64,000 nucleotides of DNA from a virus. The stretch covers positions 1-64,000 of the IMG/VR virus record IMGVR_UViG_3300022554_000002; one strand, 5' to 3'. Below are positions 1 to 64,000 of this stretch, one piece after another. Position numbers and translations under genes: made by a program. The notes below the pieces were generated by a model that was not told where the DNA came from, did not search any database, and worked only from the letters and a program-made list of their open reading frames with translations. Positions within the stretch are counted from its first letter, which is position 1. Every line of letters begins with the position of its first letter.

Positions 1-7
1 TGGTAAT

Positions 8-265
8 ATGCAACTTATTGATAATAAGTGGGATTTCTCTCCCCTTAGTATCATTGGTTGCAAGTATACCATGAATGTTGTAGCATATGGCAAAATTAGC
101 ATAGGTTGCAAAATTCATACAATTGATGAATGGAAACGTATTGGTAAACAACTTGCTAAGAGTGAAGGATTGACGAAGCAAGAATTGAGTGATTTTACAA
201 AGTTTTTCATTGTTGTGGTAAATTGGATGAAAGAAAGAAAAATTGAAAAGCCACTTGACAAATAG
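8..265 (+). CDS. hypothetical protein
   Basis: ORF track; 3' end overlaps the downstream promoter. Confidence 0.55.
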   Translation: MQLIDNKWDFSPLSIIGCKYTMNVVAYGKISIGCKIHTIDEWKRIGKQLAKSEGLTKQELSDFTKFFIVVVNWMKERKIEKPLDK

Positions 266-282
266 GTTTTTGGTTGTATAAT
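255..282 (+). promoter_or_regulatory. sigma70-type promoter TTGACA-N16-TATAAT
   Basis: Perfect -35/-10 hexamers upstream of the rIIB-like gene. Confidence 0.85.
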
Positions 283-302
283 AATAAAAGAGACAAAGGA
301 GA

Positions 303-1205
303 TTGAAAATGAACTTTATCAAGTCAGGAAACGGTGTGGTTGTAATATTCAAAGACACGATTCGTCCGGTAAGGGCCGACAGTCCTGTTTTTGAAAAGTT
401 GATGGACGCTCTTCGTAAGAATGCCGAAGACCTTGTTCGGGATTTGATTGACAAGGCACAAGCTATTCGTAAGCATTCTTCTGGTCTGTTCCATGCTGAT
501 GAAAATGGCACTGTGTATCTTGGTAGTGAGGCTGTTCCTGCTACTCTTGCCAACCATCTTGTTAAGTTCATGGAAGCTGGTGTACCCGTTCAACCTCTTA
601 TTGCATTTTGGGACAGGCTGAAGAAGAATCCTAGCCCTAGTGCTCGTAAGGATTTGTACGATTTTCTTGTGGTCAACTCTGTACCTTTGACTGAAGATGG
701 AAAGTTTCTTGGTTATCGTCGCGTTAGTGATGATTACCTTGATTTGTATACTGGTAAGATTGACAATTCCGTTGGTTCATATGTCAGTATGGACCGTAAA
801 TTGGTAGATGCTGACCGAAACAATACCTGTTCAACGGGACTACATGTTGCTGCTTATAATTATGCTGCTAATGTTTATGGTAATGGTCGAGGCAAGCTTG
901 TAGAAGTGCTTGTTGACCCTGAAGATGTTGTTGCTGTTCCTCCCGATTATGACCAGCAAAAGATGCGTGTTTGTGCTTATGAGGTTGTGCGTGATTGTTC
1001 TGGTGAACATAAGACGTTGATTGTTGAGGAAGAACAGGGTAAGAACCGTCGCACGTACTATCTTAGGAATTTCAAAAATCCTTGTAAGTCTATGACAATT
1101 GAGGATATTACAAGCCATAAGCCTACGAAGGCTGGTCACTATTCTAGTGTTCGTGCTTCTACGACTGAAGAAGCATATCAAGAGTTCTTGAAGCGAGTGA
1201 AGTAG
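303..1205 (+). CDS. rIIB: rIIB-like protector from lysis exclusion
   Basis: Motifs FWDRLKKNPS, LYDFL, PLTEDGKFLGYRRV, DLYTG, CSTGLH, VLVDPEDVVAVP are typical of T4 rIIB homologs; start probably ATG 309. Confidence 0.85.
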   Translation: MKMNFIKSGNGVVVIFKDTIRPVRADSPVFEKLMDALRKNAEDLVRDLIDKAQAIRKHSSGLFHADENGTVYLGSEAVPATLANHLVKFMEAGVPVQPLIAFWDRLKKNPSPSARKDLYDFLVVNSVPLTEDGKFLGYRRVSDDYLDLYTGKIDNSVGSYVSMDRKLVDADRNNTCSTGLHVAAYNYAANVYGNGRGKLVEVLVDPEDVVAVPPDYDQQKMRVCAYEVVRDCSGEHKTLIVEEEQGKNRRTYYLRNFKNPCKSMTIEDITSHKPTKAGHYSSVRASTTEEAYQEFLKRVK

Positions 1206-1241
1206 GTTTATAGTACGATGTAACAGTATGGTAAGATGTAA

Positions 1242-1274
1242 AAAATGGAGAAGTCTGAACAACTTCTCCATTTT
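1242..1274 (+). terminator. intrinsic terminator hairpin
   Basis: 13-bp perfect stem AAAATGGAGAAGT/ACTTCTCCATTTT, 7-nt loop, T-rich tail after rIIB. Confidence 0.8.
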
Positions 1275-1280
1275 ATTTTC

Positions 1281-1309
1281 TTGACAAATGATCTTGTTGG
1301 CTGTATAAT
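1281..1309 (+). promoter_or_regulatory. sigma70-type promoter TTGACA-N17-TATAAT
   Basis: Perfect hexamers. Confidence 0.85.
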
Positions 1310-1331
1310 ATAGAATAGGAGATAAACAATA

Positions 1332-1607
1332 TTGGATGAAAATAAAACTTATTACAAAGTGTGTCACTGTAATATAAATCCAATATCTATGCAAATAAAA
1401 TTTCAATCTGCTTGCTCAGACATGTTAGATTACTTAATTGAAACTTGGACTAAACCAAAAATTAAACACAGTAAGATTTTTGTGTTTGAAACGTACAATG
1501 ATGCAAAAGACTATTTAAATAGGTTATATTTTAGTGCAATTATTGAGTGCAAAATTAAAAATCCACACCTATACATTCTGGCAGGCTTGGGGTCTGTGGG
1601 TATTTAG
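1332..1607 (+). CDS. hypothetical protein, paralog family A (copy 1)
   Basis: TYYKV..W.KPKIK.SKIFVF..ECKIKNP shared with 6500 and 7432. Confidence 0.7.
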   Translation: MDENKTYYKVCHCNINPISMQIKFQSACSDMLDYLIETWTKPKIKHSKIFVFETYNDAKDYLNRLYFSAIIECKIKNPHLYILAGLGSVGI

Positions 1608-1630
1608 TAATATTATGTTTAAGACAGATA

Positions 1631-2098
1631 TTGCTAGTAGCAAGAAGGAGAAGCAAAATGCCTAAGATTGTTCTCAATAAATGCTATGGTGGATTTAGTA
1701 TTAGTCCAGAAGCTTGCTTATGGCTTTTTGAACATGGATTTTATAGTAAACCTGAAAATAAGGAATATATTACTCCGGTTGAAAAGTATTTTGGTGGTGA
1801 TGAAAAAACAGAATTAACACGATGGAGAAAATATCTAAAGGATAGGACAGAGCAGTTTTGTCTTTTTGTTTTTACACCAGACGAGAAATATGTTCTTGAT
1901 AGCCATTTCAGTACATATGATACTCCTAAAGTACGTGCAGATGAACTTTTAGTTCAATGCGTGGAAACGTTAGGAGATAAAGCCAACGGTCAATGTGCAA
2001 AACTAAGAATTGTTGAAATTCCTGATGATGTTGATTGGGAAATTGATGAATATGATGGTATGGAAAGTGTTGAAGAAAAACATAGAAGTTGGGGATAA
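1631..2098 (+). CDS. conserved phage hypothetical protein
   Basis: KIVLNKCYGGFS..LRIVEIPDDVDWEIDEYDG pattern; likely start ATG 1658 after AAGGAG. Confidence 0.7.
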   Translation: MLVARRRSKMPKIVLNKCYGGFSISPEACLWLFEHGFYSKPENKEYITPVEKYFGGDEKTELTRWRKYLKDRTEQFCLFVFTPDEKYVLDSHFSTYDTPKVRADELLVQCVETLGDKANGQCAKLRIVEIPDDVDWEIDEYDGMESVEEKHRSWG

Positions 2099-2100
2099 AA

Positions 2101-2565
2101 ATGGCAAAAGTAATGTATATCATGCGTGGACTTCCCGGTTCTGGAAAGTCCTATTTCATTAGCATGTTTAGATACCCCGCTGTCTGTTCTGCTGACGCTT
2201 ATTTCATGGTTGGTAGTATGTATTTATTTGACCGAACAGCACTAGGTGATGCACATAAGATGTGCAAATTCAAAGCACATCAGGCTTGTAAGGCTGGTAT
2301 TGAAGCTGTTTATATTGATAATACAAATACCACATGGAAAGAAATTTTGCCATATGTTACAATAGCTGAACAATATGGCTATGAAGTAATGTTTGTAAGT
2401 CCTAACACGGCTTGGGCAAATGACGTAGAAGAATGTTTTAAACGTAATACACATGGTGTGCCAAAAGAAGTCATTCAAGCAATGAAAGACCGTTGGCAGG
2501 ATAGCAATACAATTTTTCATAACATGAATACTGAATTTCCTAATGTTAAAGGCTCATTTATTTAA
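2101..2565 (+). CDS. AAA_33 / N4BP2-like P-loop polynucleotide kinase
   Basis: Walker A GLPGSGKS, IDNTN, ECFKRNTHGVP. Confidence 0.8.
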   Translation: MAKVMYIMRGLPGSGKSYFISMFRYPAVCSADAYFMVGSMYLFDRTALGDAHKMCKFKAHQACKAGIEAVYIDNTNTTWKEILPYVTIAEQYGYEVMFVSPNTAWANDVEECFKRNTHGVPKEVIQAMKDRWQDSNTIFHNMNTEFPNVKGSFI

Positions 2566-2579
2566 GGATTGGATAAATT

Positions 2580-2768
2580 ATGAAAACTCATAGCTTTATT
2601 TGGGCATTAAAACGAGTATTAAGAGAAGGAAAGACAGTACGAAGACTGGCATGGAAATTACCAGCAAGATTTTCACCGGATGGTTTTTTTAATACTTTTA
2701 ATCATAAAACAGATATTAACCATAATGATATTATTGCTAAAGATTGGGTAAATTATGAAGCTGAATGA
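2580..2768 (+). CDS. DUF2829 / Tad2-like small protein
   Basis: F..ALK..L.EGK.VRR..W ... DIIAKDW pattern. Confidence 0.55.
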   Translation: MKTHSFIWALKRVLREGKTVRRLAWKLPARFSPDGFFNTFNHKTDINHNDIIAKDWVNYEAE

Positions 2769-3000
2769 ATGCCTAGGTTGTGGAAAAGAACTGTCCGTGT
2801 ATAACTATGAACGGTGTGAAAAATGTAATGCTTGGCAAATTTCTAAAGGTGATAGAATTGACCAAGCAAATTATATTTTAAAAGAAGCTCTTAAGAAGAT
2901 ACATAACTTAGGTGTGCTTGTTCAAATGGACAACGGTGAAAAAATTTCAAATAAGCACTTTCCAGTGTTAGCTATTGAAAATTACAACTCCCTGCGGTAA
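2755..3000 (+). CDS. hypothetical Cys-pair protein
   Basis: ORF with CxxC..CxxC. Confidence 0.6.
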   Translation: MKLNECLGCGKELSVYNYERCEKCNAWQISKGDRIDQANYILKEALKKIHNLGVLVQMDNGEKISNKHFPVLAIENYNSLR

Positions 3001-3006
3001 TTTTCC

Positions 3007-3034
3007 TTGACAAATAAAACTTTGATTGTATAAT
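3007..3034 (+). promoter_or_regulatory. sigma70-type promoter (N16)
   Basis: TTGACA-16-TATAAT. Confidence 0.8.
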
Positions 3035-3850
3035 GATGATATGCAACAGGTAAATTTTAGAGTTAAAGCAAAATTAAATATTTTACTAGAAGAAAGATTA
3101 GAATCATATTATTGGATGGGCTTTCTTACTGCTGATGGTTATTTTTCAAAAGAAAATAGATTAGCCTTAAGACTATCACAAAAAGATCAAAAGCACCTAA
3201 TAAATTTTTGTAGTTATATTTCTTGTAATAATTATAAAAATTTTAATTATAATAACTATCAAAGCTGTAGCATTAGTATACAAGATAATTATACTATTCC
3301 TAAAATAAAAACAAAATTTGATCTTAAACTATGTAAAACATATAATCCACCAGAAAACTTAACATGGTTAACTGGTGATAAGCTAATAGCATTTTTTATT
3401 GGTTTTATTGATGGTGATGGTTGCATAGGTTTTCAATATGGTAGAAATGATTGTATACTAAGAATTAAAATACATAGTTCTTGGCTTAATATATTAAACT
3501 ATATAGTTTCTTCAATATGTAAAATTATTAATACAAAAAACCCTAAAGCAAAAATTAATAATAGTGGATATGCAGAAATTAGTATAAGTAACAGTTTAAT
3601 TCTTAAATTTTTAAAAAATAAAACAAAAGAACTATGCTTACCTGTTCTTAGTAGAAAATGGGATAAAATAAAAGAAAATAATATTAATAAAAATGAAATA
3701 GCAAAAATTAGAAAAGACACGGTTTTAACTGCTTTTAATAAAGGCATGACTAGAAAAGAAATTTCTTCTAAATTTAACTTGACATATGGCTGTGTTAACC
3801 GTATAATATGGTTAGGAGCTAAATATAGAAAGGAGAGGTTTGATGAATAG
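3026..3850 (+). mobile_element. free-standing double-motif LAGLIDADG homing endonuclease
   Basis: Two motifs WMGFLTADG and FIGFIDGDG, very AT/Lys-rich, C-terminal HTH-like tail; start probably ATG 3041. Confidence 0.85.
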
Positions 3851-4419
3851 TTGGATTACATCAGACACACACTTTTAACCATGTAAACATGTGTGGACCA
3901 TCTCTTTCTAAATGGAATGGTGGTCACCGAAACTTTTCTAGTTTGAAAGAAATGAACGACACTATAATTAATAATATTAATTCTATGGTGCAAAAGGAAG
4001 ATACTCTTTATCACCTTGGCGACTTCGCTATGGGTAATCGAAAGGAAATTCCTGAACTACGTAGCCGAATCAACTGTAAAAATATTATTCTTGTTCTTGG
4101 TAATCATGATGAACAATTGCAAAAACAGTTTAGTTCGCTGTTTACACAACTCGTTCCATACCTTGAACTTAGGATTAATAAGACGCTTGTAACTATGATG
4201 CATTATCCTATTGCATCATGGAATGAAATTGGACGTGGCTCTATTAACTTACACGGACACTCTCATGGAAACTACAAGGCTATTGGTAGGCAGTATGATG
4301 TTGGCATGGATTGCAATAATCTAATGCCTTTAAATCTACCAGAATTGATTGCTAAAATTATTACAACTACTCCAATTAAATCCTCAGACCATCATGGAGC
4401 ACACACTAATTATGGTTGA
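3843..4419 (+). CDS. calcineurin-like metallophosphoesterase interrupted by a +1 frameshift at codon 11
   Basis: MNSWITSDTHF (3843-3875, frame stops at TAA) continues in +1 frame as NHVNMCGP..HLGDF..LGNHD..MHYP..HGHSH. Confidence 0.8.
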
Positions 4420-4621
4420 TAGCTATAAACGAAGTATTATTAAAGCTATTAGTTGGAGATTATTGTCAAGTAGCATTACTGTTATGTTGTGTTTATTTTT
4501 TACTGATTCTGTATCTATTGCTGCAACAATAGGAACCATTGATGTGATCATAAAGTTATTTATTTATTTTCTACATGAACGAATTTGGGAACATATCTCA
4601 TATGAGCGGACAAATAAATGA
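4412..4621 (+). CDS. DUF2061-like membrane protein
   Basis: KRSIIKAISWR..KLFIYFLHERIW. Confidence 0.75.
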   Translation: MVDSYKRSIIKAISWRLLSSSITVMLCLFFTDSVSIAATIGTIDVIIKLFIYFLHERIWEHISYERTNK

Positions 4622-4839
4622 GAATTCAAAAAACCTGTGGTACTTGTAAATTTTACCACATTGATGATAATGGTCCGGTACTGCATTGTGGGCAATGTCT
4701 TTGTCCTGTGCCACCACATTTTAAACAACAATACAATACTGTTTTTGCAAATGACCCTACCACTTGTCCTTGTTGGCAAATGGTTCTTAATGTTGTTAAA
4801 GTTACTTCCCTGAAGGGAATAAAAGAATGGCTAGAATAA
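4618..4839 (+). CDS. Cys-rich hypothetical protein
   Basis: ORF, CxxC motifs. Confidence 0.55.
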   Translation: MRIQKTCGTCKFYHIDDNGPVLHCGQCLCPVPPHFKQQYNTVFANDPTTCPCWQMVLNVVKVTSLKGIKEWLE

Positions 4840-5318
4840 GCTTATTTGAAGTATTAAAACGACAAAACAAATTACAAACTGCAATTGATGAAATTAAGAA
4901 ATTTGATAATGATGCTGGTAAGGGAATGGAGTGGTTATGTAATTTTGTAAAATGCTCTGCTCCCACCGCGAAAAAACTTTACGGTGAACTAAAAGAATTT
5001 ATTACAACCGATGAACCCGAAAGTAAACCAACGCAACCAGTACAAACAGAACACATTAAAATTACAAAAGCTGATTTAGAAGAAGTTAAAAAGAATAACA
5101 AGAAACAGCTTTGGGCAGTATGTACTAAACCTTTACGTGGTGTATACTTACGTCCAAACGATAAAGGTGATGGTGAAGAGTACAAACATGTAAGCTTATA
5201 TCTTGGTTGTGTTCATGCTGATACCGAGAAAGAGGCTGTTGACTTGGCCAAACAAAAATATGATGCTTTACCTGTATTAGAAAATGAAAGCTTCTTCGCT
5301 TTCAAGGTATGCTCATGA
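4827..5318 (+). CDS. hypothetical protein
   Basis: ORF, coupled to neighbours. Confidence 0.65.
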   Translation: MARISLFEVLKRQNKLQTAIDEIKKFDNDAGKGMEWLCNFVKCSAPTAKKLYGELKEFITTDEPESKPTQPVQTEHIKITKADLEEVKKNNKKQLWAVCTKPLRGVYLRPNDKGDGEEYKHVSLYLGCVHADTEKEAVDLAKQKYDALPVLENESFFAFKVCS

Positions 5319-5635
5319 CAGACAAAGACAGAGAACGACATAAAAAATTTAGGCGATTATTGCCACTAAGAAGAAAAGCTTTAATACAAAAGCTTGGTGG
5401 TAAATGTGCTGTCTGTGGATTGGAACACAATCTTGAATTTGATCACTATCCAAAACGCTGTGAATTTGAACACAAGAAGTTATCTCGCTGGACACGATTA
5501 AAACGATATGAAGAGGATGCTGCAAAAGGCAATCTAAGGCTACTATGCAAAAAATGTAATAAAAGTCATGGTGGTGCAATTAGTGCATGGGAAGCAGGTT
5601 TTATAAAGGCAGAAAAGGAGCAAAATGATAACTGA
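5309..5635 (+). CDS. HNH endonuclease-like protein
   Basis: CAVCG..LEFDH..LRLLCKKCNKSH. Confidence 0.75.
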   Translation: MLMTDKDRERHKKFRRLLPLRRKALIQKLGGKCAVCGLEHNLEFDHYPKRCEFEHKKLSRWTRLKRYEEDAAKGNLRLLCKKCNKSHGGAISAWEAGFIKAEKEQNDN

Positions 5636-5840
5636 TGGCAGTTTAAAACGTAAAGTATGTTGTATTGGTGGTCCAAGTGATGGACAAATTATCACTATTT
5701 CAACCAATAAAAATACACCACTACCTGCGTCATTATCATTAACAAAAACAACATGGAAAAAAGCACATATATACAATTTAACATATGATGCAAAGAAAAA
5801 GAAGTATTATTACACGTATATTAAAACAGAAAAGACTTGA
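5625..5840 (+). CDS. hypothetical protein
   Basis: ORF; GGPSDG motif like 15236; stop TGA lies within the next -35 box. Confidence 0.6.
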   Translation: MITDGSLKRKVCCIGGPSDGQIITISTNKNTPLPASLSLTKTTWKKAHIYNLTYDAKKKKYYYTYIKTEKT

Positions 5841-5887
5841 CAAACAGGTTTTCGCCTGTATAATATTGAAAGGTTAGATTAATTACC
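5836..5887 (+). repeat. 52-bp promoter/leader repeat copy 1 (TTGACA-N16-TATAAT at 5837-5864)
   Basis: 48/52 identical to 12069-12120. Confidence 0.85.
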
Positions 5888-5902
5888 ATTCAGGAGAAAA
5901 CC

Positions 5903-6088
5903 ATGAAATGCAGATGCGGCGGGACGATGAAGTTGGTTGGTTCACTCCCAGCTACTTCGGCAGGCGGAGAGGTAAGGCGTTACGAGTGTGACAAATGCAA
6001 GTCAACCGAAACTGTTGAACTGTGGCATGTCGGGTGTAGCAGTACGGGCAACTCATGGAGTCGAATACTGTCAGCCCTATACAGATAA
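5903..6088 (+). CDS. small zinc-ribbon hypothetical protein
   Basis: CRCGG..CDKC, SD AGGAG, visibly GC-richer than flanks. Confidence 0.6.
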   Translation: MKCRCGGTMKLVGSLPATSAGGEVRRYECDKCKSTETVELWHVGCSSTGNSWSRILSALYR

Positions 6089-6115
6089 CTGGAGTTATCT
6101 TACAAGAGGTATGCA

Positions 6116-6307
6116 ATGGGCATGAAAATACATCATGGATTTGTTTCTACGGGATTTAGAAACGATCCTCCACTCGTTCTTGTCCAAGCTGAGGACCATA
6201 TTGGACACGTAGATATTGCCATGACACCACAACAAGCTGTGGAGTTCGCTAAAGAACTTATTGAGAAATCTAAAATGGCCAAGAACGTTACTTTTAAAAA
6301 GGAATAA
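6116..6307 (+). CDS. hypothetical protein
   Basis: ORF with SD GAGG. Confidence 0.6.
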   Translation: MGMKIHHGFVSTGFRNDPPLVLVQAEDHIGHVDIAMTPQQAVEFAKELIEKSKMAKNVTFKKE

Positions 6308-6310
6308 TTA

Positions 6311-6487
6311 ATGCGATACTTTTTATTCGGTGTAATTCTTTTCAGTTTTAGCTTCTTCTCAGGATGTAAGCGAGTGGAACTTGAGACTCCTACAATTCAA
6401 AAAGGTGGAGATTCTGAATCACTTGAAGAAGACCGAACACTACCCAGTGACTTTAAAGAACGTATGCGTCATATTTGCCCATTTTAA
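6311..6487 (+). CDS. small predicted lipoprotein (58 aa, not in ORF track)
   Basis: MRYFLFGVILFSFSFFSG-C signal peptide/lipobox, read manually. Confidence 0.55.
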   Translation: MRYFLFGVILFSFSFFSGCKRVELETPTIQKGGDSESLEEDRTLPSDFKERMRHICPF

Positions 6488-6499
6488 AGGAAAAATGAA

Positions 6500-6886
6500 A
6501 TGACTTATTACAAAGTTGTGTGTGCTGCTAGTAAGAAACTCTACTCTGCGGTGCTTCCGTACCATTTTACTTGTGCACAACCAATTCGCTATGTCAAAAA
6601 TAAATGGACTAAGCCTAAAATTAAAAACTCTAAATTATTTGTGTATGATGATTTAGACCGTGCACTAGAGTTTGCAAGTTTAGAAGGTGGACGAGTGGTT
6701 TATGAGTGTAAAGTTAAAAATCCTGTAGAACAAACCACAATTTCAAAAAGAATGGCAAATTTGACTTACATTACACCAAAAGAATTTTGGAAAACATTTG
6801 GAGCAGGATTTGATAAAGACGAAACATGGAAAAGTAAAACAGTTAATATCTATTGTGATGAAGTAAAAATTATAAAGAGGGTTTAA
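6500..6886 (+). CDS. hypothetical protein, paralog family A (copy 2)
   Basis: TYYKV..WTKPKIKNSKLFVY..ECKVKNP. Confidence 0.75.
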   Translation: MTYYKVVCAASKKLYSAVLPYHFTCAQPIRYVKNKWTKPKIKNSKLFVYDDLDRALEFASLEGGRVVYECKVKNPVEQTTISKRMANLTYITPKEFWKTFGAGFDKDETWKSKTVNIYCDEVKIIKRV

Positions 6887-6888
6887 TC

Positions 6889-7137
6889 ATGGCCGAAAAA
6901 CTGAAACCTGTCTTTCCAAAGGAAAAGCCAGCTATTCAATCCTTCACCACCGAAGAGTTATTAGAAGAGGTTAAGCGAAGGTCTATTAGCTGTCTTCTCT
7001 GTACAACGGTATTAGAAGATGGTGGACAAACTAAAGACCTTGCATCTTGTAAAGGAAGTCCGATAATCTTTCAATCCATTTGTTTATTCGGACAACAAGC
7101 GTGTAAAAAACATTATGAAAAATTTGGATTAGCATAA
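6889..7137 (+). CDS. hypothetical protein
   Basis: ORF with SD GAGG. Confidence 0.6.
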   Translation: MAEKLKPVFPKEKPAIQSFTTEELLEEVKRRSISCLLCTTVLEDGGQTKDLASCKGSPIIFQSICLFGQQACKKHYEKFGLA

Positions 7138-7159
7138 ATTTAGCAGATTATATTATTAG

Positions 7160-7372
7160 ATGGATAAGACTGGACTCGCCTACACAAATATTATAAGAAC
7201 CGCTTGTTTAGGAATATTACATTATGGTCATAGGGGTGAATGGAAAGAGTACGAAACGTACATCGAATTCCATTGTGATCATTGTGAGTGTAGTTGTATG
7301 ATAAAACAGACAGGAAAACAGTATGTTATTACAGGTGATGCTCAAAATACGATGTGTAGTAAAAAATCCTGA
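7160..7372 (+). CDS. Cys-rich hypothetical protein
   Basis: ORF. Confidence 0.5.
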   Translation: MDKTGLAYTNIIRTACLGILHYGHRGEWKEYETYIEFHCDHCECSCMIKQTGKQYVITGDAQNTMCSKKS

Positions 7373-7381
7373 ATTTAATCC

Positions 7382-7409
7382 TTGACAATCATTAAATAGT
7401 CTGTATAAT
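7382..7409 (+). promoter_or_regulatory. sigma70-type promoter (N16)
   Basis: TTGACA-16-TATAAT. Confidence 0.85.
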
Positions 7410-7431
7410 ATAGCTAAGGAGAATTTGTCTT

Positions 7432-7812
7432 ATGCAACGAACTTATTACAAAGTTACTATTGGTTGTTCCTCTGTTAATAATTTTTTTCGTAATCGCTAC
7501 AAACGAAACACATGGATAAAAGCTAAAAAAATTTGGGAACAACCAACAAAACTGTTTATTTTTAAAAACTACAATGATGCAGCTAACTTTGCTGATTTAT
7601 CATTCTTTCCAGCTTGTATTTGGAAATGTAATGTAAAAAATCCTAAAAAGCTTAATTATAGGTCAAATATATCTGGTGAAAAAGAGGAAATGTATTATTT
7701 TTGGAAAAACTATAACAATAAAAAAAGTTTGGCTGTGTATGACAAAACTCCATATGGCACTTATTGCTGTGATGCCGTGAAACTTATTAAAAGGTGCAAG
7801 ACTAATGATTAA
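7432..7812 (+). CDS. hypothetical protein, paralog family A (copy 3)
   Basis: TYYKV..WIKAKK..KLFIF..WKCNVKNP..CDAVKLIKR. Confidence 0.75.
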   Translation: MQRTYYKVTIGCSSVNNFFRNRYKRNTWIKAKKIWEQPTKLFIFKNYNDAANFADLSFFPACIWKCNVKNPKKLNYRSNISGEKEEMYYFWKNYNNKKSLAVYDKTPYGTYCCDAVKLIKRCKTND

Positions 7813-8014
7813 ATACGAAGAACATCTTTTAACCCCGAAGCAAATTCTTTGCTGTGAATTCTTTCCAGATGAAGAAACTGCCAAACGCAGGCAAAAAAGA
7901 CTAGAAAAGGTTATTCGACGTGAAGTAATGATTATGCCAAAAAAGAATCTTAAAACAGATGAAGGCACATATAAACTCTGTTGGATGGTTAGTTATATTT
8001 GTCCTAAAGGTTAA
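7805..8014 (+). CDS. hypothetical protein
   Basis: ORF. Confidence 0.55.
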   Translation: MIKYEEHLLTPKQILCCEFFPDEETAKRRQKRLEKVIRREVMIMPKKNLKTDEGTYKLCWMVSYICPKG

Positions 8015-8017
8015 AAT

Positions 8018-8386
8018 ATGCTATATTGGACTTGGTGTTTTCCACAAACTTTTTTGGGTTTTATAATTTCATTATTTTTAAAAGATAAAAATATTAGTAT
8101 TTATAATAATAAAATTGTTATATTTTCAGATGTACAATGGGCAGTTTCTTTGGGCAAATATATCATTATTGGTAGTGTTTATAAAGAAGATGAAAATGCA
8201 ATAAAGCACGAGTATGGACACTGTATTCAATCATTAATGTTAGGACCATTATATCTATTAGTCATTGGGCTTCCATCTATTGTAATGAATATTATTAGTA
8301 GGATGTCTATGTCCTTTGCTTCAAGATATTACCAACGGTGGCCTGAAAGTTGGGCAGATAAACTAGGAAAAGTCAAAAGAATTTAA
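8018..8386 (+). CDS. membrane protein with HExGH motif
   Basis: KHEYGHCIQS..LGPLYLLVIGLPS..WPESWAD. Confidence 0.65.
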   Translation: MLYWTWCFPQTFLGFIISLFLKDKNISIYNNKIVIFSDVQWAVSLGKYIIIGSVYKEDENAIKHEYGHCIQSLMLGPLYLLVIGLPSIVMNIISRMSMSFASRYYQRWPESWADKLGKVKRI

Positions 8387-8414
8387 TTGACAAATGGAAT
8401 TGTGACTGTATAAT
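8387..8414 (+). promoter_or_regulatory. sigma70-type promoter (N16)
   Basis: TTGACA-16-TATAAT. Confidence 0.8.
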
Positions 8415-8616
8415 GAGTACTAAGGAGAAAAATATGGAAAAGCAGAGTGGTAAGCGATTTTTGATTGAAATTAAGCGTGGCAAAGAAATGTTGTACTCTG
8501 TAACTCTTACCACTGATAATGAAGAAACTGCGAAGACTTGGGGTAATAAGTGGATTGAACTTAACCATTACATTTTGGACAATCCACGAGTTATTGTAAC
8601 GGAGGTTGTGAAGTGA
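8413..8616 (+). CDS. hypothetical protein
   Basis: ORF; probable start at MEKQ after AAGGAG. Confidence 0.6.
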   Translation: MSTKEKNMEKQSGKRFLIEIKRGKEMLYSVTLTTDNEETAKTWGNKWIELNHYILDNPRVIVTEVVK

Positions 8617-8918
8617 TTACTGAGAAAGTAAACAAATATTTCACTTTAGATGATTTTTCTAAGTATTCATTAGAAGAATCATTAGAAAATGTTATTAAAA
8701 TGTTACAAGAGCAGTTAGAAAAGGCTAAAAAACAATACCCTGATTGTGAATACAGTTTAGAATTCTATAGTGAATATGATGACGACAGGGTTTCGGTAAA
8801 AGCTGCACGTTTAGAAACAGATGAAGAATTTAATAAACGAGTTGAGAAAGAGAAAGCACACGTTTTAAAACAGAAAGAATTTTGGGACAATAAGGCAAAA
8901 GAGTTCCTAACAAGCTGA
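8613..8918 (+). CDS. hypothetical protein
   Basis: ORF, RLETDEEF tail. Confidence 0.6.
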   Translation: MITEKVNKYFTLDDFSKYSLEESLENVIKMLQEQLEKAKKQYPDCEYSLEFYSEYDDDRVSVKAARLETDEEFNKRVEKEKAHVLKQKEFWDNKAKEFLTS

Positions 8919-8983
8919 TAATTTCAGCCCTAGGATTGTACCTAGGAGTTTCCTGGTATAAAACCCAAGGTTAGGATTGAGAT

Positions 8984-9059
8984 AGCGGATGGCTAGGGGT
9001 GGTCCTCTGGTGACCCTCATAAGGTTACAACGGTAGTTCGATTCTATCGTCCGCTACCA
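8984..9059 (+). tRNA. tRNA-CAT (elongator Met or Ile2)
   Basis: Cloverleaf, anticodon loop CTCATAA, GTTCGATTC T-arm, encoded CCA; lacks initiator identity elements. Confidence 0.85.
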
Positions 9060-9128
9060 TTTTAAAGGATAGGAAGATGAAGATCAGGCAAGGAAGCTAC
9101 ACCATTTCAACGGGCTGTAGCTGAAGCA

Positions 9129-9365
9129 ATGGCGTCAAATGGCACTTTTATGGGTAAGCCTATGGTAAAGTTTGGCGAAATGAGTGTCATGGATTATGAT
9201 TGGACAGAAGGACTTGATATTGACTTTGATGTTCCAGAATGTAAAGATGATGAAGACCCTGATGAACACGATGAAAAGTATAGTGCACATGACGCATGGT
9301 ATGCTTTTGTGGAACTTCTAGAAAAGAACAAAGATGACGTTATTTCTATGCACTTGGATGGTTAA
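9129..9365 (+). CDS. acidic hypothetical protein (possible upstream extension to 9077 via frameshift)
   Basis: Frame open from 9081; SD-preceded ATG at 9077 is in another frame. Confidence 0.55.
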   Translation: MASNGTFMGKPMVKFGEMSVMDYDWTEGLDIDFDVPECKDDEDPDEHDEKYSAHDAWYAFVELLEKNKDDVISMHLDG

Positions 9366-9366
9366 A

Positions 9367-9537
9367 ATGAAAATATTACTAAAAACTTTATTCATTTTTC
9401 TAATCTTTCCTCTTGGTCTACCAATTGTGGCTCTTGGGTTTATTACAAATGCTGTAATAGCACTTTTTGTAAATGGTATGAGTTTGTATAATAAATTCTG
9501 GAGTTGGCTCTTTAATCCACTTGACCCATATTTGTAG
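9367..9537 (+). CDS. small membrane protein
   Basis: Hydrophobic ORF. Confidence 0.55.
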   Translation: MKILLKTLFIFLIFPLGLPIVALGFITNAVIALFVNGMSLYNKFWSWLFNPLDPYL

Positions 9538-9548
9538 TAAAATTTAAC

Positions 9549-9577
9549 TTGACAAATGACTGCCCTAGTTGTATAAT
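9549..9577 (+). promoter_or_regulatory. sigma70-type promoter (N17)
   Basis: TTGACA-17-TATAAT upstream of radical SAM gene. Confidence 0.85.
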
Positions 9578-9618
9578 CAATATATAACCGGGGCAGTTTT
9601 ATTACAAAGGAAAAACGA

Positions 9619-10686
9619 ATGTATCCGAAAACCACTGAAGAAGTCAACAAGAATGTCCATGAAAATAGGCTAGTAAAGGCTTATAAATCAAAAAATTATA
9701 ACTATCTTTTTGACAAGACTAATGGTAGTTTTGGACGATGGGGCAAGCATATGAATGACGACCCCATCTATGCTCCTGCACCAGAAATTGCAGACATTGA
9801 AATTTCTGTAAATGGTTGTCCTAACAGGTGTAAGTTTTGTTACAAGGACAACAATCCTGACAAGCCTTCCAACATGTCTCTTGAAACGTACAAAAAGGTT
9901 CTGGACATTTTTCCCCGTACTCTTACACAAGTAGCTTTGGGTATTACCGGAGTGCAGACTAATCCAGATTTTATCAAGATTTTGGAATATACCAGAAGTA
10001 AGGGTATTATTCCAAACTTCACACTTACTGGTATTGATTTGACTGACGAACTTGCTGAACAGATTTCCAAACTCGTTGGTGCAGTTGCAGTAAGTGTTCA
10101 AAAAGACAACAAGAACATTTGTTACAATACTGTTCAAAAGTTTTCTTCCTTGGGGCTTAAGCAGGTTAATATTCATATTCTTGCTTCTCTTGAAACCAAG
10201 GACTTCATTTATGAAGTTTTGAACGATATTAAGACAGATGAACGTCTTAAAGGGCTATATGCCATTGTTCTCCTTGGTGTTAAGCCCAAGGGTAGGGCAA
10301 AGGGTTATTTTAACTCCCTGCCTCAAAGTGACGTAAATGAAATTATTAACTACTGTCTTAATAATAATGTTACGTTTGGGTGCGATAGCTGTTCTGCCCC
10401 TAAATGCTCAAATGCTATTGATGCCTCACACTTGACTCTTAGGGAAAAGAATAATATTCAAACCAACATTGAACCCTGTGAGAGTGACCTGTTTTCCTGC
10501 TATGTTAATGTAAAAGGTGAGTTTTGGCATTGTTCCTTTGCTGAAAACGAGCCTAACATTAATACTGTAAGCCTTTTGGGTGTTAAAGACTTCGTTTCTG
10601 AGGTTTGGTACTCTGCTGCTGTGCAGAATTTCCGAGAACGGTTGTTGGCGAATAACAGGCATTGTCCTGTGCACAATATTGGATAG
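9619..10686 (+). CDS. radical SAM enzyme with C-terminal SPASM/Twitch-like Cys motifs
   Basis: CPNRCKFC (CxxxCxxC); C-terminal GCDSC, PCES..SCYVNVKGEFWHCSF, HCP. Confidence 0.9.
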   Translation: MYPKTTEEVNKNVHENRLVKAYKSKNYNYLFDKTNGSFGRWGKHMNDDPIYAPAPEIADIEISVNGCPNRCKFCYKDNNPDKPSNMSLETYKKVLDIFPRTLTQVALGITGVQTNPDFIKILEYTRSKGIIPNFTLTGIDLTDELAEQISKLVGAVAVSVQKDNKNICYNTVQKFSSLGLKQVNIHILASLETKDFIYEVLNDIKTDERLKGLYAIVLLGVKPKGRAKGYFNSLPQSDVNEIINYCLNNNVTFGCDSCSAPKCSNAIDASHLTLREKNNIQTNIEPCESDLFSCYVNVKGEFWHCSFAENEPNINTVSLLGVKDFVSEVWYSAAVQNFRERLLANNRHCPVHNIG

Positions 10687-12063
10687 ACAAATGAAAAACG
10701 TAAACTATTAGAAGCAAAATGTGGTTATGATTGTTATGTTGAAGAAACTGAGTTTTTAACTGAACAAGGCTTTAAAAAATTTAATGAAATTACTAAAGAT
10801 ATAAAATTAGCAACATTTAATACAAAGACTTTTAAAGTAGAATATCATAACTATATAGATAAATTTTCTGGCACATTTTCAGGAAACTTATATAATTTAT
10901 TTGGGAATCATATAAATCTTCTTGTAACCCCAAATCATAGATTATTTTATAGAAAGGTTGAACGAAAAACCGAAAAAACTTATGATTGGCAGTTAAACCA
11001 AATTTCTACTTTACCTGACACATTTGAAATTTTAAGAAATATCACACCTAAAACTAAAAATTATTGTGATAAACATTATTTTATTAACACAATTATTACA
11101 AAAAAAGATTACCTAAATCTTATGGGTTGGTATCTTTCTGATGGTACTATAGAGTTCCGAAATGGAAAAGTAAGAGCAATTAGAATTTCTCAAAAACTTG
11201 ATGGCAAACTCTATAACGAAATGAGAAAATTTTACCATAAATATAAAAACAAAATAAAAATTGGCTTGTATAAATATAAAAGAAAACCAAACAATTTAAA
11301 TCCTAATGAAATTGTTGAGGTTACTTTAGTTATTTTTGATAAAAATATTACTAATAAATTTTATTTAGATTGTAATTGCAGAGAAGATAAAAATATTCCT
11401 AGATGGGTTTTTAATTTGTCTAAAACTAGTTTTGATATACTATTAAAAGCATTAATGCTTGGGGATGGGACTTTAAGCAGACCTGATAATAGTGAAATTT
11501 ATTATAGTAAATATTTTAAATTAGCATCAAGTATACAAGAATTAGCTTTTTTATCAGGGTATGAAACAAGTCTATATGGGCCATATAGTTATAAACGCCC
11601 AAACTATCCTTATGACCATTTTATGTATCAAATACACATAAATAAGACAAGAAAGCAATTTAAAAAATTAATAAGAAATCATAATGTAAAAGTACAAAAT
11701 GTTGAAAATAAGAATATTGTTTGTTTTACCACTCCTACTGGAACACTTGTTACGAGATACAATGGACACATTGGATTACAAGGAAATAGTAAACACGCTT
11801 GTCACCTAGTTAGACTATGCCGTATGGCTGAAGAAATTCTACGTGATGGTGTGGTATTGGTCAAAAGACCAGATGCTCAAGAACTGCTCAATATTCGCCA
11901 AGGAAACGTGCCTTATGAGGCTATTGAAGAGATAGCCGATACCATGGATGCCAAACTAGAAGCTCTTTATAAAACGTGTACTTTAAGGGATAAACCAGAC
12001 CATAAGGGAATTCAAAAATTATATAAAGACATTTGTGAAGAATTTTATAGAATTAGATTTTAA
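10687..12063 (+). pseudogene. 5'-truncated phage nucleotidyltransferase (C-terminal half) carrying an intein; no in-frame start codon
   Basis: NEKRKLLEAKCGYD|intein|SKHACHLVRLCRMAEEIL..RPDAQELLNIRQG matches the GYD.KHA.HLVRL tail of Pol-beta-family phage NTases; frame opens right after the radical SAM TAG. Confidence 0.7.
10732..11787 (+). mobile_element. intein with LAGLIDADG endonuclease (352 aa)
   Basis: Starts Cys (CYVEETEFLT), block B VTPNHR, GWYLSDG and LMLGDG motifs, ends QGN followed by Ser. Confidence 0.85.
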
Positions 12064-12068
12064 AAACA

Positions 12069-12120
12069 CTTGACAAACAGTTTTTCGCCTGTATAATATT
12101 AAAAGGTTAGTTCAATTACC
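12069..12120 (+). repeat. 52-bp promoter/leader repeat copy 2 (TTGACA-N16-TATAAT at 12070-12097)
   Basis: 48/52 identical to 5836-5887. Confidence 0.85.
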
Positions 12121-12142
12121 TTGGCGCAACGGGAGAAAAACT

Positions 12143-12526
12143 ATGATAGACGAAAGCTCGATGTACTGGCTGACGCGGATGGACTACGTCTGCGACATAC
12201 TAAAGGGATTCGGTATTTTCGGACTAATGTTCGGATTCCTCTCATGGGTGCCGTTTTTTGTGACGATTGGAGAGAGCGAACACGAAGCTGTAGCCAAAGT
12301 CGTAAAATGGTTGTCGCCAATACTTCTTGTGATGGGTATGCTTTGCGTGCTTGGCCGAGCATTTACGCCAACCACCAAGGAACTTGCCACCATAAAGGTC
12401 GTTCCCGCCATTGTGAACAACGAAACACTGAAGACGGAGTGCAGCGAGTTCTATTCCTTGGCAAAATCATGGCTCAAAGAATCACTCGGAGTCAAAACGC
12501 AAAAAGAAGTGGTGGAAGACAAGTAG
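12143..12526 (+). CDS. two-TM membrane protein
   Basis: YWLTRMD..two hydrophobic segments, SD GGGAG, GC-richer than flanks. Confidence 0.7.
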   Translation: MIDESSMYWLTRMDYVCDILKGFGIFGLMFGFLSWVPFFVTIGESEHEAVAKVVKWLSPILLVMGMLCVLGRAFTPTTKELATIKVVPAIVNNETLKTECSEFYSLAKSWLKESLGVKTQKEVVEDK

Positions 12527-12546
12527 AATAACCTAAAAGGTGAGAA

Positions 12547-13092
12547 ATGAAGATTAGAAAAGGTTTTGTTAGCAATAGCAGTTCTAGTAGTTTCGTAGTA
12601 GATGGAACTAAGAGAACAGTACTAGATGTAGCATTCGACATGGTTCCTGCTCGTGATTGGAAAGAACGAGATGAGGAATTACAAAAGAAAATTTTGGCAA
12701 AAATTGACAGTCCTAATGCTGATGCACCTATTGCTTTTCACAGTTGTAATTTTGACACATTTATTATGAAAATTAATAATACTATTTTTGTTGAAACTTG
12801 TAACAATCATACTTGGGAAGATTTTATAAATTATCACCACGCAACTGATGAAGAATTAAAACTTATAGGCCAAAGTGATAGGGATTTTGATGGATTTAGA
12901 ATTAATGACCTTGATTATTTTTGGTGGCCTGAATATGAAATAGAGGCAAAAAGATTCTATCCTGATTATGATTTTTGTAAAAATTGTTTTTGTGACATTC
13001 TTCAACTAAGAACAGGACAAAAAATTTGTCCTAAGTGTAAAAAGGATAGAAGTGAGGTTGGAAGCTACTCAAAATCAACTAGTCACTATTAA
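12547..13092 (+). CDS. MKIRxGFVSNSSS-leader family protein with C-terminal zinc ribbon
   Basis: MKIRKGFVSNSSSSSF; CKNC..CPKC. Confidence 0.75.
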   Translation: MKIRKGFVSNSSSSSFVVDGTKRTVLDVAFDMVPARDWKERDEELQKKILAKIDSPNADAPIAFHSCNFDTFIMKINNTIFVETCNNHTWEDFINYHHATDEELKLIGQSDRDFDGFRINDLDYFWWPEYEIEAKRFYPDYDFCKNCFCDILQLRTGQKICPKCKKDRSEVGSYSKSTSHY

Positions 13093-13100
13093 TTTAGGTT

Positions 13101-13174
13101 CGGCGGGTAGCTCAGAGAAAGAGCATCAGCATACATGCTGAAGGCCGGGGGTTAAATTCCTTCCCCGCCGACCA
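13101..13174 (+). tRNA. atypical tRNA-like RNA (Val TAC-like, 6-nt anticodon loop)
   Basis: 7-bp acceptor, D, anticodon and T stems and CCA present; D-loop lacks GG, T-loop TTAAATT, anticodon loop ATACAT. Confidence 0.65.
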
Positions 13175-13181
13175 TTAAATT

Positions 13182-13613
13182 ATGAAACCATATCGAAAAT
13201 TTGGAACTTTATTTCAAATTCGATGGAAAGAGGCTTTAGGTCGTCCTGAATGCCCCTATCTTTATCGTTGGACAATCATTATTTTAGGTTTTTCTATAAG
13301 ATTACACCGTTGGATTAGGTCAGACGACAAAAGATATTTTCATGACCATTCATGTGATTTTTTGTCTATTATTCTAAAAGGAAAATATACAAATGTCACA
13401 CCAAATGGTATGTTTACAGTAAAAGCGGGGTCTTATTGGTGGTCTAAAGGAAGTAATAGGCACTATTTAGACATTCCAAAAGGTGGTGCTTGGACACTTC
13501 TGTTTTGTACAAGACCATATCGAAAATGGTATTTTTGGATTACTGAAACGCGAAAGTTACGTCCACTTGAATACTTTCATAGATATAAAATTCCCCCCTG
13601 TGACTGTCAGTAG
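13182..13613 (+). CDS. cupin-like hypothetical protein
   Basis: IRLHRW..HDH..FLSIILKGKY..H..WTL. Confidence 0.55.
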   Translation: MKPYRKFGTLFQIRWKEALGRPECPYLYRWTIIILGFSIRLHRWIRSDDKRYFHDHSCDFLSIILKGKYTNVTPNGMFTVKAGSYWWSKGSNRHYLDIPKGGAWTLLFCTRPYRKWYFWITETRKLRPLEYFHRYKIPPCDCQ

Positions 13614-13617
13614 AGAA

Positions 13618-14427
13618 TTATTTGGTTGTATAGTCTGGTGCAGCTAAAAGTTTTCTACGAATCATATCACTAACTGGTGATTGTTTATATAGTTTTGGCT
13701 CATTACAACTTGCTGTAGTACAAATAACAGGAAATTTATTAACAAAGTAATCTGACAAATAAACGTTGTTCTTTTTCCAAGGCTTCCAGAATTTAGTCAT
13801 TTGTTTAGCTTGCTGTGGAGGATCAATTCTAGCCTGCTCAAGACAATATGCACCTAATTCAGTACAGTATAAGGCTGGTACACCCTCAGACTCAAAAGCA
13901 AAATTATAATCTAGTCCCACTTGGCTGAGTGCAGCATCGACAATGGCCTGCGCTTCATCCATTGTTTGCCAAGGTCGAACACAACAAATGTAATCGTAAT
14001 GGAAGAAAATGTCAAGAAGATCATAGGTTGCAACCCCTTCTGACGTAGCATGTGTAATTGTTCTAATGAATGTGTTTGGAGAGAATTCGTTTTGTGAATT
14101 TTTATAATTTTCACTAATTGATTTTGGTTTTAGAATTTCACGTGATTCTTTGTCATAATATCCTTTTACTGGACCTGTGTAAACCATTAAGTGTTTAAAA
14201 GTACCTTTAATAGCACCACCACTAAGTGCATAACGTTTCTGGGTAGTCAGAAACATATCTCCCGGCTTGATTAATGTACTGAATAGTCGGTAATCATTAC
14301 CCACGGTTCGTGTCTCATCACGTCCATAAAGCATTGCTGGATAAGGAAATAGGGCTAATATATGTTTAGAAAACCATATATCACCACCAATACATGCAAT
14401 TTTCTTTTGTAACCAATTGAAAAACAT
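13618..14427 (-). CDS. YiiX/YaeF-like permuted papain-fold amidase (peptidase C92)
   Basis: H..VY, THATSEGV, ALSQVGLDYNF, LYCTEL; SD AAGGAG. Confidence 0.75.
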   Translation of the reverse strand: MFFNWLQKKIACIGGDIWFSKHILALFPYPAMLYGRDETRTVGNDYRLFSTLIKPGDMFLTTQKRYALSGGAIKGTFKHLMVYTGPVKGYYDKESREILKPKSISENYKNSQNEFSPNTFIRTITHATSEGVATYDLLDIFFHYDYICCVRPWQTMDEAQAIVDAALSQVGLDYNFAFESEGVPALYCTELGAYCLEQARIDPPQQAKQMTKFWKPWKKNNVYLSDYFVNKFPVICTTASCNEPKLYKQSPVSDMIRRKLLAAPDYTTK

Positions 14428-14467
14428 AATCTTAGTCCTCTCCTTTTATATATAATCGGAATTTTCC

Positions 14468-14496
14468 TTGACAAAACACCTATCTACTTGTATAAT
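14468..14496 (+). promoter_or_regulatory. sigma70-type promoter (N17)
   Basis: TTGACA-17-TATAAT. Confidence 0.8.
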
Positions 14497-14967
14497 ATGA
14501 GTATGAAAATTACAACAGATAATATTGACACTGCCTACTCTTTTGAAGAACTAAAAGAGTTTAAAATTGATGTTCTTGATTTTATTAGAAATGATGCAAC
14601 GAACTTATTTGAGTTTTGGATTCCTAAAGAGATTGTGGTACGTGAACCAACATTTGTTATTCCTACACGAGTTAAGCTATATAATACAAATTTGTATGAG
14701 GTTCATGAGTATATCGCTGATACCTATATAAGAAAATTTATGCCCTATGAAGAATTAAGAAACCAAAAAGGTTTTAATGGTTGTGGTAATTATCCTAGCG
14801 TTATAGTAATGGAACTTTATGAGTGTTTTGGTGATGATGGACACACACAATATAAACATTGTGGATTTGTCTTCACTACCGCAGAAACTATTTCGCTTAA
14901 GATGCAGGTAAACGAGAACAAATTCTGTTCTCCTTGGCAATTTGGATTTTGGAGCAAAAAAACATGA
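14488..14967 (+). CDS. hypothetical protein
   Basis: ORF; start probably ATG 14497 or 14503. Confidence 0.6.
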   Translation: MYNMSMKITTDNIDTAYSFEELKEFKIDVLDFIRNDATNLFEFWIPKEIVVREPTFVIPTRVKLYNTNLYEVHEYIADTYIRKFMPYEELRNQKGFNGCGNYPSVIVMELYECFGDDGHTQYKHCGFVFTTAETISLKMQVNENKFCSPWQFGFWSKKT

Positions 14968-15182
14968 ATAATTCTTCTCCACCCAATCCCCTCATTATAC
15001 TGTTATTCCTTATTGTTGGCCTTTCTCTTGGTTTTGGTATAGGTCATGATTTTGGTAGAAACGCTCACAAAAGAGAAGCAATTAGAAATGGTGTTGCACG
15101 TTGGGTAACTACTACCTATGAAGATGGCAGTGCAACTACTAAGTTTGAATGGATTGTTCCTGATGAGAAAAAAGAAAAATAA
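14964..15182 (+). CDS. small membrane protein
   Basis: N-terminal TM, EAIRNGVARW. Confidence 0.6.
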   Translation: MNNSSPPNPLIILLFLIVGLSLGFGIGHDFGRNAHKREAIRNGVARWVTTTYEDGSATTKFEWIVPDEKKEK

Positions 15183-15187
15183 ACTAC

Positions 15188-15216
15188 TTGACAAAAGCCC
15201 TACCTAGCCTTATAAT
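15188..15216 (+). promoter_or_regulatory. sigma70-type promoter (N17)
   Basis: TTGACA-17-TATAAT. Confidence 0.85.
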
Positions 15217-15235
15217 AAGTAAGTAAGGAGATAAT

Positions 15236-15565
15236 ATGGAAGTCACATTTAATGGTGGTCCTATGGCTGGAAAAATGATGAATATTCCATCGGAACCAGA
15301 CGCATTTGAGTTTCCTATTTACACTACCAATGGTGCATCTAATGCAGTAGCCCGATATGAACGAATTAAAAAAACACATCATTATGAATTTGTTGGTAAG
15401 GAAGAAAATAAAGAAGTAATTCCTGCTCCCAAACAAAAGTCCGTTATTATTAAACGTACACGAATTGTTTTACCAAAGGAAAAAACTGAAGACACTCCTA
15501 TAATAAAAGGTCATATGGAATATGATACAAAGAAAGGTCGTTACGTAGTTAAGAAAGATGAATAA
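15236..15565 (+). CDS. hypothetical protein
   Basis: SD AAGGAG; FNGGPMAG. Confidence 0.65.
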   Translation: MEVTFNGGPMAGKMMNIPSEPDAFEFPIYTTNGASNAVARYERIKKTHHYEFVGKEENKEVIPAPKQKSVIIKRTRIVLPKEKTEDTPIIKGHMEYDTKKGRYVVKKDE

Positions 15566-15566
15566 A

Positions 15567-15701
15567 ATGAAATATAAATGTCATATTTGTGATTATGAAG
15601 AAGAAGTTACGGGGAAAACTAATGATGGTCCAATAGATGATGATGTTTTAGCTCTTAAGCAATACACAAAAGAACATGCAAAGGAAGACTCCAATGGATG
15701 A
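15567..15701 (+). CDS. small hypothetical protein (44 aa, not in ORF track)
   Basis: MKYKCHICDYEEE..; coupled to both neighbours. Confidence 0.5.
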   Translation: MKYKCHICDYEEEVTGKTNDGPIDDDVLALKQYTKEHAKEDSNG

Positions 15702-16071
15702 ACCAATTCCAGAATACTTTAGAGAGAAAATGCAGCTTAATATTGATACTGAACTTAAGACGTTTGTTGAAACTATATTAGAACACTGCTCATTCTTAGC
15801 TGCATGTCAAAAATCAAATCCAACTGTAATAGATGATATTCAACAACAAATTATCAAAAAATTTAAAATCACTGACTCTGAGGTATCATTTACCTCCTTG
15901 GAAATGGAAGAACTTTTGGAACAAATTAATAGCGATTATATCTATAAAACAATTCTTGATTTAACAGACAAAGGTTATCTATCCATGGGTGTAGGCAAAA
16001 ATGGCGAAATGACTATTGAAGCAACAAAACAAGGAAAAGAGTATATGAAATTTTTTGAAAAAAGGACTTGA
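15694..16071 (+). CDS. hypothetical protein, possible winged-helix C-terminus
   Basis: ILDLTDKGYL..IEATKQGKEY. Confidence 0.55.
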   Translation: MDEPIPEYFREKMQLNIDTELKTFVETILEHCSFLAACQKSNPTVIDDIQQQIIKKFKITDSEVSFTSLEMEELLEQINSDYIYKTILDLTDKGYLSMGVGKNGEMTIEATKQGKEYMKFFEKRT

Positions 16072-16096
16072 CAAAGACAAATAATTCCTGTATAAT
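16068..16096 (+). promoter_or_regulatory. sigma70-type promoter (N17)
   Basis: TTGACA-17-TATAAT. Confidence 0.85.
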
Positions 16097-16119
16097 ATAT
16101 ATAGAAAGGAATTATTGCT

Positions 16120-17208
16120 ATGAGCAAATATAATTTGTTGTTTATCCTTCTTTTGACTAGTTGTGGAATGTCTGATAAGCCAGTTCCACCTAAACCTGAA
16201 CCAAAAGTTGAAGAACCTATTGAGAAGGAACCGCCCAAGCCAATTCACATTAAACCAAGCAAAAGTGAACTCGCTGAAAAGAAACAGGAAGAAGAACGCT
16301 TAGGGCAACAGCAGGAAGAAATTAACAGGGTAAACGTTAATACACAGCGTGAGAAGGAATTGGCGGCACAACGAGCACTTGAAGAGGCAAAAAAGGCTGA
16401 ACAAGAGCGTATTAATAAGGAAGCATTAGAAACTCGGTATAAAGACTTTGTATCCAATCGTGAAAAACTAATTACTACCCTTGAAGCATTATTGCCAAAA
16501 ATTAAGTACCAGACAATGACTTTTGAAGACCAGCTTAAAGAAGCTAATGGTCAAATCACTGGTAGAAAAAACAGAATTCGTGAAATTGAACGACAGATTA
16601 ATGCACAACGTGAACTCCTAGAATCGCTCCCTAAAGATTCTGGTAAGGTTGCTTGTCCTAATATGCTTTGTGGTAAATACACTGGTACTGATACAATGGT
16701 TTCCACATGTCCATATTGCGGTACTGCATTACGTAAAAACAATACTATTAGTAATCAAAAGAAGGAAATTACTAGTAAAATTGAGCAATTAAATAAATCT
16801 CTGCAACGAGAACAACAGTTGGCAAGTACTATTTCGATTGAAGAATTACAGGCAAATCTAGAACAGTTCAAAAATATACAACCAGTTATTATACAAGCAA
16901 TTGTGAATTTAAAATATAGCCAAAGTAAAACAGACGAAGAGAATATTAAACAAATTGAAGCTCTTGAGCAGATAGTGAAAATCCAAACAGAGTTAGTGAA
17001 TAATGTTAAAACCATGATTCCTAATTTTAAGGAACCCACTCAAGCTACTACAAAAGTAGAGCCTGTTACTGCCCCTAAAAAGGTTTATACGCTGATTAAT
17101 GGACAGACGATTGAAGTTAAAAGTGAAATGATTGCTGGTGATGAAATTATTGTTAAAACTACTGATGGGAAAATGGTCACTATTAACAAGAAGGATATTG
17201 TTAAATAA
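16120..17208 (+). CDS. predicted lipoprotein with coiled coil and central Cys knuckle
   Basis: Signal peptide with LTS-C lipobox, Pro-rich linker, long heptad region, CPNMLC..CPYC. Confidence 0.7.
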   Translation: MSKYNLLFILLLTSCGMSDKPVPPKPEPKVEEPIEKEPPKPIHIKPSKSELAEKKQEEERLGQQQEEINRVNVNTQREKELAAQRALEEAKKAEQERINKEALETRYKDFVSNREKLITTLEALLPKIKYQTMTFEDQLKEANGQITGRKNRIREIERQINAQRELLESLPKDSGKVACPNMLCGKYTGTDTMVSTCPYCGTALRKNNTISNQKKEITSKIEQLNKSLQREQQLASTISIEELQANLEQFKNIQPVIIQAIVNLKYSQSKTDEENIKQIEALEQIVKIQTELVNNVKTMIPNFKEPTQATTKVEPVTAPKKVYTLINGQTIEVKSEMIAGDEIIVKTTDGKMVTINKKDIVK

Positions 17209-17213
17209 ATTGC

Positions 17214-17241
17214 TTGACAAACTAGGGTTAAGCCTTATAAT
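17214..17241 (+). promoter_or_regulatory. sigma70-type promoter (N16)
   Basis: TTGACA-16-TATAAT. Confidence 0.85.
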
Positions 17242-17259
17242 ACTACTAAGGGAAAATGT

Positions 17260-17481
17260 ATGAAATTGAAACTTATAATAAAAAATGGAAAACCTGAAGT
17301 ACAAAATGCCAAAACGGGTGAAGTTCTAAAAAACGTTGCTAATATTGACTATACCGAATACCTACATAACGTTCCAAGAATGACCCTTGAAATTCTTAAT
17401 GTTCCAAAAGTAGTAGTTATTGATACTCCTTATGAAAGTGAAAATAAAATTGTTGCAATAGACCATGCGTGGAGAAGTTAA
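17260..17481 (+). CDS. hypothetical protein
   Basis: ORF after promoter. Confidence 0.6.
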   Translation: MKLKLIIKNGKPEVQNAKTGEVLKNVANIDYTEYLHNVPRMTLEILNVPKVVVIDTPYESENKIVAIDHAWRS

Positions 17482-17482
17482 C

Positions 17483-17725
17483 ATGGCTGTGCACATATAT
17501 GTTCCTAAAGGTGGACGAATTAGTTCCGATGAAATTAAGCGACAAATGAAAGCAATTGAAGAAGGAAAAATTGGATATAAAATTACTGAATTACTAATGT
17601 CTGGTGATCCTGTTAAAAAAGCAAATATTGATAATGAAACACTGAAATTATTACAAAAGCATCTCGGAGAATACGTGTTAGTTAAGGATCGTGATAATTG
17701 TGTACGTGTTTTAAGGTGTTCATAG
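17483..17725 (+). CDS. hypothetical protein
   Basis: SD GGAG. Confidence 0.6.
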   Translation: MAVHIYVPKGGRISSDEIKRQMKAIEEGKIGYKITELLMSGDPVKKANIDNETLKLLQKHLGEYVLVKDRDNCVRVLRCS

Positions 17726-17726
17726 T

Positions 17727-18044
17727 ATGAATAAATCAATGTGTAGCATAAATATTCAATCTCAATATTGGTGCAAAGCGGACGACACACCAAACCACAA
17801 TTTTTGGGTTTATGGTTATTTTCCTGAAATTGGGAATGATGATGACGGCTATGGCTATGTTGATTTAGTGTATTTTAATAGTCTTAGTAATTGCTGGTAT
17901 GACAGGAATGGAAAGAGTAATCCGAAACCGTCTCTATGGTGTGCACTATATACACCAGAAAATCCATATATTTACTTTGACACACCTGAAGAAGCTGAAG
18001 AATTCAAAAATAAACTTGCAAAGGAGTATCCTAATGAATCATAA
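17727..18044 (+). CDS. hypothetical protein (DUF551-like W-rich pattern)
   Basis: WCK..TP..W..WCAL. Confidence 0.55.
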   Translation: MNKSMCSINIQSQYWCKADDTPNHNFWVYGYFPEIGNDDDGYGYVDLVYFNSLSNCWYDRNGKSNPKPSLWCALYTPENPYIYFDTPEEAEEFKNKLAKEYPNES

Positions 18045-18069
18045 ACAAGTTTGGGTAATAGAAATGTGA
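18034..18069 (+). pseudogene. 5' fragment of gene broken at left inversion breakpoint
   Basis: AAGGAG + MNHKQVWVIEM then TGA. Confidence 0.55.
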
Positions 18070-18356
18070 AAAGATACTAATAAAGTTTTACCTGCCAATA
18101 CCACACCTTCGTCAGTACCATCAGGAGCAGTAACACCATTTTCAAATTGTTTAGGGTGTGTTTCATGTTCAACCATGTTGTATAAATCTTCTAATGCATG
18201 AAATAAATTTTGATTTATCATTTTAGTTTGTTTTTCTGTAATAAGTTTTGTAAACATATCCCGCATTTTCATTAAAGCATCAATCGTCCAATCTTCGTAC
18301 TCATAACCACAGGTACATGGAGTATCCCAACATTTAGGGCAATCTGATAGTGACAT
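18039..18356 (-). CDS. hypothetical protein, 3' end likely replaced by inversion
   Basis: MSLSDCPKCWDTPCTCG..NGVTAPDGTDEGVV; in frame with 21701-21769 if the segment is flipped. Confidence 0.6.
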   Translation of the reverse strand: MSLSDCPKCWDTPCTCGYEYEDWTIDALMKMRDMFTKLITEKQTKMINQNLFHALEDLYNMVEHETHPKQFENGVTAPDGTDEGVVLAGKTLLVSFHISITQTCL

Positions 18357-18368
18357 ATAATTTCTCCA

Positions 18369-18653
18369 TTACCAATCAATTGTAAAACAAGCCTCATTAC
18401 TAAACACATAAATTGTAAAACCTTCATTTCTTAGTTGGTCTAATATTGCATTTCTATTTTCCTTACACATGTGCACTGGAAAATCTACTCTCATACCACA
18501 AGCACCAGCAGATGCGTTCTCTTCTATTTCTGTTTTAATTTTTTGTACAAATGCAACAAGCATAGACTTTTGTGCTTGTTTTGTTAAGTCTCTGGCATGT
18601 TTAACACTAAATATTTCCATTGGTTTATTCCTTTTTCTGTATACCAAACTCAT
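18369..18653 (-). CDS. hypothetical protein
   Basis: ORF; probable start MEIF at 18623. Confidence 0.55.
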   Translation of the reverse strand: MSLVYRKRNKPMEIFSVKHARDLTKQAQKSMLVAFVQKIKTEIEENASAGACGMRVDFPVHMCKENRNAILDQLRNEGFTIYVFSNEACFTIDW

Positions 18654-19173
18654 TCGCCATTATTTCACCTTCTTGCCGCTCTCCATCAGAAGAGGGATTG
18701 TTAATAGCTTTTTGTAAACAGGTTTCATGTACTTCACAATCAAACTCATTACTCATTCGTCGTAGTTCTCCATCTTTAATGGGTTTTTGACAGAACCAAC
18801 AGGGGCCATTTTCTTCTTTTGACCAATCCTTAGTCTCTACTTCTTCAACATGCAAATTTACAATACTTCCATGATTACCCATGAAATAAACAACATTTTT
18901 ATTCTTAGAATTTAGTATATACATCCAAACAGCTTTTTTAATACATCCAAAGGATGATATATTAAAACAACCAAAAATACCATTGTGCGTCTGGTATAAT
19001 GAGCCGTTTTGGTCTATATCATCAGGAAAGGTATTATTAAACTCATATCCCATAATAATGTCAGGAAGTAAAATTGCTACTAATTCTTGTTTATAGTCAG
19101 CAAGCCTATTAATAGCTTTTTGAACCAATTCTTTTGTTAATTTCTTATCAGATACAGTCTCTTGTAAAGCCAT
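18625..19173 (-). CDS. hypothetical protein with C-terminal Cys/His cluster
   Basis: CWFC..EFDCEVHETC. Confidence 0.6.
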   Translation of the reverse strand: MALQETVSDKKLTKELVQKAINRLADYKQELVAILLPDIIMGYEFNNTFPDDIDQNGSLYQTHNGIFGCFNISSFGCIKKAVWMYILNSKNKNVVYFMGNHGSIVNLHVEEVETKDWSKEENGPCWFCQKPIKDGELRRMSNEFDCEVHETCLQKAINNPSSDGERQEGEIMANEFGIQKKE

Positions 19174-21569
19174 TAGGTTTTCGCTCCAATCCCAATAAGA
19201 TAATATCTACAATCAGAAGGTACAAAATCTTTGTAATATCTGAATGGGTCAATTACAACTGAGCCAGAAGGGAATTTGAATTCTTTCCAAATTTCATGCT
19301 GAGTGGCAATAAAGAAAACGTGGGGAGTATGAACAGTTAGTTTATACTCTGGTGTAACTAGAGGATCATAAATGACATGGTTAATATTGCGTTCTAATAG
19401 TAGATTACTAAGTAACATAGCAGGACTACCTGTTGTTAGCCCAATATTGGCTTTAAATGATTTGCCAAGAATTACAATAGGCATATCTTTAGTAGATACT
19501 TTTTTAGTAAAATTCTCAATTGCGTCCGCAAGCTTGTCTACTTGTGCTTCTCGTACAAGCATGAGATACCGGCAGAAATCATAGTCCATATTTAATTCTT
19601 TTGCCAACCAAGACATAGCAATGTTGTCCCTTGGGTGGCAAGAATTACAAACTAAACCACCTTGAGTTACATAATTGTTTACATCCTCTACTTCTATATT
19701 GTAAACCTTACCAGAAAAAGGAATTTTTGTTGTTTTCATTATTTTGTAATAAGTGTAATTTTCATCTATAGGAATTCTAGCAAGAGGACGAATCTTTTTT
19801 TGAATTTCTTTTTTATTAACAAAATTAACAATTTTTGTTAATTTAACAGCGTCTTCATAATTACGAATATTTACCTGATAAACAGGATTTGGATATTTTT
19901 TACCTATATTATTTTGTACTCGCATGTAACTTCTAATATTAAGTTTATTTAGTAAAAACTGAACTGCAATCATTAATTCCTTAGAAATTGTTGTATATGT
20001 AAATCCTTTATAATTACAATGACCATCCCCCCGAAAAAGACCCTGTAAAATTAATTTTGCATATTCTGTTGGTCCATAAAGAACCCACATTGGAATTTTC
20101 TTATTTTTAGCACCTGAACCAAACTCTGCTTTAATATATTGAGCTAATTTAGCTTTATAAAAACAAATATCTGTAGCAGTATTATGGCTCTTCTTAACTT
20201 TTCGTGTAATATATGCATCATCATACATACGTTTAATAATATTTTCAATATCATTCATATATTCTACTTCTTTAGAATTAAGAGTAAACTGAACACCATC
20301 AATGTGTCCACGAGTACCCTTAATACAACCTTCTGCTAAATAATAACCAGCAAGAGAAAGTAAATCTTGTATATTCCAACTTAACTCCGGTGCGGGCAGT
20401 GTTTGTTCTTTAATATTAGGAAATGCAATATAATAAAAAGACTTATCTAAACCAAATAATTGTTCAGAGGGTACTTGACACATTTCGCTGAGTTTTGTTT
20501 TTTCTTTTGGTCCATTAATACTATATTTAGAATAGACTTTATGATTTGGTGTTAATGTAATATTTTTATTTCCCATTAAATCGAACCGAATTAAATCTCC
20601 TGAAAAGTCTCTACTAAATAAATTAGTTACTTTATGTAATAATCCATCACCACCAAGTACTTTATCACCAACGTTAATTGTATTAATATTTACTAAACCA
20701 TTTTCTGTATAAATTTTTTGAGTTTCATCCAAACAACCACCATCGCCCATTCCAGCCGTTAAATATTTGGTAGAAATTAAACGCTCTGTTGCCATTTTAA
20801 GAGCATTTGTGACATCATCCACATTGGCATTTGGAATCTGTTCACATATCTCCATGAGGTAATTAACATAGTCAATTTTCATTGTAATAAATGTATTATA
20901 TGATACTTTGGTCAATTCAGCAGATTCAATACTCATTTCTGCAAATCGTATTGGATTACCTTTAACTGGTCCCTCTTTATAACTATAAATTGTATCATAT
21001 AACTCTTTTAGTTTTTGACATGCCCAATCATCATATTTACCAATGAGCACAAATTCAGGATGATAGAAATCCCAAACTACAGTACCCATTGCAATAAAGA
21101 ATGGGTTATAAACCACTTTAATATTTGAATTTGTAATTTCTGGTAATACATGCCGTCGAATTGTGAAAGGTAAAACGGTGCTGATAATTGCAACAACTTT
21201 AGGCTTGTCAATTTGACACGAATTTAGTTTTTTGATACAATCGACTAGATATGAATAATCAAAGTTAGCAACAGTATCAGGCACTCGTGTTACACCTTCA
21301 TATTCCTTACCATGTGGTGTCTGAATGGCAAGAAAGATAATATCTGAATGATCGACTACTTCTTGCATTGATCCAAACTTAATATCAGATTTTGCAAGCA
21401 TTTCTTGAAAGCCATTAGGCTCTTTGTTTGGTCCAGCTTCGATAGCTGTAAAGTTCTTAGACATGAGTTCAGGAACTACATCATAGCCCATTACAGAGTG
21501 GCCTTTAGCTGCAATAGCAACAGCTACAGGCTTGCCAAGCTTACCGAGTCCAATCATTCCTACGCGCAT
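19173..21569 (-). CDS. UDP-glucose/GDP-mannose dehydrogenase family enzyme containing an intein
   Basis: Rossmann GLGKLG, NPFFIAMG, ELTKVSYNTF, spliced catalytic GG|SCHPRD, LGKSFK. Confidence 0.9.
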   Translation of the reverse strand: MRVGMIGLGKLGKPVAVAIAAKGHSVMGYDVVPELMSKNFTAIEAGPNKEPNGFQEMLAKSDIKFGSMQEVVDHSDIIFLAIQTPHGKEYEGVTRVPDTVANFDYSYLVDCIKKLNSCQIDKPKVVAIISTVLPFTIRRHVLPEITNSNIKVVYNPFFIAMGTVVWDFYHPEFVLIGKYDDWACQKLKELYDTIYSYKEGPVKGNPIRFAEMSIESAELTKVSYNTFITMKIDYVNYLMEICEQIPNANVDDVTNALKMATERLISTKYLTAGMGDGGCLDETQKIYTENGLVNINTINVGDKVLGGDGLLHKVTNLFSRDFSGDLIRFDLMGNKNITLTPNHKVYSKYSINGPKEKTKLSEMCQVPSEQLFGLDKSFYYIAFPNIKEQTLPAPELSWNIQDLLSLAGYYLAEGCIKGTRGHIDGVQFTLNSKEVEYMNDIENIIKRMYDDAYITRKVKKSHNTATDICFYKAKLAQYIKAEFGSGAKNKKIPMWVLYGPTEYAKLILQGLFRGDGHCNYKGFTYTTISKELMIAVQFLLNKLNIRSYMRVQNNIGKKYPNPVYQVNIRNYEDAVKLTKIVNFVNKKEIQKKIRPLARIPIDENYTYYKIMKTTKIPFSGKVYNIEVEDVNNYVTQGGLVCNSCHPRDNIAMSWLAKELNMDYDFCRYLMLVREAQVDKLADAIENFTKKVSTKDMPIVILGKSFKANIGLTTGSPAMLLSNLLLERNINHVIYDPLVTPEYKLTVHTPHVFFIATQHEIWKEFKFPSGSVVIDPFRYYKDFVPSDCRYYLIGIGAKT
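19644..20735 (-). mobile_element. intein with LAGLIDADG endonuclease (364 aa)
   Basis: CLDETQKI start, LTPNHKV, GYYLAEG, GLFRGDG, VYNIEV, ends VCN followed by Ser. Confidence 0.9.
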
Positions 21570-21570
21570 C

Positions 21571-21769
21571 TTATTTTTCTCCCCAGTATGCATTTAATCT
21601 AAATTCTTCATTTTTTGAAGCATATCGTTTCAACCAATATAAACTTTTTCGTGCTTTTGAACGTGTAAAAAATACAAATTGTGGTAACCATGATCCTCCA
21701 CAATATGAGGCAGCACGATTGGCTTTAATTGAAGCTAAAGAAGAAATGGAGAAAAATCATGAAAATTAG
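21571..21769. pseudogene. two startless, divergent gene 3' ends at right inversion breakpoint
   Basis: Minus: CGGSWLPQ..RLNAYWGEK* (21700-21571); plus: QYEAARLALIEAKEEMEKNHEN* (21701-21769); no promoter or start codon between. Confidence 0.6.
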
Positions 21770-22043
21770 ACAGGGTTTTGTCAGTAATTCCAGCAGTGCT
21801 AGTTTTGTCATTGACAAGACTAAACTTAATGGGCTACAAATCATAGCAATTAAAAACCACATTAAAACCGCTATTGAATTGGGTATAGCGCAAGATTACT
21901 TTGATGAAGGTGATGCTTGGGGAATTATAGATAATGACGATGGTACTATGATATTATCAACTAGTATGACTAATTTTGATATGGAAGAATTTTTAGAGAA
22001 AATTGATGCAATTGATGCAATTATTTCTAAAGATTATGACTAA
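21759..22043 (+). CDS. MKIRxGFVSNSSS-leader family protein
   Basis: MKIRQGFVSNSSSASF, SD GGAG. Confidence 0.75.
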   Translation: MKIRQGFVSNSSSASFVIDKTKLNGLQIIAIKNHIKTAIELGIAQDYFDEGDAWGIIDNDDGTMILSTSMTNFDMEEFLEKIDAIDAIISKDYD

Positions 22044-22998
22044 TATGAATAACAAGTTCTTACTAACTCTAGTAGCTTTCAAGTGCAGAGCTTTTGCAGG
22101 ACTTGCCATAAATTCTATATTGAAAAATACAAATCCTGCCAATTTCCACCTTATCATAATTGATAATGGTTCCAATGATGCCACAACAGAATTATTTAAA
22201 ACATATAAAGATAATTCTAACATTACAACTATTATCAACCCTGAAAACATAGGCTTTCCTGCTGCTGTAAACCAAGGTATTGACTATTTTTATAATCATC
22301 CTGAATTTGACTATTTTACTACTGTACATTCAGACACCGTATGCATGTCTTCAAATTGGAACGAGAAAGTAGTTAGCACATTCCAGCAAAATCCAAATAT
22401 TCACTGTTTGGGTGGTATGGCTACAAATCAAGATGAAGGTCAACCTGTATATGGTGATGTTTATCAAAAAATGGTTGCTTACAAAAACGGAATAGAAAAC
22501 CTACAAAATAAGGCAAATGTATATGAGTTGGAAGAGGCATTAAATGGTTTTTATGGTGATCCAAATAAACGCATTGCTGAAATTGAAACAAAATTCAAAG
22601 ATAGATTATTCATTGGTTCAGATAATGCATTTTTAACATTTAAACGAAGAGTCATTGAAGATGTTGGTTATTTTGATGAATCCTTCTTTCCCGGCATGGG
22701 AGAAGATAGTGATTATTACAACCGTATGCATCTACTAGGATATGAAATATGGAGAACAGGCAATTTCTATACTCACCACTGGTGTTCAGTAACCTATTTT
22801 CATACAATGAATGGTCGTGAAGTACACGATAGAGCATTAGGACGATTGGCTACTAAAAAGACCTATGACCAAGAATGCTTGAAATATTCATGCATTAATA
22901 ACAATGATGGAAAATGTAAACGTCCTTTGGTTTGTTTAAATTATAAACTAAATCCACAATATAACAAAGTTAATCCACAACGATTTCCGGTGAGATAA
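22036..22998 (+). CDS. glycosyltransferase family 2
   Basis: IIDNGSND, NIGFPAAVNQG, HSD, VGYFDE..GEDSDY. Confidence 0.85.
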   Translation: MTNMNNKFLLTLVAFKCRAFAGLAINSILKNTNPANFHLIIIDNGSNDATTELFKTYKDNSNITTIINPENIGFPAAVNQGIDYFYNHPEFDYFTTVHSDTVCMSSNWNEKVVSTFQQNPNIHCLGGMATNQDEGQPVYGDVYQKMVAYKNGIENLQNKANVYELEEALNGFYGDPNKRIAEIETKFKDRLFIGSDNAFLTFKRRVIEDVGYFDESFFPGMGEDSDYYNRMHLLGYEIWRTGNFYTHHWCSVTYFHTMNGREVHDRALGRLATKKTYDQECLKYSCINNNDGKCKRPLVCLNYKLNPQYNKVNPQRFPVR

Positions 22999-23000
22999 AA

Positions 23001-23186
23001 ATGGAAATATTGAAGGGTGCGTATGGAGATGAATTTATAGCCCATAGATGCAGAAATGGACGGTGGAGGGCATATTCAACGGGTGTTTGTTCTGGTTGTT
23101 TACCAAAAGAATGTATAGATGTAATATTTAAAAGTGAGGCAGCATTCAAGGAAATATTAAAACAAGAAAAGGAGAAAAAGAAATGA
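23001..23186 (+). CDS. hypothetical protein
   Basis: ORF. Confidence 0.5.
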   Translation: MEILKGAYGDEFIAHRCRNGRWRAYSTGVCSGCLPKECIDVIFKSEAAFKEILKQEKEKKK

Positions 23187-23611
23187 ATTATTGGACGCAA
23201 GAAATAAAACTTTCACAACTTGAGACTATAATATATAACTTTCCTGTAAAAACTAAAATTTATTACGCCAAACTTATTAAAGAAAAGCCAAAAATTAAAA
23301 ACTTTACACATAAAGGAGATTTACAAGTTCCTAGTTTTCCCATAAATAGCTTTTGTGTTGGTGGGTTAAGTAAAATAGCGTTTGATTATAAAACAAAGGC
23401 AGACTATGATTTGGCCTTTGTGTCTTCATTGGAAGCAATGAAAAACAAAGAAACTAAAATTTTGGAAGTTTTAGGAAAACACGTTAATCATATCATAAAA
23501 TTGATGCGTCTTTCTGAAAGTTGGCTAGAATCACCATGTATTTATACTCCATCAAAATGTAAACTACTCTGTTACATTGATGCAGCATATTTTGGCTTTA
23601 ATTTGGACTAA
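23183..23611 (+). CDS. hypothetical protein
   Basis: ORF coupled to upstream gene. Confidence 0.55.
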   Translation: MNYWTQEIKLSQLETIIYNFPVKTKIYYAKLIKEKPKIKNFTHKGDLQVPSFPINSFCVGGLSKIAFDYKTKADYDLAFVSSLEAMKNKETKILEVLGKHVNHIIKLMRLSESWLESPCIYTPSKCKLLCYIDAAYFGFNLD

Positions 23612-23646
23612 TTGAATTATTAGAATTCAAATACGAGATAGAAAAA

Positions 23647-24747
23647 ATGAAGTATGATTTCATAGTAGTTGGTGCTGGATTCTACGGTTGTACCTTTGCT
23701 CGTGCCGTAGCTGAAAAAGGTGCTAGGGTTTTAGTCATTGAAAAAAATGGCTACATAGGTGGACTATCTCATACCTACTTCATTGACAAGGTTCAAGTTC
23801 ACAGTTATGGTCCTCATATTTTACATACTGACTCAGACAGGGTTTGGACGTTTCTAAAACACTTTGGTACTGTCAATAATTTCAAGTACCACCCAATAGC
23901 CTGTTATAAAGATAAGTATTACTCATTTCCTGTCAATAAAATGACTTTGCAACAGGCAAATATCACACCACCGCTGAAAGGACAGACATGTGAAAATGAA
24001 AATTTTGAAGAATACCTGATTCGTAGAATGGGTAAAAAAATATACACGATGTTCTTCTATTATTACACAAAGAAGATGTGGGGAGTAGAACCACGAACAC
24101 TACCAGCATCCATAGCTCATAGAATTCCATTTAGACCAGCAACCCTAAATGATCAGTATTATACTCATAAATATGAAGGAATAGCACAAGACGGCTATAC
24201 AAAATTGATGGAAAATATGTTAGATCATAAAAACATAAAAATATACTATAATGACAATTTCCTAGAAAATAGGTGGCATTATAAGAAAATAGCAAAAAAC
24301 ATAATCTTTACTGGAACTATTGATTCTTACTTCAATTACGAGTTTGGAATGTTACCTTATCGCACTTTGGATATTAACTATGTTGGTAACAAAAAATGGT
24401 ATTACGCAGTAGATGCATTAGGAGCAAATGCAGTAAATTATACTGACAACAGAGAATGCACACGTGAAATTTGTCATAATTACTGGCTACCAGAAACAAT
24501 TAATAATTGTGATAAGTATGTTATAACTACGGAAACACCAAGGTCGCTAACTTCACCATTTGATGAAGGAATTCCTATGTATCCAATGAGAAATATAGGA
24601 AATTCTGTAGAAATCTATGAGAAATACCGAAATCTGGCAAAACATCTCTCGAATGTACATTTTAAAGGAAGATTAGGGGATTATAAATATATGGATATGT
24701 GTCCTACTATTGAGGATGCACTACATTTTGCAGAGGAATTCACATGA
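23647..24747 (+). CDS. glf: UDP-galactopyranose mutase
   Basis: VVGAGFYG, IGG..H.YGPHILHT, YTKKMWG, RIP, LPYRTL, YP, GRLGDYKYMDM. Confidence 0.92.
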   Translation: MKYDFIVVGAGFYGCTFARAVAEKGARVLVIEKNGYIGGLSHTYFIDKVQVHSYGPHILHTDSDRVWTFLKHFGTVNNFKYHPIACYKDKYYSFPVNKMTLQQANITPPLKGQTCENENFEEYLIRRMGKKIYTMFFYYYTKKMWGVEPRTLPASIAHRIPFRPATLNDQYYTHKYEGIAQDGYTKLMENMLDHKNIKIYYNDNFLENRWHYKKIAKNIIFTGTIDSYFNYEFGMLPYRTLDINYVGNKKWYYAVDALGANAVNYTDNRECTREICHNYWLPETINNCDKYVITTETPRSLTSPFDEGIPMYPMRNIGNSVEIYEKYRNLAKHLSNVHFKGRLGDYKYMDMCPTIEDALHFAEEFT

Positions 24748-25163
24748 AAACATTACTAATTATTTTTGTACTCTTTTTTGGTTCTGTTTTTGCCGAAGAC
24801 ATTATTGTAGAAGATAAAGAGTTATTACAAGATGTACAAAAAATGTTAATGGATAATGGTTTTGAAGTCAATGCAATTCTTCCCAAAGTTGTATACTACA
24901 AGAGTAGACCACCGCACTTTGCATTCTTTTGGGCAGGATTAACAAAATTTGAAAATGGAACAATTGAAATTCTTATAATGAGAAATAAGAGTTTTGATTT
25001 AGATACCTTCTATCATGAATGTTACCATTGGTTTATAATTGATGTTGACAGAAATGAAAAAACAGTGAATGGAATTGAAAACAGAGCAGAACGATTCGCA
25101 AAGCTTTGTGTCAAACACTTTAAAAACAAAGTCCCTAAAGGACTTATAGAAAACTCCAAATAA
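24744..25163 (+). CDS. secreted/membrane protein with HExxH motif
   Basis: Signal peptide; FYHECYH..IENRAERFA. Confidence 0.55.
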   Translation: MKTLLIIFVLFFGSVFAEDIIVEDKELLQDVQKMLMDNGFEVNAILPKVVYYKSRPPHFAFFWAGLTKFENGTIEILIMRNKSFDLDTFYHECYHWFIIDVDRNEKTVNGIENRAERFAKLCVKHFKNKVPKGLIENSK

Positions 25164-25167
25164 CTCC

Positions 25168-25195
25168 TTGACAACCCTGTTTTTACCTGTATAAT
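25168..25195 (+). promoter_or_regulatory. sigma70-type promoter (N16)
   Basis: TTGACA-16-TATAAT. Confidence 0.85.
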
Positions 25196-25215
25196 ATCCA
25201 TAAAGGAGATATTAT

Positions 25216-25353
25216 ATGGATAGTAGCATGTTTAATGGATTTGATAAGGCATTATTTTGGTTACTTATCCTTGCTCTTCTAGGCATTACGTTAGGTATTT
25301 GGAAACTAATAGAAATTATCATTTGGGTATTCTCACATTTACATTGGAGCTAA
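25216..25353 (+). CDS. small membrane protein (45 aa, not in ORF track)
   Basis: SD AAGGAG, single TM. Confidence 0.6.
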   Translation: MDSSMFNGFDKALFWLLILALLGITLGIWKLIEIIIWVFSHLHWS

Positions 25354-25360
25354 AAAATAA

Positions 25361-25855
25361 ATGCAAGTAAGCTGTCAAAATTGTAATAAACTATTTAATA
25401 AACCAAAAAGTCACGTTATGAGAGTAAAAAGAATTTTTTGTAGTAAAAAATGCCATGATGAAGCACAAAAAATTACTGTAATAAAAATATGTCGAATTTG
25501 TAAAAAAGAGTTTTCTGTACGACCATGTGAATATGGAAGAATTTTTACTTGCAGTAAAGAGTGTTTCCTAAAAGCAAAATGTAATAAAGGAAACTCCAAT
25601 TGGAAGGGTGGAACTACAACAGATCGAAGACCAGAAATGAGCACTATAAAATATAAAAATTGGAAATATGGTGTATTTAAAAGAGATAATTATACCTGTC
25701 AACATTGTGGAGTTCGTGGTGGAAATTTAAATGCTCACCATATTAAATCTTGGACATATTTTCCTGAGTTTCGATACCTACTTGAAAATGGAATAACTCT
25801 CTGTCTTAAATGTCATAGAAAAACTTATAAGTTAACTTTTGTGGAGAAAAAATAA
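25361..25855 (+). mobile_element. HNH endonuclease with N-terminal CxxC..FCS Zn repeats
   Basis: NSNWKGG, RDNYTCQHCG, LNAHHIK, NGITLCLKCH. Confidence 0.85.
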
Positions 25856-25856
25856 A

Positions 25857-26210
25857 ATGGGATACATAGCAGTAGATTTCGATAGAACTTTGGCAGTATA
25901 TGACCATTATGAAGGTCCAGACAAACTTGGTGAACCAATACCAAAAATGGTAAAACGAGTCAAGAAATGGCTTGCTGAAGGCAAAGAAGTAAAAATTATG
26001 ACTGCTCGTGTGTCACATTTTAATCATAACACAGATGAAATACAAAAAGCTCGTCTAGCTATTCAAAAATGGTGTATAAAGCATCTTGGTGAGCCTTTAG
26101 ACGTAACATGTGAAAAAGATTATGAAATGATTGAGCTTTGGGATGATAGGGCTGTAGGGGTTATTCCAAATACTGGTGAACGTGTAGATGGTAAGGAAGA
26201 TGAAGATTAA
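25857..26210 (+). CDS. HAD-superfamily phosphatase-like protein
   Basis: IAVDFDRTL, IMTARV, ELWDDRAV. Confidence 0.75.
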   Translation: MGYIAVDFDRTLAVYDHYEGPDKLGEPIPKMVKRVKKWLAEGKEVKIMTARVSHFNHNTDEIQKARLAIQKWCIKHLGEPLDVTCEKDYEMIELWDDRAVGVIPNTGERVDGKEDED

Positions 26211-26288
26211 TGGTCGGGATGGCTGGATTTGAACCAGCGACCTTTCGGTTCCAAACCGAACAGGGTAGCCAAACTCCCCCACATCCCG
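26211..26288 (-). tRNA. tRNA-Pro(TGG)
   Basis: Canonical cloverleaf, loop TTTGGAA, GGTTCAAATCC, CCA. Confidence 0.9.
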
Positions 26289-26298
26289 ACTCTTATAT

Positions 26299-26326
26299 AT
26301 TATACAAGTAAAAACCTGTTTGTCAA
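26299..26326 (-). promoter_or_regulatory. sigma70-type promoter (N16) for tRNA-Pro
   Basis: TTGACA-16-TATAAT on minus strand. Confidence 0.85.
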
Positions 26327-26335
26327 GTCTTTTTT

Positions 26336-26809
26336 CTAAATTTTTAGCTTTTTCTGTCTAATGCACCAACATTTTCTACAATAAATGTTGTAATAATAGT
26401 CATTACCATGCTTTATAAATGGTTCTACAAGTTCGTGAAAACGAAATTTATGCCTTTTATGGAACAATTTACACCAGAGAAATCTTAAATAAATTAAAAA
26501 CTTATCAAACCCTGAAACCTTTGTTGTATATGAACTAGAATAAGATATAAAAGTCTTGTAATAACTTTGGTCTTCTTCGCAATTAACTTTTTTATAATGA
26601 TAAATCAAAGGTTCTAATTCTTCAATAAAATACATCATATTCTTCTCTGCTTGTTGCTTAGTTCTATAATTAGAACCTTTTCCAACAAAAGTTCCCTTAT
26701 AGTTGGTTAATCTCACTAACCAACACCAACCACGGGTGCTGCTCTCATAAACCTTCACATAAGAACCGGGAGCAAATATCTTCTCTTTAGTTTTGTACTC
26801 TCCACTCAT
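26336..26809 (-). CDS. hypothetical protein
   Basis: ORF; probable start MSGEY. Confidence 0.55.
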   Translation of the reverse strand: MSGEYKTKEKIFAPGSYVKVYESSTRGWCWLVRLTNYKGTFVGKGSNYRTKQQAEKNMMYFIEELEPLIYHYKKVNCEEDQSYYKTFISYSSSYTTKVSGFDKFLIYLRFLWCKLFHKRHKFRFHELVEPFIKHGNDYYYNIYCRKCWCIRQKKLKI

Positions 26810-27404
26810 AAATTGGCACTGTCCATTCAGGAGTTGACACATCTTTAATTTTTGATAATTCCACGTCCTTGTTATTATTTAAAAAATCATTAATGGCTGT
26901 TTTCTGACAAGCATCTGCTAAATTGTAATCATCAAAAACAATTATGGAACCATTCTGCATATATTTCTTAATATAATTCAAAACCAGCAAAGAAGGAGTA
27001 TACGCATCACAATCAACCAAACAAACTGAAATTGGTTCTAATTCTTTATTGGATAAAGTGTTATTAAAATAACCTTTTGTCAATTCATAAGGTATTTTAC
27101 TATTTACAGATTTTGCAAAATTACAAACCTGCTCGTAATCTGTGTCTCCCATAAGACCTTTTGAATATATAAGTTCAATACTACTAATTGGTGGAGGAAA
27201 ACCTTCAAAAGAATCAAACCCATAACATTTAGTAATTTTTGATTCTTTATTGTCCAAATATTTTAAAACTTGACAAAATGAACCACCACGAAACACACCA
27301 AATTCTGCGTAACAACCTGTAAGCCTGCTCAAGTCTAAAGCTGTGAGCACAGCAGGAACAGTACAAGAATTACAAGAAACAAGGTTAAACTGTTCCATTT
27401 TCAA
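26787..27404 (-). CDS. TylF/MycF-family sugar O-methyltransferase
   Basis: EFGVFRGGS, GFDSFEGFP, KGYFNNTL, VDCDAY, IVFDDY. Confidence 0.85.
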   Translation of the reverse strand: MKMEQFNLVSCNSCTVPAVLTALDLSRLTGCYAEFGVFRGGSFCQVLKYLDNKESKITKCYGFDSFEGFPPPISSIELIYSKGLMGDTDYEQVCNFAKSVNSKIPYELTKGYFNNTLSNKELEPISVCLVDCDAYTPSLLVLNYIKKYMQNGSIIVFDDYNLADACQKTAINDFLNNNKDVELSKIKDVSTPEWTVPIYEWRVQN

Positions 27405-27954
27405 TCACCGTAATACCACAATCCTCTGAAAGTACTAATTTATATCTCCATTGTGTGTTTTGTTTTACAAAATTATCAATAACTGAAAGCAAAACAGGGT
27501 GTGAAGAAGTATCATGAAAAGCAATATATTTACTAGCCTTATTTCCATGCAACGCTAACTCAACAGATAATTGAGTAGCAGTGTGTTCAGTATCAATGAA
27601 AAGTAAGTCTGTTTTCTCGATTGAAACTTTAGGATCAATTGTACTGGCACAAACAAACTTAAAATCTATATTATTTTCTGCTGCAATTTCTTCTAATTCT
27701 TTTGTGTTACAAGGTACAAAATCATATGAGCGTAGTACTTTTGGAAGACCAGCCATTAATGCCCACGTTGAGCAAACAGTACGAGTGCCAAATTCAGTAA
27801 CGTGGTCACACTGACTTGCTAAATAATACAATAATGGTGAACAAAATTCCATATCATTAATACAAGATAAACCATTGCAGTTTGTGTATCTTTTTCCACA
27901 AACATTTTCATATTTCTTTTTTAAAGACTCTGAATAGGAATTCTTCGTTTCCAA
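27385..27954 (-). CDS. class I SAM methyltransferase (Methyltransf_24-like)
   Basis: VTEFGTR, LFIDTEH, IAFHDT. Confidence 0.75.
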   Translation of the reverse strand: METKNSYSESLKKKYENVCGKRYTNCNGLSCINDMEFCSPLLYYLASQCDHVTEFGTRTVCSTWALMAGLPKVLRSYDFVPCNTKELEEIAAENNIDFKFVCASTIDPKVSIEKTDLLFIDTEHTATQLSVELALHGNKASKYIAFHDTSSHPVLLSVIDNFVKQNTQWRYKLVLSEDCGITVIENGTV

Positions 27955-28745
27955 TTTACATTATCCTCTTTGTCCCAAAATATAGAACGACTGCAAATAG
28001 ACCCATCTAACCTAACGCCGTGTTTCTGCTCAAAATATCTACGATTTACCTGTTGAAACCCATTTCCACCATCATGTTCTGTCATAAACGTCTGCGTCAC
28101 CCCACCATAATGAAATATTACAGAATTATAAGTGGTTAACACCTTTAAACCACTCTTTTCTGTCCTTAATGTATAATCTGCATCCTCATAAGCTGTTTTT
28201 ATATATCCGGTATCAAATGTACCCACTCGCTCAAGACATTCACTGGTAATACCAAATGCACAAAAATGAGCACCCTCATCAACCTTACCATCATTAACTT
28301 TGTAATAATTCTTAGTCCATTCAAACCACTTTTCGTGGTCTGCATGTATATCTTCTGCCTTGTATAACCCGTCAACAACATGGGAAGACACAACACCAGC
28401 TTCAGGATGATTGGCAACGAACATATTAAGGTTTGAGAGCCAGTTATAACCCAAAATAACATCATTATTTAAAATATAAACCACATCAGAAAAACCACTA
28501 TCAACAGCATTGTCAATAATTTGATTCCATGCTGTGGGAGCACCTAAATTAGTGGGATTATCAATATATGTAGTGTTTTCCATACCAAATAGTAATTTAT
28601 TAAAATACTCTTTAGAACCATCCTTGGAACCATTATCCACAACTACAAGGTGAAATGGATAGTCCTTAATTCGTCTAATAGAATCCATCGTATCCTGTGA
28701 ATACTTAAGACAGTTGTAAGCAGCAACACCCACTGTAACTTTCAT
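27921..28745 (-). CDS. glycosyltransferase family 2 (frame open upstream to 28853)
   Basis: VVDNGSKDG, NLGAPTAWN, LNND, VGTFD..YEDADY; SD AGGAG before 28745. Confidence 0.85.
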   Translation of the reverse strand: MKVTVGVAAYNCLKYSQDTMDSIRRIKDYPFHLVVVDNGSKDGSKEYFNKLLFGMENTTYIDNPTNLGAPTAWNQIIDNAVDSGFSDVVYILNNDVILGYNWLSNLNMFVANHPEAGVVSSHVVDGLYKAEDIHADHEKWFEWTKNYYKVNDGKVDEGAHFCAFGITSECLERVGTFDTGYIKTAYEDADYTLRTEKSGLKVLTTYNSVIFHYGGVTQTFMTEHDGGNGFQQVNRRYFEQKHGVRLDGSICSRSIFWDKEDNVNWKRRIPIQSL

Positions 28746-28791
28746 ATATGACTCCTGATTTAATCCAAGTAAAACTTCCTCACTCTGCTCT

Positions 28792-28832
28792 CCACCATGT
28801 TTAAATCGTGGAATATGACCACCATGTTTAAA
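28792..28832. repeat. 14-nt direct repeat CCACCATGTTTAAA x2 (period 27)
   Basis: 28792-28805 and 28819-28832. Confidence 0.8.
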
Positions 28833-28854
28833 GGGCAATGAATATTCAAACATA

Positions 28855-29091
28855 TTAACACATATTCTCTGTTTCGTCTTTTATTTCTTTGTAAAAATTT
28901 TCCCAATAAATACTTGTTAATTCTCCATCAGATTCATACATTGCTAATCGCTTACATAGTAAATCTACTCGCGCTACTTGTTTTTCATCCCACGGAGGAT
29001 GATAATACTGCATATATAGCAAGGCAAATCCTAGCTCTTTACGACATTTTTCAATCAACAGCCATTCCATTATTTTAATGCCTTTCTCCAT
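28855..29091 (-). CDS. hypothetical protein
   Basis: ORF. Confidence 0.5.
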   Translation of the reverse strand: MEKGIKIMEWLLIEKCRKELGFALLYMQYYHPPWDEKQVARVDLLCKRLAMYESDGELTSIYWENFYKEIKDETENMC

Positions 29092-30086
29092 TTCGGGGGT
29101 ATCTTTTCCATGATTTCAATATGCTCTTTCGGCCAAGTAAATAGTGGTCTTTCTGGCTGTTCTTTGGCCCACTTATACATTTCTGTAATACCATCTTTTA
29201 GACAGATATTTGATCTATAATTGTAAAACTTACGTAATTTATCATGATTAGAATAAGCTATATGTACCTCAAATCGTGGTGGTTGAAAATCAAATGTTAC
29301 TTCCTTATTATCAATCTCTTTTACAACCTCTTTTATAGTTTCTGCAAGTTTCAAAATCGTATAGGGAGTATCACCACCAATATTAAAAGTTTCATTTAAA
29401 AAATTATCATTGTCAATAGAGTCAACAATTGGTGTTGCTATGTCTTTAATATGGCTAAATGCACGAATTTGAGAACCATCACCAAAAATTGTCAAAGGCA
29501 TATCATGTAAGGCTTGGTAAATGAATATGCCAATTACATTTCTGTAAAAATCATATATATTCTGCCTTGGACCATAAACATTATGCGGACGGAAGATAGT
29601 ATATGGTATTTCCCACATTTCATGTGCACATTTTATATCTTGTTCTACAGCCTGTTTAGAAATGGCATAGGGGTCTTCTGGATGATAAGGCATACTTTCA
29701 ATAAATGGTGGAGTCTGGCCACCATAACTGGACATTGATCCAGTAAATACCAAATGCTTGACTTTATACAAAACTGATAAGTTTATGATATTAACAGATG
29801 CCATAAGATTATTAACATAGTTAAATTTACGTATAAAATGGGATAATCCTTCTGCTGCATATGCTGCAAGGTGAAAAACATAATCCGGCTTCTCATTATC
29901 AAAAATAGCCTGCATATAACCAACGTCTTCACAGTTAACTACATATAATTTTGCCTTTAAAGGAACATTTTCAGGATAACCACCTGACATATTATCAACT
30001 ACTGTAACCTCATAACCACGATCAAGTAGCATTTCAGAAACATGTGATCCTATAAACCCCGCACCCCCAGTAACCAATGCTTTCAT
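29070..30086 (-). CDS. NAD-dependent nucleotide-sugar epimerase/dehydratase (extended SDR)
   Basis: TGGAGFIGS, FHLAA, YAISK, FRPHNVYGPRQ, FGDGSQIRAF. Confidence 0.9.
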   Translation of the reverse strand: MKALVTGGAGFIGSHVSEMLLDRGYEVTVVDNMSGGYPENVPLKAKLYVVNCEDVGYMQAIFDNEKPDYVFHLAAYAAEGLSHFIRKFNYVNNLMASVNIINLSVLYKVKHLVFTGSMSSYGGQTPPFIESMPYHPEDPYAISKQAVEQDIKCAHEMWEIPYTIFRPHNVYGPRQNIYDFYRNVIGIFIYQALHDMPLTIFGDGSQIRAFSHIKDIATPIVDSIDNDNFLNETFNIGGDTPYTILKLAETIKEVVKEIDNKEVTFDFQPPRFEVHIAYSNHDKLRKFYNYRSNICLKDGITEMYKWAKEQPERPLFTWPKEHIEIMEKIPPKWRKALK

Positions 30087-30325
30087 TCAGGTTTCTCCAC
30101 ATTACACTTTTTACAGACCATTTTAATACTTATGAAACCAGCATTCACCCATTCATGGTCACAAACAGGTTTTACTTCTTCCTTTGGTGGTTCTATTTGA
30201 TTGTCACCACAAGAACAATCATTACAACTCATACCACAACCACTAAGACAAGAAAAAGAAACTGGAAAATAAGTATATAAATGTTGGTATGTTTTTTGAT
30301 TATTAAATGAATTATTTATAGTCAT
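30083..30325 (-). CDS. Cys-rich hypothetical protein
   Basis: CDHEW..CKKC; probable start at 30325 after AGGAGG. Confidence 0.55.
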   Translation of the reverse strand: MTINNSFNNQKTYQHLYTYFPVSFSCLSGCGMSCNDCSCGDNQIEPPKEEVKPVCDHEWVNAGFISIKMVCKKCNVEKPE

Positions 30326-30345
30326 ACAATATCCTCCTTGTATAA

Positions 30346-30373
30346 ATTATACAACTAAGGAGCAATTTGTCAA
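30346..30373 (-). promoter_or_regulatory. sigma70-type promoter (N16)
   Basis: TTGACA-16-TATAAT on minus strand. Confidence 0.85.
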
Positions 30374-30374
30374 G

Positions 30375-30956
30375 TTAATATTCTAAACTAAGCGGAACTT
30401 TTCTTGGTTTAAATTTCTTCAATTTTGGCCTAAGTTCTTCATATCGTTTCTTTTCTTCAGGTGTCATTTTGTGTGGCTTACGCTCTGTTGGCTTATTAAC
30501 ATCATCTAACCAATTTTGCCACCCTGTTTCATAACTAACATCAGTTCCCGGCATTGGAGTTTTGTGCAAATTGTTCAGGTCGTCTAAAGTTCTAAGTTGC
30601 TTAATCTGCTCACTTTCAAATGTCTGAGATAATCCTGTATAAGGTAATGGATTATTATTTTCATCATATAGTTCCCTGTCAGAATGATTTGGAGGAAGAT
30701 AGAAATAGTCAGCAATTGGTCCAGAATGGTGTAATGCATTCAAAGGACCACCAGTACCAGTAATTTTCTTAAATTTATCCATAGGGTTTTCTATGCCTCT
30801 GATGTTTTTCAAATCTTGAACTACATCTGAAAAACGATCATAGTCTCTACGTGCATCCATCCAATACATACACACGGCAATCATATCATCAATTAAACTA
30901 TCACAAGATTTTGATAAACCCCAAAGTAAAACGGTCATTAATGAACGATATTCCAT
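30375..30956 (-). CDS. hypothetical protein, paralog of 33660-35093 domain; in frame with upstream gene across TAG
   Basis: LNALHHSG motif; no SD before ATG. Confidence 0.65.
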   Translation of the reverse strand: MEYRSLMTVLLWGLSKSCDSLIDDMIAVCMYWMDARRDYDRFSDVVQDLKNIRGIENPMDKFKKITGTGGPLNALHHSGPIADYFYLPPNHSDRELYDENNNPLPYTGLSQTFESEQIKQLRTLDDLNNLHKTPMPGTDVSYETGWQNWLDDVNKPTERKPHKMTPEEKKRYEELRPKLKKFKPRKVPLSLEY

Positions 30957-30983
30957 ACCACGTGGTTTTTGCTGTTGTTGTCC

Positions 30984-33650
30984 CTACCTTAATTGAGTAT
31001 AAAGTTCTTGATTGATTAACTCCATTGGATCATAATCACCAGCAATTTGTATGATTTTGTAATAATACTCAAATAGCTTGGCAAACCTATCAAACATCAT
31101 TTGATTAAAAACTTTATACTCTTCAAAAGGTGTATCATAAGCATATCTATAATTAGATTGTGTTTGCCAGAATTTGCTGTCCCGTCTGTTTCGGTCGTTA
31201 TCTCTAGTTGCCATATTTCCTCTTGGACCACTAAATAACGTATCACCAATAGAATAATTTTTAATTTTTGGAACCATATCTTCAATAATGGCAGCAAACC
31301 TCTTTCCGAATTCCTCAACAGACAACTCATTGCTACTAATGCCACTATATATCTGTTCTTCATAATCTAAATTTAATTTGTTTAATATGGAAGAATTTTC
31401 AAAGCGAGCACGTGAAACATAATAAACGCCGCCACCAAAATCTTCTAATTGTACTCTAAATACGAAAGAAATCATTTCTCCATCTTTAGTAGGTAAATCA
31501 AATGAATAATTAACAGATTTTCCGCTTGTGTTAGCATATGATACCTTACCAGCAACAGTAGTATGTTTAGACAAGACAGAATTTACAGTGTCATCAATAG
31601 GTTTCCAAATCTTCTCTATTTTTTCCATTAAATCAGAAATCATACTACCGGCTGAACCTAAAGATTCCTCTAAAATATCCTTTATCTTGGATAAATCATT
31701 ATTTATAGCAAATTCCTTTTCAAATATCTTATTACCCTCAAAATCTATCTCTAGTGCAAAATTACCCACCCCTAATATATCATTTATTATTCCTACAAGT
31801 CTAAATGGATTTTCATCAAAGACAAATCGAATATTATATATTAAATTCCCAGATTCATTTGTTGAAGAAAGCCTAAAATAATCACGCTCAATTATTTGAC
31901 CATTTTTTAGGGTAATTTTATTAGGAACATTTTCTTTAGCACCAATAAAAATATTTCTCACTTTTTCTATACTATCACTAAAGATTTGAAACTTATTGAA
32001 TACTTGATCAAAAGATTCTGGTTTATCACTATAAACATAACCATTATCAGCTTTTTCAAAGTCTCCATAAGCGTTAGCATCAAGTATTTTTTTACTAAGT
32101 ATAATGTGATACGTACCTCTTGATTCTGCCTCAAATGAAATTGAATCACCTAATGCATTAACAAATTGAAAAGTATTATTTCTAAAGTTTGAATAATCTA
32201 AATTATAATTTAAACTTTTAATCTTCTCAACGATCTTTCCTAACAAAGTATTTGGGTCATTAAAGGAAAATATTGTTTCTAGATTATTAGAAATTTCATC
32301 AAATTTTCTTATGGATTTTATAAAAAGCGGAGAACCATCTTTATCTTTTAAAGTAAAATGAACATATACCTCTGGACTTTCATCAGCAGTCAAAATGAAA
32401 GTAAAACTATTTTCTATAGTAAACAAAATCTCGGTTGAAGTTAAATCTTGCTGTTTTAACCCATAACTACCATATTTTTGCATTATTTGGCTTGCTATTT
32501 CATTCATTCTGCTTTTGGTCATAGTTAATATGGTTTCTTTAGCATTTTGACGAATTTTAGCACCAAAATCTGAAACAAAGCTGGAAATAGCCACATCATT
32601 TGCATTTTTTGGTACTTCCATCTCATCAGAAAGTATTAAAGTACCAGAATCAGATAAAAATCTAAGAGAAATTTTACCGTCAGCACAAACCTCTCTTATA
32701 AGATATTTTTGGGACGAACCGAGAATATTACTTGTTGCTATCAACGTAGATTCACCAACACCATTGTTTAAATCAAGTTTAGTTCCATTACTAACCTGAT
32801 CTACCAAGAAATAACTATTTATTCCATAATATATACCATTATAAAGTTCACCACCATATATATTTTTGAACACCCTTTCTGAAATTCCTAATTTTGTGTA
32901 ATCTGATATATCATTTGACAACAAATCCCGTGTAAAAGTAGTTTTGCCTACAAAGAAACTATCAATAAATTGTTTTGCTTTATCTGAAAGTTTATAAAAT
33001 AAAACTTTTTTCAATGTGTCATTAATTTGTGTAAATGTTTCTATTATTTTTTCCCAACTTGTATCACCATCAGCACGGATAATATTTTCTCCATATGCTG
33101 TTGACATATTAAAAACGCAAGAAAATGTATTACCACTATGACAAACAAGTTGAAGGGGTCTGTTTGTAATATCTTTTAAACTAACAAGAAGAAATATATC
33201 TACAAATGGAGATACAGAAACTTTATCATCATCAAAAATATGAATATTAAATCTGTTCTCTCGTATAGTTACTCCCTCAATTCTGACATATTGACCAATC
33301 AAAGTTCTTAAATCTTTTGTAAGTCTTTCTAAAAATACGTCTGGTTGTAATACTTCTTCAGAGGGATAGAAAGATTTACAAAAGTGTATATAATTATCAT
33401 TTAGCTCATATTTTTGTGCTCCCGCTGGTGCGTCAACCGAATATATTATTTTGTTCATTTCTGCTCTGAAATCATCCGGCAAATTCAAAGTATTAATATT
33501 CATTTGTTTGTCTAATAAATATTGATTAATAATTGATTTCTTCTGTGTATTATTCAAACCTTCATTTTTTATTATAGTCATTACAAACTGTTCAGGCATT
33601 GGTTCAGGGATGTTTGTTTGAGCTATGTAAATTTTACTAAATTTACCCAT
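30984..33650 (-). CDS. large hypothetical protein with FSxIYIAQ leader (putative virion protein)
   Basis: 888-aa ORF, SD AGGTG, MGKFSKIYIAQ. Confidence 0.75.
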   Translation of the reverse strand: MGKFSKIYIAQTNIPEPMPEQFVMTIIKNEGLNNTQKKSIINQYLLDKQMNINTLNLPDDFRAEMNKIIYSVDAPAGAQKYELNDNYIHFCKSFYPSEEVLQPDVFLERLTKDLRTLIGQYVRIEGVTIRENRFNIHIFDDDKVSVSPFVDIFLLVSLKDITNRPLQLVCHSGNTFSCVFNMSTAYGENIIRADGDTSWEKIIETFTQINDTLKKVLFYKLSDKAKQFIDSFFVGKTTFTRDLLSNDISDYTKLGISERVFKNIYGGELYNGIYYGINSYFLVDQVSNGTKLDLNNGVGESTLIATSNILGSSQKYLIREVCADGKISLRFLSDSGTLILSDEMEVPKNANDVAISSFVSDFGAKIRQNAKETILTMTKSRMNEIASQIMQKYGSYGLKQQDLTSTEILFTIENSFTFILTADESPEVYVHFTLKDKDGSPLFIKSIRKFDEISNNLETIFSFNDPNTLLGKIVEKIKSLNYNLDYSNFRNNTFQFVNALGDSISFEAESRGTYHIILSKKILDANAYGDFEKADNGYVYSDKPESFDQVFNKFQIFSDSIEKVRNIFIGAKENVPNKITLKNGQIIERDYFRLSSTNESGNLIYNIRFVFDENPFRLVGIINDILGVGNFALEIDFEGNKIFEKEFAINNDLSKIKDILEESLGSAGSMISDLMEKIEKIWKPIDDTVNSVLSKHTTVAGKVSYANTSGKSVNYSFDLPTKDGEMISFVFRVQLEDFGGGVYYVSRARFENSSILNKLNLDYEEQIYSGISSNELSVEEFGKRFAAIIEDMVPKIKNYSIGDTLFSGPRGNMATRDNDRNRRDSKFWQTQSNYRYAYDTPFEEYKVFNQMMFDRFAKLFEYYYKIIQIAGDYDPMELINQELYTQLR

Positions 33651-33659
33651 TTTTCACCT

Positions 33660-35093
33660 TTAAAGACTAAAACTATTGCCAACATTACCCAATTCTTCCT
33701 GTTCTGCATATTCTTTCAAAAATTGACTATAAGGTTGGCCATTAATTCTGCTACCAGTAATAAAAATACCTGTTTCCATGTTAATCAAACCCTTATTGTA
33801 TAAAGTATCTAATGCCGAGGCAATAGTAGCATTATAAACATTATCACCAAACCCCTTATTCCATACAGCACACACATTACGATCTTTGGAAATACGTCCT
33901 TCCAACTCCACACTCATAAGACCATTATCTTTTCGTAACTTGACATGAGACTCAAATGATGGAGCAGTATATATTGTGCCACCGCTGACAGAAAAAGTAA
34001 TGGCTGATGGCTCCCTTATAAACGTCTCTGGATTGGTGTAAATAGCAAGTATCTTTTTACTATAGTGTTTAATTTCCTGACTCCAAGAACTAGTATCTAA
34101 ATTTGATAAATCTTCCATTTGATCTTTATTTAAGCCTAGATGCTCATACATTAACCCACTATTATGTGCAACATTTAGAGCTAAGGAAATAGTTGACATA
34201 ATTTGATTAATATCTGCTGTACCACGAACAGCATTCAATTTATCAATAATATTATTTACTTGTTTTCGTGTTTCCTCATATCCCGGCCACATCTGCAACC
34301 ACTGATCCCATGCAGCTTCTTTGAGTTGTGGATCATTTAAAACACGCATCAATAAATCATGTTGATATGGGAATTTATCTTCTTCATGATAAAACAAATT
34401 CCACCAATCATCACCATATAAATCATCTAAACTCACCATGTCTCGTGGATTAAAATTGTGGTTTTCAATAGACCATTCATAAAATTCATCCATTAAGCTT
34501 CTACCAGAACGACTAACAGCATTGTCTTTAATATAATCATATGCTTTTTCTTCATCATTTCTACCGACATAATTATCAACTAATTCATCAAACTTAGCTC
34601 GTTGTGCTTGTGCGTTACCTTTTGTTTCTGGAAAGTTCTTAATAATCCAACTAAACAAAAATTTATCTGCTGCCCAAGAATATTCTGTGTCTTCAAACTC
34701 TTGTCGCCAATCATTTTCCCTAACTATCTGTTCCTCAATAATTTCTTGTACTTTTGGTCTAATATCTATAGTTCCACGAATCCCACGATCAATAACACCA
34801 AACTCTTTCAATTCCTCTTCTGCCCAACGGCTCCACCAACCATCCTTACTGTGACCATCAGACCATTCAGTGTAAATATTAAGAATTTGATTTATTAATT
34901 TGTTGGCTAAAACATGAAAATCTGCAACAAGATTGTTTTTTCGATCATCTGCACGTCCAGAAAGACGTTTATCTAACTCATTAATTTGAAACCACAATTT
35001 GTGTAATAATTCTAATCCCTTGAATAACTCTTGCCTTGAATAGAAATTATCACTACTAGATTGAGCTATGTAAATTGTGCTAAAACGGCTCAT
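33660..35093 (-). CDS. hypothetical protein with FSxIYIAQ leader (putative virion protein)
   Basis: MSRFSTIYIAQ; LNVAHNSG motif. Confidence 0.75.
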   Translation of the reverse strand: MSRFSTIYIAQSSSDNFYSRQELFKGLELLHKLWFQINELDKRLSGRADDRKNNLVADFHVLANKLINQILNIYTEWSDGHSKDGWWSRWAEEELKEFGVIDRGIRGTIDIRPKVQEIIEEQIVRENDWRQEFEDTEYSWAADKFLFSWIIKNFPETKGNAQAQRAKFDELVDNYVGRNDEEKAYDYIKDNAVSRSGRSLMDEFYEWSIENHNFNPRDMVSLDDLYGDDWWNLFYHEEDKFPYQHDLLMRVLNDPQLKEAAWDQWLQMWPGYEETRKQVNNIIDKLNAVRGTADINQIMSTISLALNVAHNSGLMYEHLGLNKDQMEDLSNLDTSSWSQEIKHYSKKILAIYTNPETFIREPSAITFSVSGGTIYTAPSFESHVKLRKDNGLMSVELEGRISKDRNVCAVWNKGFGDNVYNATIASALDTLYNKGLINMETGIFITGSRINGQPYSQFLKEYAEQEELGNVGNSFSL

Positions 35094-35134
35094 TGAGTAG
35101 CCCCTAAATGAAACAATCCCTCATTGTAATATAA

Positions 35135-36013
35135 TCATTGAAAAAGGTCAAAAGTAGGCAACCGTTTTTGAGCTACTTCAGGGGTTTCAAAGCGTAAATC
35201 CGTTAATCTTATGTCAGTTCTGGCTAATTGACTGAATAATTCATTAGTTTGCTTCATACATTCACCAGCCAAAGGACATTTTTGGCAGTATTGACTCTTT
35301 GGATGATACCCAAGCGTGGCATCAAGGCTATTTAAACATACCTCTGCTTGCTTCCTGCTGGCATAGAAACGCTTCTTTGACTCAATGTGGTCAAAGACAC
35401 CCAACCAACGACTTTCTTGTGTAGTTTGGCTTAGATTCGCTGTTTGCTCTTGTTCTTTTACTCGATTTCCGTGTTTCTGATATAATGACAAGGCTTCATT
35501 TGTTACACAACGGGGAAAAGGCCAAATCTGCTTCCAATCCTTGACTGAAAACAGGGTATGGAAATAGTTATATGAATCCTCAATCCTATTTGAATCAAAA
35601 AACTCTATAAGATTATTGAAATACTTGTTATCTGTCTTTTTGTAGGTTCTTGGAGTAGCATTATGCATTGAATTCTTGGCATAATACTGCATCAAAACCT
35701 TATTGTAATTTGTGAGAATTAAGTTGGTTCTTTCTGCATCTTTTAACTCTTGCACCTTGTGTGTATACCTAGAAATATTAACATCGTATTCCTGCTTAAT
35801 TTTAATAATATCAAAATGGACAAAACCCTCTTTTGGTTCAATACCAACCATATCAAGAGTCAAAATATCATGACTATCAAGAATATCACGATACTCATAA
35901 GCATCAATGTTGTAATTTTCATCAAGTTGTGAAAGAACTTCAAGAAAAGCCATTTTGTAGTTACAAGGCTTGTTCAATTGTATAAATTGTTCAGATATTA
36001 ATACTTTGGACAT
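35135..36013 (-). CDS. hypothetical protein
   Basis: 292-aa ORF, C-terminal CxxCxxxxxC. Confidence 0.65.
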   Translation of the reverse strand: MSKVLISEQFIQLNKPCNYKMAFLEVLSQLDENYNIDAYEYRDILDSHDILTLDMVGIEPKEGFVHFDIIKIKQEYDVNISRYTHKVQELKDAERTNLILTNYNKVLMQYYAKNSMHNATPRTYKKTDNKYFNNLIEFFDSNRIEDSYNYFHTLFSVKDWKQIWPFPRCVTNEALSLYQKHGNRVKEQEQTANLSQTTQESRWLGVFDHIESKKRFYASRKQAEVCLNSLDATLGYHPKSQYCQKCPLAGECMKQTNELFSQLARTDIRLTDLRFETPEVAQKRLPTFDLFQ

Positions 36014-36015
36014 AT

Positions 36016-36855
36016 CTACTTCTTTTCCTGCTTCTTTCTCTGTTCTTCTGCTGTTTCATCTCTAATAGCAATATTAAAAGGTACAAAGTTGCTATTATTG
36101 ACATAAGCTGTAGGAACACTACAATGAGCACTGAAATAGTCTGCTTGGTGTAACAATATTGATAACCAATTATCGGATTCCTTTGGACTACCAAACTCAT
36201 ATCGTCCATGATGTGCTAAAATGGCATTTTGAATCATTAGAACATACTCATTCTTCATAGCTTCACCACCAAGAATGTCTGTGGCGGTTTTGGTAAATTC
36301 ATAATAAGAACGTGATAGGTGTGATACCATTTTAGCATGAACATTCCTCTTTACTACCATTCCAGAACGATAATAATTTTCATACATCTTACGTTCATCT
36401 AAACACAAACCACTACAATAGTAATTCTCGGTTTCTCGTATTTTAATAGGATTTCCATTGTCATCTGTAGAATCTACTAGATAATTGCTACAATAAATAC
36501 GTTCATAATCATAAACCTTGCCAATATCATGCCAAACAGCCGCAATAAGGAACATGGCAGCATTTTCACTAACATGAACTAAAGGCCAAGGATATGAATC
36601 AACAGAAAGTACAGCAGAACCATATTTTATGATTTCATACGTGTGCTGCTGCAATCCACCAGCATAAAAATGATGTTTTGTAGAAACAGAAGCACCGGGA
36701 CATATCTGAAATGAGAAAAAATCAGTTAAGCGTTTAGTCTGTACTAATAATTCACCTAAAACAGACCCCTTAAGAATTTCAATTTTGCTATCAATAAATG
36801 GTGCGAGAAAGTTGAAATTCTTCTCACTTAGCTTCATACATAATTCCAATCGCAT
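36016..36855 (-). CDS. HD-domain hydrolase (YhaM/Cbf1-like)
   Basis: HHFYAGGL..HT, WHDIGKV, AHHGRYEFGSP, LHQAD. Confidence 0.8.
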   Translation of the reverse strand: MRLELCMKLSEKNFNFLAPFIDSKIEILKGSVLGELLVQTKRLTDFFSFQICPGASVSTKHHFYAGGLQQHTYEIIKYGSAVLSVDSYPWPLVHVSENAAMFLIAAVWHDIGKVYDYERIYCSNYLVDSTDDNGNPIKIRETENYYCSGLCLDERKMYENYYRSGMVVKRNVHAKMVSHLSRSYYEFTKTATDILGGEAMKNEYVLMIQNAILAHHGRYEFGSPKESDNWLSILLHQADYFSAHCSVPTAYVNNSNFVPFNIAIRDETAEEQRKKQEKK

Positions 36856-37829
36856 TTAAGCATTTCTTCAGCTACCCAATCTAAAGTATCTGTCCAATTT
36901 CCAACTTCTTTTTGTTTATCTTGCCATTTCTGCCAAAACTCACTCTTATCCAACTCTTCAATGTAATCATTCCAATTATCTGCTGTCAGTTCCATGATAG
37001 AACTATCAAACATATATTGAGGATTCATTAAATTATCTGCACCGTCACATAGGTAGTCTTTAGTACCAATAGAACTTGGATATGGCTTACAAATTGGGTT
37101 TCTATCCCATAAAATATTATTGGGGTGTCTCCAATCCCTAAACCAATCCTTCTGTGTTACAGAACCATCTGGATTTTGTATATTTTCCTTCTTGTAGCCA
37201 CCTAAATGACCATGCTGAATCCAATCATAATGCAACCATTTCAAACATGTTCTCCACTGCTGACGAACATAGCCATAATGCAAGTATTCAACACCAGACT
37301 GCACTACGTCACCATTTGGTAATGAATCTGGATGAACATGTTCATGTACACCACCATACCAACGTACATTCGGTGTAAATCGGAAGAAATTATCCTTGGA
37401 GCACTTGTCCTGAACCTGCCAAGGGTGAATCATAAAATGATAGAAGTATGTCCAAATCTGCCTAATATCTGTGCGGTCCCTAACTATATCATTCTTGAGA
37501 ATATCAAGGTCTTCTGGGTAATAAATTTCATCTGAATCAATCCAATGCCAATAAACAGCGTCGGGGTTAGTTCTTTGAAGACACTCATTTCGTAAAGACG
37601 TAAAATCTTTACTATTTGACTTGAATAACTTAACCTCACAACCATAATCTTTGAACTTGCCAATCCACTGACGATATAACTCGAAAATGGGCTTAAAACT
37701 ACCATTATCACACAATACTATTTCATCTGGATATTGTGCCATGTGTAAAGAATTAAAACATCCATCAAGGAACTTCAAACCTAGATTGGTATTCTCCTTG
37801 ACGATCATATGTACGGAAATAAATGCCAT
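36834..37829 (-). CDS. glycosyltransferase family 2
   Basis: SVHMIVKE, DEIV.CDNGS, WHWIDSDE, WYGGVHE, YLHYGY. Confidence 0.8.
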   Translation of the reverse strand: MAFISVHMIVKENTNLGLKFLDGCFNSLHMAQYPDEIVLCDNGSFKPIFELYRQWIGKFKDYGCEVKLFKSNSKDFTSLRNECLQRTNPDAVYWHWIDSDEIYYPEDLDILKNDIVRDRTDIRQIWTYFYHFMIHPWQVQDKCSKDNFFRFTPNVRWYGGVHEHVHPDSLPNGDVVQSGVEYLHYGYVRQQWRTCLKWLHYDWIQHGHLGGYKKENIQNPDGSVTQKDWFRDWRHPNNILWDRNPICKPYPSSIGTKDYLCDGADNLMNPQYMFDSSIMELTADNWNDYIEELDKSEFWQKWQDKQKEVGNWTDTLDWVAEEMLKCDWNYV

Positions 37830-37864
37830 GCGGGTCTTCTCCTAACAGACTATCGCTTACTCAT

Positions 37865-37892
37865 ATTATACAGGCTGGAAACCATTTGTCAA
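37865..37892 (-). promoter_or_regulatory. sigma70-type promoter (N16)
   Basis: TTGACA-16-TATAAT on minus strand. Confidence 0.85.
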
Positions 37893-37929
37893 TAAAAAAT
37901 CCCCATAAAATTTACAACTATGGGGATTT
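37891..37929 (-). terminator. intrinsic terminator hairpin
   Basis: AAATCCCCATA/TATGGGGATTT stem with T-tract on minus strand after 37952 gene. Confidence 0.75.
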
Positions 37930-37951
37930 GACAAGCGGGACTACTTAAAAA

Positions 37952-38452
37952 TTACAATCTGTATTCAGTAACAATTACTGAGTGCTCTGTAAAACCTAAA
38001 ATTTTCTTAAAGTTATTACTCTGTGCTGTTGACACCAAAAACTCAATTACAGGAGCAGACGGATCAGAGTAAATAAACATGAATACCTCTTCCAGCCGTT
38101 TCTTCTTATTTTCAGGTTTGTTCATTTCAGGAATCTGAGGAATACTACCATCGGCATATTGTAGAGCAACTTTATATCCACGAACTGTATTAACAGTCAT
38201 AAATAAATCACCACGCGCATTAACAACTTCTTTCAACTCTTCAACAGAGGATAACCCAATCTTGATTTGTTCCTTGTCGAATTCTTCAATAGAATCACTA
38301 ATATTACCAACCTCTTCCTCTGGCTTTGGTTTTGTTGGTTCTTCTTCCTCTGGAAGTTCAGGTAATTGCTGTTCTTTCATTGTTTTTGGAGATTCTTTTG
38401 CTACTTGGGCAATTACAGAATTGAGAATCTTATTATCAGATTTTAAAGGCAT
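37952..38452 (-). CDS. hypothetical protein
   Basis: SD GAGG, acidic N-terminus. Confidence 0.65.
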   Translation of the reverse strand: MPLKSDNKILNSVIAQVAKESPKTMKEQQLPELPEEEEPTKPKPEEEVGNISDSIEEFDKEQIKIGLSSVEELKEVVNARGDLFMTVNTVRGYKVALQYADGSIPQIPEMNKPENKKKRLEEVFMFIYSDPSAPVIEFLVSTAQSNNFKKILGFTEHSVIVTEYRL

Positions 38453-38874
38453 GTTCTATGTCCTCTTTGGGCCTTAGCTCGTTTAACCTTTGCACCGGCC
38501 TGTTTTTTACGCACTTCATGTTCTGCTTTACTATGTGATTTTTCAACACCCGTTGTTAACAAACCTTCTGTCTTCTCTCGCTTCTTTTCTTCTTCTTTTG
38601 CCATATCCATAGACTCTTTTATTTCATTTTCACAAGTAAAGCCTTCTTCAAATATTTCCATCTGTTTATCTAATTCGTGTGCAGCTTTAATAGCCTTACT
38701 AGGTGGTGCTTCACCCTTCCAAATGATACCGGGAATCGTAAATACCACTTCCATAATAGTGTTACAACTGGAACATCGTGGTTTCCAATTATTCCCTTTA
38801 ACCTTAGAAGCTTCTATAAAAATGTCTAACCTCTTATTACCACATGAGTTACAAACAAAATCATATTTTGGCAC
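38443..38874 (-). CDS. FmdB-like zinc-ribbon protein
   Basis: GTG start after AGGAG; PKYDFVCNSCG..PRCSSC. Confidence 0.65.
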   Translation of the reverse strand: MPKYDFVCNSCGNKRLDIFIEASKVKGNNWKPRCSSCNTIMEVVFTIPGIIWKGEAPPSKAIKAAHELDKQMEIFEEGFTCENEIKESMDMAKEEEKKREKTEGLLTTGVEKSHSKAEHEVRKKQAGAKVKRAKAQRGHRTCL

Positions 38875-38881
38875 GATTATA

Positions 38882-39586
38882 CTACTCCTTATTAGGTATA
38901 ATCCCAAAATCAATAGATGCTTGTTGTAATAAATTAACAATCTCGTGTGCTTTAACGTTATTTTGTAATTCTAAAGGAATTCCGGGGGCAGTGTTATAGT
39001 CAACAGCTACAAACCCGACAGAAGATGTTGGAACAAAGTCTACAGCAAACATAGGAACATGAATGGCACTATGGTATCCTATCTCTTCCTCACATAAAAC
39101 TTTAGTATTACCATTTCCATAATTTGAACGCCAATCTTCATAAGATTTATAGAATAACCACCATTTTCTATTACCAATTTGTAGGTATCTGTAGCTTTCA
39201 CCAAAAGATTCTGAAAAATATTCGACTGCGAAGTTATCAGGATACTTTTCTTCTGCCTCTCTCAATGTTACAAGTAATTTACCATCACCACAATGTTGAC
39301 ATTCATCTATATAAACTATAATTGAGTCAATATCTTTAATTTTGTCACTTTTTCTAAATTGCCATGTTTCAAAAAAACTATTCCACTTAGCACCAAGAAT
39401 TTCTTGTACTAAATCCTTAGCTTTTCCATATCGTGGAATTGCACAACCTGTGGATTTAAGAAAATCCAAGTCTTCTTTTCTAGTTTTTGTAGTTTTAAAA
39501 TTTCGTTCGTATACTGGACCATCTTTAGTGAAAGCATAATCGTACCAATCATTGAAATCTGATTTTAGTTGCATGATTTCTTCCAA
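38882..39586 (-). CDS. hypothetical protein, possibly ATP-grasp-like
   Basis: FAVDFV..AVDYNTAPG. Confidence 0.5.
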   Translation of the reverse strand: MEEIMQLKSDFNDWYDYAFTKDGPVYERNFKTTKTRKEDLDFLKSTGCAIPRYGKAKDLVQEILGAKWNSFFETWQFRKSDKIKDIDSIIVYIDECQHCGDGKLLVTLREAEEKYPDNFAVEYFSESFGESYRYLQIGNRKWWLFYKSYEDWRSNYGNGNTKVLCEEEIGYHSAIHVPMFAVDFVPTSSVGFVAVDYNTAPGIPLELQNNVKAHEIVNLLQQASIDFGIIPNKE

Positions 39587-40428
39587 GGATCAGGAACCGT
39601 AGTAACTATCTTCTCAACTTCTTCTTTTAAATTGCTATATTTAGTATTTAACTCAGCATTCATTTCAGATAAATCCATTGTACATTCTGGTTGGTATGAA
39701 TCTGGTCCCCAAATACTATGAAATGTATTTCTATTTGCCCACTGGTCAGGATTAGTGTCTCGCATCTCACGAGTACCCATACCTTTATGGTACACACACA
39801 CTAAACTGCAAATAGCCATTATATAGCCCATTTGCTTAAATCTAAACCACTGGTCATGGTCTTCAAAACCACCAATATTGACATATTTATTATTAAAAAT
39901 GTAACCCCACTTGTCGTAGAATTCATAAAGGAATTTGGCATTCATTAAATGTGGGCAGGAATTACCTTCACGTAATATTTCGCCTTTTTGCATAGATACC
40001 ACTGAACCATCAATATTATGTGTGCCGGGACATAACTTTACAACCAAATCACTGCAATCCTTATGAATGTCAATTAATTTGTTAGCCCAATTATACTGAG
40101 GAAACCGCATGTCAGTATGAATCCAGATCATGTTTTCGCTTGCTGGTGCTATATTTGTATCAAAATTGCTACCATCAGGCTGAAAACCCATAGAAATGTA
40201 ATAACCAGCATTAAGTGCGTCTGACAAGTGTGGATAAGTACCAAAAACTGAACCAATTTGTCTGATTTTCTTCAACTCTTCTTCAGAACTACCACCATCA
40301 ACAATAACAAGTTTATGGCTACTGTTTACTGGTAAGCTGGCTAACAATGACTCATACATCTTAAGTGCATTATCACCGTCATTAAAAGTTGTTAGTATAA
40401 AACTAGTCATTATCAACTCCCAAAACAA
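39565..40428 (-). CDS. glycosyltransferase family 2-like
   Basis: IVDGGS, WIHTD, GGFEDHD, VYHKG. Confidence 0.7.
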   Translation of the reverse strand: MFWELIMTSFILTTFNDGDNALKMYESLLASLPVNSSHKLVIVDGGSSEEELKKIRQIGSVFGTYPHLSDALNAGYYISMGFQPDGSNFDTNIAPASENMIWIHTDMRFPQYNWANKLIDIHKDCSDLVVKLCPGTHNIDGSVVSMQKGEILREGNSCPHLMNAKFLYEFYDKWGYIFNNKYVNIGGFEDHDQWFRFKQMGYIMAICSLVCVYHKGMGTREMRDTNPDQWANRNTFHSIWGPDSYQPECTMDLSEMNAELNTKYSNLKEEVEKIVTTVPDPWKKSCN

Positions 40429-40616
40429 TCAAAAGCATCCCCTGAGCCTGTTTTTGCTGCCTTTATGAAAGCTGCATCTACTTCTAATTCCTTAGTTGAC
40501 TTATTTTTATAATAAGGATCAAGAATATTTATTGCTTCAATTCGGCGTTTAAGTTCAGAGATAACTTTGTCTTTTTCTTTACAATCTTTGCATTTTTTCA
40601 TTACACCACCATACAA
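40413..40616 (-). CDS. hypothetical protein
   Basis: ORF. Confidence 0.5.
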   Translation of the reverse strand: MYGGVMKKCKDCKEKDKVISELKRRIEAINILDPYYKNKSTKELEVDAAFIKAAKTGSGDAFDCFGS

Positions 40617-41146
40617 AATTCTGAAACCGTAGCAGCAGCATCTTTATGAGTAATTCGATACACTTTATAAGTCTTCAAATTCAAATCCTTCATCGGATGC
40701 TTATAGTCCTGCAATCGTGCATTTTCAGCTTTAAGAATTGGTGTATAATCAATCGTATTCCAATCCTTCAAAACAAGTCCTAACTGACACTGTTTCATTT
40801 GAAAATTCTTAATCGCTTGAACAACGATTAAACTTGGTAAATTTCCCATATTAATCAAAATACGACTAGCAGAAAATACAGGAATGTCCAACTCTTTTTT
40901 ACGTACCTTTAAAGCCTCAACATTAACTGATAAAATCACCAAATCTCTGCCATTTTCCACTGAAAACCCTGTTGGATACTGAAAAGCAAACCGCTTATAA
41001 ATTGGATTATATGTCCAAAGCTGTAATCGTGCCAAACCACCATCACGTTGCTGCTTTATATAGATATTATAAGCTTCTTCGGCAGTCATTTCCTTTTCAG
41101 TTTTACCATCTAGTAAAACTCTTACCTTTGAATTACTGAGCATCAT
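40601..41146 (-). CDS. hypothetical protein
   Basis: ORF, SD AAGGAG. Confidence 0.6.
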   Translation of the reverse strand: MMLSNSKVRVLLDGKTEKEMTAEEAYNIYIKQQRDGGLARLQLWTYNPIYKRFAFQYPTGFSVENGRDLVILSVNVEALKVRKKELDIPVFSASRILINMGNLPSLIVVQAIKNFQMKQCQLGLVLKDWNTIDYTPILKAENARLQDYKHPMKDLNLKTYKVYRITHKDAAATVSEFCMVV

Positions 41147-41465
41147 CTAACTCCTTTGAAGGTATAACATCAAAATACTTACTAAAATAACCAACAGGTG
41201 CTTCAACAGCTTTTGCAGTTTTTGGTGGTGCTTTTGCTTTACCATACTCAGCAACCATAGTAACGACATCTAGAATCTTGTTATTTTTGTCCAAAAAGGC
41301 AATATCCAATGGAAACGGAACAGTAGCCATATGAAACATACTACCAGAATGAACATTTGGAAAGATATAAATAGTATCCTTTGGAAATTCCTTGTGTCCC
41401 ATTACACCTTTTAGTTGTTTTTCAAATGTGTCACAAATTACAATTTTAGGCATCTTCATCCTCAT
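41133..41465 (-). CDS. DUF192 family protein
   Basis: GVMG..FHMATVPFPLDIAFLD..AVEAPVG. Confidence 0.75.
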   Translation of the reverse strand: MRMKMPKIVICDTFEKQLKGVMGHKEFPKDTIYIFPNVHSGSMFHMATVPFPLDIAFLDKNNKILDVVTMVAEYGKAKAPPKTAKAVEAPVGYFSKYFDVIPSKELDDAQ

Positions 41466-42045
41466 CTTCTGTCATTGGAAGAACCCAACCATTAGCACTG
41501 TCTATCGAAAAACCATTTAAATTACGACCAATCAGGTAGCATTCATATGCAGCCTGAATAACAGCCTCATGTAAATCTCTACCACGAACCACCAACTCAT
41601 TATTTAAAGCATCTGAATACAATTTAACACTAACTTCTGGTGCTTCTGGATTAATAACAATACCACCTTCGTAAGAAAAATTATAAGTACACATAAGAAT
41701 GATTGTTATAAGTTCTTGAAGACTTGGAATTTTAACATATTTATTGGACGATAAAAACTTCATATCGTCAAAAGTAAATTCTTCTTTTTCATTATTCTTT
41801 TTATACAAATTCACAACGTAACTTGGTGCTTCATCTGTTCCTATGTTAACATAATACCAATCACCGTGTGAAAGTGTTTGTGGCATACCTAATTTTTTAA
41901 AATAAGCAGAAAACATCAAAACGCCACTGGAAAAATTCTTTTTGCCTAAAAATAATGACCATGGCAGATCAGACGGAACTTTAGTCTGAAATGGAAATGA
42001 ATCTTCTGGTTTCTTCTCGGTAGGACGTTTTTCTTCGTTAGCCAT
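41446..42045 (-). CDS. hypothetical protein
   Basis: SD AGGAG. Confidence 0.65.
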   Translation of the reverse strand: MANEEKRPTEKKPEDSFPFQTKVPSDLPWSLFLGKKNFSSGVLMFSAYFKKLGMPQTLSHGDWYYVNIGTDEAPSYVVNLYKKNNEKEEFTFDDMKFLSSNKYVKIPSLQELITIILMCTYNFSYEGGIVINPEAPEVSVKLYSDALNNELVVRGRDLHEAVIQAAYECYLIGRNLNGFSIDSANGWVLPMTEDEDEDA

Positions 42046-42078
42046 GCGAATCTCCTAAGAGTATTTTACAGGCAAACA

Positions 42079-42429
42079 TCATTTTGTCAAGTCATTATTT
42101 TTATTTAAATCGTTTGTATGCAATGTGATAACACCAACAAATGGTTTTTTCTGAAAAATACCAATATAATCAACAAATTTATGAAACACATTAGCTAGTC
42201 GATGAATGGCAAACACATAAGCAAAGAAAATTGAAAGTGGCATAAAGAAAATGAAATAAAAAGCAATCCAGACACTAATACAATAGGGACAAAAATCATC
42301 AACGGGTGAGAACACTAATCTCACTGGTTTGAACAATTCTGATTTAGTCAATATCTCAGTTACAGCCTCTACAGCAATTATTAATACAATTAGATCACGA
42401 ATCGATAGTTCGGTAATCACATTCAGCAT
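42079..42429 (-). CDS. DUF1360-like membrane protein
   Basis: Hydrophobic with CPYCISVW. Confidence 0.55.
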   Translation of the reverse strand: MLNVITELSIRDLIVLIIAVEAVTEILTKSELFKPVRLVFSPVDDFCPYCISVWIAFYFIFFMPLSIFFAYVFAIHRLANVFHKFVDYIGIFQKKPFVGVITLHTNDLNKNNDLTK

Positions 42430-42586
42430 TTGAACACCAGAATATTACTAATTCTCCCTTTACTGTCTTTCCCAATGGTGCACTGCAATTCGGACACAAT
42501 CTATCTGTAAGTTGATTCCCTTCCTTTTCCACAACTACTGTAGGTGTTAATATTCTTGGTGGGTTTGGATTACAATTACAACCCAT
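42395..42586 (-). CDS. small zinc-finger protein
   Basis: MGCNC..CPNC..CSNAEC. Confidence 0.55.
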   Translation of the reverse strand: MGCNCNPNPPRILTPTVVVEKEGNQLTDRLCPNCSAPLGKTVKGELVIFWCSNAECDYRTIDS

Positions 42587-43091
42587 AAGGTGAATAAACC
42601 TCTAAATCGTACAATTCACCCTTGAAATGTGCTTTCAAAGGTAAATCAACAAATTTAAAAGTTTCATACCCAATTTTAGTTTGTTTAACAATATTAGTAA
42701 TTTTTGAATGTTCTGCTGCCCACCGATCCTTGCAAAATTCATCCCAAATTGGATGAAATATGATTTTCTTTACTCTTGCATTAATTAAATTGCCCAAACA
42801 ATGAATACAAGGTCTACCCGTGACAAACGCTAGTGAGTTTGCTGTACTATGTCCCAATCTAGCGGCATTTAAAACAGCATTATGCTCTGCGTGAATAACA
42901 GAATCATATTTTTCGTCAGTATGTAACACGCTATCATCTGTACCTTCAGGCATTCCATTATAACCATAGGAAATGGGCCTAAAAGTATCATCTACCAAGA
43001 AACAACCATGTTTAGAAGATGGGTCTTTAGACCAAGATGAAACGTGAAATGCCATACCCATGCAACGTGCATACCATTGATTTAAATTCAT
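42576..43091 (-). CDS. dCMP deaminase
   Basis: SKDPS, GYNG, HAEHNA, PCIHC. Confidence 0.88.
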   Translation of the reverse strand: MNLNQWYARCMGMAFHVSSWSKDPSSKHGCFLVDDTFRPISYGYNGMPEGTDDSVLHTDEKYDSVIHAEHNAVLNAARLGHSTANSLAFVTGRPCIHCLGNLINARVKKIIFHPIWDEFCKDRWAAEHSKITNIVKQTKIGYETFKFVDLPLKAHFKGELYDLEVYSPYGL

Positions 43092-43092
43092 T

Positions 43093-43332
43093 CTATTTCC
43101 TTGTGTGGTAAACTTCAAAAACTTGACTATCTTGAATTGGTGGCATTACTCTAATATAGTAAATTTGTTGCTCTAACAATTTTTTGTATTGGTCTAAAAT
43201 TATTTGTTCTCTAACGTACTCACATAGACTAGGTGTTTTAAATGTGCTATAATCCTTCTCTAACACACCACAATGCTTACAAGCCATTGTAATACTTGTA
43301 AAACCGGTATTTACAAACTCATGTTTACACAT
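43093..43332 (-). CDS. hypothetical protein with CxHE..CxxC module
   Basis: MCKHEFVNTGF..CKHC. Confidence 0.55.
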   Translation of the reverse strand: MCKHEFVNTGFTSITMACKHCGVLEKDYSTFKTPSLCEYVREQIILDQYKKLLEQQIYYIRVMPPIQDSQVFEVYHTRK

Positions 43333-43335
43333 ATA

Positions 43336-43602
43336 CTAACTCCTGCAACATTTTTTAAACTTCTTGCCAGAACCACAAGGACAAGGAGCATTACCACGAA
43401 TCACCTTACCAGCAGACAAACGAGAAATGTAAGCCCTGCCGGGACCAGCAACAGACTTGGTAGACAACACAACTTTTGACTCTAAAGCACCTTCTTGAAA
43501 CAACGGCAGTTCCTTCTTAGGTTCTTCTTTTTTAACTTCGGTTTCCGGCTTATCCATTCTTAATCTCCTTGTGTTCCACATCAATAACAGGTTTACCACC
43601 AA
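43336..43602 (-). CDS. SEC-C motif protein
   Basis: NAPCPCGSGKKFKKCC. Confidence 0.75.
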   Translation of the reverse strand: MVVNLLLMWNTRRLRMDKPETEVKKEEPKKELPLFQEGALESKVVLSTKSVAGPGRAYISRLSAGKVIRGNAPCPCGSGKKFKKCCRS

Positions 43603-44233
43603 CTAGGTCTGGTGACAAAGTATCGGCCACTAGGTTTATTATAAGGCTCTTCACGTCATCTGTCAAGCGATTTTCTGCTTCAATTTTATCACAGAACCGT
43701 TCCATGTTTTGTGCAAGAATATTAATGCTGATTGCCGGTTGGACTTGGCCTTGAATCCTAGCCATAAGTTCAACAGTAGCACGTATTTCTTGCAATAAAT
43801 TGAGGAAAAATCCTGCCCTTGACTCTAGAACAGGTGTTTCAGGATTGCGAAGCTTGTCCAACTCTGATTCCAGAATGGTTACTGACTTTTCTAATTTACT
43901 CATAACCTTTTGATGTGCCTGAACTATAGATAGATTACCTGCTTCGGTATTGGAAGGTGATTTTTCTAGTTCCATCTTGGAAGAACGTAAGAATTGTTCA
44001 ACATTGGAAGCACTAATCATTACATACTGGTTCTGATCACCATTCTTAACACGTTCCATTAACTTAGCATTACATTCTTTAGCAATTTTATAACTACTAA
44101 ATTCTTGGAACTTTAAATCCCAACACAACTCACTCAAATTATATCTTTTTATACGACTTTCATGTAATGATCGTTCAGCTTCCAATATTCCTAATTCTTC
44201 TGCTTGTGCAGATGTCAACAATTCACCAGCCAT
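43550..44233 (-). CDS. hypothetical helical protein
   Basis: 227-aa ORF. Confidence 0.65.
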   Translation of the reverse strand: MAGELLTSAQAEELGILEAERSLHESRIKRYNLSELCWDLKFQEFSSYKIAKECNAKLMERVKNGDQNQYVMISASNVEQFLRSSKMELEKSPSNTEAGNLSIVQAHQKVMSKLEKSVTILESELDKLRNPETPVLESRAGFFLNLLQEIRATVELMARIQGQVQPAISINILAQNMERFCDKIEAENRLTDDVKSLIINLVADTLSPDLVGGKPVIDVEHKEIKNG

Positions 44234-44235
44234 GA

Positions 44236-44901
44236 TTACCCCTTTAACTGATCTTTATTTTCTAACCAAAAAGCCTTGATTTCATTATTAACTTTACTGA
44301 TTTTTGCAGCAGGAAGATCCAACAATCTAGAAACCTCATTAAATTTCAAAGAATAGCCATAAATCAAAAACATTACATCAGCATGTAAATCACTTTGTAG
44401 CTTGGTACGTATGAAATTACACATATTTATGAAGTTCTGAGTCACACCTGTAGGAGTTTGAATGTCTTCCAACTCTACACTATCAGAATGTATCATAGGA
44501 TGCAAATCTACGTGGTGGAGATTCTTTTCCAAATCATTTGACTCAGGTTTTATAGGGTGTAAAAGCCTGTAAACCTCCCAATCCATAGTACGCTTTAAAT
44601 AATTAGAAAAATAAACAGTGGTAAACCCCTCTTTTTTCTTCTTATTTGTAAATTCTGAGTTATACCGAAGAATAATCTTGTAAAAAATACCACGAACTAA
44701 ATTAAACACATCTTTATATGTCAAATTTTGAGAACGGGACTGTTTTACAATATTATAGGTAGTAGACTTTAATAAAGAAGAATAAATACGCTCTAGTTCA
44801 TCAAAATAAAAATCTACTGATTCATTTGTATAGGCAGCATATTGTATATGATCAACTAAAAGTGCAATATATTCAAAATTAGTAATTGATTTTCGTTGCA
44901 T
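44236..44901 (-). CDS. possible sigma70-like / HTH transcription factor
   Basis: Region-2-like (Y.SEF..F..Y..YL) and C-terminal LKFNEVSRLLDLPAAKISK HTH; SD GGAG. Confidence 0.45.
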   Translation of the reverse strand: MQRKSITNFEYIALLVDHIQYAAYTNESVDFYFDELERIYSSLLKSTTYNIVKQSRSQNLTYKDVFNLVRGIFYKIILRYNSEFTNKKKKEGFTTVYFSNYLKRTMDWEVYRLLHPIKPESNDLEKNLHHVDLHPMIHSDSVELEDIQTPTGVTQNFINMCNFIRTKLQSDLHADVMFLIYGYSLKFNEVSRLLDLPAAKISKVNNEIKAFWLENKDQLKG

Positions 44902-45205
44902 CAGACTCCGCAAACTTTTTAACAAATCCCAAGAGTATTCTGGCTGTACTCTTGTAATCCGTGGTAATTGATTGTGAAAATACAGTAAGCTTGTAGGTGT
45001 CATTGTTTGTCCATTTCAATACTACATCCCTTGGACACAAAACATCAAATTTACAATTTAAAAATTCTATTACAAAATTAGCAAAATCCTGCCTTATTAA
45101 AATTTCCTTTGACTGTAATAAGGCATGTATTGGTTCTAGCCTATTTAATCCTGATATAATACAACTGCTTTGGAAATCAATTTCCTCTGCTTTTCGTGTA
45201 CCCAT
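44879..45205 (-). CDS. hypothetical protein
   Basis: Coupled to both neighbours. Confidence 0.55.
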   Translation of the reverse strand: MGTRKAEEIDFQSSCIISGLNRLEPIHALLQSKEILIRQDFANFVIEFLNCKFDVLCPRDVVLKWTNNDTYKLTVFSQSITTDYKSTARILLGFVKKFAESDATKINY

Positions 45206-47389
45206 TTATTCTCGTACCAATGTATTGTAAAACCCCTGTGTTTGTTTTGCAATACTCTTCCAACTGTACCGTTCTACGAATAAATCTCGCAAATTAAGGA
45301 AATTAGCACTGTACTCTGACTCTGCCGCTTTTCTAAGAAATACATTCGCATTAGGCATCCATTCTTGTAAATTGTCTGGGTTTTCCCCTACAAAGTGTAA
45401 TAATCCTTCATAATGAACAACATCCATGAAGAAACTATTCTTTAATGTCATAATAGGTGTTCCAGCCTTTAAACATGTACGTATTGCTGCTGAAACTCCA
45501 TATCCACCGTATTCTGAATATGGTAGGAATATTGCAGTTGTTTCAGACAATTTTTTAACAATTTCATTTTCAGGAAGATAATCCTCAACCCAATTGAAAT
45601 TACTAATATCAAGACGCTTGACTAACTCCTTACATCGTACAAAATAACCGGAATCATTATCAGGTTTAGTAGAAAAAACAAGGAAATCAACATCTGGTCG
45701 GTTCTTTGCATAATATGCTAATTTATCAACACCTTTATGGAAATAACAAAAACCAAAGAATCCAATTGTAGGTTTTTCAAGCTTTTTCTCAGGCTTAATA
45801 CACTCGTCTGGTTTAATACCCATTGGAATAACAGTAATCTTATTATTATCTTTAGAAAAACCACAACAATTAATTAAAACATCTCGCATAATTGGCGAAG
45901 ACACAATAATATTAACATTATTACGAATTAAGACTTCATGATAGTCCCATGCTCTAGGATTTACTGTATGCATTGTTACTACTAACTTCATATTAGCATC
46001 TTTACAATATTTGGCTAAAATTTCCAATCGTTTTGGTGACATAAATTGATATTCTAATTGTACATGTACTATATTAACATCATATTTATCCAAAACTGTG
46101 TTGTAATAAATAGACTCATTACCAGCAAGCAAACTATTAGCCAAATGTGTAGGATTCTCATTAAATCCAGTGTATAATGCAGTACTATAATCTGCAATAC
46201 CACATTTTGTTCCTGCTGATTTGCAAAACATGGCTAAATTAAATTTGCCGTCTAGTGCTGGAACAGAAACAGGTTTTGATCGTTTGTAATTATGATTTTG
46301 AATAGTATCAATTAACTGCTGAGATACCTTATTCAGGTCACACATGCCCTTAAGCTTGGTAGAAAGTGCCAAACCCTTATCATTAGAATTATCATTCAAT
46401 GCTGCACGTAATTGCTTCTTGGCAGAGAACTTAATAGGAGCAAACCAACGTAAACCATCATAATAACGAGCAACAGGACCATCACAAATGGCTGGAATGG
46501 TTTGAGAGTTGATTAAATATGCTGTTTCCGGTGTTGCATATGCTGTATATGCAGAATGATTAGGCACAATTAAAGTTTTGCCCAAAACACCACAAATTGA
46601 TTCTGACATGCCCCATCCTTCACCATATGACATGCTAATATAATGTGTACACCAGTGATACAACGAATACATTGCTGCTTCAGTAAGAAAATCAGTAAGT
46701 ATATAAATAGGTGCACATTTATTATCTTTTAAAAGGTGTTTTACCTTTTCGCGGAAAAAGTCTAACTTCAATCCAGAATTAGAGTTAAGCTTAAGAACAA
46801 GACAAGCATCATCAGTTGGTTTTGTCTCTTCGCACCACAAACGAATAAGATTTTCTAAGTTTTTTCTTGTTACAAATTCAGAGCAATTCAAGAACCGCTT
46901 AGAATAGTTATTAATTACATTTAATCCTTCAGCTAATTTTGTTACAACAGGTGGCTGTAAAATCTTATCAATATTCAATGGACATGGACAAACAGCAAGT
47001 TTATTTTCAGGCACTCCACTTGATGCAAATGATTTTTTATTGAATTCTGTTGGTACTATGACTAAATCCAGTGGTTCAGTACTCTTCGCCCAAAGAGTAC
47101 AAATAGAATCTGCTTCAAACATGGTATAACAGACATTCTTGATAGTTACTTCCAAGCGTGTCTGATCCAACAAGGAAAAATTAAGCAAAAAATCAGGCTG
47201 AACATTGTTCTGCTCGTATTGATTCAAAATATGATCAATTTCGGTCTGTGCTCTGAAATTTGACCACTCTTTAAATTCCATAAGACGAACATTGTTCATA
47301 TTATTCCACCAACCTAGAATAAAATTACGAACGACATTATCATAACCTGTAACACCACGATATGGGCCAAAAGCAGCAAAATTAGCCAT
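45206..47389 (-). CDS. tandem two-domain GT-B (GT4-like) glycosyltransferase
   Basis: Domain 1 RKNLE..YGEGWGM..E; domain 2 CGIADYS..FGF..HKG..LPYSE..SAA. Confidence 0.8.
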   Translation of the reverse strand: MANFAAFGPYRGVTGYDNVVRNFILGWWNNMNNVRLMEFKEWSNFRAQTEIDHILNQYEQNNVQPDFLLNFSLLDQTRLEVTIKNVCYTMFEADSICTLWAKSTEPLDLVIVPTEFNKKSFASSGVPENKLAVCPCPLNIDKILQPPVVTKLAEGLNVINNYSKRFLNCSEFVTRKNLENLIRLWCEETKPTDDACLVLKLNSNSGLKLDFFREKVKHLLKDNKCAPIYILTDFLTEAAMYSLYHWCTHYISMSYGEGWGMSESICGVLGKTLIVPNHSAYTAYATPETAYLINSQTIPAICDGPVARYYDGLRWFAPIKFSAKKQLRAALNDNSNDKGLALSTKLKGMCDLNKVSQQLIDTIQNHNYKRSKPVSVPALDGKFNLAMFCKSAGTKCGIADYSTALYTGFNENPTHLANSLLAGNESIYYNTVLDKYDVNIVHVQLEYQFMSPKRLEILAKYCKDANMKLVVTMHTVNPRAWDYHEVLIRNNVNIIVSSPIMRDVLINCCGFSKDNNKITVIPMGIKPDECIKPEKKLEKPTIGFFGFCYFHKGVDKLAYYAKNRPDVDFLVFSTKPDNDSGYFVRCKELVKRLDISNFNWVEDYLPENEIVKKLSETTAIFLPYSEYGGYGVSAAIRTCLKAGTPIMTLKNSFFMDVVHYEGLLHFVGENPDNLQEWMPNANVFLRKAAESEYSANFLNLRDLFVERYSWKSIAKQTQGFYNTLVRE

Positions 47390-47481
47390 TACTTTTTACT
47401 CCTGAACAATCCTGTGAAAAAGAAAACCACAGCAAAAACCTTATCCATAATCCAACCAACAAAACTTCCAAATGCGTCCAT
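47389..47481 (-). CDS. 30-aa hydrophobic peptide (not in ORF track)
   Basis: SD GGAG, MDAFGSFVGWIMDKVFAVVFFFTGLFRSKK, TAATG coupling to next gene. Confidence 0.5.
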   Translation of the reverse strand: MDAFGSFVGWIMDKVFAVVFFFTGLFRSKK

Positions 47482-47483
47482 TT

Positions 47484-48563
47484 TTAACTCCGCAACATGC
47501 TATCAACCAACTGCTCAAATGTATATTCCTGACTCCATCCCAATTCTGTCTTAATCTTTGTTGGATCACAAAGTAAATAATCGACTTCTGCTGGACGATA
47601 ATACTGCAAATCAACTGCAACAACCGTTTGACCGCGAACAGTAACATGTTCACACGTGCCAGAACCAGCAAACTCAAATGTTTCATTACCCAATACTTTA
47701 GATAATACAATTGTTAAAAAATCTCTCACTGAATATGCATGTCCAGAACCAAACGCATAAGATTTCCACACCCCATCCCAATTTTTATTATATTCATCTT
47801 GATGCATGATACGATAAATGGCATCCACTGAGTCTAAAGCGTGTGACCAATCCCGTTTTGCATCCATATTGCCAAGATACAGACAGGGTAAATTGTTAAA
47901 ACTCCATTTTGATGCATCATCAGCAATAAAACTCTGTGTCCCATTTCCTAATGGAACTTCTAGAGCACTTTTTAGCTCATTAGCCCAATTTGTAATCTTT
48001 TTAGTCACAAAATTGTCACCACGTCTTGGAGACTCAGTATTAAACATAAAACCACATGCTGCTTTAAGTCCATATGCCTGACTATAAATACGAACCATAT
48101 GGTGTGCTGCCAATTTCGCACAACCGTATGGCGATTGTGGCATTAATGGTGTATCTTCATTTTGTGGTGGGGGAGATTTACCGAATAATTCTGATGTACT
48201 AGCTTGATACAGCCTTGTATGTTTGGAATAATGTCTAATTGCCTCTAAAATATTCAATACACCAACAGCGTCAATCTCAAATGTCGTTGTTGGCTGTTCA
48301 AAACTGGAACCAACATGTGATTGTGCAGCTAAATTCACAACACAATCATATTGACCGGCCTGAATTATATGATTCATACAGCTTGGGTCAGTAAGATCAC
48401 CTTCAATTAGCTGAATTTCATTCAAAATATGCTTAATATTCTTATTATTTTCTACAGACTTACGACGATTCAATCCATGAACTTCGTAACCCTTATCTAG
48501 CAAATATTCTGCCATGTAAGAACCAACTTGGCCAGTTATACCTGTAATTAGTGCTTTAGACAT
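47484..48563 (-). CDS. gmd: GDP-mannose 4,6-dehydratase
   Basis: LITGITGQ, NLAAQSHV, QASTSELFG, SPYGCAKL, ESPRRG.NFVT.KI, LGNMDAKRDW. Confidence 0.92.
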   Translation of the reverse strand: MSKALITGITGQVGSYMAEYLLDKGYEVHGLNRRKSVENNKNIKHILNEIQLIEGDLTDPSCMNHIIQAGQYDCVVNLAAQSHVGSSFEQPTTTFEIDAVGVLNILEAIRHYSKHTRLYQASTSELFGKSPPPQNEDTPLMPQSPYGCAKLAAHHMVRIYSQAYGLKAACGFMFNTESPRRGDNFVTKKITNWANELKSALEVPLGNGTQSFIADDASKWSFNNLPCLYLGNMDAKRDWSHALDSVDAIYRIMHQDEYNKNWDGVWKSYAFGSGHAYSVRDFLTIVLSKVLGNETFEFAGSGTCEHVTVRGQTVVAVDLQYYRPAEVDYLLCDPTKIKTELGWSQEYTFEQLVDSMLRS

Positions 48564-48572
48564 TATTTTCTC

Positions 48573-49814
48573 CTACACCAATCGTGTGACACGAAGTGCA
48601 TTACTGTCATATTTCAACACTTCTTCGATAGCTTTATCCCACATATCTACACAGGTTTCCCATGTATACTTTTTCACATCTTCTACGCCCTGTAGAGACT
48701 TTTGTTTTAACTCTTCTCGGTTATCATAGGCTCTTTGAATACAGGCAGTATAATCTTCAAAAGAACCAACTGCACGATGTGTATGAAAACCACCCACATG
48801 CAACGTATATGGGCAGAAATATGAATTTTTCTCATTACAAAAATCAGTATGACCAGAGAAATTGAAAACAATTGGAACTGTGCCTGCGGCCATAGCAGAA
48901 CAAATGGTTAATCCAAATCCTTCACCATTTGCAGGATGAATTAACACGTCAGAAGCGGCAATACTCGCTGCAATCATATTATCAGGCTGATCTTGTGGAA
49001 TCAAGATTAAATTTTTTGTGTCCTGCATAAAGCAACCAAGATCATAGACACCAATCTGCTGACTGATTGCTGCGCTGTGTGTAAATAGTAAAAAAGTAAC
49101 GTCTGCTTTATTTTTCTCAAATCGTTTCCATGCTTCATATTGCAAACCAAGATTTTTACGATCTTGGTTTGCACCAACGAAAATAGCAACAAATTTATTG
49201 ACTAAATTCAACTTACCCCTTGTGACTTGTGCTATTTGTTTCCGTAATTCCTCTTTTCCATTTTTTGGATAATGATATTGATTAAAATCAATACCATATG
49301 GAATAACATCAACTTTTAAATCTGCCCAACGATCTTCAATTACTTTCTTACCATAAAATGCAGGAGAAACAATCTTATCATATGGCTTAAGCGTATCATA
49401 CCACTTCCAATAAGCCGGTTCTCCATCAATTGTAACATAGCCTATAAATTTAATATTTGGAAACTTAGCCTTTAAATGTGGAAGAGTTGAAAATAACCAA
49501 GGATCATGTGAAAAAATGACAACTTCTGGATGAGTACAATTAATAACCTTTTCCATATCATTACAATCAATTATCGACATTACGCCTTGTTTCTTTTCTT
49601 CCTCATTTACTCCCCCTCTACGAGCAGGAATAATTGATATATCAGGTAAAGTCTGTTTTGTTTCAGGCTTAACCTTAGTAATTTCGTCTTCACCAAAACC
49701 AAGCTGAATAATTTGATGTTTAGCTTTCAATCGTGCAATAATATTTCTAGAGACAACTGATTGACCAACATAGGGAATACGTAAGCTATCAGAAATCCAA
49801 AGAACCTTAGCCAT
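48573..49814 (-). CDS. glycosyltransferase family 4
   Basis: VIPYGID, GANQDRKN, EGFGL..AMAAG. Confidence 0.85.
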   Translation of the reverse strand: MAKVLWISDSLRIPYVGQSVVSRNIIARLKAKHQIIQLGFGEDEITKVKPETKQTLPDISIIPARRGGVNEEEKKQGVMSIIDCNDMEKVINCTHPEVVIFSHDPWLFSTLPHLKAKFPNIKFIGYVTIDGEPAYWKWYDTLKPYDKIVSPAFYGKKVIEDRWADLKVDVIPYGIDFNQYHYPKNGKEELRKQIAQVTRGKLNLVNKFVAIFVGANQDRKNLGLQYEAWKRFEKNKADVTFLLFTHSAAISQQIGVYDLGCFMQDTKNLILIPQDQPDNMIAASIAASDVLIHPANGEGFGLTICSAMAAGTVPIVFNFSGHTDFCNEKNSYFCPYTLHVGGFHTHRAVGSFEDYTACIQRAYDNREELKQKSLQGVEDVKKYTWETCVDMWDKAIEEVLKYDSNALRVTRLV

Positions 49815-50372
49815 TTACTTAACCTCACTTTTAGCTTCTTCTAACAACAGTCGTTCTCGCTCAATTCTAGCAGCAAGAATGCATTCCCACCATAACTTTA
49901 TATCTTTTCTATACATTACAACCCAAAAACCACGATGATGATGATAAACAAGACAAACACAAGTAACTTTCTTGTTTTTGTCAAGTAATGACTCTTCTTT
50001 AATTTTTACAGTATTTTTGAATAATGTCAACGCTCGTGGAGGTTTAGTAGGTAGATAATCTAATGTTTTTACCGTACAACCATCCACGAGTCGTTGAGCA
50101 TCTTCGTTATGAAAGACAATTATATCATCACCTAGATTGACAATAGGAACTACATTGATGTTACAGGTAGCTTTTGCTTTTAACCATTGTTTTATAACAA
50201 CATGATAAGAACGATCACGTTTACACTCATTAAAAATAGTAGGATGTGGGCTATCTGCCCTACTCACTCCACTATTTCCACCGCTAAGTGGCAACCTACC
50301 CGATTTTCCTATACCCTTCGCACCCAACCAAACGCCAATACGTGATTCAGCAGCCTTCCACGTCTTTGACAT
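49815..50372 (-). CDS. PD-(D/E)xK nuclease, Holliday junction resolvase-like
   Basis: WK..E.R..SG..AD..IFNECK, adjacent to recombination module. Confidence 0.55.
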   Translation of the reverse strand: MSKTWKAAESRIGVWLGAKGIGKSGRLPLSGGNSGVSRADSPHPTIFNECKRDRSYHVVIKQWLKAKATCNINVVPIVNLGDDIIVFHNEDAQRLVDGCTVKTLDYLPTKPPRALTLFKNTVKIKEESLLDKNKKVTCVCLVYHHHRGFWVVMYRKDIKLWWECILAARIERERLLLEEAKSEVK

Positions 50373-50743
50373 TAAAATCCTTTTTTACCACAGACTGTAC
50401 ATCTACCCTTGTGAATTGCAGATACCCATTTACCATTATTGTGTCGATCAAACTTTACATGTAAACATAAATCTTTGTTTATAAATTCTGATTTAAAATC
50501 TGAAAATAAAGCTGTGTTATCAATAGAAATATATTCTATTTGTCTACCTTCCAATTCATCCCAAGCCTTCTTACATGCTTCATGTAGTCTTGGGTCACTT
50601 AGACCAACTTTAACTGGTGGCAAAGTATAATCTGAACGACGATCAACATAAGGCCAACAATGCAAAGATTTGCATGTACCAAAAAATCTAAATCTCTGTA
50701 CTTGTTTTGACATTCTTGCTAATAAAACTCTACGCTTCCACAT
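50372..50743 (-). CDS. hypothetical protein
   Basis: ORF. Confidence 0.55.
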   Translation of the reverse strand: MWKRRVLLARMSKQVQRFRFFGTCKSLHCWPYVDRRSDYTLPPVKVGLSDPRLHEACKKAWDELEGRQIEYISIDNTALFSDFKSEFINKDLCLHVKFDRHNNGKWVSAIHKGRCTVCGKKGF

Positions 50744-50930
50744 TATCTTTCTCTACCCTTAAAGCTTCTTTTGGTACAATAATTTCATGTATGGCAAAAC
50801 CATTAACACTACTACCGCTAATAAATTTACAACGAACCATACCATCATTATTATGATTAAAAGAAACTACAGTCATAGAAGGACCACCACTTTTTAACAT
50901 AACAACATCACCAAGTTTAATATCATTCAT
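50730..50930 (-). CDS. DUF2158/YodC-like protein
   Basis: GDVVMLKSGGPSMTV. Confidence 0.8.
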   Translation of the reverse strand: MNDIKLGDVVMLKSGGPSMTVVSFNHNNDGMVRCKFISGSSVNGFAIHEIIVPKEALRVEKDNVEA

Positions 50931-51198
50931 TTTTTGGCTCCTTTTGTGTTATTTCATTGTTGGGACCAACAACAAATTCACGCATAGTAACGTCAGCAAA
51001 ATCAAGAATAATCTGACCCTTAAATCCAGAATCCTTGAATGCCATAGCAAACATTTCAACCTGCTCATTAAGATCATCAACATTATCAACGTCAACAAGA
51101 ACCAACAATTTATCATCTGGTCCATATTTTGCTAGTTCAGAAATAGCAATAACTTTCTTAATCTTAGGTTGTCCCTTAATCTGGAATTCTTCTAACAT
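50923..51198 (-). CDS. hypothetical protein
   Basis: SD AAGGAG after promoter. Confidence 0.65.
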   Translation of the reverse strand: MLEEFQIKGQPKIKKVIAISELAKYGPDDKLLVLVDVDNVDDLNEQVEMFAMAFKDSGFKGQIILDFADVTMREFVVGPNNEITQKEPKNE

Positions 51199-51217
51199 AC
51201 TATTCTCCTTTAATCAC

Positions 51218-51245
51218 ATTATACAGCAAAATAAAGATTTGTCAA
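51218..51245 (-). promoter_or_regulatory. sigma70-type promoter (N16)
   Basis: TTGACA-16-TATAAT on minus strand. Confidence 0.85.
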
Positions 51246-51247
51246 GC

Positions 51248-53356
51248 CTAAATCTTTGAAATTGTGGAAAAATCACCTTGTCTTGTAATCTCAATCCTAG
51301 ACATTCCACTTACGTCCATTGGAGTATGTGTTATTACAAATACCTGCTTAAATCCTAGCATATTTCGTAGAGCATTAAATATCAATGTTGACACGGAGTT
51401 ACGATTTGGACCATCCAAAGCACCAAAGATTTCGTCCAACACCAGCATCCGGCATTTGGAATTTACTGACAATACTTTGGACAAAGCCAAACGGAGAGAA
51501 AGAGAAACAAGAATATTACCGCCACCAGAATCTTGAGCAAATAATAATTCTCTGCTATTTTCATAAATTTTAAGGTTAATTTCATCTTTAACCTTCTTCT
51601 CTCGTCTGCCATAGCCACAAGAACACTCATTAGAATCAAATGGTGCACCGCAAACACTGCAATGTGTCTGTTTGGTGGTTATTTCCTTTGTGGTGGTAAA
51701 TTCAAGCTTATTATTGGAACTCACAACACCTAAAATCAAGTTAGCATACTCTTCGATCTTGGATAGGTTATTCTCAACAAGAATAGCAGGAATTCCATCC
51801 TTACCAAGAATAGATGTTACATAACTCCACCTGTAATACTGTTTCTTAGTATCCTCAATCTTCTTATCCAATTCAAGTTTGGAAAGTTCTAATTTATTCT
51901 TGGTATCAATTAATGATTTAACCTGTCCAAGACGTTGATTAGTAATATTCAGGCTACTCTGAACAGTTAAAAGCTCTGTTTTCTTGGTAGTTAGTGTTAA
52001 ATTATCATTTTCACAATTTTGACTGTTTATTAACTGACTTTGAATGTCACTAATTTTTAATAACACATCATTATATTGATCTGACAATGTTTTCTGCAAA
52101 TTGGAAACAGCATTCAATTGCCCTTCTTGTTCTGGAAGTTTATCAATAAATGCTTCTAAGTTTGTCTTTTTTACTTTAATATCGTCTAACATCTTAATCT
52201 TATCTTGTAGTTCATTTACTTTAAAATCAACACTAATACGCTTTGTTTGAAGTTCTCGTAAGTCTTTTTCTAACTTTGCCTTGAAATCTGTGATACGACC
52301 ACCCTTATCACAACTATTTCCATCTACTGGACACACAGCACAATCACCACTAATACAAATCTTATTCAATTGTTGTTGAGTGGATTTTATCTGTCCAACA
52401 ATTTCATTTAAATCATTAATAACACTGCTTAACTCATTACGTAATTCAGCTATCTTCTCATCTAAATTGCTATTATTAGCTAAAAGCTTAACTAAATCCT
52501 GCTTAGATTCGTTTATCAATTCAATATTCTTAGTAATACGATTAATATTAGTAGTCTGCGTCTCAATATTTTGTAAAAGTTGTATTTTTTGTGACTCAAG
52601 AGTAATTAATCGACTATTTAGTTGGGAAATATCAACTTTTGTGCTAGTTTTTGTCTGTAAAATGCTAATTTCATCTTGTAATTTCTGAATTCGTTCTTCA
52701 ATTGCTTTGATTCCAGCTTCTAACGCCGCAACATCTGGAATTACACCAATTTGTGACAACTGAGTTGTAATCTGTGCCAAATTTCCCTGCAAAACACTCA
52801 ACTCAGCCTGCAAAGTTGCCGCTTTAGTTTTAGCCTTAAGGGAAAAACCTTCCCACCGTGACAGGTTTAACCATGTCTGAAGCATCTTACGACGCTCAGA
52901 GGGTAAAGACGCCATGAAACCATGAATGTCATTCTGTTTAAAGAAGTAAGTGTTCTGAAAATCAGCAGCATTCAATCCAATATTTGATAAAAACTCTTTT
53001 TCCTTTTGAGTCTTCGTGCCTGTCAAACCAGAAATATCCAAAATTGGCTTATTGGCAGCAGTTCTACCCCGTTTAATGGTCACGTCCTTACCATCAAGGT
53101 CAAATACTGCCTGAACATACATCTGTTCAGCACCCGTAAAGATCAAATCAACCTCTTTTAGCTGTTTACGAGTTTCACCAAATAGAACATATAAAATACC
53201 TTCTACAAAACTGGACTTACCAGCACGGTTTGATCGTTCAGCATTTGCGGCATATTTACCCTGAACGGCAATAATGCAATCCTTATCATCAAACTCTACA
53301 CTCTGAGTACCTTTGAATGGTCCGTAGTTATGAAATGTTATAGATTTAAGATGCAT
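51248..53356 (-). CDS. SbcC/Rad50/gp46-like SMC ATPase
   Basis: N..GKSS Walker A, FKQ Q-loop, coiled coil with CAVC hook, SGG signature, VLDE.FGALD, VITH. Confidence 0.9.
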   Translation of the reverse strand: MHLKSITFHNYGPFKGTQSVEFDDKDCIIAVQGKYAANAERSNRAGKSSFVEGILYVLFGETRKQLKEVDLIFTGAEQMYVQAVFDLDGKDVTIKRGRTAANKPILDISGLTGTKTQKEKEFLSNIGLNAADFQNTYFFKQNDIHGFMASLPSERRKMLQTWLNLSRWEGFSLKAKTKAATLQAELSVLQGNLAQITTQLSQIGVIPDVAALEAGIKAIEERIQKLQDEISILQTKTSTKVDISQLNSRLITLESQKIQLLQNIETQTTNINRITKNIELINESKQDLVKLLANNSNLDEKIAELRNELSSVINDLNEIVGQIKSTQQQLNKICISGDCAVCPVDGNSCDKGGRITDFKAKLEKDLRELQTKRISVDFKVNELQDKIKMLDDIKVKKTNLEAFIDKLPEQEGQLNAVSNLQKTLSDQYNDVLLKISDIQSQLINSQNCENDNLTLTTKKTELLTVQSSLNITNQRLGQVKSLIDTKNKLELSKLELDKKIEDTKKQYYRWSYVTSILGKDGIPAILVENNLSKIEEYANLILGVVSSNNKLEFTTTKEITTKQTHCSVCGAPFDSNECSCGYGRREKKVKDEINLKIYENSRELLFAQDSGGGNILVSLSLRLALSKVLSVNSKCRMLVLDEIFGALDGPNRNSVSTLIFNALRNMLGFKQVFVITHTPMDVSGMSRIEITRQGDFSTISKI

Positions 53357-53359
53357 TTT

Positions 53360-53581
53360 TTATTTCCATTGAATGGTTTTAGTCAACACAGCTTCTTGTA
53401 ATGGTTTAATTTCACAAAGTATGTATTTTCCACCATCTGAATCAATTTCTTCCAAATTATCATATTCATATTCCCTCTTAAATGCACTTAATATTTCCTC
53501 TTTAGAGTAAAACAACGTCACTCCATCAAGCATAACAATTTCATCACTTTCTAAATCATATACTACATAACCTTTTCTCAT
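53360..53581 (-). CDS. hypothetical protein
   Basis: ORF. Confidence 0.55.
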   Translation of the reverse strand: MRKGYVVYDLESDEIVMLDGVTLFYSKEEILSAFKREYEYDNLEEIDSDGGKYILCEIKPLQEAVLTKTIQWK

Positions 53582-53592
53582 TTTTAAACTCC

Positions 53593-54600
53593 TTATTGCA
53601 TTACCTCATTACAACAATTCAAAATTTCCACTGAATCAGAGATATTCTGTCTCTCAAGGAACAATTTGACAATCTCAATATCAGATTTGGATTCATCTAA
53701 TTCTTTAATTCGTAAATCCTTCTCTTTAACCACATCAAACACAAATCGTAGGTAGTAACAACGCTTTCGTAAATCCTCTTCAAACTTGATATGATCAAAC
53801 TTGTGTGCTTCCGTGTGTGGACAAACAATTGCTACAGAAACAATGTGGTCAGTAACCTGCATATTAGATAATGCTGTTAGCTGTGCTTCTCCATCTGGTG
53901 TTCCATAAAGAATCTTCATTGTGGTTATTGATCTAGAAGGCATAATGACAGGCTGAAATGAATTATCATCTTCTAATAATATAATTCTTGATAATTCATT
54001 GACCTCCTTGGTATTCACTCGTACTGAAGCACCAACAATGTCAATATTCCCATGTTTCTGCACATGGTGAACGTGTCCAGCAAATACATGTTTGACTTTC
54101 TTAGAAACCCACTTGGGAAGGAAGGTATCAACACCCTGTCCTATTTCTTTTTCAATGCCGGGAATTGCACCCTCAATGTCCAAGTGACAAAACGCTATCA
54201 TGTCCTTAGTCAATGCTATTTCCTCAATAGCTTCCATCGTATGAGGAAAGAAAGCATACCTGCCAATAGTCAATGGACTCCAAACAACACTACAAATACC
54301 AGAAGCCTCAACTTCCTGTAATGGTGAACCATGTTTCAGATTTCTCATACCGTCATGGTTGCCATGAAGTACAAATATCTCACCACAACGAGATTCTTTG
54401 TATTCATGCAACATATTGATAAATTGTGCAATGTGTTTATGGCTTACATGAATATTATCAAATATATCACCAAGGAATATTACATCCCTACCCTTGACAT
54501 ATGGAATAATGTTCTTGAGAAAATCAAATATGTCTGGTGTTCGATCACAACCGTCCCAGACTAAACCTATATGAAGATCAGGAATTACAACTGCTGACAT
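53593..54600 (-). CDS. SbcD/Mre11/gp47-like nuclease
   Basis: PDLH, LGDIFD, GNHD, FCH, AGHVH. Confidence 0.9.
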   Translation of the reverse strand: MSAVVIPDLHIGLVWDGCDRTPDIFDFLKNIIPYVKGRDVIFLGDIFDNIHVSHKHIAQFINMLHEYKESRCGEIFVLHGNHDGMRNLKHGSPLQEVEASGICSVVWSPLTIGRYAFFPHTMEAIEEIALTKDMIAFCHLDIEGAIPGIEKEIGQGVDTFLPKWVSKKVKHVFAGHVHHVQKHGNIDIVGASVRVNTKEVNELSRIILLEDDNSFQPVIMPSRSITTMKILYGTPDGEAQLTALSNMQVTDHIVSVAIVCPHTEAHKFDHIKFEEDLRKRCYYLRFVFDVVKEKDLRIKELDESKSDIEIVKLFLERQNISDSVEILNCCNEVMQ

Positions 54601-54623
54601 GGTTTCTCCTATGTCTTAATATT

Positions 54624-54977
54624 CTACCGTAATACCTGATGAAACCTAGCTTTTACTCCATCCAAATTCTTGTCACTAATCTTAGGACAACAACCACAAA
54701 TAGATTCCAAATGAGCAAGCTCCTGCTCAATGTAACGCAACTCAGTACAAATATCAGAATTAACCTTCATAGCCTTATCTAAAAAACAACTTTTCTCTTG
54801 CTCAACAGAACCGCCACACTCAGCCTTCTCTGGAAAAACCCCAACAACACTTTCACGAATAGCCCTTAATCTATCCATAAGATTCTTTAACCGATCCAAT
54901 TGATGAATCTGCTCATTCACCAAAATCTCAAAAATCACCAACTGCTTAGGCTGTTCACAAGATTCCATGACAATCAA
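54624..54977 (-). CDS. hypothetical protein
   Basis: SD AGGAG. Confidence 0.6.
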   Translation of the reverse strand: MIVMESCEQPKQLVIFEILVNEQIHQLDRLKNLMDRLRAIRESVVGVFPEKAECGGSVEQEKSCFLDKAMKVNSDICTELRYIEQELAHLESICGCCPKISDKNLDGVKARFHQVLR

Positions 54978-54990
54978 TCTCCTATACTAG

Positions 54991-55065
54991 TTAGGCGGGA
55001 AGGATTTCTACCTTCATCTTAAGCCCCATCATGGCTTATGTTTTTTGCTATTAAACTACCACCTA
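54991..55065 (-). ncRNA. degenerate tRNA-like cloverleaf (Ile GAT-like)
   Basis: TAGGTGG/CCGCCTA acceptor, GTTT/AAAC D stem, TAAGCC/GGCTTA anticodon stem, GAAGG/CCTTC T stem; T-loop TAGAAAT, no CCA. Confidence 0.55.
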
Positions 55066-55070
55066 AACTC

Positions 55071-56111
55071 TTATTCTTCAATGATCCCATCACCAGAACC
55101 AACCATACCACAAGCAAGCATTACTTCATCCTGTGCTTCTGGTGTATTCATAATATATTCTTTAATTGCATCTTCACCAGTGAAAATATTATCTGGTTTA
55201 GTCTTAATGATCCATGAACGGGTCTTTTCCTTACCATTTTCATCTACAGGATGGCAAATAGCACCTGTGGAACGACCAAGTTCAAAAATCTCACTCTCAG
55301 TATTTATAATACCCTTGTTGTAATCAAGAACGAATTCAGCTTCACGATATGGTGCAGCAACCTTATTCTTCTTCAAGGATACTCGTACTTTATGACCAGT
55401 GATAATATCACCATTCATTACAAATGAATCTTTGTTCTGTAATCGTTCAACCTGAACCATATAATCTGAATAGTGACGAAGGTTTCGTCCATCTGGAACA
55501 ATGTAAGGATTTCGCATCTTCTTCCACTGATCCATTTCCTCATAAACATGTTGTGTAAGGACTACAGTAATATTATTAGGTTTAACCGTTGGAACGATTG
55601 TCTTAAATGCACGAGTAAGGTATCCTGCACCTGAACCGCCCATGATATTATCTGTAGTAGGCTTTTCATCCTTTGGAAATCGAATAGCCCTAACAGAGTC
55701 AATACAAATACATTTAACAGGCAAACCAGCAGCAATCTTCTCCTTGAGTGTAGTATCTACCCAATCAAAGATTTCTGTAGGATTATTTGTCTGTTTTATC
55801 ACTAATCGTTCAGGGTCACCACCAAGTTTAGCAAACCATTCCTTGGAAAGTGAGAATTCAGTATCGAAAAGAATACAAATCCCATCTGGGTATTTCTTCT
55901 GAATCTCAGCCATAAGTATCTGAGCAATCAGAGATTTACCACCAGATTCAGGACCAAATAAAAGAACCCACTTTCCCTCAACAACACCACCATTTCCAAC
56001 AGCCCAATTGCAACTAGGGCTAGGTAGAGGAATCGCAGAAGCTTTAAGTTCCGGCAATTCACTCGCAAGTTTAAATCCTTCTTTCGCAAAAAAGCTCATC
56101 CAATCTGACAT
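55071..56111 (-). CDS. RecA/UvsX-like recombinase
   Basis: GPESGGKS, FDTEFS, CIDSV, KKNKVAAPYR. Confidence 0.9.
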   Translation of the reverse strand: MSDWMSFFAKEGFKLASELPELKASAIPLPSPSCNWAVGNGGVVEGKWVLLFGPESGGKSLIAQILMAEIQKKYPDGICILFDTEFSLSKEWFAKLGGDPERLVIKQTNNPTEIFDWVDTTLKEKIAAGLPVKCICIDSVRAIRFPKDEKPTTDNIMGGSGAGYLTRAFKTIVPTVKPNNITVVLTQHVYEEMDQWKKMRNPYIVPDGRNLRHYSDYMVQVERLQNKDSFVMNGDIITGHKVRVSLKKNKVAAPYREAEFVLDYNKGIINTESEIFELGRSTGAICHPVDENGKEKTRSWIIKTKPDNIFTGEDAIKEYIMNTPEAQDEVMLACGMVGSGDGIIEE

Positions 56112-56114
56112 GAT

Positions 56115-56570
56115 CTATTCTACTCCAAAGTTATCACCGTAAATGATCTTCTTAACAGCCTCATGGTTCATTTTAAACTCTTGGGCCTTGGATTTGTAAA
56201 AATTCATTAATGCTTCTGCCTCTGCTCTCATTTCCAAAGCTGTAATCACATCTGGGTCTTTGGAAACATATTGACCACGAGCAGTTGCAGTATCTTTTTG
56301 ATCACCTAGACAAGAACCAGCTTTGTCTAAAAATGCAATTGAACGAGATAAGTCAAGTGTCGCGTCTATCTTGCCAAAAAGTTCCATAGTAAAGGAGTAA
56401 TAAAGACTCGCCACTCCAAAACCATTAGAACTCCATTCAAGATATTGCGGAGCACTGGCAGGTGTTACAGCCGTTAAATTTCCACACTGCATTAACGGCT
56501 GTAACAACGCTACCTTACTCTTCAACTCGTCCAAACGCAGTCTATAAGCATTCAATTTTTCATGTAACAT
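56115..56570 (-). CDS. hypothetical helical protein, UvsY-like by size and position
   Basis: Between SSB and RecA-like; YVSKDPDV. Confidence 0.45.
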   Translation of the reverse strand: MLHEKLNAYRLRLDELKSKVALLQPLMQCGNLTAVTPASAPQYLEWSSNGFGVASLYYSFTMELFGKIDATLDLSRSIAFLDKAGSCLGDQKDTATARGQYVSKDPDVITALEMRAEAEALMNFYKSKAQEFKMNHEAVKKIIYGDNFGVE

Positions 56571-56573
56571 TTT

Positions 56574-57581
56574 TTACTGTGGTTTCTGTAAAACCTTTGC
56601 CTCAAATGCTGCCAATTGGTCATTACTATTAACAACATTGGATGCAACAGTAGGAACAGCAGACGTAGCATTATCAGGTTTTGCAATCATTGCTGGTGGT
56701 GGAGGTACTGCCATAGGTGCTGTTGGAGCAGCAGCTACGGGAGCACCACCATAAACAGCCTGTGGAACAGCAGCAGGAGCACCGGCCTGTGAACCACCCT
56801 GACCAGCACGTGCCTCTGCAATCTTGGCTTCAACTAAAGCTTTCATTTCAGCAGGAGTCTTTTTCTGCTCTAGAAGATATTCACGAAGATTATACATATT
56901 GGTCTGAGCCAATGCAACTAAAGCTTCATCTAACATAGCCTTCTGCGGGAATGGCTGCAATAAAGTTTCATAATACACCTTGCCGCCCTTACCCGTCTGT
57001 TTTACTTTACTAACGAAAATAATATTACCACCAGCAGGGTCAGTCACATCACCATTGAAAGGCATTGCTGAAGCAAGCTGACGTTGAACCTTCTGACCAC
57101 CACGATAAATGAAAGGCTTCGTAGAAGTTACACCCTTTGGAACCTTTTCACCCATTGGTGCTTTGAAAACAGCCTTACAAGTCACAATCAAACCCGTAGG
57201 AAGTTGCACAGGCTGAGTCAACTGTGTCCAATTCAGCCAAGGAATGATGTTAAACAGAAAACTCTTGCGTTTGTAGATTTCAGCACTGATACCAGCGGCA
57301 ACAACATCACCAGCCTGACCAGCCTTGTACAACCGTTGATTCTCTGTGCAGATTGGGCATACTTCACCAAATGAAGCCAAACAAACAGCAGGAGTACTTA
57401 AATTGTAATGCATGAAATATTCCAACCAAGGAACATTTTCACCCTGAAGTGGGGGAAGGAACCAAACGCCATGCTGACCTTCCTCTGGAACTATCCAAAG
57501 ACGCGGATCAAGAGTCTTTTCACCATTTTCATCACGATCCACTGCCGCCTTGACTGCACCAACATCTGTCTTTCCAAACAT
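56574..57581 (-). CDS. gp32-like single-stranded DNA-binding protein
   Basis: WFLPP..HY..CL..CPIC..F.FNII; Ala/Pro-rich tail. Confidence 0.75.
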   Translation of the reverse strand: MFGKTDVGAVKAAVDRDENGEKTLDPRLWIVPEEGQHGVWFLPPLQGENVPWLEYFMHYNLSTPAVCLASFGEVCPICTENQRLYKAGQAGDVVAAGISAEIYKRKSFLFNIIPWLNWTQLTQPVQLPTGLIVTCKAVFKAPMGEKVPKGVTSTKPFIYRGGQKVQRQLASAMPFNGDVTDPAGGNIIFVSKVKQTGKGGKVYYETLLQPFPQKAMLDEALVALAQTNMYNLREYLLEQKKTPAEMKALVEAKIAEARAGQGGSQAGAPAAVPQAVYGGAPVAAAPTAPMAVPPPPAMIAKPDNATSAVPTVASNVVNSNDQLAAFEAKVLQKPQ

Positions 57582-57629
57582 TTTACTTCTCCTTATTTAA
57601 ACTTGCGCAACACGCGCATCCTTACTTAT

Positions 57630-57657
57630 ATTATAAAGGTACCACGCTATCTGTCAA
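57630..57657 (-). promoter_or_regulatory. sigma70-type promoter (N16)
   Basis: TTGACA-16-TATAAT on minus strand; TGA stop of pol lies in the -35 box. Confidence 0.85.
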
Positions 57658-60329
57658 GTAGGTATTTTCCAACTTTCATTCTCTTTCGTAACCACCTTAC
57701 AAGAACCTAATTTATATCCAAGCTTAATCTCAAACTCCATAGGAATTGTTAGTCCAACAGGGTGTAACATGATACTTTCCATTGTATTAAACAACTGTAT
57801 GGCATGATCTTTTCTAACTTCACCAACAATTGAGTCATGTACGAATGATACATATTTTGCATCAATGTTTAATTCTTTACATTTATTACGAATTTTCAAA
57901 GCACTAAGCAGTGTATAGTCACTGGCCTGTGCTTGAATAATAAAATTCACACCTTGTCGTTCAGCTTCACCACGTTCATGTTTATTTTCAGCAATTAAAT
58001 TGGCTAAACGACGCTTACGACCAAAATATGTAATAAATGTATTATTATTAGCAAGAGCAATTTTAACCTGCTCCTGTTGCCAACGTTTTACTCCCTTATA
58101 TGTATTCCAATATACATCATAAATGTGTTTTGCATCAGCTTCTTGTATGTTATTTTCCTTAGCAAAATTGCCCCACCACTTACCATAACACAAAGAGAAG
58201 TTTGCAGTCTTACCATTCTGACGTTCTTCTTTTGTAACTGCCTTCTTAGCATTGAAATTAGGATCATTGTCCATCTGATCTACTAACTCAGGATGGTAAA
58301 TGCGTACCGCCAACATAGCATGTGGGTCTAACCCGTTCATAAATGCTTTGTACAGATTTTCATCACGGGAATATTCTGCAATTAGTCGTAATTCTGCCTG
58401 ACTATAATCAACTTCAAATAAATAATAATCATCCGGTCTGGAACATGAATATAAATCACGAACCACAACCCCAATATCCTTCAATAAAGGGGTACCACGT
58501 GTTAAATTCTGTAAATTAGGGTTAGATGAAGATAATCTACCTGTTTCTGTACCATTGGGGTGAAAACTTGAGTGCACTTTGCCATCACTATAAATATTCT
58601 TAGTAATTCCTTCAAAATATGTACTTAAAGCCTTGGCATACTTACGACGAGTTAATACTTTCTTTGGAACAGGATGTAATGCTGCTAATTTTTCCAATAC
58701 TTCTTCAGTTACAGCCGGATCATTCTTCTCTGTTCGATCTAATATTGGTAAATTGGCATATTCGTATAAATACTTACTCAACTGAATGTTAGAAGTGAAT
58801 TTAACTGGTGCAGGTACATCTCCATCCTTTGGAATCATGGTATACTGTTCTAAATCTTTATCAATATCAACAATTGCCTGCTTTAATCTTGTTATACATT
58901 CTTGTCGATATTTTTCATCAATATAAAAACCTGTTTCCTCAACATCTAACAACATCCAACTAACAGGCATAAGGAAATTGACCAATAAATTATGCATATT
59001 CTCTTTTATAACTTCTGGCATCAACTTCAAGTAAACCTGTAGAGTAGCATCGGCGTCTGTACCAGCATACTTCACCAAAACATCTGGCGGAATAATGGCA
59101 AATGAATCAGATTTCTTCTCAGTTTTCTTTAAACCACAACTTGGTAAGGAATCTTCATAATTACCATATTCAGTGTACCGTTTAGCCAAATCCTTCAAAC
59201 CATGAATACCAACTCGTTCATCTAAACAGTAACTAGCCATCATAGTATCAATTACTGAACCACGATCAAACTCAAATCCAGCTTTGTGTAATAATTTAAC
59301 ATCGAACTTGAAATTATGAAAAATCTTTATCTGGCTTGATGATTTGAACAATTTGGCTAATCGTTCTTTTACATCTGTACCAACCCACTTATAAGTTGGC
59401 ATATTCAAACGATTCTCACTAACGAATGCCTTTATATCATCAGCATATGCTTTTCGTTTTGTCTGTAAATAATTCCTACAAAATTCATAATAAGCATCAT
59501 CACCGACACACCAAGGCAAAACATATGAATAATTGGGCTTACAACTAAAGGCAATCATGATAATAAAATCGTCAATGAAATCCAACCCAGATGTTTCAAT
59601 ATCTATTGACAACCTTGTGCTTTGCTCAAACTCCTTCATCATAGCGTCAAACTTCTCATAAGTATCAACGTAAGTTACATTACTATAAGAGTTTGTAGCG
59701 TTACCACTAAGAACAGACTTGATAACTTTCAATGCATAAACTGTCTTTTCAGTATTACGAATATCTCTAAGAACATATGAAGGATGGAAACATGGTATAA
59801 TCTTTACGTTGGGATAATCAGGAGACTCCATAACAGTGCCGTTAAGTTTAGTAATACCACTTTTCTTACCAGTAATACGTTTTAATGCTGTGGCACCCAA
59901 CGGAACTATAATCTTTGGGTTAGCATCCTTAATGGCTCTTTCTACAATATGGAAACAGGCTTTTTCTTCATCACTTGTTGCTTCTCTATTGTTTGGAGGA
60001 CGACACTGAACCACATTAGCTATGGAACAAACATTTCGATCAATACCTGCCATTTGTAATAATTCATCGAACTTCTGACCTGTTCTACCAATTAAAGGCT
60101 CAGTTCCAAACTGATCCTCTGTTTCTTCAGGAGCATCTGAAATAAACAATATGTCACAATTTGGAATAATCTTTGGTGGAACCACATGACAACGATTAAC
60201 TGCAAGAGGACAACGAGTACAACCACGAAGATCAAAAGTCAACCAATCAATATCATCAACTGGTCGATCATCTTTCTTTTTCTTCTTCGTTTTAGGTGCT
60301 AAATCTGGTAAATCCATATTACTCGTCAT
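57654..60329 (-). CDS. family A DNA polymerase with N-terminal family-4 uracil-DNA glycosylase-like domain
   Basis: UDG: CTRC..NVVQCRPPNNR..C..HPSYVLR; exo: DIETSG, HNFKFD, YAGTD; pol: TGRLSSSNPNLQN, DYSQAELR, K..NF..YG, VHDS. Confidence 0.92.
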   Translation of the reverse strand: MTSNMDLPDLAPKTKKKKKDDRPVDDIDWLTFDLRGCTRCPLAVNRCHVVPPKIIPNCDILFISDAPEETEDQFGTEPLIGRTGQKFDELLQMAGIDRNVCSIANVVQCRPPNNREATSDEEKACFHIVERAIKDANPKIIVPLGATALKRITGKKSGITKLNGTVMESPDYPNVKIIPCFHPSYVLRDIRNTEKTVYALKVIKSVLSGNATNSYSNVTYVDTYEKFDAMMKEFEQSTRLSIDIETSGLDFIDDFIIMIAFSCKPNYSYVLPWCVGDDAYYEFCRNYLQTKRKAYADDIKAFVSENRLNMPTYKWVGTDVKERLAKLFKSSSQIKIFHNFKFDVKLLHKAGFEFDRGSVIDTMMASYCLDERVGIHGLKDLAKRYTEYGNYEDSLPSCGLKKTEKKSDSFAIIPPDVLVKYAGTDADATLQVYLKLMPEVIKENMHNLLVNFLMPVSWMLLDVEETGFYIDEKYRQECITRLKQAIVDIDKDLEQYTMIPKDGDVPAPVKFTSNIQLSKYLYEYANLPILDRTEKNDPAVTEEVLEKLAALHPVPKKVLTRRKYAKALSTYFEGITKNIYSDGKVHSSFHPNGTETGRLSSSNPNLQNLTRGTPLLKDIGVVVRDLYSCSRPDDYYLFEVDYSQAELRLIAEYSRDENLYKAFMNGLDPHAMLAVRIYHPELVDQMDNDPNFNAKKAVTKEERQNGKTANFSLCYGKWWGNFAKENNIQEADAKHIYDVYWNTYKGVKRWQQEQVKIALANNNTFITYFGRKRRLANLIAENKHERGEAERQGVNFIIQAQASDYTLLSALKIRNKCKELNIDAKYVSFVHDSIVGEVRKDHAIQLFNTMESIMLHPVGLTIPMEFEIKLGYKLGSCKVVTKENESWKIPT

Positions 60330-60528
60330 ATTTCTTTCGTATTGCTTCTAATGTATTAAGCATAGCCGTAGCACACTCAATTGCAATTTCACCTTCCTTA
60401 CAAATTGTTATTCCTTCCCTGTTCTTACCAAAAGATTCAAGTACAGCAGCGTAGTCCACAACAGTTTTAGTCTGTTGTAAAAATGAATGCACAGACAAAT
60501 CAAAAAGAATTTATTTCTTACTATTCAT
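60319..60528 (-). pseudogene. small gene with premature TAA at codon 6
   Basis: AAGGAG + MNSKK*ILFDLSV..RKKYDE*; 63 open codons follow the stop and end coupled to the pol start. Confidence 0.55.
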
Positions 60529-60538
60529 GTTTTTCTCC

Positions 60539-61099
60539 TTATTTCCTATTTATCCTAAGATATGTAATTCGTTCTTTCTTCAATTCAAGACCTGTGTATT
60601 TGTTCAACCTGTTAAAAATCTGATAAAACCAAACTGAGGCTTGTTGCGTAGTACATTTTGGACCAACAATCTGTCGAATCTCTTCCAGCAAAGTGTGCAT
60701 TGCCTTATTGTTACTCTTTAGCATTAATTCTGCAACCTTGTACGTCTTTGTCTCTCGTGATTGCATAGCACACTTAGCCAACTCAACATGAACGTCCAAA
60801 TCGCTAGTTTGATTATCCATTGCTGTAACCTTTAAAATACTCTCATTTAGTGCCTTATCCTTACCATATGTCAAACAATGTTTGGTAAGCTTCTGACAAT
60901 GACCCAACTTAGACAAATAACAAGCATTACACCCCTCATCCTCATTCAGATAGCTGCCAAAACATTCATTCTTAATGGAAGACATTCGTTTGATTAAAGC
61001 AAAAGAGTATAACTCATTTAAATCAGTATTTGCAATATAAGGAATACCCTGTTCCTTAATCAACTTCTCTTTTACTTCCCTGCTAATGTCTTCATGCAT
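60539..61099 (-). CDS. hypothetical protein
   Basis: Probable start MHED; CFGSY..CNAC..C. Confidence 0.6.
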   Translation of the reverse strand: MHEDISREVKEKLIKEQGIPYIANTDLNELYSFALIKRMSSIKNECFGSYLNEDEGCNACYLSKLGHCQKLTKHCLTYGKDKALNESILKVTAMDNQTSDLDVHVELAKCAMQSRETKTYKVAELMLKSNNKAMHTLLEEIRQIVGPKCTTQQASVWFYQIFNRLNKYTGLELKKERITYLRINRK

Positions 61100-61295
61100 C
61101 TGGTTTCTTGCCTTTTTTATAATCGGTACAATAGAATCCAGTACCTCTAAAGACAACTCCCAGACCACCAGTAATACATCGTTCCACGGTCTGTTTAGTA
61201 CACTTAGGACAAGTCTTTTCAGGCTTAACCCTCATAGATTGAGTCCTGTCAAACTCATGCCCACAAGAAGAACATTTATAATGATAAGTAACCAT
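61092..61295 (-). CDS. FmdB-family zinc-ribbon protein
   Basis: YHYKCSSCGHEF..CPKC..FRGTGFYCTDY. Confidence 0.85.
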   Translation of the reverse strand: MVTYHYKCSSCGHEFDRTQSMRVKPEKTCPKCTKQTVERCITGGLGVVFRGTGFYCTDYKKGKKPDA

Positions 61296-61627
61296 TACTT
61301 CTTAAAATCACCTGTGATAATCTTGCTCTGTCCCTGTTTCGCAGGAACCGAACCTTCAGGAACCAACAAACGTGGCTTGCTCAATTCCTCAATCTGCTTC
61401 TTACAAGCTTCTTTATGAGCCTCTTCGTATTTGTCCATTGCTTCCTCAACCGTTGCAGCTTCGATTAAGAAATTAATAGGAACCACTCTGCCATTAATGG
61501 CAAAAGGCCCAACACCAATATGGGCAGATTTGGTAACCTTACCCTCAAGGTCCAATAGCTCCTTAAGAACTACTGTCTTTCCGTCTTCCTCATTCACAAA
61601 CTGACGTTCTCGGACCTCTACAATCAT
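61295..61627 (-). CDS. hypothetical protein
   Basis: SD AGGAG. Confidence 0.6.
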   Translation of the reverse strand: MIVEVRERQFVNEEDGKTVVLKELLDLEGKVTKSAHIGVGPFAINGRVVPINFLIEAATVEEAMDKYEEAHKEACKKQIEELSKPRLLVPEGSVPAKQGQSKIITGDFKK

Positions 61628-61628
61628 T

Positions 61629-61838
61629 TTAATTCTCCTTGAAATCAAATGCACTATACTTACACTCATAATCAACATCATCAATTGTTACAAGCTCAAC
61701 TTCAGCATCACTATCTCGTAACATCCAAAACTCTAAGTTATCCTCACAATACTTTTCAGTTGGTTGTAAAATTGCATAACCTCTGCAATCCATACCAATA
61801 TAATTCAACTTTCTACCCCTAGTTGTAATAACGATCAT
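61629..61838 (-). CDS. hypothetical protein
   Basis: ORF coupled to primase. Confidence 0.5.
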   Translation of the reverse strand: MIVITTRGRKLNYIGMDCRGYAILQPTEKYCEDNLEFWMLRDSDAEVELVTIDDVDYECKYSAFDFKEN

Positions 61839-62831
61839 TTAAGCACCTAAACTTGGTAACTGTAAAACCTGTCCACCATACTTCACTGATGCATCCAAAT
61901 GTTTAAAAAGCTCTTCCTTCGGATATTCGTCAGGATCACCAAAAGGCAATTTGCAAATATAAGTGGGAAAAACAGAAGCAACGATATTAGCTTGCTTCTC
62001 CAGTTCCTCAATCGGCACGTCAGCATCATATAATAATATTACCTTTTCAAATCTACCCTGACTAGCCATCCATGTCACATGCTGCTTTTTAATAGTACTT
62101 CCATACGTAGCAATAGCATTCGGCCCAACATACAGAGCATCGAATACTCCTTCTGTTATTATAAGGGTTGGATAGCGTTTGGCAAGCGAAAAATTGAACG
62201 GAATTTTGGCAGAACCAACTCCATGCTCTTTTTCATCTGGATTTAGGACTTTTTTGTAAGCTTTACCAGTAATATCTCTGGCAATCCAATAAATAGGCTC
62301 CCCATTATCGTTTACGTCACAAATAATGAGTCTATTTCGGTATCTACCATGCCAACAAACCCCAATTCGATGCCTATGTACTAAATCTGGTGTCAAAGTC
62401 AGCAAAGATTTCCGATTTTTGATGTGTGGAACTGCTTTATACCCTAAAAACTCGTAACTCTCTGGTAATTCAATGGGATTTGTACTAAAATCAATCAATT
62501 TTTGGTCATTTTGCTTGAAATCTGCCAATGATTGACTAATATTATAAGGTTTTGCATCAATTTTACCTTGTAACATTAGGACAATATCGTTAAAAGGTAA
62601 TTTTGTTATGTATTTTATGGTGTCAAAGAACGTTTTTGCTTGGTGACAACGAAAACAGCTTACCATTTTTAGTGATAAGCTGACTCCGCAATGCTTTTCT
62701 TTACCACAAAAAGGGCAAACGTCAAGAATGTACTCAGTCTTACCACCAACCCACTCAGGAATGTAGCCCTGACCCTGTAAAAACTCAATCATGTCAAAGC
62801 TATCTATCAAATAATCAATGTTAATAGACAC
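61839..62831 (-). CDS. DNA primase (Zn finger + TOPRIM)
   Basis: CPFCG..CFRC, ITEGVFDA, YDAD, GDPDE. Confidence 0.85.
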   Translation of the reverse strand: MSINIDYLIDSFDMIEFLQGQGYIPEWVGGKTEYILDVCPFCGKEKHCGVSLSLKMVSCFRCHQAKTFFDTIKYITKLPFNDIVLMLQGKIDAKPYNISQSLADFKQNDQKLIDFSTNPIELPESYEFLGYKAVPHIKNRKSLLTLTPDLVHRHRIGVCWHGRYRNRLIICDVNDNGEPIYWIARDITGKAYKKVLNPDEKEHGVGSAKIPFNFSLAKRYPTLIITEGVFDALYVGPNAIATYGSTIKKQHVTWMASQGRFEKVILLYDADVPIEELEKQANIVASVFPTYICKLPFGDPDEYPKEELFKHLDASVKYGGQVLQLPSLGA

Positions 62832-62850
62832 CTACCACACCCTATTCAAA

Positions 62851-63258
62851 TTAACTAGCTCTAGTTCCAGTATACAGCTTGGGCTTCTCTTTAATATTAA
62901 ACTTTTCCTTCAACTTCTCAATAGCTTCCTGCACTTCCTCAAAATCAATTTCCTGTTCATCAAGAGAATCACCATCGGAACTAACGTCTGCAACAATGTA
63001 CCCCACTAAATCATCACCACCATCAATAACCAAGTATTTAATATTCTTAATACCAAAATCATAATTATACAAAAATTCATGCCAAGTATCCTCTACACCA
63101 TATTTTTCTAAATTCTTAATAACATAATCACTACCATGCTCTTCAATAAACTTTCGTTGCTCATCCTCAGACTCAGGCAATACCTTACTTGCCTTGAATC
63201 CAAAGACCACAAACGAACTACTAGAACTGTTACTCACGAAACCATTACGAATCTTCAT
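62851..63258 (-). CDS. MKIRxGFVSNSSS-leader family protein
   Basis: MKIRNGFVSNSSSSSF, SD AAGGAG. Confidence 0.75.
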   Translation of the reverse strand: MKIRNGFVSNSSSSSFVVFGFKASKVLPESEDEQRKFIEEHGSDYVIKNLEKYGVEDTWHEFLYNYDFGIKNIKYLVIDGGDDLVGYIVADVSSDGDSLDEQEIDFEEVQEAIEKLKEKFNIKEKPKLYTGTRAS

Positions 63259-63270
63259 AGCTATTCTCCT

Positions 63271-63579
63271 TTATCCATCATACCAAGATTCTTCATATGT
63301 TTTACAGGCAGGAACAGGTTTGTCTTTAAATACTTCCTTTAACTTCTCTTCAACACTCTTCTTAAACATGGCACCTGTTTCATCATCTTTAACAGAAGAC
63401 CATGACCGACCAATATAGGTAGCATAATCCTGTTGATGGATTTCTAAACCTTCAATATAAGCATCGCCATACTTATCCTGTGGTAAAAATGATAAGTCTG
63501 CATCTTCATCCAAATGAATACCAAAAATACAAAAACTACTGGAACTACTGTTACTGACAAAACCATTACGAATCTTCAT
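63271..63579 (-). CDS. MKIRxGFVSNSSS-leader family protein
   Basis: MKIRNGFVSNSSSSSF, SD AAGGAG. Confidence 0.75.
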   Translation of the reverse strand: MKIRNGFVSNSSSSSFCIFGIHLDEDADLSFLPQDKYGDAYIEGLEIHQQDYATYIGRSWSSVKDDETGAMFKKSVEEKLKEVFKDKPVPACKTYEESWYDG

Positions 63580-63592
63580 TTCTGTTCTCCTT

Positions 63593-64000
63593 TTAGGTAT
63601 ATGTACTATCTACGTAAACGCTATCACCACCAATTTCTTTTAAACTCTCAACAAAGTTTTTAAAAGCACACTCTAAACTAAATTTAGAAATAACTTCAGC
63701 GTCTCTCCACGCACGACAACCACACTCAGGACAATATTTAATATCTCCTTCTGGTAATTTATGGTCACAACCCCTTACTTTTGGTTGTTTTTCATTATAC
63801 TTCCACGCAACAGTATGAAAAGAGTTTTTATAACTATCTCCTGTGGTAATCATCATAAGAACTAGCTTCTCACCACAAAATGTAAATTCCTGCTCACAAG
63901 CAGAAACAGCTAGACGTTCTTCCTCAGTACAAGTAGCCTTTGCTGCTTCTAATGTTTTCTTTTTTACAATAACTACAAAGGAACTTGAGCTACTGTTACT
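63593..64000 (-). CDS. MKIRxGFVSNSSS-leader family protein, 5' truncated by window edge
   Basis: Frame from 64000 reads SNSSSSSFVVIVKKE.. continuous into ORF 63593-63856; CPECG ribbon. Confidence 0.75.
   Translation of the reverse strand, partial: SNSSSSSFVVIVKKKTLEAAKATCTEEERLAVSACEQEFTFCGEKLVLMMITTGDSYKNSFHTVAWKYNEKQPKVRGCDHKLPEGDIKYCPECGCRAWRDAEVISKFSLECAFKNFVESLKEIGGDSVYVDSTYT

Follow-up and report, generated by a model that had tools for sequence, protein, structure and literature searches.

A Ser-rich N-terminal tag on diverse phage proteins and its association with a radical-SAM enzyme

Tagged genes and a radical-SAM gene in a 194 kb phage genome

The window analysed here comprises the first 64,000 nucleotides of the IMG/VR virus record IMGVR_UViG_3300022554_000002, which belongs to a phage genome of 194 kb. 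In this genome, six small acidic proteins open with a common 16-residue, Ser-rich tag. Four complete tags and one truncated tag start ORFs within the window, where they read MK[IT]RxGFVSNSSSxSF (MKIRxGFVSNSSSxSF in the complete copies). An earlier note on this DNA had placed tagged copies at 12547, 21759, 62851, 63271 and 63593-64000; all five coincide with ORFs, and a sixth copy starts at genome position 187455. The 10-residue core pattern of the tag occurs four times in the window and not once in 200 shuffles. In a search of sequencing runs, the one full match was a sediment metagenome, possibly the source of this DNA, and no RNA run was listed.

The window also contains a radical-SAM enzyme gene of the phrog_7293 family (9619..10686, plus strand; 355 aa; Pfam Radical_SAM E 2.9e-10, phrog_7293 E 4.7e-77), which is present as a single copy in the complete genome. 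The tagged copy closest to it (tagged protein 1; 12547..13092, plus strand) lies 1.86 kb downstream on the same strand; the gene reported 1.9 kb upstream of the first copy is real. The other five copies are found 11-177 kb away from the enzyme, and three of those five are on the opposite strand.

Tagged protein 1 consists of 181 aa (body pI 5.2) with seven Cys and a CxxC zinc-ribbon-like C-terminus, and has a weak Pfam match to zf-RING_4 (E 0.004). Tagged protein 2 (21759..22043, plus strand; 94 aa, body pI 4.05) is directly followed by a GT2 glycosyltransferase gene (Pfam Glycos_transf_2 E 1.4e-15), and 24 proteins from other phage loci belong to its body family. At the end of the window, three tagged genes form a tandem trio on the minus strand. 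The first of these, tagged protein 5 (63593..64000 in the window), loses its first residues at the window edge. The full ORF starts at genome position 64024, encodes 143 aa including eight Cys, and begins MKTRQGFVSNSSSSSF; the stop of a vWA gene (genome 64021-64686) overlaps with this start. The middle gene encodes tagged protein 4 (63271..63579; 102 aa, body pI 4.5), of which residues 1-101 match phrog_7397 (E 2.9e-4). The last gene encodes tagged protein 3 (62851..63258; 135 aa, body pI 4.5), with 22 homologs that share the invariant tag together with ADVSSD-like and GTR motifs. The sixth copy, outside the window (genome 187455-187916, plus strand), encodes 153 aa. A Shine-Dalgarno-like purine run precedes every one of the six copies.

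Conservation of the tag and diversity of the bodies

The six tags of the genome share 90% amino-acid identity versus 70% nucleotide identity, in line with the near-invariant leader with synonymous codon variation described earlier. Among the six copies, Ser is encoded by either AGY or TCN and Arg by either AGA or CGT, which means that the constraint acts on the peptide. The general form of the tag is MK.R.GFVSNSS[ST].SF, located at the exact N-terminus, and a Met stands exactly five residues ahead of G6 in 307 of 331 tag occurrences. Across 485 unique proteins, R4, N10, S11 and S12 are essentially invariant, whereas 30 tags have T, S, D, C, K or a different residue in place of G6. There are whole lineages in which the substitution is present in all copies. 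Tags are also more similar within a locus (0.812) than between loci (0.778 under permutation, a difference of 13 sd). We built a profile from 128 tagged proteins, in which nothing but the tag is conserved, and this profile matches 27,071 protein clusters, defined at 50% identity among 1.84 billion representative proteins.

The bodies behind the tag are acidic and diverse. The median length of tagged proteins is 131 aa, with 91-200 aa as the 5th-95th percentile range, and overall they span about 90 to 280 aa. In this genome, the bodies (residue 23 onward) fall into five BLAST components. The earlier statement that they lack mutual similarity is thus nearly right, the exception being the 102-aa and 135-aa proteins, which share one component, are colinear in BLASTP (E 2e-4 with the tag included) and are probably distant relatives. 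Across phages, the bodies form 128 BLAST components that have no common profile, and hhalign among the 16 largest body clusters relates two pairs only. None of the 128 diverse tagged representatives has a Pfam match. For the tagged proteins, Pfam and NCBIfam returned nothing significant and PHROGs returned phrog_7397 only.

In an AF2 model of the 135-aa protein (pLDDT 86), residues 1-10 are disordered, while residues 13-22 form a core strand, so that in this protein the tag is more than a leader that could be detached. The term "leader" used in the earlier note is thus a loose one, also because the tagged proteins are too long for short precursors. Foldseek found nothing in the PDB at E up to 0.001 for this fold, and the best VIA-align match (Z 4.4) spans a helical segment only. 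Its matches in the ESM Atlas are exclusively unnamed viral clusters, and tblastn against cultured phages gave no match. The 181-aa protein has a poor ESM Atlas model (pLDDT 0.49) that matched nothing informative. With 27,071 clusters and not a single Pfam match among the 128 representatives, tagged proteins form a very large set of phage proteins that lack annotation. From their small size, acidity, array layout and fast body turnover, one may speculate that they are host-takeover or counter-defence effectors.

The radical-SAM enzyme and its linkage to the tag

The three Cys of the enzyme's CX3CX2C motif (C67/C71/C74) are invariant in 38 homologs; in relatives, the gap between the first two Cys ranges from 3 to about 17 residues. 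With this motif and a partial TIM-barrel core, the AF2 model (pLDDT 94) has the hallmarks of the superfamily and matches many radical-SAM structures. In the C-terminal part, only C258, C287, C305 and C349 are kept among the 38 homologs. Four Cys suffice for one auxiliary cluster, which makes the enzyme twitch-like. A SPASM domain, in contrast, has about seven C-terminal Cys and two auxiliary 4Fe-4S clusters, and no Pfam SPASM match was obtained at E up to 1. Of the earlier description as "SPASM-like", the extra C-terminal Cys hold and the SPASM domain does not. Pfam likewise gave no match to PqqD or a RiPP recognition element (RRE), the PqqD-like winged helix by which maturases bind leaders. 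The model contains a short N-terminal beta domain, with strands between residues 13 and 41, that aligns inside the N-terminal region of SuiB and SkfB. These two are the closest solved folds: SuiB (Z 24.3, rmsd 3.9, 308 aligned) is followed by SkfB (Z 22.7, rmsd 3.5, 287 aligned), and both alignments begin at model residue 15-17 and so include the N-terminal domain. The sequence similarity to SkfB is marginal (E 0.002).

Tag and enzyme are linked far beyond this genome. Among 73 tag-anchored phage loci, 45 have an enzyme homolog within 10 kb (identity 36-55%), which almost always lies 0.3-3 kb upstream on the same strand. Eight of 25 tag-bearing contigs that lack the enzyme inside 10 kb carry it elsewhere on the contig, among them all three contigs with a completeness of 90% or more. 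Completeness ranges from 5 to 88% for the 17 contigs without any enzyme; in two fairly complete ones (79% and 88%) the enzyme was not found. Seen from the enzyme, strict tags occur within 10 kb in 70 of 82 loci, all on the enzyme strand, often 5-50 nt away and in arrays of up to 13. Seven of the remaining 12 loci contain variant tags, so that strict or variant tags are present, on the strand of the enzyme, in 77 of 82, and five have no tag within 10 kb. The enzyme and the tagged ORFs are all that recurs at these 82 loci; the next untagged family is found in 10 of them, and no protease or transporter family recurs. This means that shared synteny does not explain the link. The vWA gene next to the trio has counterparts elsewhere: vWA genes flank the tag arrays not only here but also in RB16 and at about five other loci, too few for a general feature of the system.

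In prokaryote MAG contigs, tags lie near 8 of 11 full-length enzyme homologs and at none of 30 loci with only partial, distant radical-SAM matches (22-39% identity). In cultured phages, 172 records contain the enzyme and 175 contain a member of one tagged family, and the host genera of both sets have almost the same tallies. Both parts are present in the E. coli and Klebsiella phages RB16, RB43, Lw1, KP15 and KP27; in RB16, the enzyme is RB16p156 and the tagged genes are RB16p106 and RB16p111. Taken together, co-localisation and co-occurrence strongly support a tie between the tag and the radical-SAM enzyme, and the co-occurrence across phages that the earlier note proposed to check does exist.

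A putative one-enzyme marking system and its relatives

We propose that tag and enzyme probably constitute a two-part phage system, in which one radical-SAM enzyme recognises and modifies a common tag. The enzyme, folded like a RiPP maturase and carrying one auxiliary Fe-S cluster, would recognise MK.R.GFVSNSS[ST].SF, the peptide with which many small, acidic and mutually unrelated phage proteins begin. It would then probably modify the tag covalently, most likely inside its invariant core, S9-N10-S11-S12. The ~10 flexible residues at the start may enter the enzyme, while the SSSF[VI][VI] strand would stay anchored in the fold of its own protein. Candidate chemistries are Ser to formylglycine conversion, a C-C or ether cross-link, and epimerisation. 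Of the earlier suggestion that the Ser-rich leader serves as a tag for this enzyme, it is the link that has gained strong support, whereas physical recognition, modification, its site and its chemistry are what we infer from it. A predicted complex of the enzyme with the 135-aa protein, SAM and two 4Fe-4S clusters scored 0.16 (mark 0.32) and counts neither way. When tag variants were compared with conserved positions of the enzyme, no clean covariation emerged: Q182, Q104 and G179 change among variant-tag lineages, but among canonical-tag lineages as well.

The tag could instead be an unmodified handle for docking or assembly, or a Ser-rich loop that binds a small molecule made by the enzyme, which we consider unlikely. 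As a handle, the tag strand would pair with a hub protein, with the enzyme (then acting as scaffold only) or with other tagged proteins. The modelled 135-aa protein, with its strand at residues 13-22 and residues 1-10 free, is compatible with this, as are the vWA genes beside some arrays, which encode protein-interaction domains. Likewise, an N-terminal strand followed by a Ser/Thr-rich loop resembles the phosphate-binding loops of nucleotide- and flavin-binding folds. However, bodies that fall into 128 components without a common profile are unlikely to share a ligand-binding fold, vWA genes occur at few loci, and the sole recurring partner of the tag is a catalytic radical-SAM enzyme with intact Cys motifs in 38/38 homologs. 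That the tag is a glycosylation acceptor for the phage's glycan genes, an alternative raised in the earlier note, has very little probability. The N10-S11-S12 sequence agrees with the N-x-S/T sequon and the copy at 21759-22043 lies directly upstream of the GT2 gene, yet homologs of the window's GT2 and UDP-galactopyranose mutase are absent from the other 157 tag/enzyme loci searched, which leaves acceptance of a phage glycan unsupported. No glycosyltransferase family recurs beside the enzyme.

That the tag is a sorting signal for T4-like capsid targeting, export or injection, and the enzyme linked for another reason, seems improbable to us, if somewhat less so than glycosylation. T4 internal proteins are small, polymorphic and encoded in arrays, and their conserved N-terminal peptide is the capsid-targeting sequence; the tag arrays show the same pattern. 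The first residues, MK.R.GF, also resemble the start of a type IV prepilin leader. Nevertheless, Glu is missing from all conserved tag positions in the logo of 485 proteins, so that there is no Leu/Ile-x-Glu site for a prohead protease, and the arrays are not linked to head genes in the loci examined. A prepilin leader, which has Gly-1/Phe+1, Glu+5 and a hydrophobic segment of ~20 residues, is rejected as well: GF is followed by the polar VSNSSSSS, Glu+5 is missing, and G6 is replaceable. Moreover, sorting signals co-evolve with lineage-specific scaffolds, whereas this tag is kept across phages whose enzymes share as little as 36-55% identity. A glycyl-radical protein/activase pair, in which the Gly of R-V-x-G-[FYW] is invariant, was dropped because the tag has R-x-G-F with a G6 that is not invariant.

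Modification of the tag by the radical-SAM enzyme is thus the reading we favour. The joint occurrence of both parts in hundreds of phages suggests a system that is widespread but so far undescribed, with a single enzyme marking many different proteins; a full-text literature search found no description of the tag, the enzyme's function or the system. It is a real possibility, though we rate it just short of even, that one covalent mark on a universal N-terminal tag serves dozens of unrelated effectors per genome and more than 27,000 clusters. If true, this would be a general maturation or activation mark on whole phage proteins, a kind of PTM not yet described, and radical-SAM RiPP-type chemistry would extend beyond small peptides to entire folded proteins. 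A large class of proteins with a probable role in host takeover or counter-defence would then also be recognisable by sequence alone, and the compact enzyme-plus-tag pair could serve protein engineering. The hypothesis is testable in cultured phages, as RB16, RB43 and KP15 carry both parts.

The best structural matches to the enzyme, SuiB/StrB (Lys-Trp cross-link of streptide) and SkfB (thioether of the sporulation killing factor), come from RiPP systems. As in these, the enzyme combines a peptide-maturase fold with a gene position beside presumed substrate genes that share a conserved N-terminal peptide, and SkfB also has a single auxiliary cluster. In contrast to the one short precursor of those systems, the presumed substrates here are acidic proteins of 90-280 aa from up to 13 unrelated families per locus. 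A classical RiPP precursor is short, with a leader that is removed and a core that is modified, whereas the tagged proteins have the lengths given above and one is predicted to fold. Their conserved peptide forms the very N-terminus and probably represents the target, and the system has no leader protease or exporter and no Pfam match to RRE or SPASM.

A further parallel is anSME/AtsB. This radical-SAM enzyme acts on entire folded proteins from several families, in which it modifies the Ser or Cys of a short conserved motif close to the N-terminus, and oxidation of Ser to formylglycine would suit a Ser-rich target. The anSME fold also matches the enzyme model (Z 19.2, rmsd 2.9, 267 aligned), albeit without the N-terminal domain. 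Unlike in anSME, which has two auxiliary clusters, only four C-terminal Cys are conserved. The sulfatase motif (C/S)-x-(P/A)-x-R is missing from the 485-protein logo, and the tagged bodies, devoid of Pfam matches, are not sulfatases. T4 internal proteins share the conserved N-terminal peptide (~10-16 residues), the polymorphic small proteins, the hyperplastic arrays and the large phage, but differ in their prohead-protease cleavage motif and their link to head genes in place of a radical-SAM enzyme; the tag described here is also kept across very distant phages. In genetic layout, the system resembles multi-precursor RiPPs of the prochlorosin type. There, the enzyme is a lanthionine synthetase instead of a radical-SAM protein, and the variable part is a modified core, not the folded body of a protein-sized substrate. 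In both, one enzyme faces many co-encoded substrates with a conserved N-terminal peptide and a hypervariable remainder, some of them encoded by genes scattered through the genome.

A serine-rich tag at the start of unrelated proteins

The window is the initial 64 kb of a complete phage genome of 194,473 bp (35% G+C), which is bounded by direct terminal repeats and probably derives from a sediment metagenome. Its DNA polymerase shares at most 28% identity with any cultured phage in the collection, placing the genome far from cultured phages. Listing the ORFs and scanning all six frames for the motif confirmed the five copies of a 16-residue, serine-rich N-terminal peptide (the tag) that an earlier note had claimed. 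Tagged ORFs are found at 12547-13092 (+, 181 aa), 21759-22043 (+, 94 aa), 62851-63258 (-, 135 aa), 63271-63579 (-, 102 aa) and 63593-64000 (-, 143 aa, extending to 64024 in the genome). A sixth, of 153 aa, lies beyond the window at genome positions 187455-187916. All six proteins begin with MK[IT]RxGFVSNSSSxSF, the core pattern of which did not occur once in 200 shuffled versions of the window. At the protein level the six tags share 90% identity, against 70% in DNA, with serine alternating between AGY and TCN codon boxes and arginine between AGA and CGT. This excess of protein over DNA identity, together with the codon switching, argues that selection acts on the tag peptide.

Scanning IMG/VR for GFVSNSS[ST] returned 491 matching stretches, and 73 loci were fetched (tag-anchored loci). 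In these loci and the genome, a methionine stands exactly five residues ahead of G6 in 307 of 331 occurrences, and up to 11 copies share a 20-kb locus. Across 485 unique tagged proteins from all loci, N10, S11 and S12 are invariant (485 each), and M1, K2 (480), R4 (483), G6 (455), F7 (467), V8 (458), S9 (483), S15 (471) and F16 (469) make up the rest of the logo. When a profile of 128 tagged sequences, conserved only in the tag, was searched against 1.84 billion representatives, 27,071 clusters (50% identity) matched, and in nearly all the alignment begins at residue 1. The few proteins with two tags look like adjacent genes read through.

The tagged proteins are small, with a median length of 131 aa, and the part after the tag (the body) is acidic, with a median pI of 4.5 and 90% of values below 5.5. 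BLAST divided 477 unique tagged proteins of at least 80 aa into 128 components, 91 of them singletons, and profile-profile comparison of the 16 largest body clusters related just two pairs. None of the 128 representatives matched Pfam; 67 matched phrog_7397, a family of unknown function, mainly via the tag. Judged by sequence, the tag family is thus very large and strictly N-terminal, on unrelated bodies. For the 135-aa protein, 22 homologs gave a confident alpha/beta model (pLDDT 86), in which the chain is disordered over residues 1-10 and contributes one strand to the sheet with residues 13-22, at the tag end. An ADVSSD-like loop and a C-terminal GTR motif are further features conserved among its relatives. 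A fold search with this model recognised no known fold.

Linkage between the tag and a radical-SAM enzyme

Co-occurrence of the tag with the radical-SAM protein encoded at 9619-10686 (+, 355 aa, phrog_7293 family; the enzyme), which the earlier note proposed to check, is seen across phages in both directions. Of the 73 tag-anchored loci, 45 contain an enzyme homolog (36-55% identity), which with few exceptions shares the strand of the tags and precedes them by 0.3-3 kb, and strict or variant tags occur in 77 of 82 loci found through the enzyme alone. Strict tags lie within 10 kb in 70 of these 82, without exception on the same strand as the enzyme, in many cases 5-50 nt away and in arrays of up to 13. 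Among the 12 others, seven carry variants (...SLVSNSS, ...GHVSNSS, ...DFVSNSS, ...TFVSNSS and the like), and five have neither a strict nor a variant tag. Across the 82 loci no family recurs apart from the enzyme and the tagged ORFs, the next untagged one being found in 10, so inherited gene order fails to explain the link.

Of 25 tag-bearing contigs without an enzyme within 10 kb, eight encode it elsewhere, among them all three with a completeness of 90% or more; the other 17, which are 5-88% complete, have no enzyme in the contig. On prokaryote MAG contigs, tags were found near 8 of 11 full-length enzyme homologs and at none of 30 loci whose matches were all partial and came from more remote radical-SAM genes. 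Cultured phages provide 172 records with enzyme homologs of 35-37% identity, including RB16, RB43, Lw1, KP15, KP27, Matisse, Miller and GAP161. In RB16 the enzyme gene is RB16p156, and the two tagged genes, RB16p106 and RB16p111, are located some 20 kb away from it. The RB16p111 family has 175 records and a host-genus tally almost equal to that of the enzyme; the cultured-phage records with both are probably one clade, and are hence counted as a single event.

Tags are also more alike within a locus (similarity 0.812) than on permutation (0.778; 13 sd), with lineage-specific substitutions common to all copies of a locus. This fits co-evolution with one reader; gene conversion could be an alternative source.

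Neighbouring genes and other loci

A vWA gene (genome 64021-64686, -) precedes the tandem trio of tagged genes, and its stop codon overlaps the start of the first tag. Beyond this genome, vWA-domain genes adjoin tagged-gene arrays in RB16, where RB16p106 and RB16p111 flank the vWA-like RB16p109 (67920-70139), and in about five metagenomic loci (L064, L066, L079, L091, L126). The vWA genes may represent a second partner that only occasionally accompanies the system.

The interval from the radical-SAM gene to the first tagged gene holds a 313-aa ORF (11122-12063, +) with two LAGLIDADG-like motifs by eye (YLSDGT, LMLGDGT), no Pfam match, and homologs in six other tag loci. This ORF probably encodes a mobile homing endonuclease that came between the enzyme and the tagged gene. 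A UDP-glucose/GDP-mannose dehydrogenase gene (19173-21593, -) is broken by an intein that carries a LAGLIDADG endonuclease; the Pfam matches are LAGLIDADG_3 (E 2.5e-13) and Intein_splicing (E 3.4e-7). On the strand opposite to the first tagged gene, and 0.5 kb beyond its 3' end, a 269-aa ORF (13618-14427, -) matches the permuted papain-like amidase Peptidase_C92 (E 2.2e-6); no homolog of it was found in other tag loci.

In phage contigs L142, L144 and L148, which also carry the tag-enzyme system, TAG is the only stop codon that interrupts tagged ORFs, which terminate at TAA, so these phages probably read TAG as an amino acid. Phage contig L118 encodes a 66-aa ORF (9034-9234, +) beginning MKRKGFTLIELMIVVAIVG, about 1 kb downstream of its radical-SAM gene. 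Its opening residues look like the tag, and it has a predicted leader typical of type IV pilin-like proteins and a hydrophobic segment. L162, a 793-kb contig binned as an Asgard archaeon (Promethearchaeota MAG), holds a full-length enzyme homolog (39% identity) adjoined by one tagged ORF on the opposite strand; this pair may stem from a provirus or from faulty binning.

A proposed reader of the tag and its structural relatives

On balance, we consider it likely that a single enzyme recognises, and probably modifies, the tag on many unrelated proteins, in which case the invariant S9-N10-S11-S12 core would be the likeliest modification site. The tag might instead be an unmodified docking handle or ligand loop, which we regard as unlikely, or a sorting signal, which seems quite improbable. 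The earlier note had also offered the tag as an O-glycosylation acceptor for a glycosyltransferase cluster, a role that is very improbable since homologs of the window's GT2 and UDP-galactopyranose mutase were absent from the 157 further tag or enzyme loci searched. A full-text literature search found no description of the tag-enzyme system.

The candidate reader had been described as a SPASM-like radical-SAM enzyme. The radical-SAM assignment stands, with the Radical_SAM core as the sole domain found by Pfam; the SPASM-like label holds only in part. Among 38 homologs C67, C71 and C74 are retained, as are C258, C287 and C305, with C349 in 34; these C-terminal cysteines suggest one auxiliary cluster, and hence a twitch-like enzyme rather than a full SPASM protein. 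In 37 of 101 unique homologs (loci L001-L155), 3 residues lie between the first two radical-SAM cysteines; another 29 have 6-8 residues there, and others up to ~17, the RB16 motif being CX7CX2C. An insertion of such varying length at this loop of the cluster is unusual in the superfamily.

The NCBIfam matches, to MftC, WgkB and other peptide maturases, were weak and fell well short of their cut-offs. The AF2 model (pLDDT 94) has a short N-terminal beta domain. Its nearest solved structure is SuiB (Z 24.3, rmsd 3.9, 308 aligned), followed by SkfB (Z 22.7, rmsd 3.5, 287 aligned), and both alignments include the N-terminal region. CteB (Z 19.6) and anSME (Z 19.2) come next and align with the enzyme only from about residue 53.

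Follow-up and report, generated by a model that had tools for sequence, protein, structure and literature searches.

A two-layer set of soluble glycan genes in an uncultured phage, with a glycosyltransferase cassette conserved beside sbcCD

Why would a phage that looks strictly lytic carry a sugar pathway of its own, and onto which molecule would the product be placed? The question arises from a 64-kb stretch of DNA (the window), the start of a 194,473-bp sequence that is a complete uncultured phage genome with terminal repeats and with portal, terminase, capsid and polymerase genes. About 13 genes for soluble proteins of sugar synthesis, transfer and methylation are carried by this phage (Table 1). 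Every gene class listed in a preliminary description of the window was recovered in place with Pfam and NCBIfam profiles, two genes being identified by other means, and the phage genes reported as interleaved with them are real (an HNH gene, a tRNA-Pro, a dCMP deaminase and an HD-like gene).

Table 1. Features of the glycan region (window coordinates)
Feature	Position	Strand	Evidence or remark
Nucleotide-sugar 6-dehydrogenase, probably UDP-glucose	19173..21593	-	PF03721, PF00984, PF03720; TIGR03026 E 4e-45
Intein, 364 aa, LAGLIDADG homing-endonuclease domain	19644..20735	-	PF14528 E 2.5e-13; TIGR01445; PF14890 below threshold
GT2 glycosyltransferase, accessory; plus-strand module with glf	22003..22998	+	PF00535 E 1.4e-15; no TM segment
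glf, UDP-galactopyranose mutase (to UDP-galactofuranose), accessory	23647..24747	+	PF03275 E 8e-49; TIGR00031 E 3e-72, full length
TylF-family sugar O-methyltransferase-like protein, accessory	26787..27404	-	PF05711 E 1.6e-16; PF13578 E 1.6e-10
Second class I SAM methyltransferase, viral Methyltransf_24/CmcI-like	27385..27954	-	Atlas feature score 0.98, TM 0.87
GT2 glycosyltransferase, accessory; translationally coupled to both methyltransferases	27921..28853	-	PF00535 E 1.4e-17
Extended-SDR NDP-sugar 4-epimerase-like enzyme, GalE-like	29070..30086	-	PF01370 E 2e-50
Perfect sigma-70-type promoter	30346..30373	-	12/12 consensus match
Three ORFan genes (477, 888, 193 aa), interleaved	30375..35093	-	Speculative acceptor candidates only
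GT2 glycosyltransferase, core cassette member	36834..37829	-	PF00535 E 6e-8
Perfect sigma-70-type promoter, directly upstream of core GT2	37865..37892	-	Consensus match
Divergent GT-A (GT2-like) glycosyltransferase, core cassette	39565..40428	-	hhalign vs GT2 profile
Double GT-B, two complete GT4-like units (residues 1-365, 383-727), core	45206..47389	-	PF13439
gmd, GDP-mannose 4,6-dehydratase, accessory	47484..48563	-	PF16363 E 1.5e-105; TIGR01472 E 1.5e-99
GT4 retaining-type GT-B, first core cassette gene, downstream of sbcCD	48573..49814	-	PF00534, PF13692
Perfect sigma-70-type promoter between sbcC and GT4/gmd/double GT unit	51218..51245	-	Consensus match

The genes had been attributed to the phage rather than to a captured O-antigen locus or to its host, and this attribution holds. 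Host contamination, in the form of a bacterial polysaccharide operon that was captured or wrongly assembled, could be argued from the ordinary bacterial family membership of single enzymes (gmd, glf and the dehydrogenase). However, the glycan genes are scattered over 30 kb between phage genes of a closed genome, match the phage average in GC, GC3 and codon use, follow phage-type consensus promoters and keep their synteny in over 10 contigs of related phages. Moreover, the intein of the dehydrogenase is related to a second intein of the same genome, in the ORF at genome position 98696-103033. Contamination is effectively refuted, and the gene set is phage-encoded.

The nucleotide-sugar genes were then considered for what they could supply. 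The dehydrogenase, an accessory precursor gene, encodes 806 aa, or 442 aa once spliced; as read from its junctions in the sequence, the intein (Cys1, C-terminal Asn, Ser at +1) splits the catalytic GGSC motif into GG/SC. The SDR epimerase scored under the curated cut-off of the GalE family TIGR01179 (E 4e-40) and found its best PDB match in the UDP-glucose 4-epimerase 4zrm (E 2e-44), so that it most likely interconverts UDP-Glc and UDP-Gal or UDP-GlcA and UDP-GalA. None of the phage genes was recognised as a dedicated reductase or epimerase that would act on what Gmd makes, and a sugar-1-phosphate nucleotidyltransferase is lacking in the phage. The latter absence implies dependence on the UDP-Glc, UDP-Gal and GDP-Man of the host, and the earlier wording of an autonomous glycosylation system was therefore overstated.

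Among the transferases, three of the four genes first called GT2-like are indeed GT2 enzymes, while the fourth (39565-40428), missed by Pfam, is a divergent GT-A enzyme by profile-profile alignment (hhalign; 97% probability, E 1e-10, 213 columns). The supposed double GT4-like gene proved to be a true double GT-B, the AlphaFold (AF2) model of its 727-aa product showing two complete units at pLDDT 92; about 40 full-length homologs were found, none of them among 50,697 GenBank phage records. The single GT4 (AF2 pLDDT 93) belongs to a family of 29 members at 35-90% identity, and the genome has a further GT4-type gene beyond the window (142419-143492 in genome coordinates). Both expected methyltransferases were also recovered, the TylF-like one by its Pfam matches and the second, which has no Pfam match and no PDB sequence match, by its fold, its Atlas score and TM referring to viral methyltransferase clusters. 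The gene of this second enzyme overlaps its neighbours on both sides, and in other viruses, giant viruses among them, its fold occurs joined to GT2 or GT90 domains.

Comparison with related contigs separated these genes into two layers. Four of them, encoding the GT4, the double GT-B, a GT2 and the GT-A-like enzyme (five catalytic domains), form a core cassette that lies downstream of sbcCD; it is shared by at least 12 related contigs whose GC ranges from 33 to 51%. In the near-complete relatives L017 and L018, phages of 192 and 212 kb that have only 39/276 and 33/276 ORFs in common with the present one, the order is sbcC, GT4, double GT, GT2 and GT-A-like; full or partial core order was also found in L016, L046, L051, L054, L055, L057, L061, L062 and L063. 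Homologs of the core GT2 follow the double GT in L017, L018, L051, L055, L057, L061, L062 and L063, and GT-A-like homologs are present in L017, L018, L048, L051, L054 and L055. The GT4 and double GT families are lineage-specific, similarity falling sharply beyond their members. The second layer, of sugar-nucleotide genes and methyltransferases, is accessory and varies between relatives: gmd, inserted here between the core GT4 and double GT genes, is carried by some relatives only (its position is unchanged in L016 and L046), and both the SDR gene and gmd are absent from G002 and G003, G002 having an extra GT2, a methyltransferase and a PEP mutase instead.

The sigma-70 promoters noticed earlier are real: the genome contains 60 perfect TTGACA-N16/17-TATAAT sites, of which seven fall within or next to the glycan region. 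Most glycan genes lie downstream of such sites, with minus-strand consensus promoters at 51245, 43666, 37892 and 30373; the unit read from 30373 comprises an 80-aa ORF, the SDR, a GT2 and the two methyltransferases. None was found within the 90-125 kb structural block, and the cassette sits among recombination and replication genes with early or middle promoters, away from the structural genes.

This location raises the possibility that the transferases attach an oligosaccharide to the phage DNA, a hypermodification comparable to those of T4, RB69, DLP3, RL38J1 and YerA41. In T4, the alpha-glucosyltransferase gene adjoins genes 47 and 46 (sbcDC) and the beta-glucosyltransferase gene lies between uvsX and gene 42. 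Like DNA-hypermodifying phages (RB69 and DLP3 with arabinosyl-5hoC, RL38J1 with hexosyl-5hoC, MT-TET-GT clusters), the present one has GT-A and GT-B enzymes, and as in one such case a Glf, in a DNA-metabolism region. Direct precedents are the hexosylated 5-hydroxycytosine of Rhizobium phage RL38J1, for which a phage mutase was proposed as the UDP-Galf source (PMC13326640), and YerA41, whose T bears an oligosaccharide-like group of about 1 kDa (PMC9023294); the GT4 also passes the cut-off of PF20706 ('GT4-conflict'), though barely. However, published DNA-glycan pathways are clustered with a base hydroxylase (bioRxiv 10.1101/2023.12.21.572611), and no ThyA-family hydroxylase or hydroxymethylase was found in the phage or its relatives G001-G003, nor any C5-methyltransferase in the phage genome; a TET/JBP search also gave no match, but it gave no signal in the control genomes either. 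ThyX and dCMP deaminase point to a canonical dTTP supply. Finally, restriction-site avoidance is strong: each third of the genome is almost devoid of 6-9 of the roughly 40 6-bp palindromes that could be tested, and the relatives are alike, whereas the glycosylated-DNA controls showed no such avoidance (0/44 in T4, 0/37 in RL38J1). DNA, one of the targets first proposed, is thus disfavoured, and we regard it as very improbable.

No TM segment was predicted in any glycan-pathway protein, no polytopic protein was found anywhere in the three genomes examined, and no ORF of the phage genome has more than three hydrophobic segments. Priming transferase, flippase, polymerase and ligase are all missing, which extends the earlier observation that export genes are lacking to the whole genome. 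A product that stays off virion, wall and DNA would suit such soluble enzymes without carrier or export genes, as well as their early or middle promoters: a methylated oligo- or polysaccharide in the cytoplasm, a glycosylated small molecule, a host protein glycosylated for takeover, or a redirection of host sugar-nucleotide pools. The fold matches do include the methylmannose-polysaccharide mannosyltransferase 7qsg, GlgM, MshA and BshA, but GT4 fold matches do not tell acceptors apart. Five conserved GT domains plus extra transferases and methyltransferases imply a defined multi-sugar structure rather than pool depletion. To our knowledge, a free cytoplasmic product has no precedent in phage infection, and we consider this option improbable, if less so than DNA.

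The main rival target is a host wall polymer. Soluble GT2 and GT4 enzymes also modify lipid-linked wall-polymer intermediates at the inner membrane face, so that missing TM segments and exporters are compatible with a host target. The enzymes would then remodel an envelope glycopolymer (wall teichoic acid, capsule or LPS intermediates, S-layer glycan) during infection by modifying lipid-linked intermediates at the cytoplasmic face and using host exporters, with the effect of blocking superinfection or keeping progeny from sticking to debris. Wall polymers typically contain Galf, GlcA and 6-deoxyhexoses, the promoters are of early or middle host type, the fold matches include TarM and further GT4 enzymes that act on lipids or polymers, and the accessory set varies among relatives as if tuned to different hosts. 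A host-envelope role has also been proposed for cyanophage P-SSM2 and its 24 'LPS' genes (PMC1079782), and gmd finds its best phage matches in T4-like cyanomyoviruses (44% identity). Like the present phage, these (P-SSM2, S-SKS1, S-SCSM1, ACG-2014f) are large and lytic, with many epimerase, dehydratase and transferase genes and no exporters. Our phage differs from them in backbone, its polymerase being of family A and its capsid protein small and of HK97 type; it adds glf, an intein-bearing dehydrogenase and two methyltransferases, and keeps its four GTs fixed lineage-wide beside sbcCD rather than in a strain-variable island (P-SSM4 lacks the sugar clusters of P-SSM2). A core that is constant over GC 33-51% and differing avoided sites is harder to reconcile with host-specific acceptors, and both the missing priming, flipping, polymerising and ligating enzymes and the apparently strictly lytic lifestyle, with no integrase noted, count against envelope remodelling, which we hold to be rather unlikely but still a serious contender.

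We tentatively favour, with somewhat less than even confidence, a two-layer soluble glycan system that most likely modifies a protein made by the phage itself, probably one of the virion. The identities and solubility of the gene products, their promoter context, their phage origin and the split into core and accessory genes are shown, whereas the sugars donated, the sequence of steps and, most of all, the acceptor are inferred. The conserved four-gene cassette would build a conserved core oligosaccharide, and the lineage-variable enzymes would act on host UDP-Glc, UDP-Gal and GDP-Man: the dehydrogenase, after protein splicing, would give UDP-GlcA, the GalE-like SDR UDP-Gal or UDP-GalA, Glf UDP-galactofuranose and Gmd GDP-4-keto-6-deoxyhexose, while two more GT2 enzymes and the two SAM methyltransferases would extend and O-methylate the chain. 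Host RNA polymerase would read these genes from the consensus promoters alongside the replication and recombination genes, and such co-transcription would have enzymes and donors ready ahead of assembly. The differing GC and avoided restriction sites of the relatives imply different hosts, and a cassette kept across phages of different hosts fits a phage-made acceptor. Several observations count against this reading. A Ser/Thr-rich C-terminal extension is missing from the capsid protein, and Ser/Thr-rich tracts are missing from all ORFs, in contrast to what is reported for mycobacteriophages; moreover, the cassette lies away from the structural genes, an enzyme to complete the Gmd product was not recognised, and the fold similarity to the chlorovirus GT described below is only marginally better than that to many cellular GT4 enzymes. 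The interleaved ORFans, for which a shared N-terminal motif was seen, are preceded by a promoter-like late-type motif (35121-35136); the GATTATAyw... motif is enriched in the non-coding stretches upstream of structural genes. The 477-aa ORF gave no usable Atlas match, and for the 888-aa ORF a search of 1.8 billion representative proteins gave a single homolog, a 109-aa fragment that matches its residues 1-71.

A virion-protein acceptor would parallel the capsid glycans of chloroviruses and the virion glycosylation of mycobacteriophages. The glycans of chloroviruses have in common a conserved core of five sugars, to which variable decorations are added (PMC7826918), an organisation that the phage system, with its core cassette and accessory genes, would resemble. 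As in chloroviruses (PBCV-1, NY-2A) and mimivirus, GMD, UGDH, soluble GTs and sugar methyltransferases are virus-encoded, and the methyltransferase fold occurs there fused to GT domains. The label 'giant-virus-like' stands for gene content; for fold it stands less firmly, as the nearest solved structure for both the GT4 and the double GT is B736L of chlorovirus NY-2A (PDB 3oy2), yet by only a slight margin over many cellular GT4 enzymes. Unlike those viruses, the present one is tailed and has a bacterial host, and a relationship at the sequence level is lacking (about 15% identity). Virion glycosylation is reported for mycobacteriophages Che8, Corndog and Myrna (Freeman et al. 2023, as cited in PMC12619734); their soluble GTs are likewise encoded outside the structural operon and reportedly modify their own capsid and tail proteins, but their cassettes comprise few genes, without the conserved five-domain set, and act on C-terminal tails of a kind not found here.

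A further comparable case is that of the Moraphages, uncultured jumbo phages with four core GT orthogroups in at least 80% of genomes (PMC12619734). Unlike the present phage, with its family-A polymerase and sigma-70/Shine-Dalgarno-type expression signals, they have a family-B polymerase, T4-like structural genes and predicted Bacteroidota hosts. Phage sugar gene clusters of broadly similar type were already known; what is new is a four-GT cassette kept beside DNA-repair genes across a whole phage lineage.

The window covers bases 1-64000 of an IMG/VR virus record of 194,473 bp (GC 35%), which comes from a sediment metagenome and is annotated as a complete genome ending in direct terminal repeats, here 73 bp long and exact. 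The genome carries tailed-phage genes (portal, large terminase, head protease) along with genes for a small HK97-type major head protein, a phage sigma factor, a family-A DNA polymerase, RecA and SbcCD. No polymerase of a GenBank phage exceeds 28% identity to this one, the best named matches being in Bacillus, Lysinibacillus and Clostridium phages (26-28% identity), and a megablast of 20.8 kb from the region against 50,697 phage records returned zero matches. A moraphage identity was judged unlikely, given that moraphages carry PolB and this phage a family-A polymerase. The ThyX match at genome positions 145496-146121 (-) is spread over two neighbouring stretches, each with its own open frame of about 150 aa, and the gene may be split, frameshifted or interrupted by a short insertion.

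Every class of glycan gene named in the preliminary description was recovered, by Pfam/NCBIfam or, for two genes, by profile or fold comparison (see table). The GT2 profile matched the ORF at 39565 together with its three homologs from relatives (97% probability, E 1e-10), and these proteins bear GT-A-like motifs. The fold of the ORF at 27385 is common to viral Methyltransf_24/CmcI-like clusters, and in other viruses it is fused to GT2 or GT90 domains. An AlphaFold model of the 727-aa protein, built from a 37-sequence alignment, shows two complete GT-B units (pLDDT 92), and among solved structures the SDR comes closest to 4zrm, a UDP-glucose 4-epimerase. Host contamination, which a different composition would have betrayed, finds no support: the twelve genes lie at the genome mean, or closer to it than average, in GC, GC3 and codon usage. 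They are also scattered over 30 kb among an HNH gene, a tRNA-Pro, a dCMP deaminase and ORFans, in line with the interleaving with phage genes first described.

Coordinates of glycan genes, promoters and sequence modules (window positions unless marked as genome)
Feature	Position	Strand	Basis
Nucleotide-sugar dehydrogenase	19173-21593	-	Pfam/NCBIfam
GT2	22003-22998	+	Pfam/NCBIfam
UDP-galactopyranose mutase	23647-24747	+	Pfam/NCBIfam
TylF-like methyltransferase	26787-27404	-	Pfam/NCBIfam
Class I methyltransferase fold	27385-27954	-	Confident fold match; missed by Pfam
GT2	27921-28853	-	Pfam/NCBIfam
Extended-SDR epimerase	29070-30086	-	Pfam/NCBIfam
GT2	36834-37829	-	Pfam/NCBIfam
GT-A-like (GT2-like)	39565-40428	-	Profile alignment; missed by Pfam
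GT4-like, 727 aa (double GT-B)	45206-47389	-	Pfam/NCBIfam + AlphaFold model
GDP-mannose 4,6-dehydratase	47484-48563	-	Pfam/NCBIfam
GT4	48573-49814	-	Pfam/NCBIfam
Further GT4-type gene	genome 142419-143492 (outside window)		
Perfect promoter (example)	255-282	+	
Perfect promoter (example)	25168-25195	+	
Perfect promoter (example)	26299-26326	-	
Perfect promoter (example)	57630-57657	-	
Candidate late-promoter motif	35121-35136	-	
Candidate late-promoter motif	genome 95358, 103058, 106502, 110207, 136436	-	
Cys-rich module protein	30083-30325	-	
Cys-rich module protein	43093-43332	-	
Cys-rich module protein	genome 155545-156051	-	

The system had been described as autonomous, a view that does not extend to its precursors. 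No sugar-1-phosphate nucleotidyltransferase was found, so it relies on host UDP-Glc, UDP-Gal and GDP-Man; nor were SDRs found other than gmd and the epimerase. A hydropathy scan of all 276 ORFs, glycan genes included, detected none with more than three hydrophobic segments, and the maximum per ORF in two relatives, G002 and G003, was four. Without a polytopic membrane protein the phage has no export route of its own, which agrees with the reported lack of Wzx/Wzy/ABC genes. In contrast, O-antigen and capsule loci and gtrABC need a polytopic priming transferase, flippase, polymerase, permease or Gtr, none of which the hydropathy scan picked out here.

A 364-residue intein (19644-20735, -) splits the nucleotide-sugar dehydrogenase after GDGG; it starts with Cys and ends with Cys-Asn, the downstream residues being Ser-Cys-His-Pro-Arg-Asp. 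It has the features of a class 1 intein (Cys1, C-terminal Asn, Ser at +1) and a LAGLIDADG domain (PF14528, E 2.5e-13), with Cys replacing the usual His at the penultimate position. The insertion point, GG^SC, lies in the dehydrogenase catalytic motif, and predicted splicing would restore GGSC and yield a 442-aa enzyme, the normal length for the family. A second intein, 27% identical, occurs in a 1445-aa ORF (genome 98696-103033, -) whose N-terminus resembles a head maturation protease.

The genome holds 60 perfect TTGACA-N16/17-TATAAT promoters, concentrated at 1-17 kb and 153-194 kb, with none in the 90-125 kb structural block; most have an extended TGTATAAT -10 box, plus a strong AGGAG ribosome site. 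This suggests that the host uses canonical sigma-70/sigma-A and Shine-Dalgarno signals and, therefore, that it is probably not a member of the Bacteroidota. The sigma70 promoters first noticed among the glycan genes were borne out by perfect minus-strand sites at 51245, 43666, 37892 and 30373, each heading a unit that contains glycan genes. A second motif, GATTATA(T/C)(T/A)...(A/T)A(T/G)(A/G)(A/G), is a candidate late promoter. It is over-represented in the non-coding stretches that precede structural genes (10 of 13 sites non-coding, p = 1e-8, with 2 of the 13 being the reverse complement of sigma-70 -10 boxes). Its sole occurrence in the glycan region precedes a unit of 477-aa, 888-aa and 193-aa ORFans. 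Because sigma-70 promoters head the glycan units and the late-type motif stands only before these ORFans, the glycan genes appear to belong to a host-polymerase, early or middle class, alongside the replication genes.

Relatives of the phage were then compared, with contexts drawn from alignment-based scans of IMG/VR and metagenomes. Single-protein locus searches yielded nothing for the double GT or SbcC and one 4-kb contig for PolA, and gmd gave just two distant, uninformative matches among genome contigs. The GT4 belongs to a family of 29 proteins sharing 35-90% identity, beyond which the next-best matches reach only 24%; full-length homologs of the double GT number about 40, and a tblastn search with it against 50,697 GenBank phage records gave no match. 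BLAST matches were obtained for 39 of the phage's 276 ORFs in G002 (192 kb, 40% GC) and for 33 of the 276 in G003 (212 kb, 38% GC), including capsid, portal, terminase and tail genes, RecA, SbcC and all four core glycosyltransferases. In both relatives the four form a single block directly after sbcC, and the block, or its visible part, recurs in related contigs L016, L046, L051, L054, L055, L057, L061, L062 and L063, the contigs with the block spanning 33-51% GC. In the phage studied here the cassette is split apart by gmd and about 7 kb of other genes. The position of gmd between the GT4 and the double GT is found only in this phage, L016 and L046; L062 has it elsewhere, and neither gmd nor any SDR was found in G002 or G003. 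Extra GT2 genes occur in G003, L051, L057 and L063. G002 instead has, after the block, one additional GT2 and a set of genes at L017:16746-20789 (+) for a GlnA-like protein, an HNH protein, a methyltransferase, a PEP mutase (PF13714, E 1e-41) and an HpcH/HpaI-type aldolase; this set suggests a phosphonate decoration pathway. The architecture is a conserved core of four genes and five catalytic domains with a variable layer of supply and tailoring genes.

Two further features of these loci were recorded. In L062, a 127-kb metagenome contig, the double GT-B (10001-13375, +) is carried by two ORFs of 377 and 336 aa, and the 275-aa ORF between them, a relative of window ORF 303-1205, resembles an intron or an inserted mobile element. 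The 255-aa (44236-45003, -) and 227-aa (43550-44233, -) ORFs that follow the double GT are kept in closer relatives (L047:2608-4650); both were considered as glycan enzymes and set aside, as by-eye alignments look sigma-factor-like and HTH instead. The late sigma factor gene 55 of T4 likewise lies near a-gt and genes 47 and 46.

The preliminary description had named virion proteins, the host surface and DNA as targets. To our knowledge, all phage DNA-glycan routes require a base hydroxylase. In T4, a-gt adjoins genes 47 and 46 (with b-gt between uvsX and gene 42), a positional parallel to the cassette beside sbcCD that would fit glycosylation of phage DNA. Phage DNA glycans are an active subject of study: RL38J1 carries hexoses on 5-hydroxycytosine, with a phage mutase proposed in their supply (PMC13326640), and in YerA41 T is modified with an oligosaccharide-like group of about 1 kDa (PMC9023294). 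However, the ThyA family (PF00303) had no match in this genome or in G001 (a further relative), G002 or G003, while controls matched, and ThyX is the only thymidylate synthase present. C5-methyltransferase (PF00145) likewise had no match, nor did TET/JBP (PF12851), whose controls were silent too. Lacking a detectable ThyA-family hydroxylase or hydroxymethylase and a C5-methyltransferase, the phage differs from T4-type, 5hoC, 5hmC and 5hmU systems.

Restriction-site counts also speak against a DNA target. Several palindromes are missing (observed/expected: CTGCAG 0/33, TTCGAA 0/24, CAGCTG 0/18) or nearly so (ACCGGT and ATCGAT, one observed versus 20 expected each). In 64-kb pieces, one for each genome third, 6-9 of about 40 6-bp palindromes have an observed/expected ratio of 0.2 or less, a level reached by about 0.1% of non-palindromes, whereas equal-sized pieces of T4 and RL38J1, whose DNA is glycosylated and should be shielded from restriction, avoid 0/44 and 0/37 palindromes. 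The phage DNA behaves as restriction-exposed, and together with the missing ThyA homolog this makes DNA a very improbable acceptor. G002 and G003 display the same strong avoidance for different words; that the avoided set differs in all three phages implies that their hosts differ, as do the type II restriction systems of those hosts.

A host envelope polymer, the classical cyanophage hypothesis (PMC1079782), is a possible if somewhat doubtful target, as soluble GT2 and GT4 enzymes are able to use lipid-linked intermediates and host exporters; some other intracellular product is rather improbable. Cassette-bearing phages evidently infect different hosts, and retention of the cassette across them favours a conserved acceptor supplied by the phage. 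We therefore lean, tentatively, toward a phage protein or the virion. The top solved fold for both GT-B proteins is chlorovirus NY-2A B736L (3oy2), which holds a narrow lead over cellular GT4 enzymes, and chlorovirus capsid glycans are described as a conserved core with variable decoration (PMC7826918). Against a phage-protein target, the capsid protein, encoded at genome 97260-98153, and every other ORF lack a Ser/Thr-rich acceptor tail. Under the phage-protein reading, the cassette beside sbcCD would assemble a conserved core glycan on a protein made by the phage (a virion protein), and swappable modules would decorate it, in this phage with Galf, GlcA, 6-deoxyhexose and O-methyl groups and in G002 possibly with phosphonate. 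That the cassette is a hallmark of an uncultured family of tailed phages of about 130-210 kb, placing a core glycan with swappable decoration on a virion protein, is a proposal we consider plausible but doubtful.

Speculatively, the acceptors could be the late-type ORFan proteins of 477 aa (33660-35093, -) and 888 aa (30984-33650, -), whose genes lie next to each other among the glycan genes. Neither has a family, homolog or usable Atlas model, save one 109-aa fragment matching residues 1-71 of the 888-aa ORF. The two share an N-terminal M-x-[KR]-F-S-x-I-Y-I-A-Q-[ST], which neither the rest of this genome nor G002 or G003 contains and which might, as a speculation by analogy, be a targeting signal like T4 capsid-targeting sequences. 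Six other candidates begin with the Ser-rich tag MK(I/T)RxGFVSNSSS(S/A)SF, and one of them is the product of a gene (21759-22043, +) directly upstream of, and overlapping, the GT2 at 22003. These small proteins were rejected as core-cassette acceptors: G003 encodes one tagged protein, but G002 has the cassette with neither a tagged protein nor the partner radical-SAM gene, so tag and core cassette are not linked. Just after glf lies a 139-aa ORF (24744-25163, +) whose product, with a clear signal peptide at its N-terminus and HECYH as its HExxH motif, may be a small metallopeptidase-like protein that is secreted. The Cys-rich module C-x-H-x-(W/F)-V-N-x-G-F-x-S-I-x-x-x-C-K-x-C-G, about 25 residues long, recurs in three otherwise unrelated small proteins, C-terminal in two and N-terminal in the third.

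As far as we know, large phages repeatedly carry soluble glycan-building sets without an identified target, and the cyanophage clusters have stood unexplained since 2005. For mycobacteriophage glycosylation, sugar-gene sets have reportedly been published with functional evidence. Sugar-gene clusters without exporters have been published for cyanomyoviruses (PMC1079782) and moraphages (PMC12619734). Like the cyanomyovirus clusters, the set described here combines several nucleotide-sugar enzymes and several glycosyltransferases in a large, apparently lytic phage devoid of export genes. Unlike the cyanomyoviruses, which are T4-like (Straboviridae/Kyanoviridae), this phage has a family-A polymerase and a small HK97-type capsid protein, and while cyanomyovirus clusters vary between close relatives, the four glycosyltransferases here are a lineage core. 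Virus-encoded soluble glycosyltransferases are shared with the virion glycosylation systems of chloroviruses, mimiviruses and mycobacteriophages. The giant-virus likeness proposed at the outset holds for these enzymes and for the sugar-nucleotide enzymes and methyltransferases that accompany them; it is weaker for the fold, where the chlorovirus match is only narrowly ahead of cellular GT4 enzymes.

Three things are specific to this system: a lineage-core cassette of four glycosyltransferases that sits beside sbcCD and whose accessory genes are swappable, an intein within the dehydrogenase, and the negative evidence on DNA modification. Since the cassette is core to the lineage and its supply and tailoring genes are swapped, a conserved acceptor is likely. 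The cassette provides a comparative handle on the target question in large phages, and restriction-site avoidance, set against glycosylated-DNA controls, may help to tell phage glycosyltransferase islands that act on DNA from those that do not. If the virion reading is true, the chlorovirus capsid glycan, with its conserved core plus variable decoration, would have a counterpart in a bacterial virus. Glycan coats would then be a regular trait of a bacterial virus family and would matter for how virions adsorb, how stable they are and how hosts or predators recognise them.
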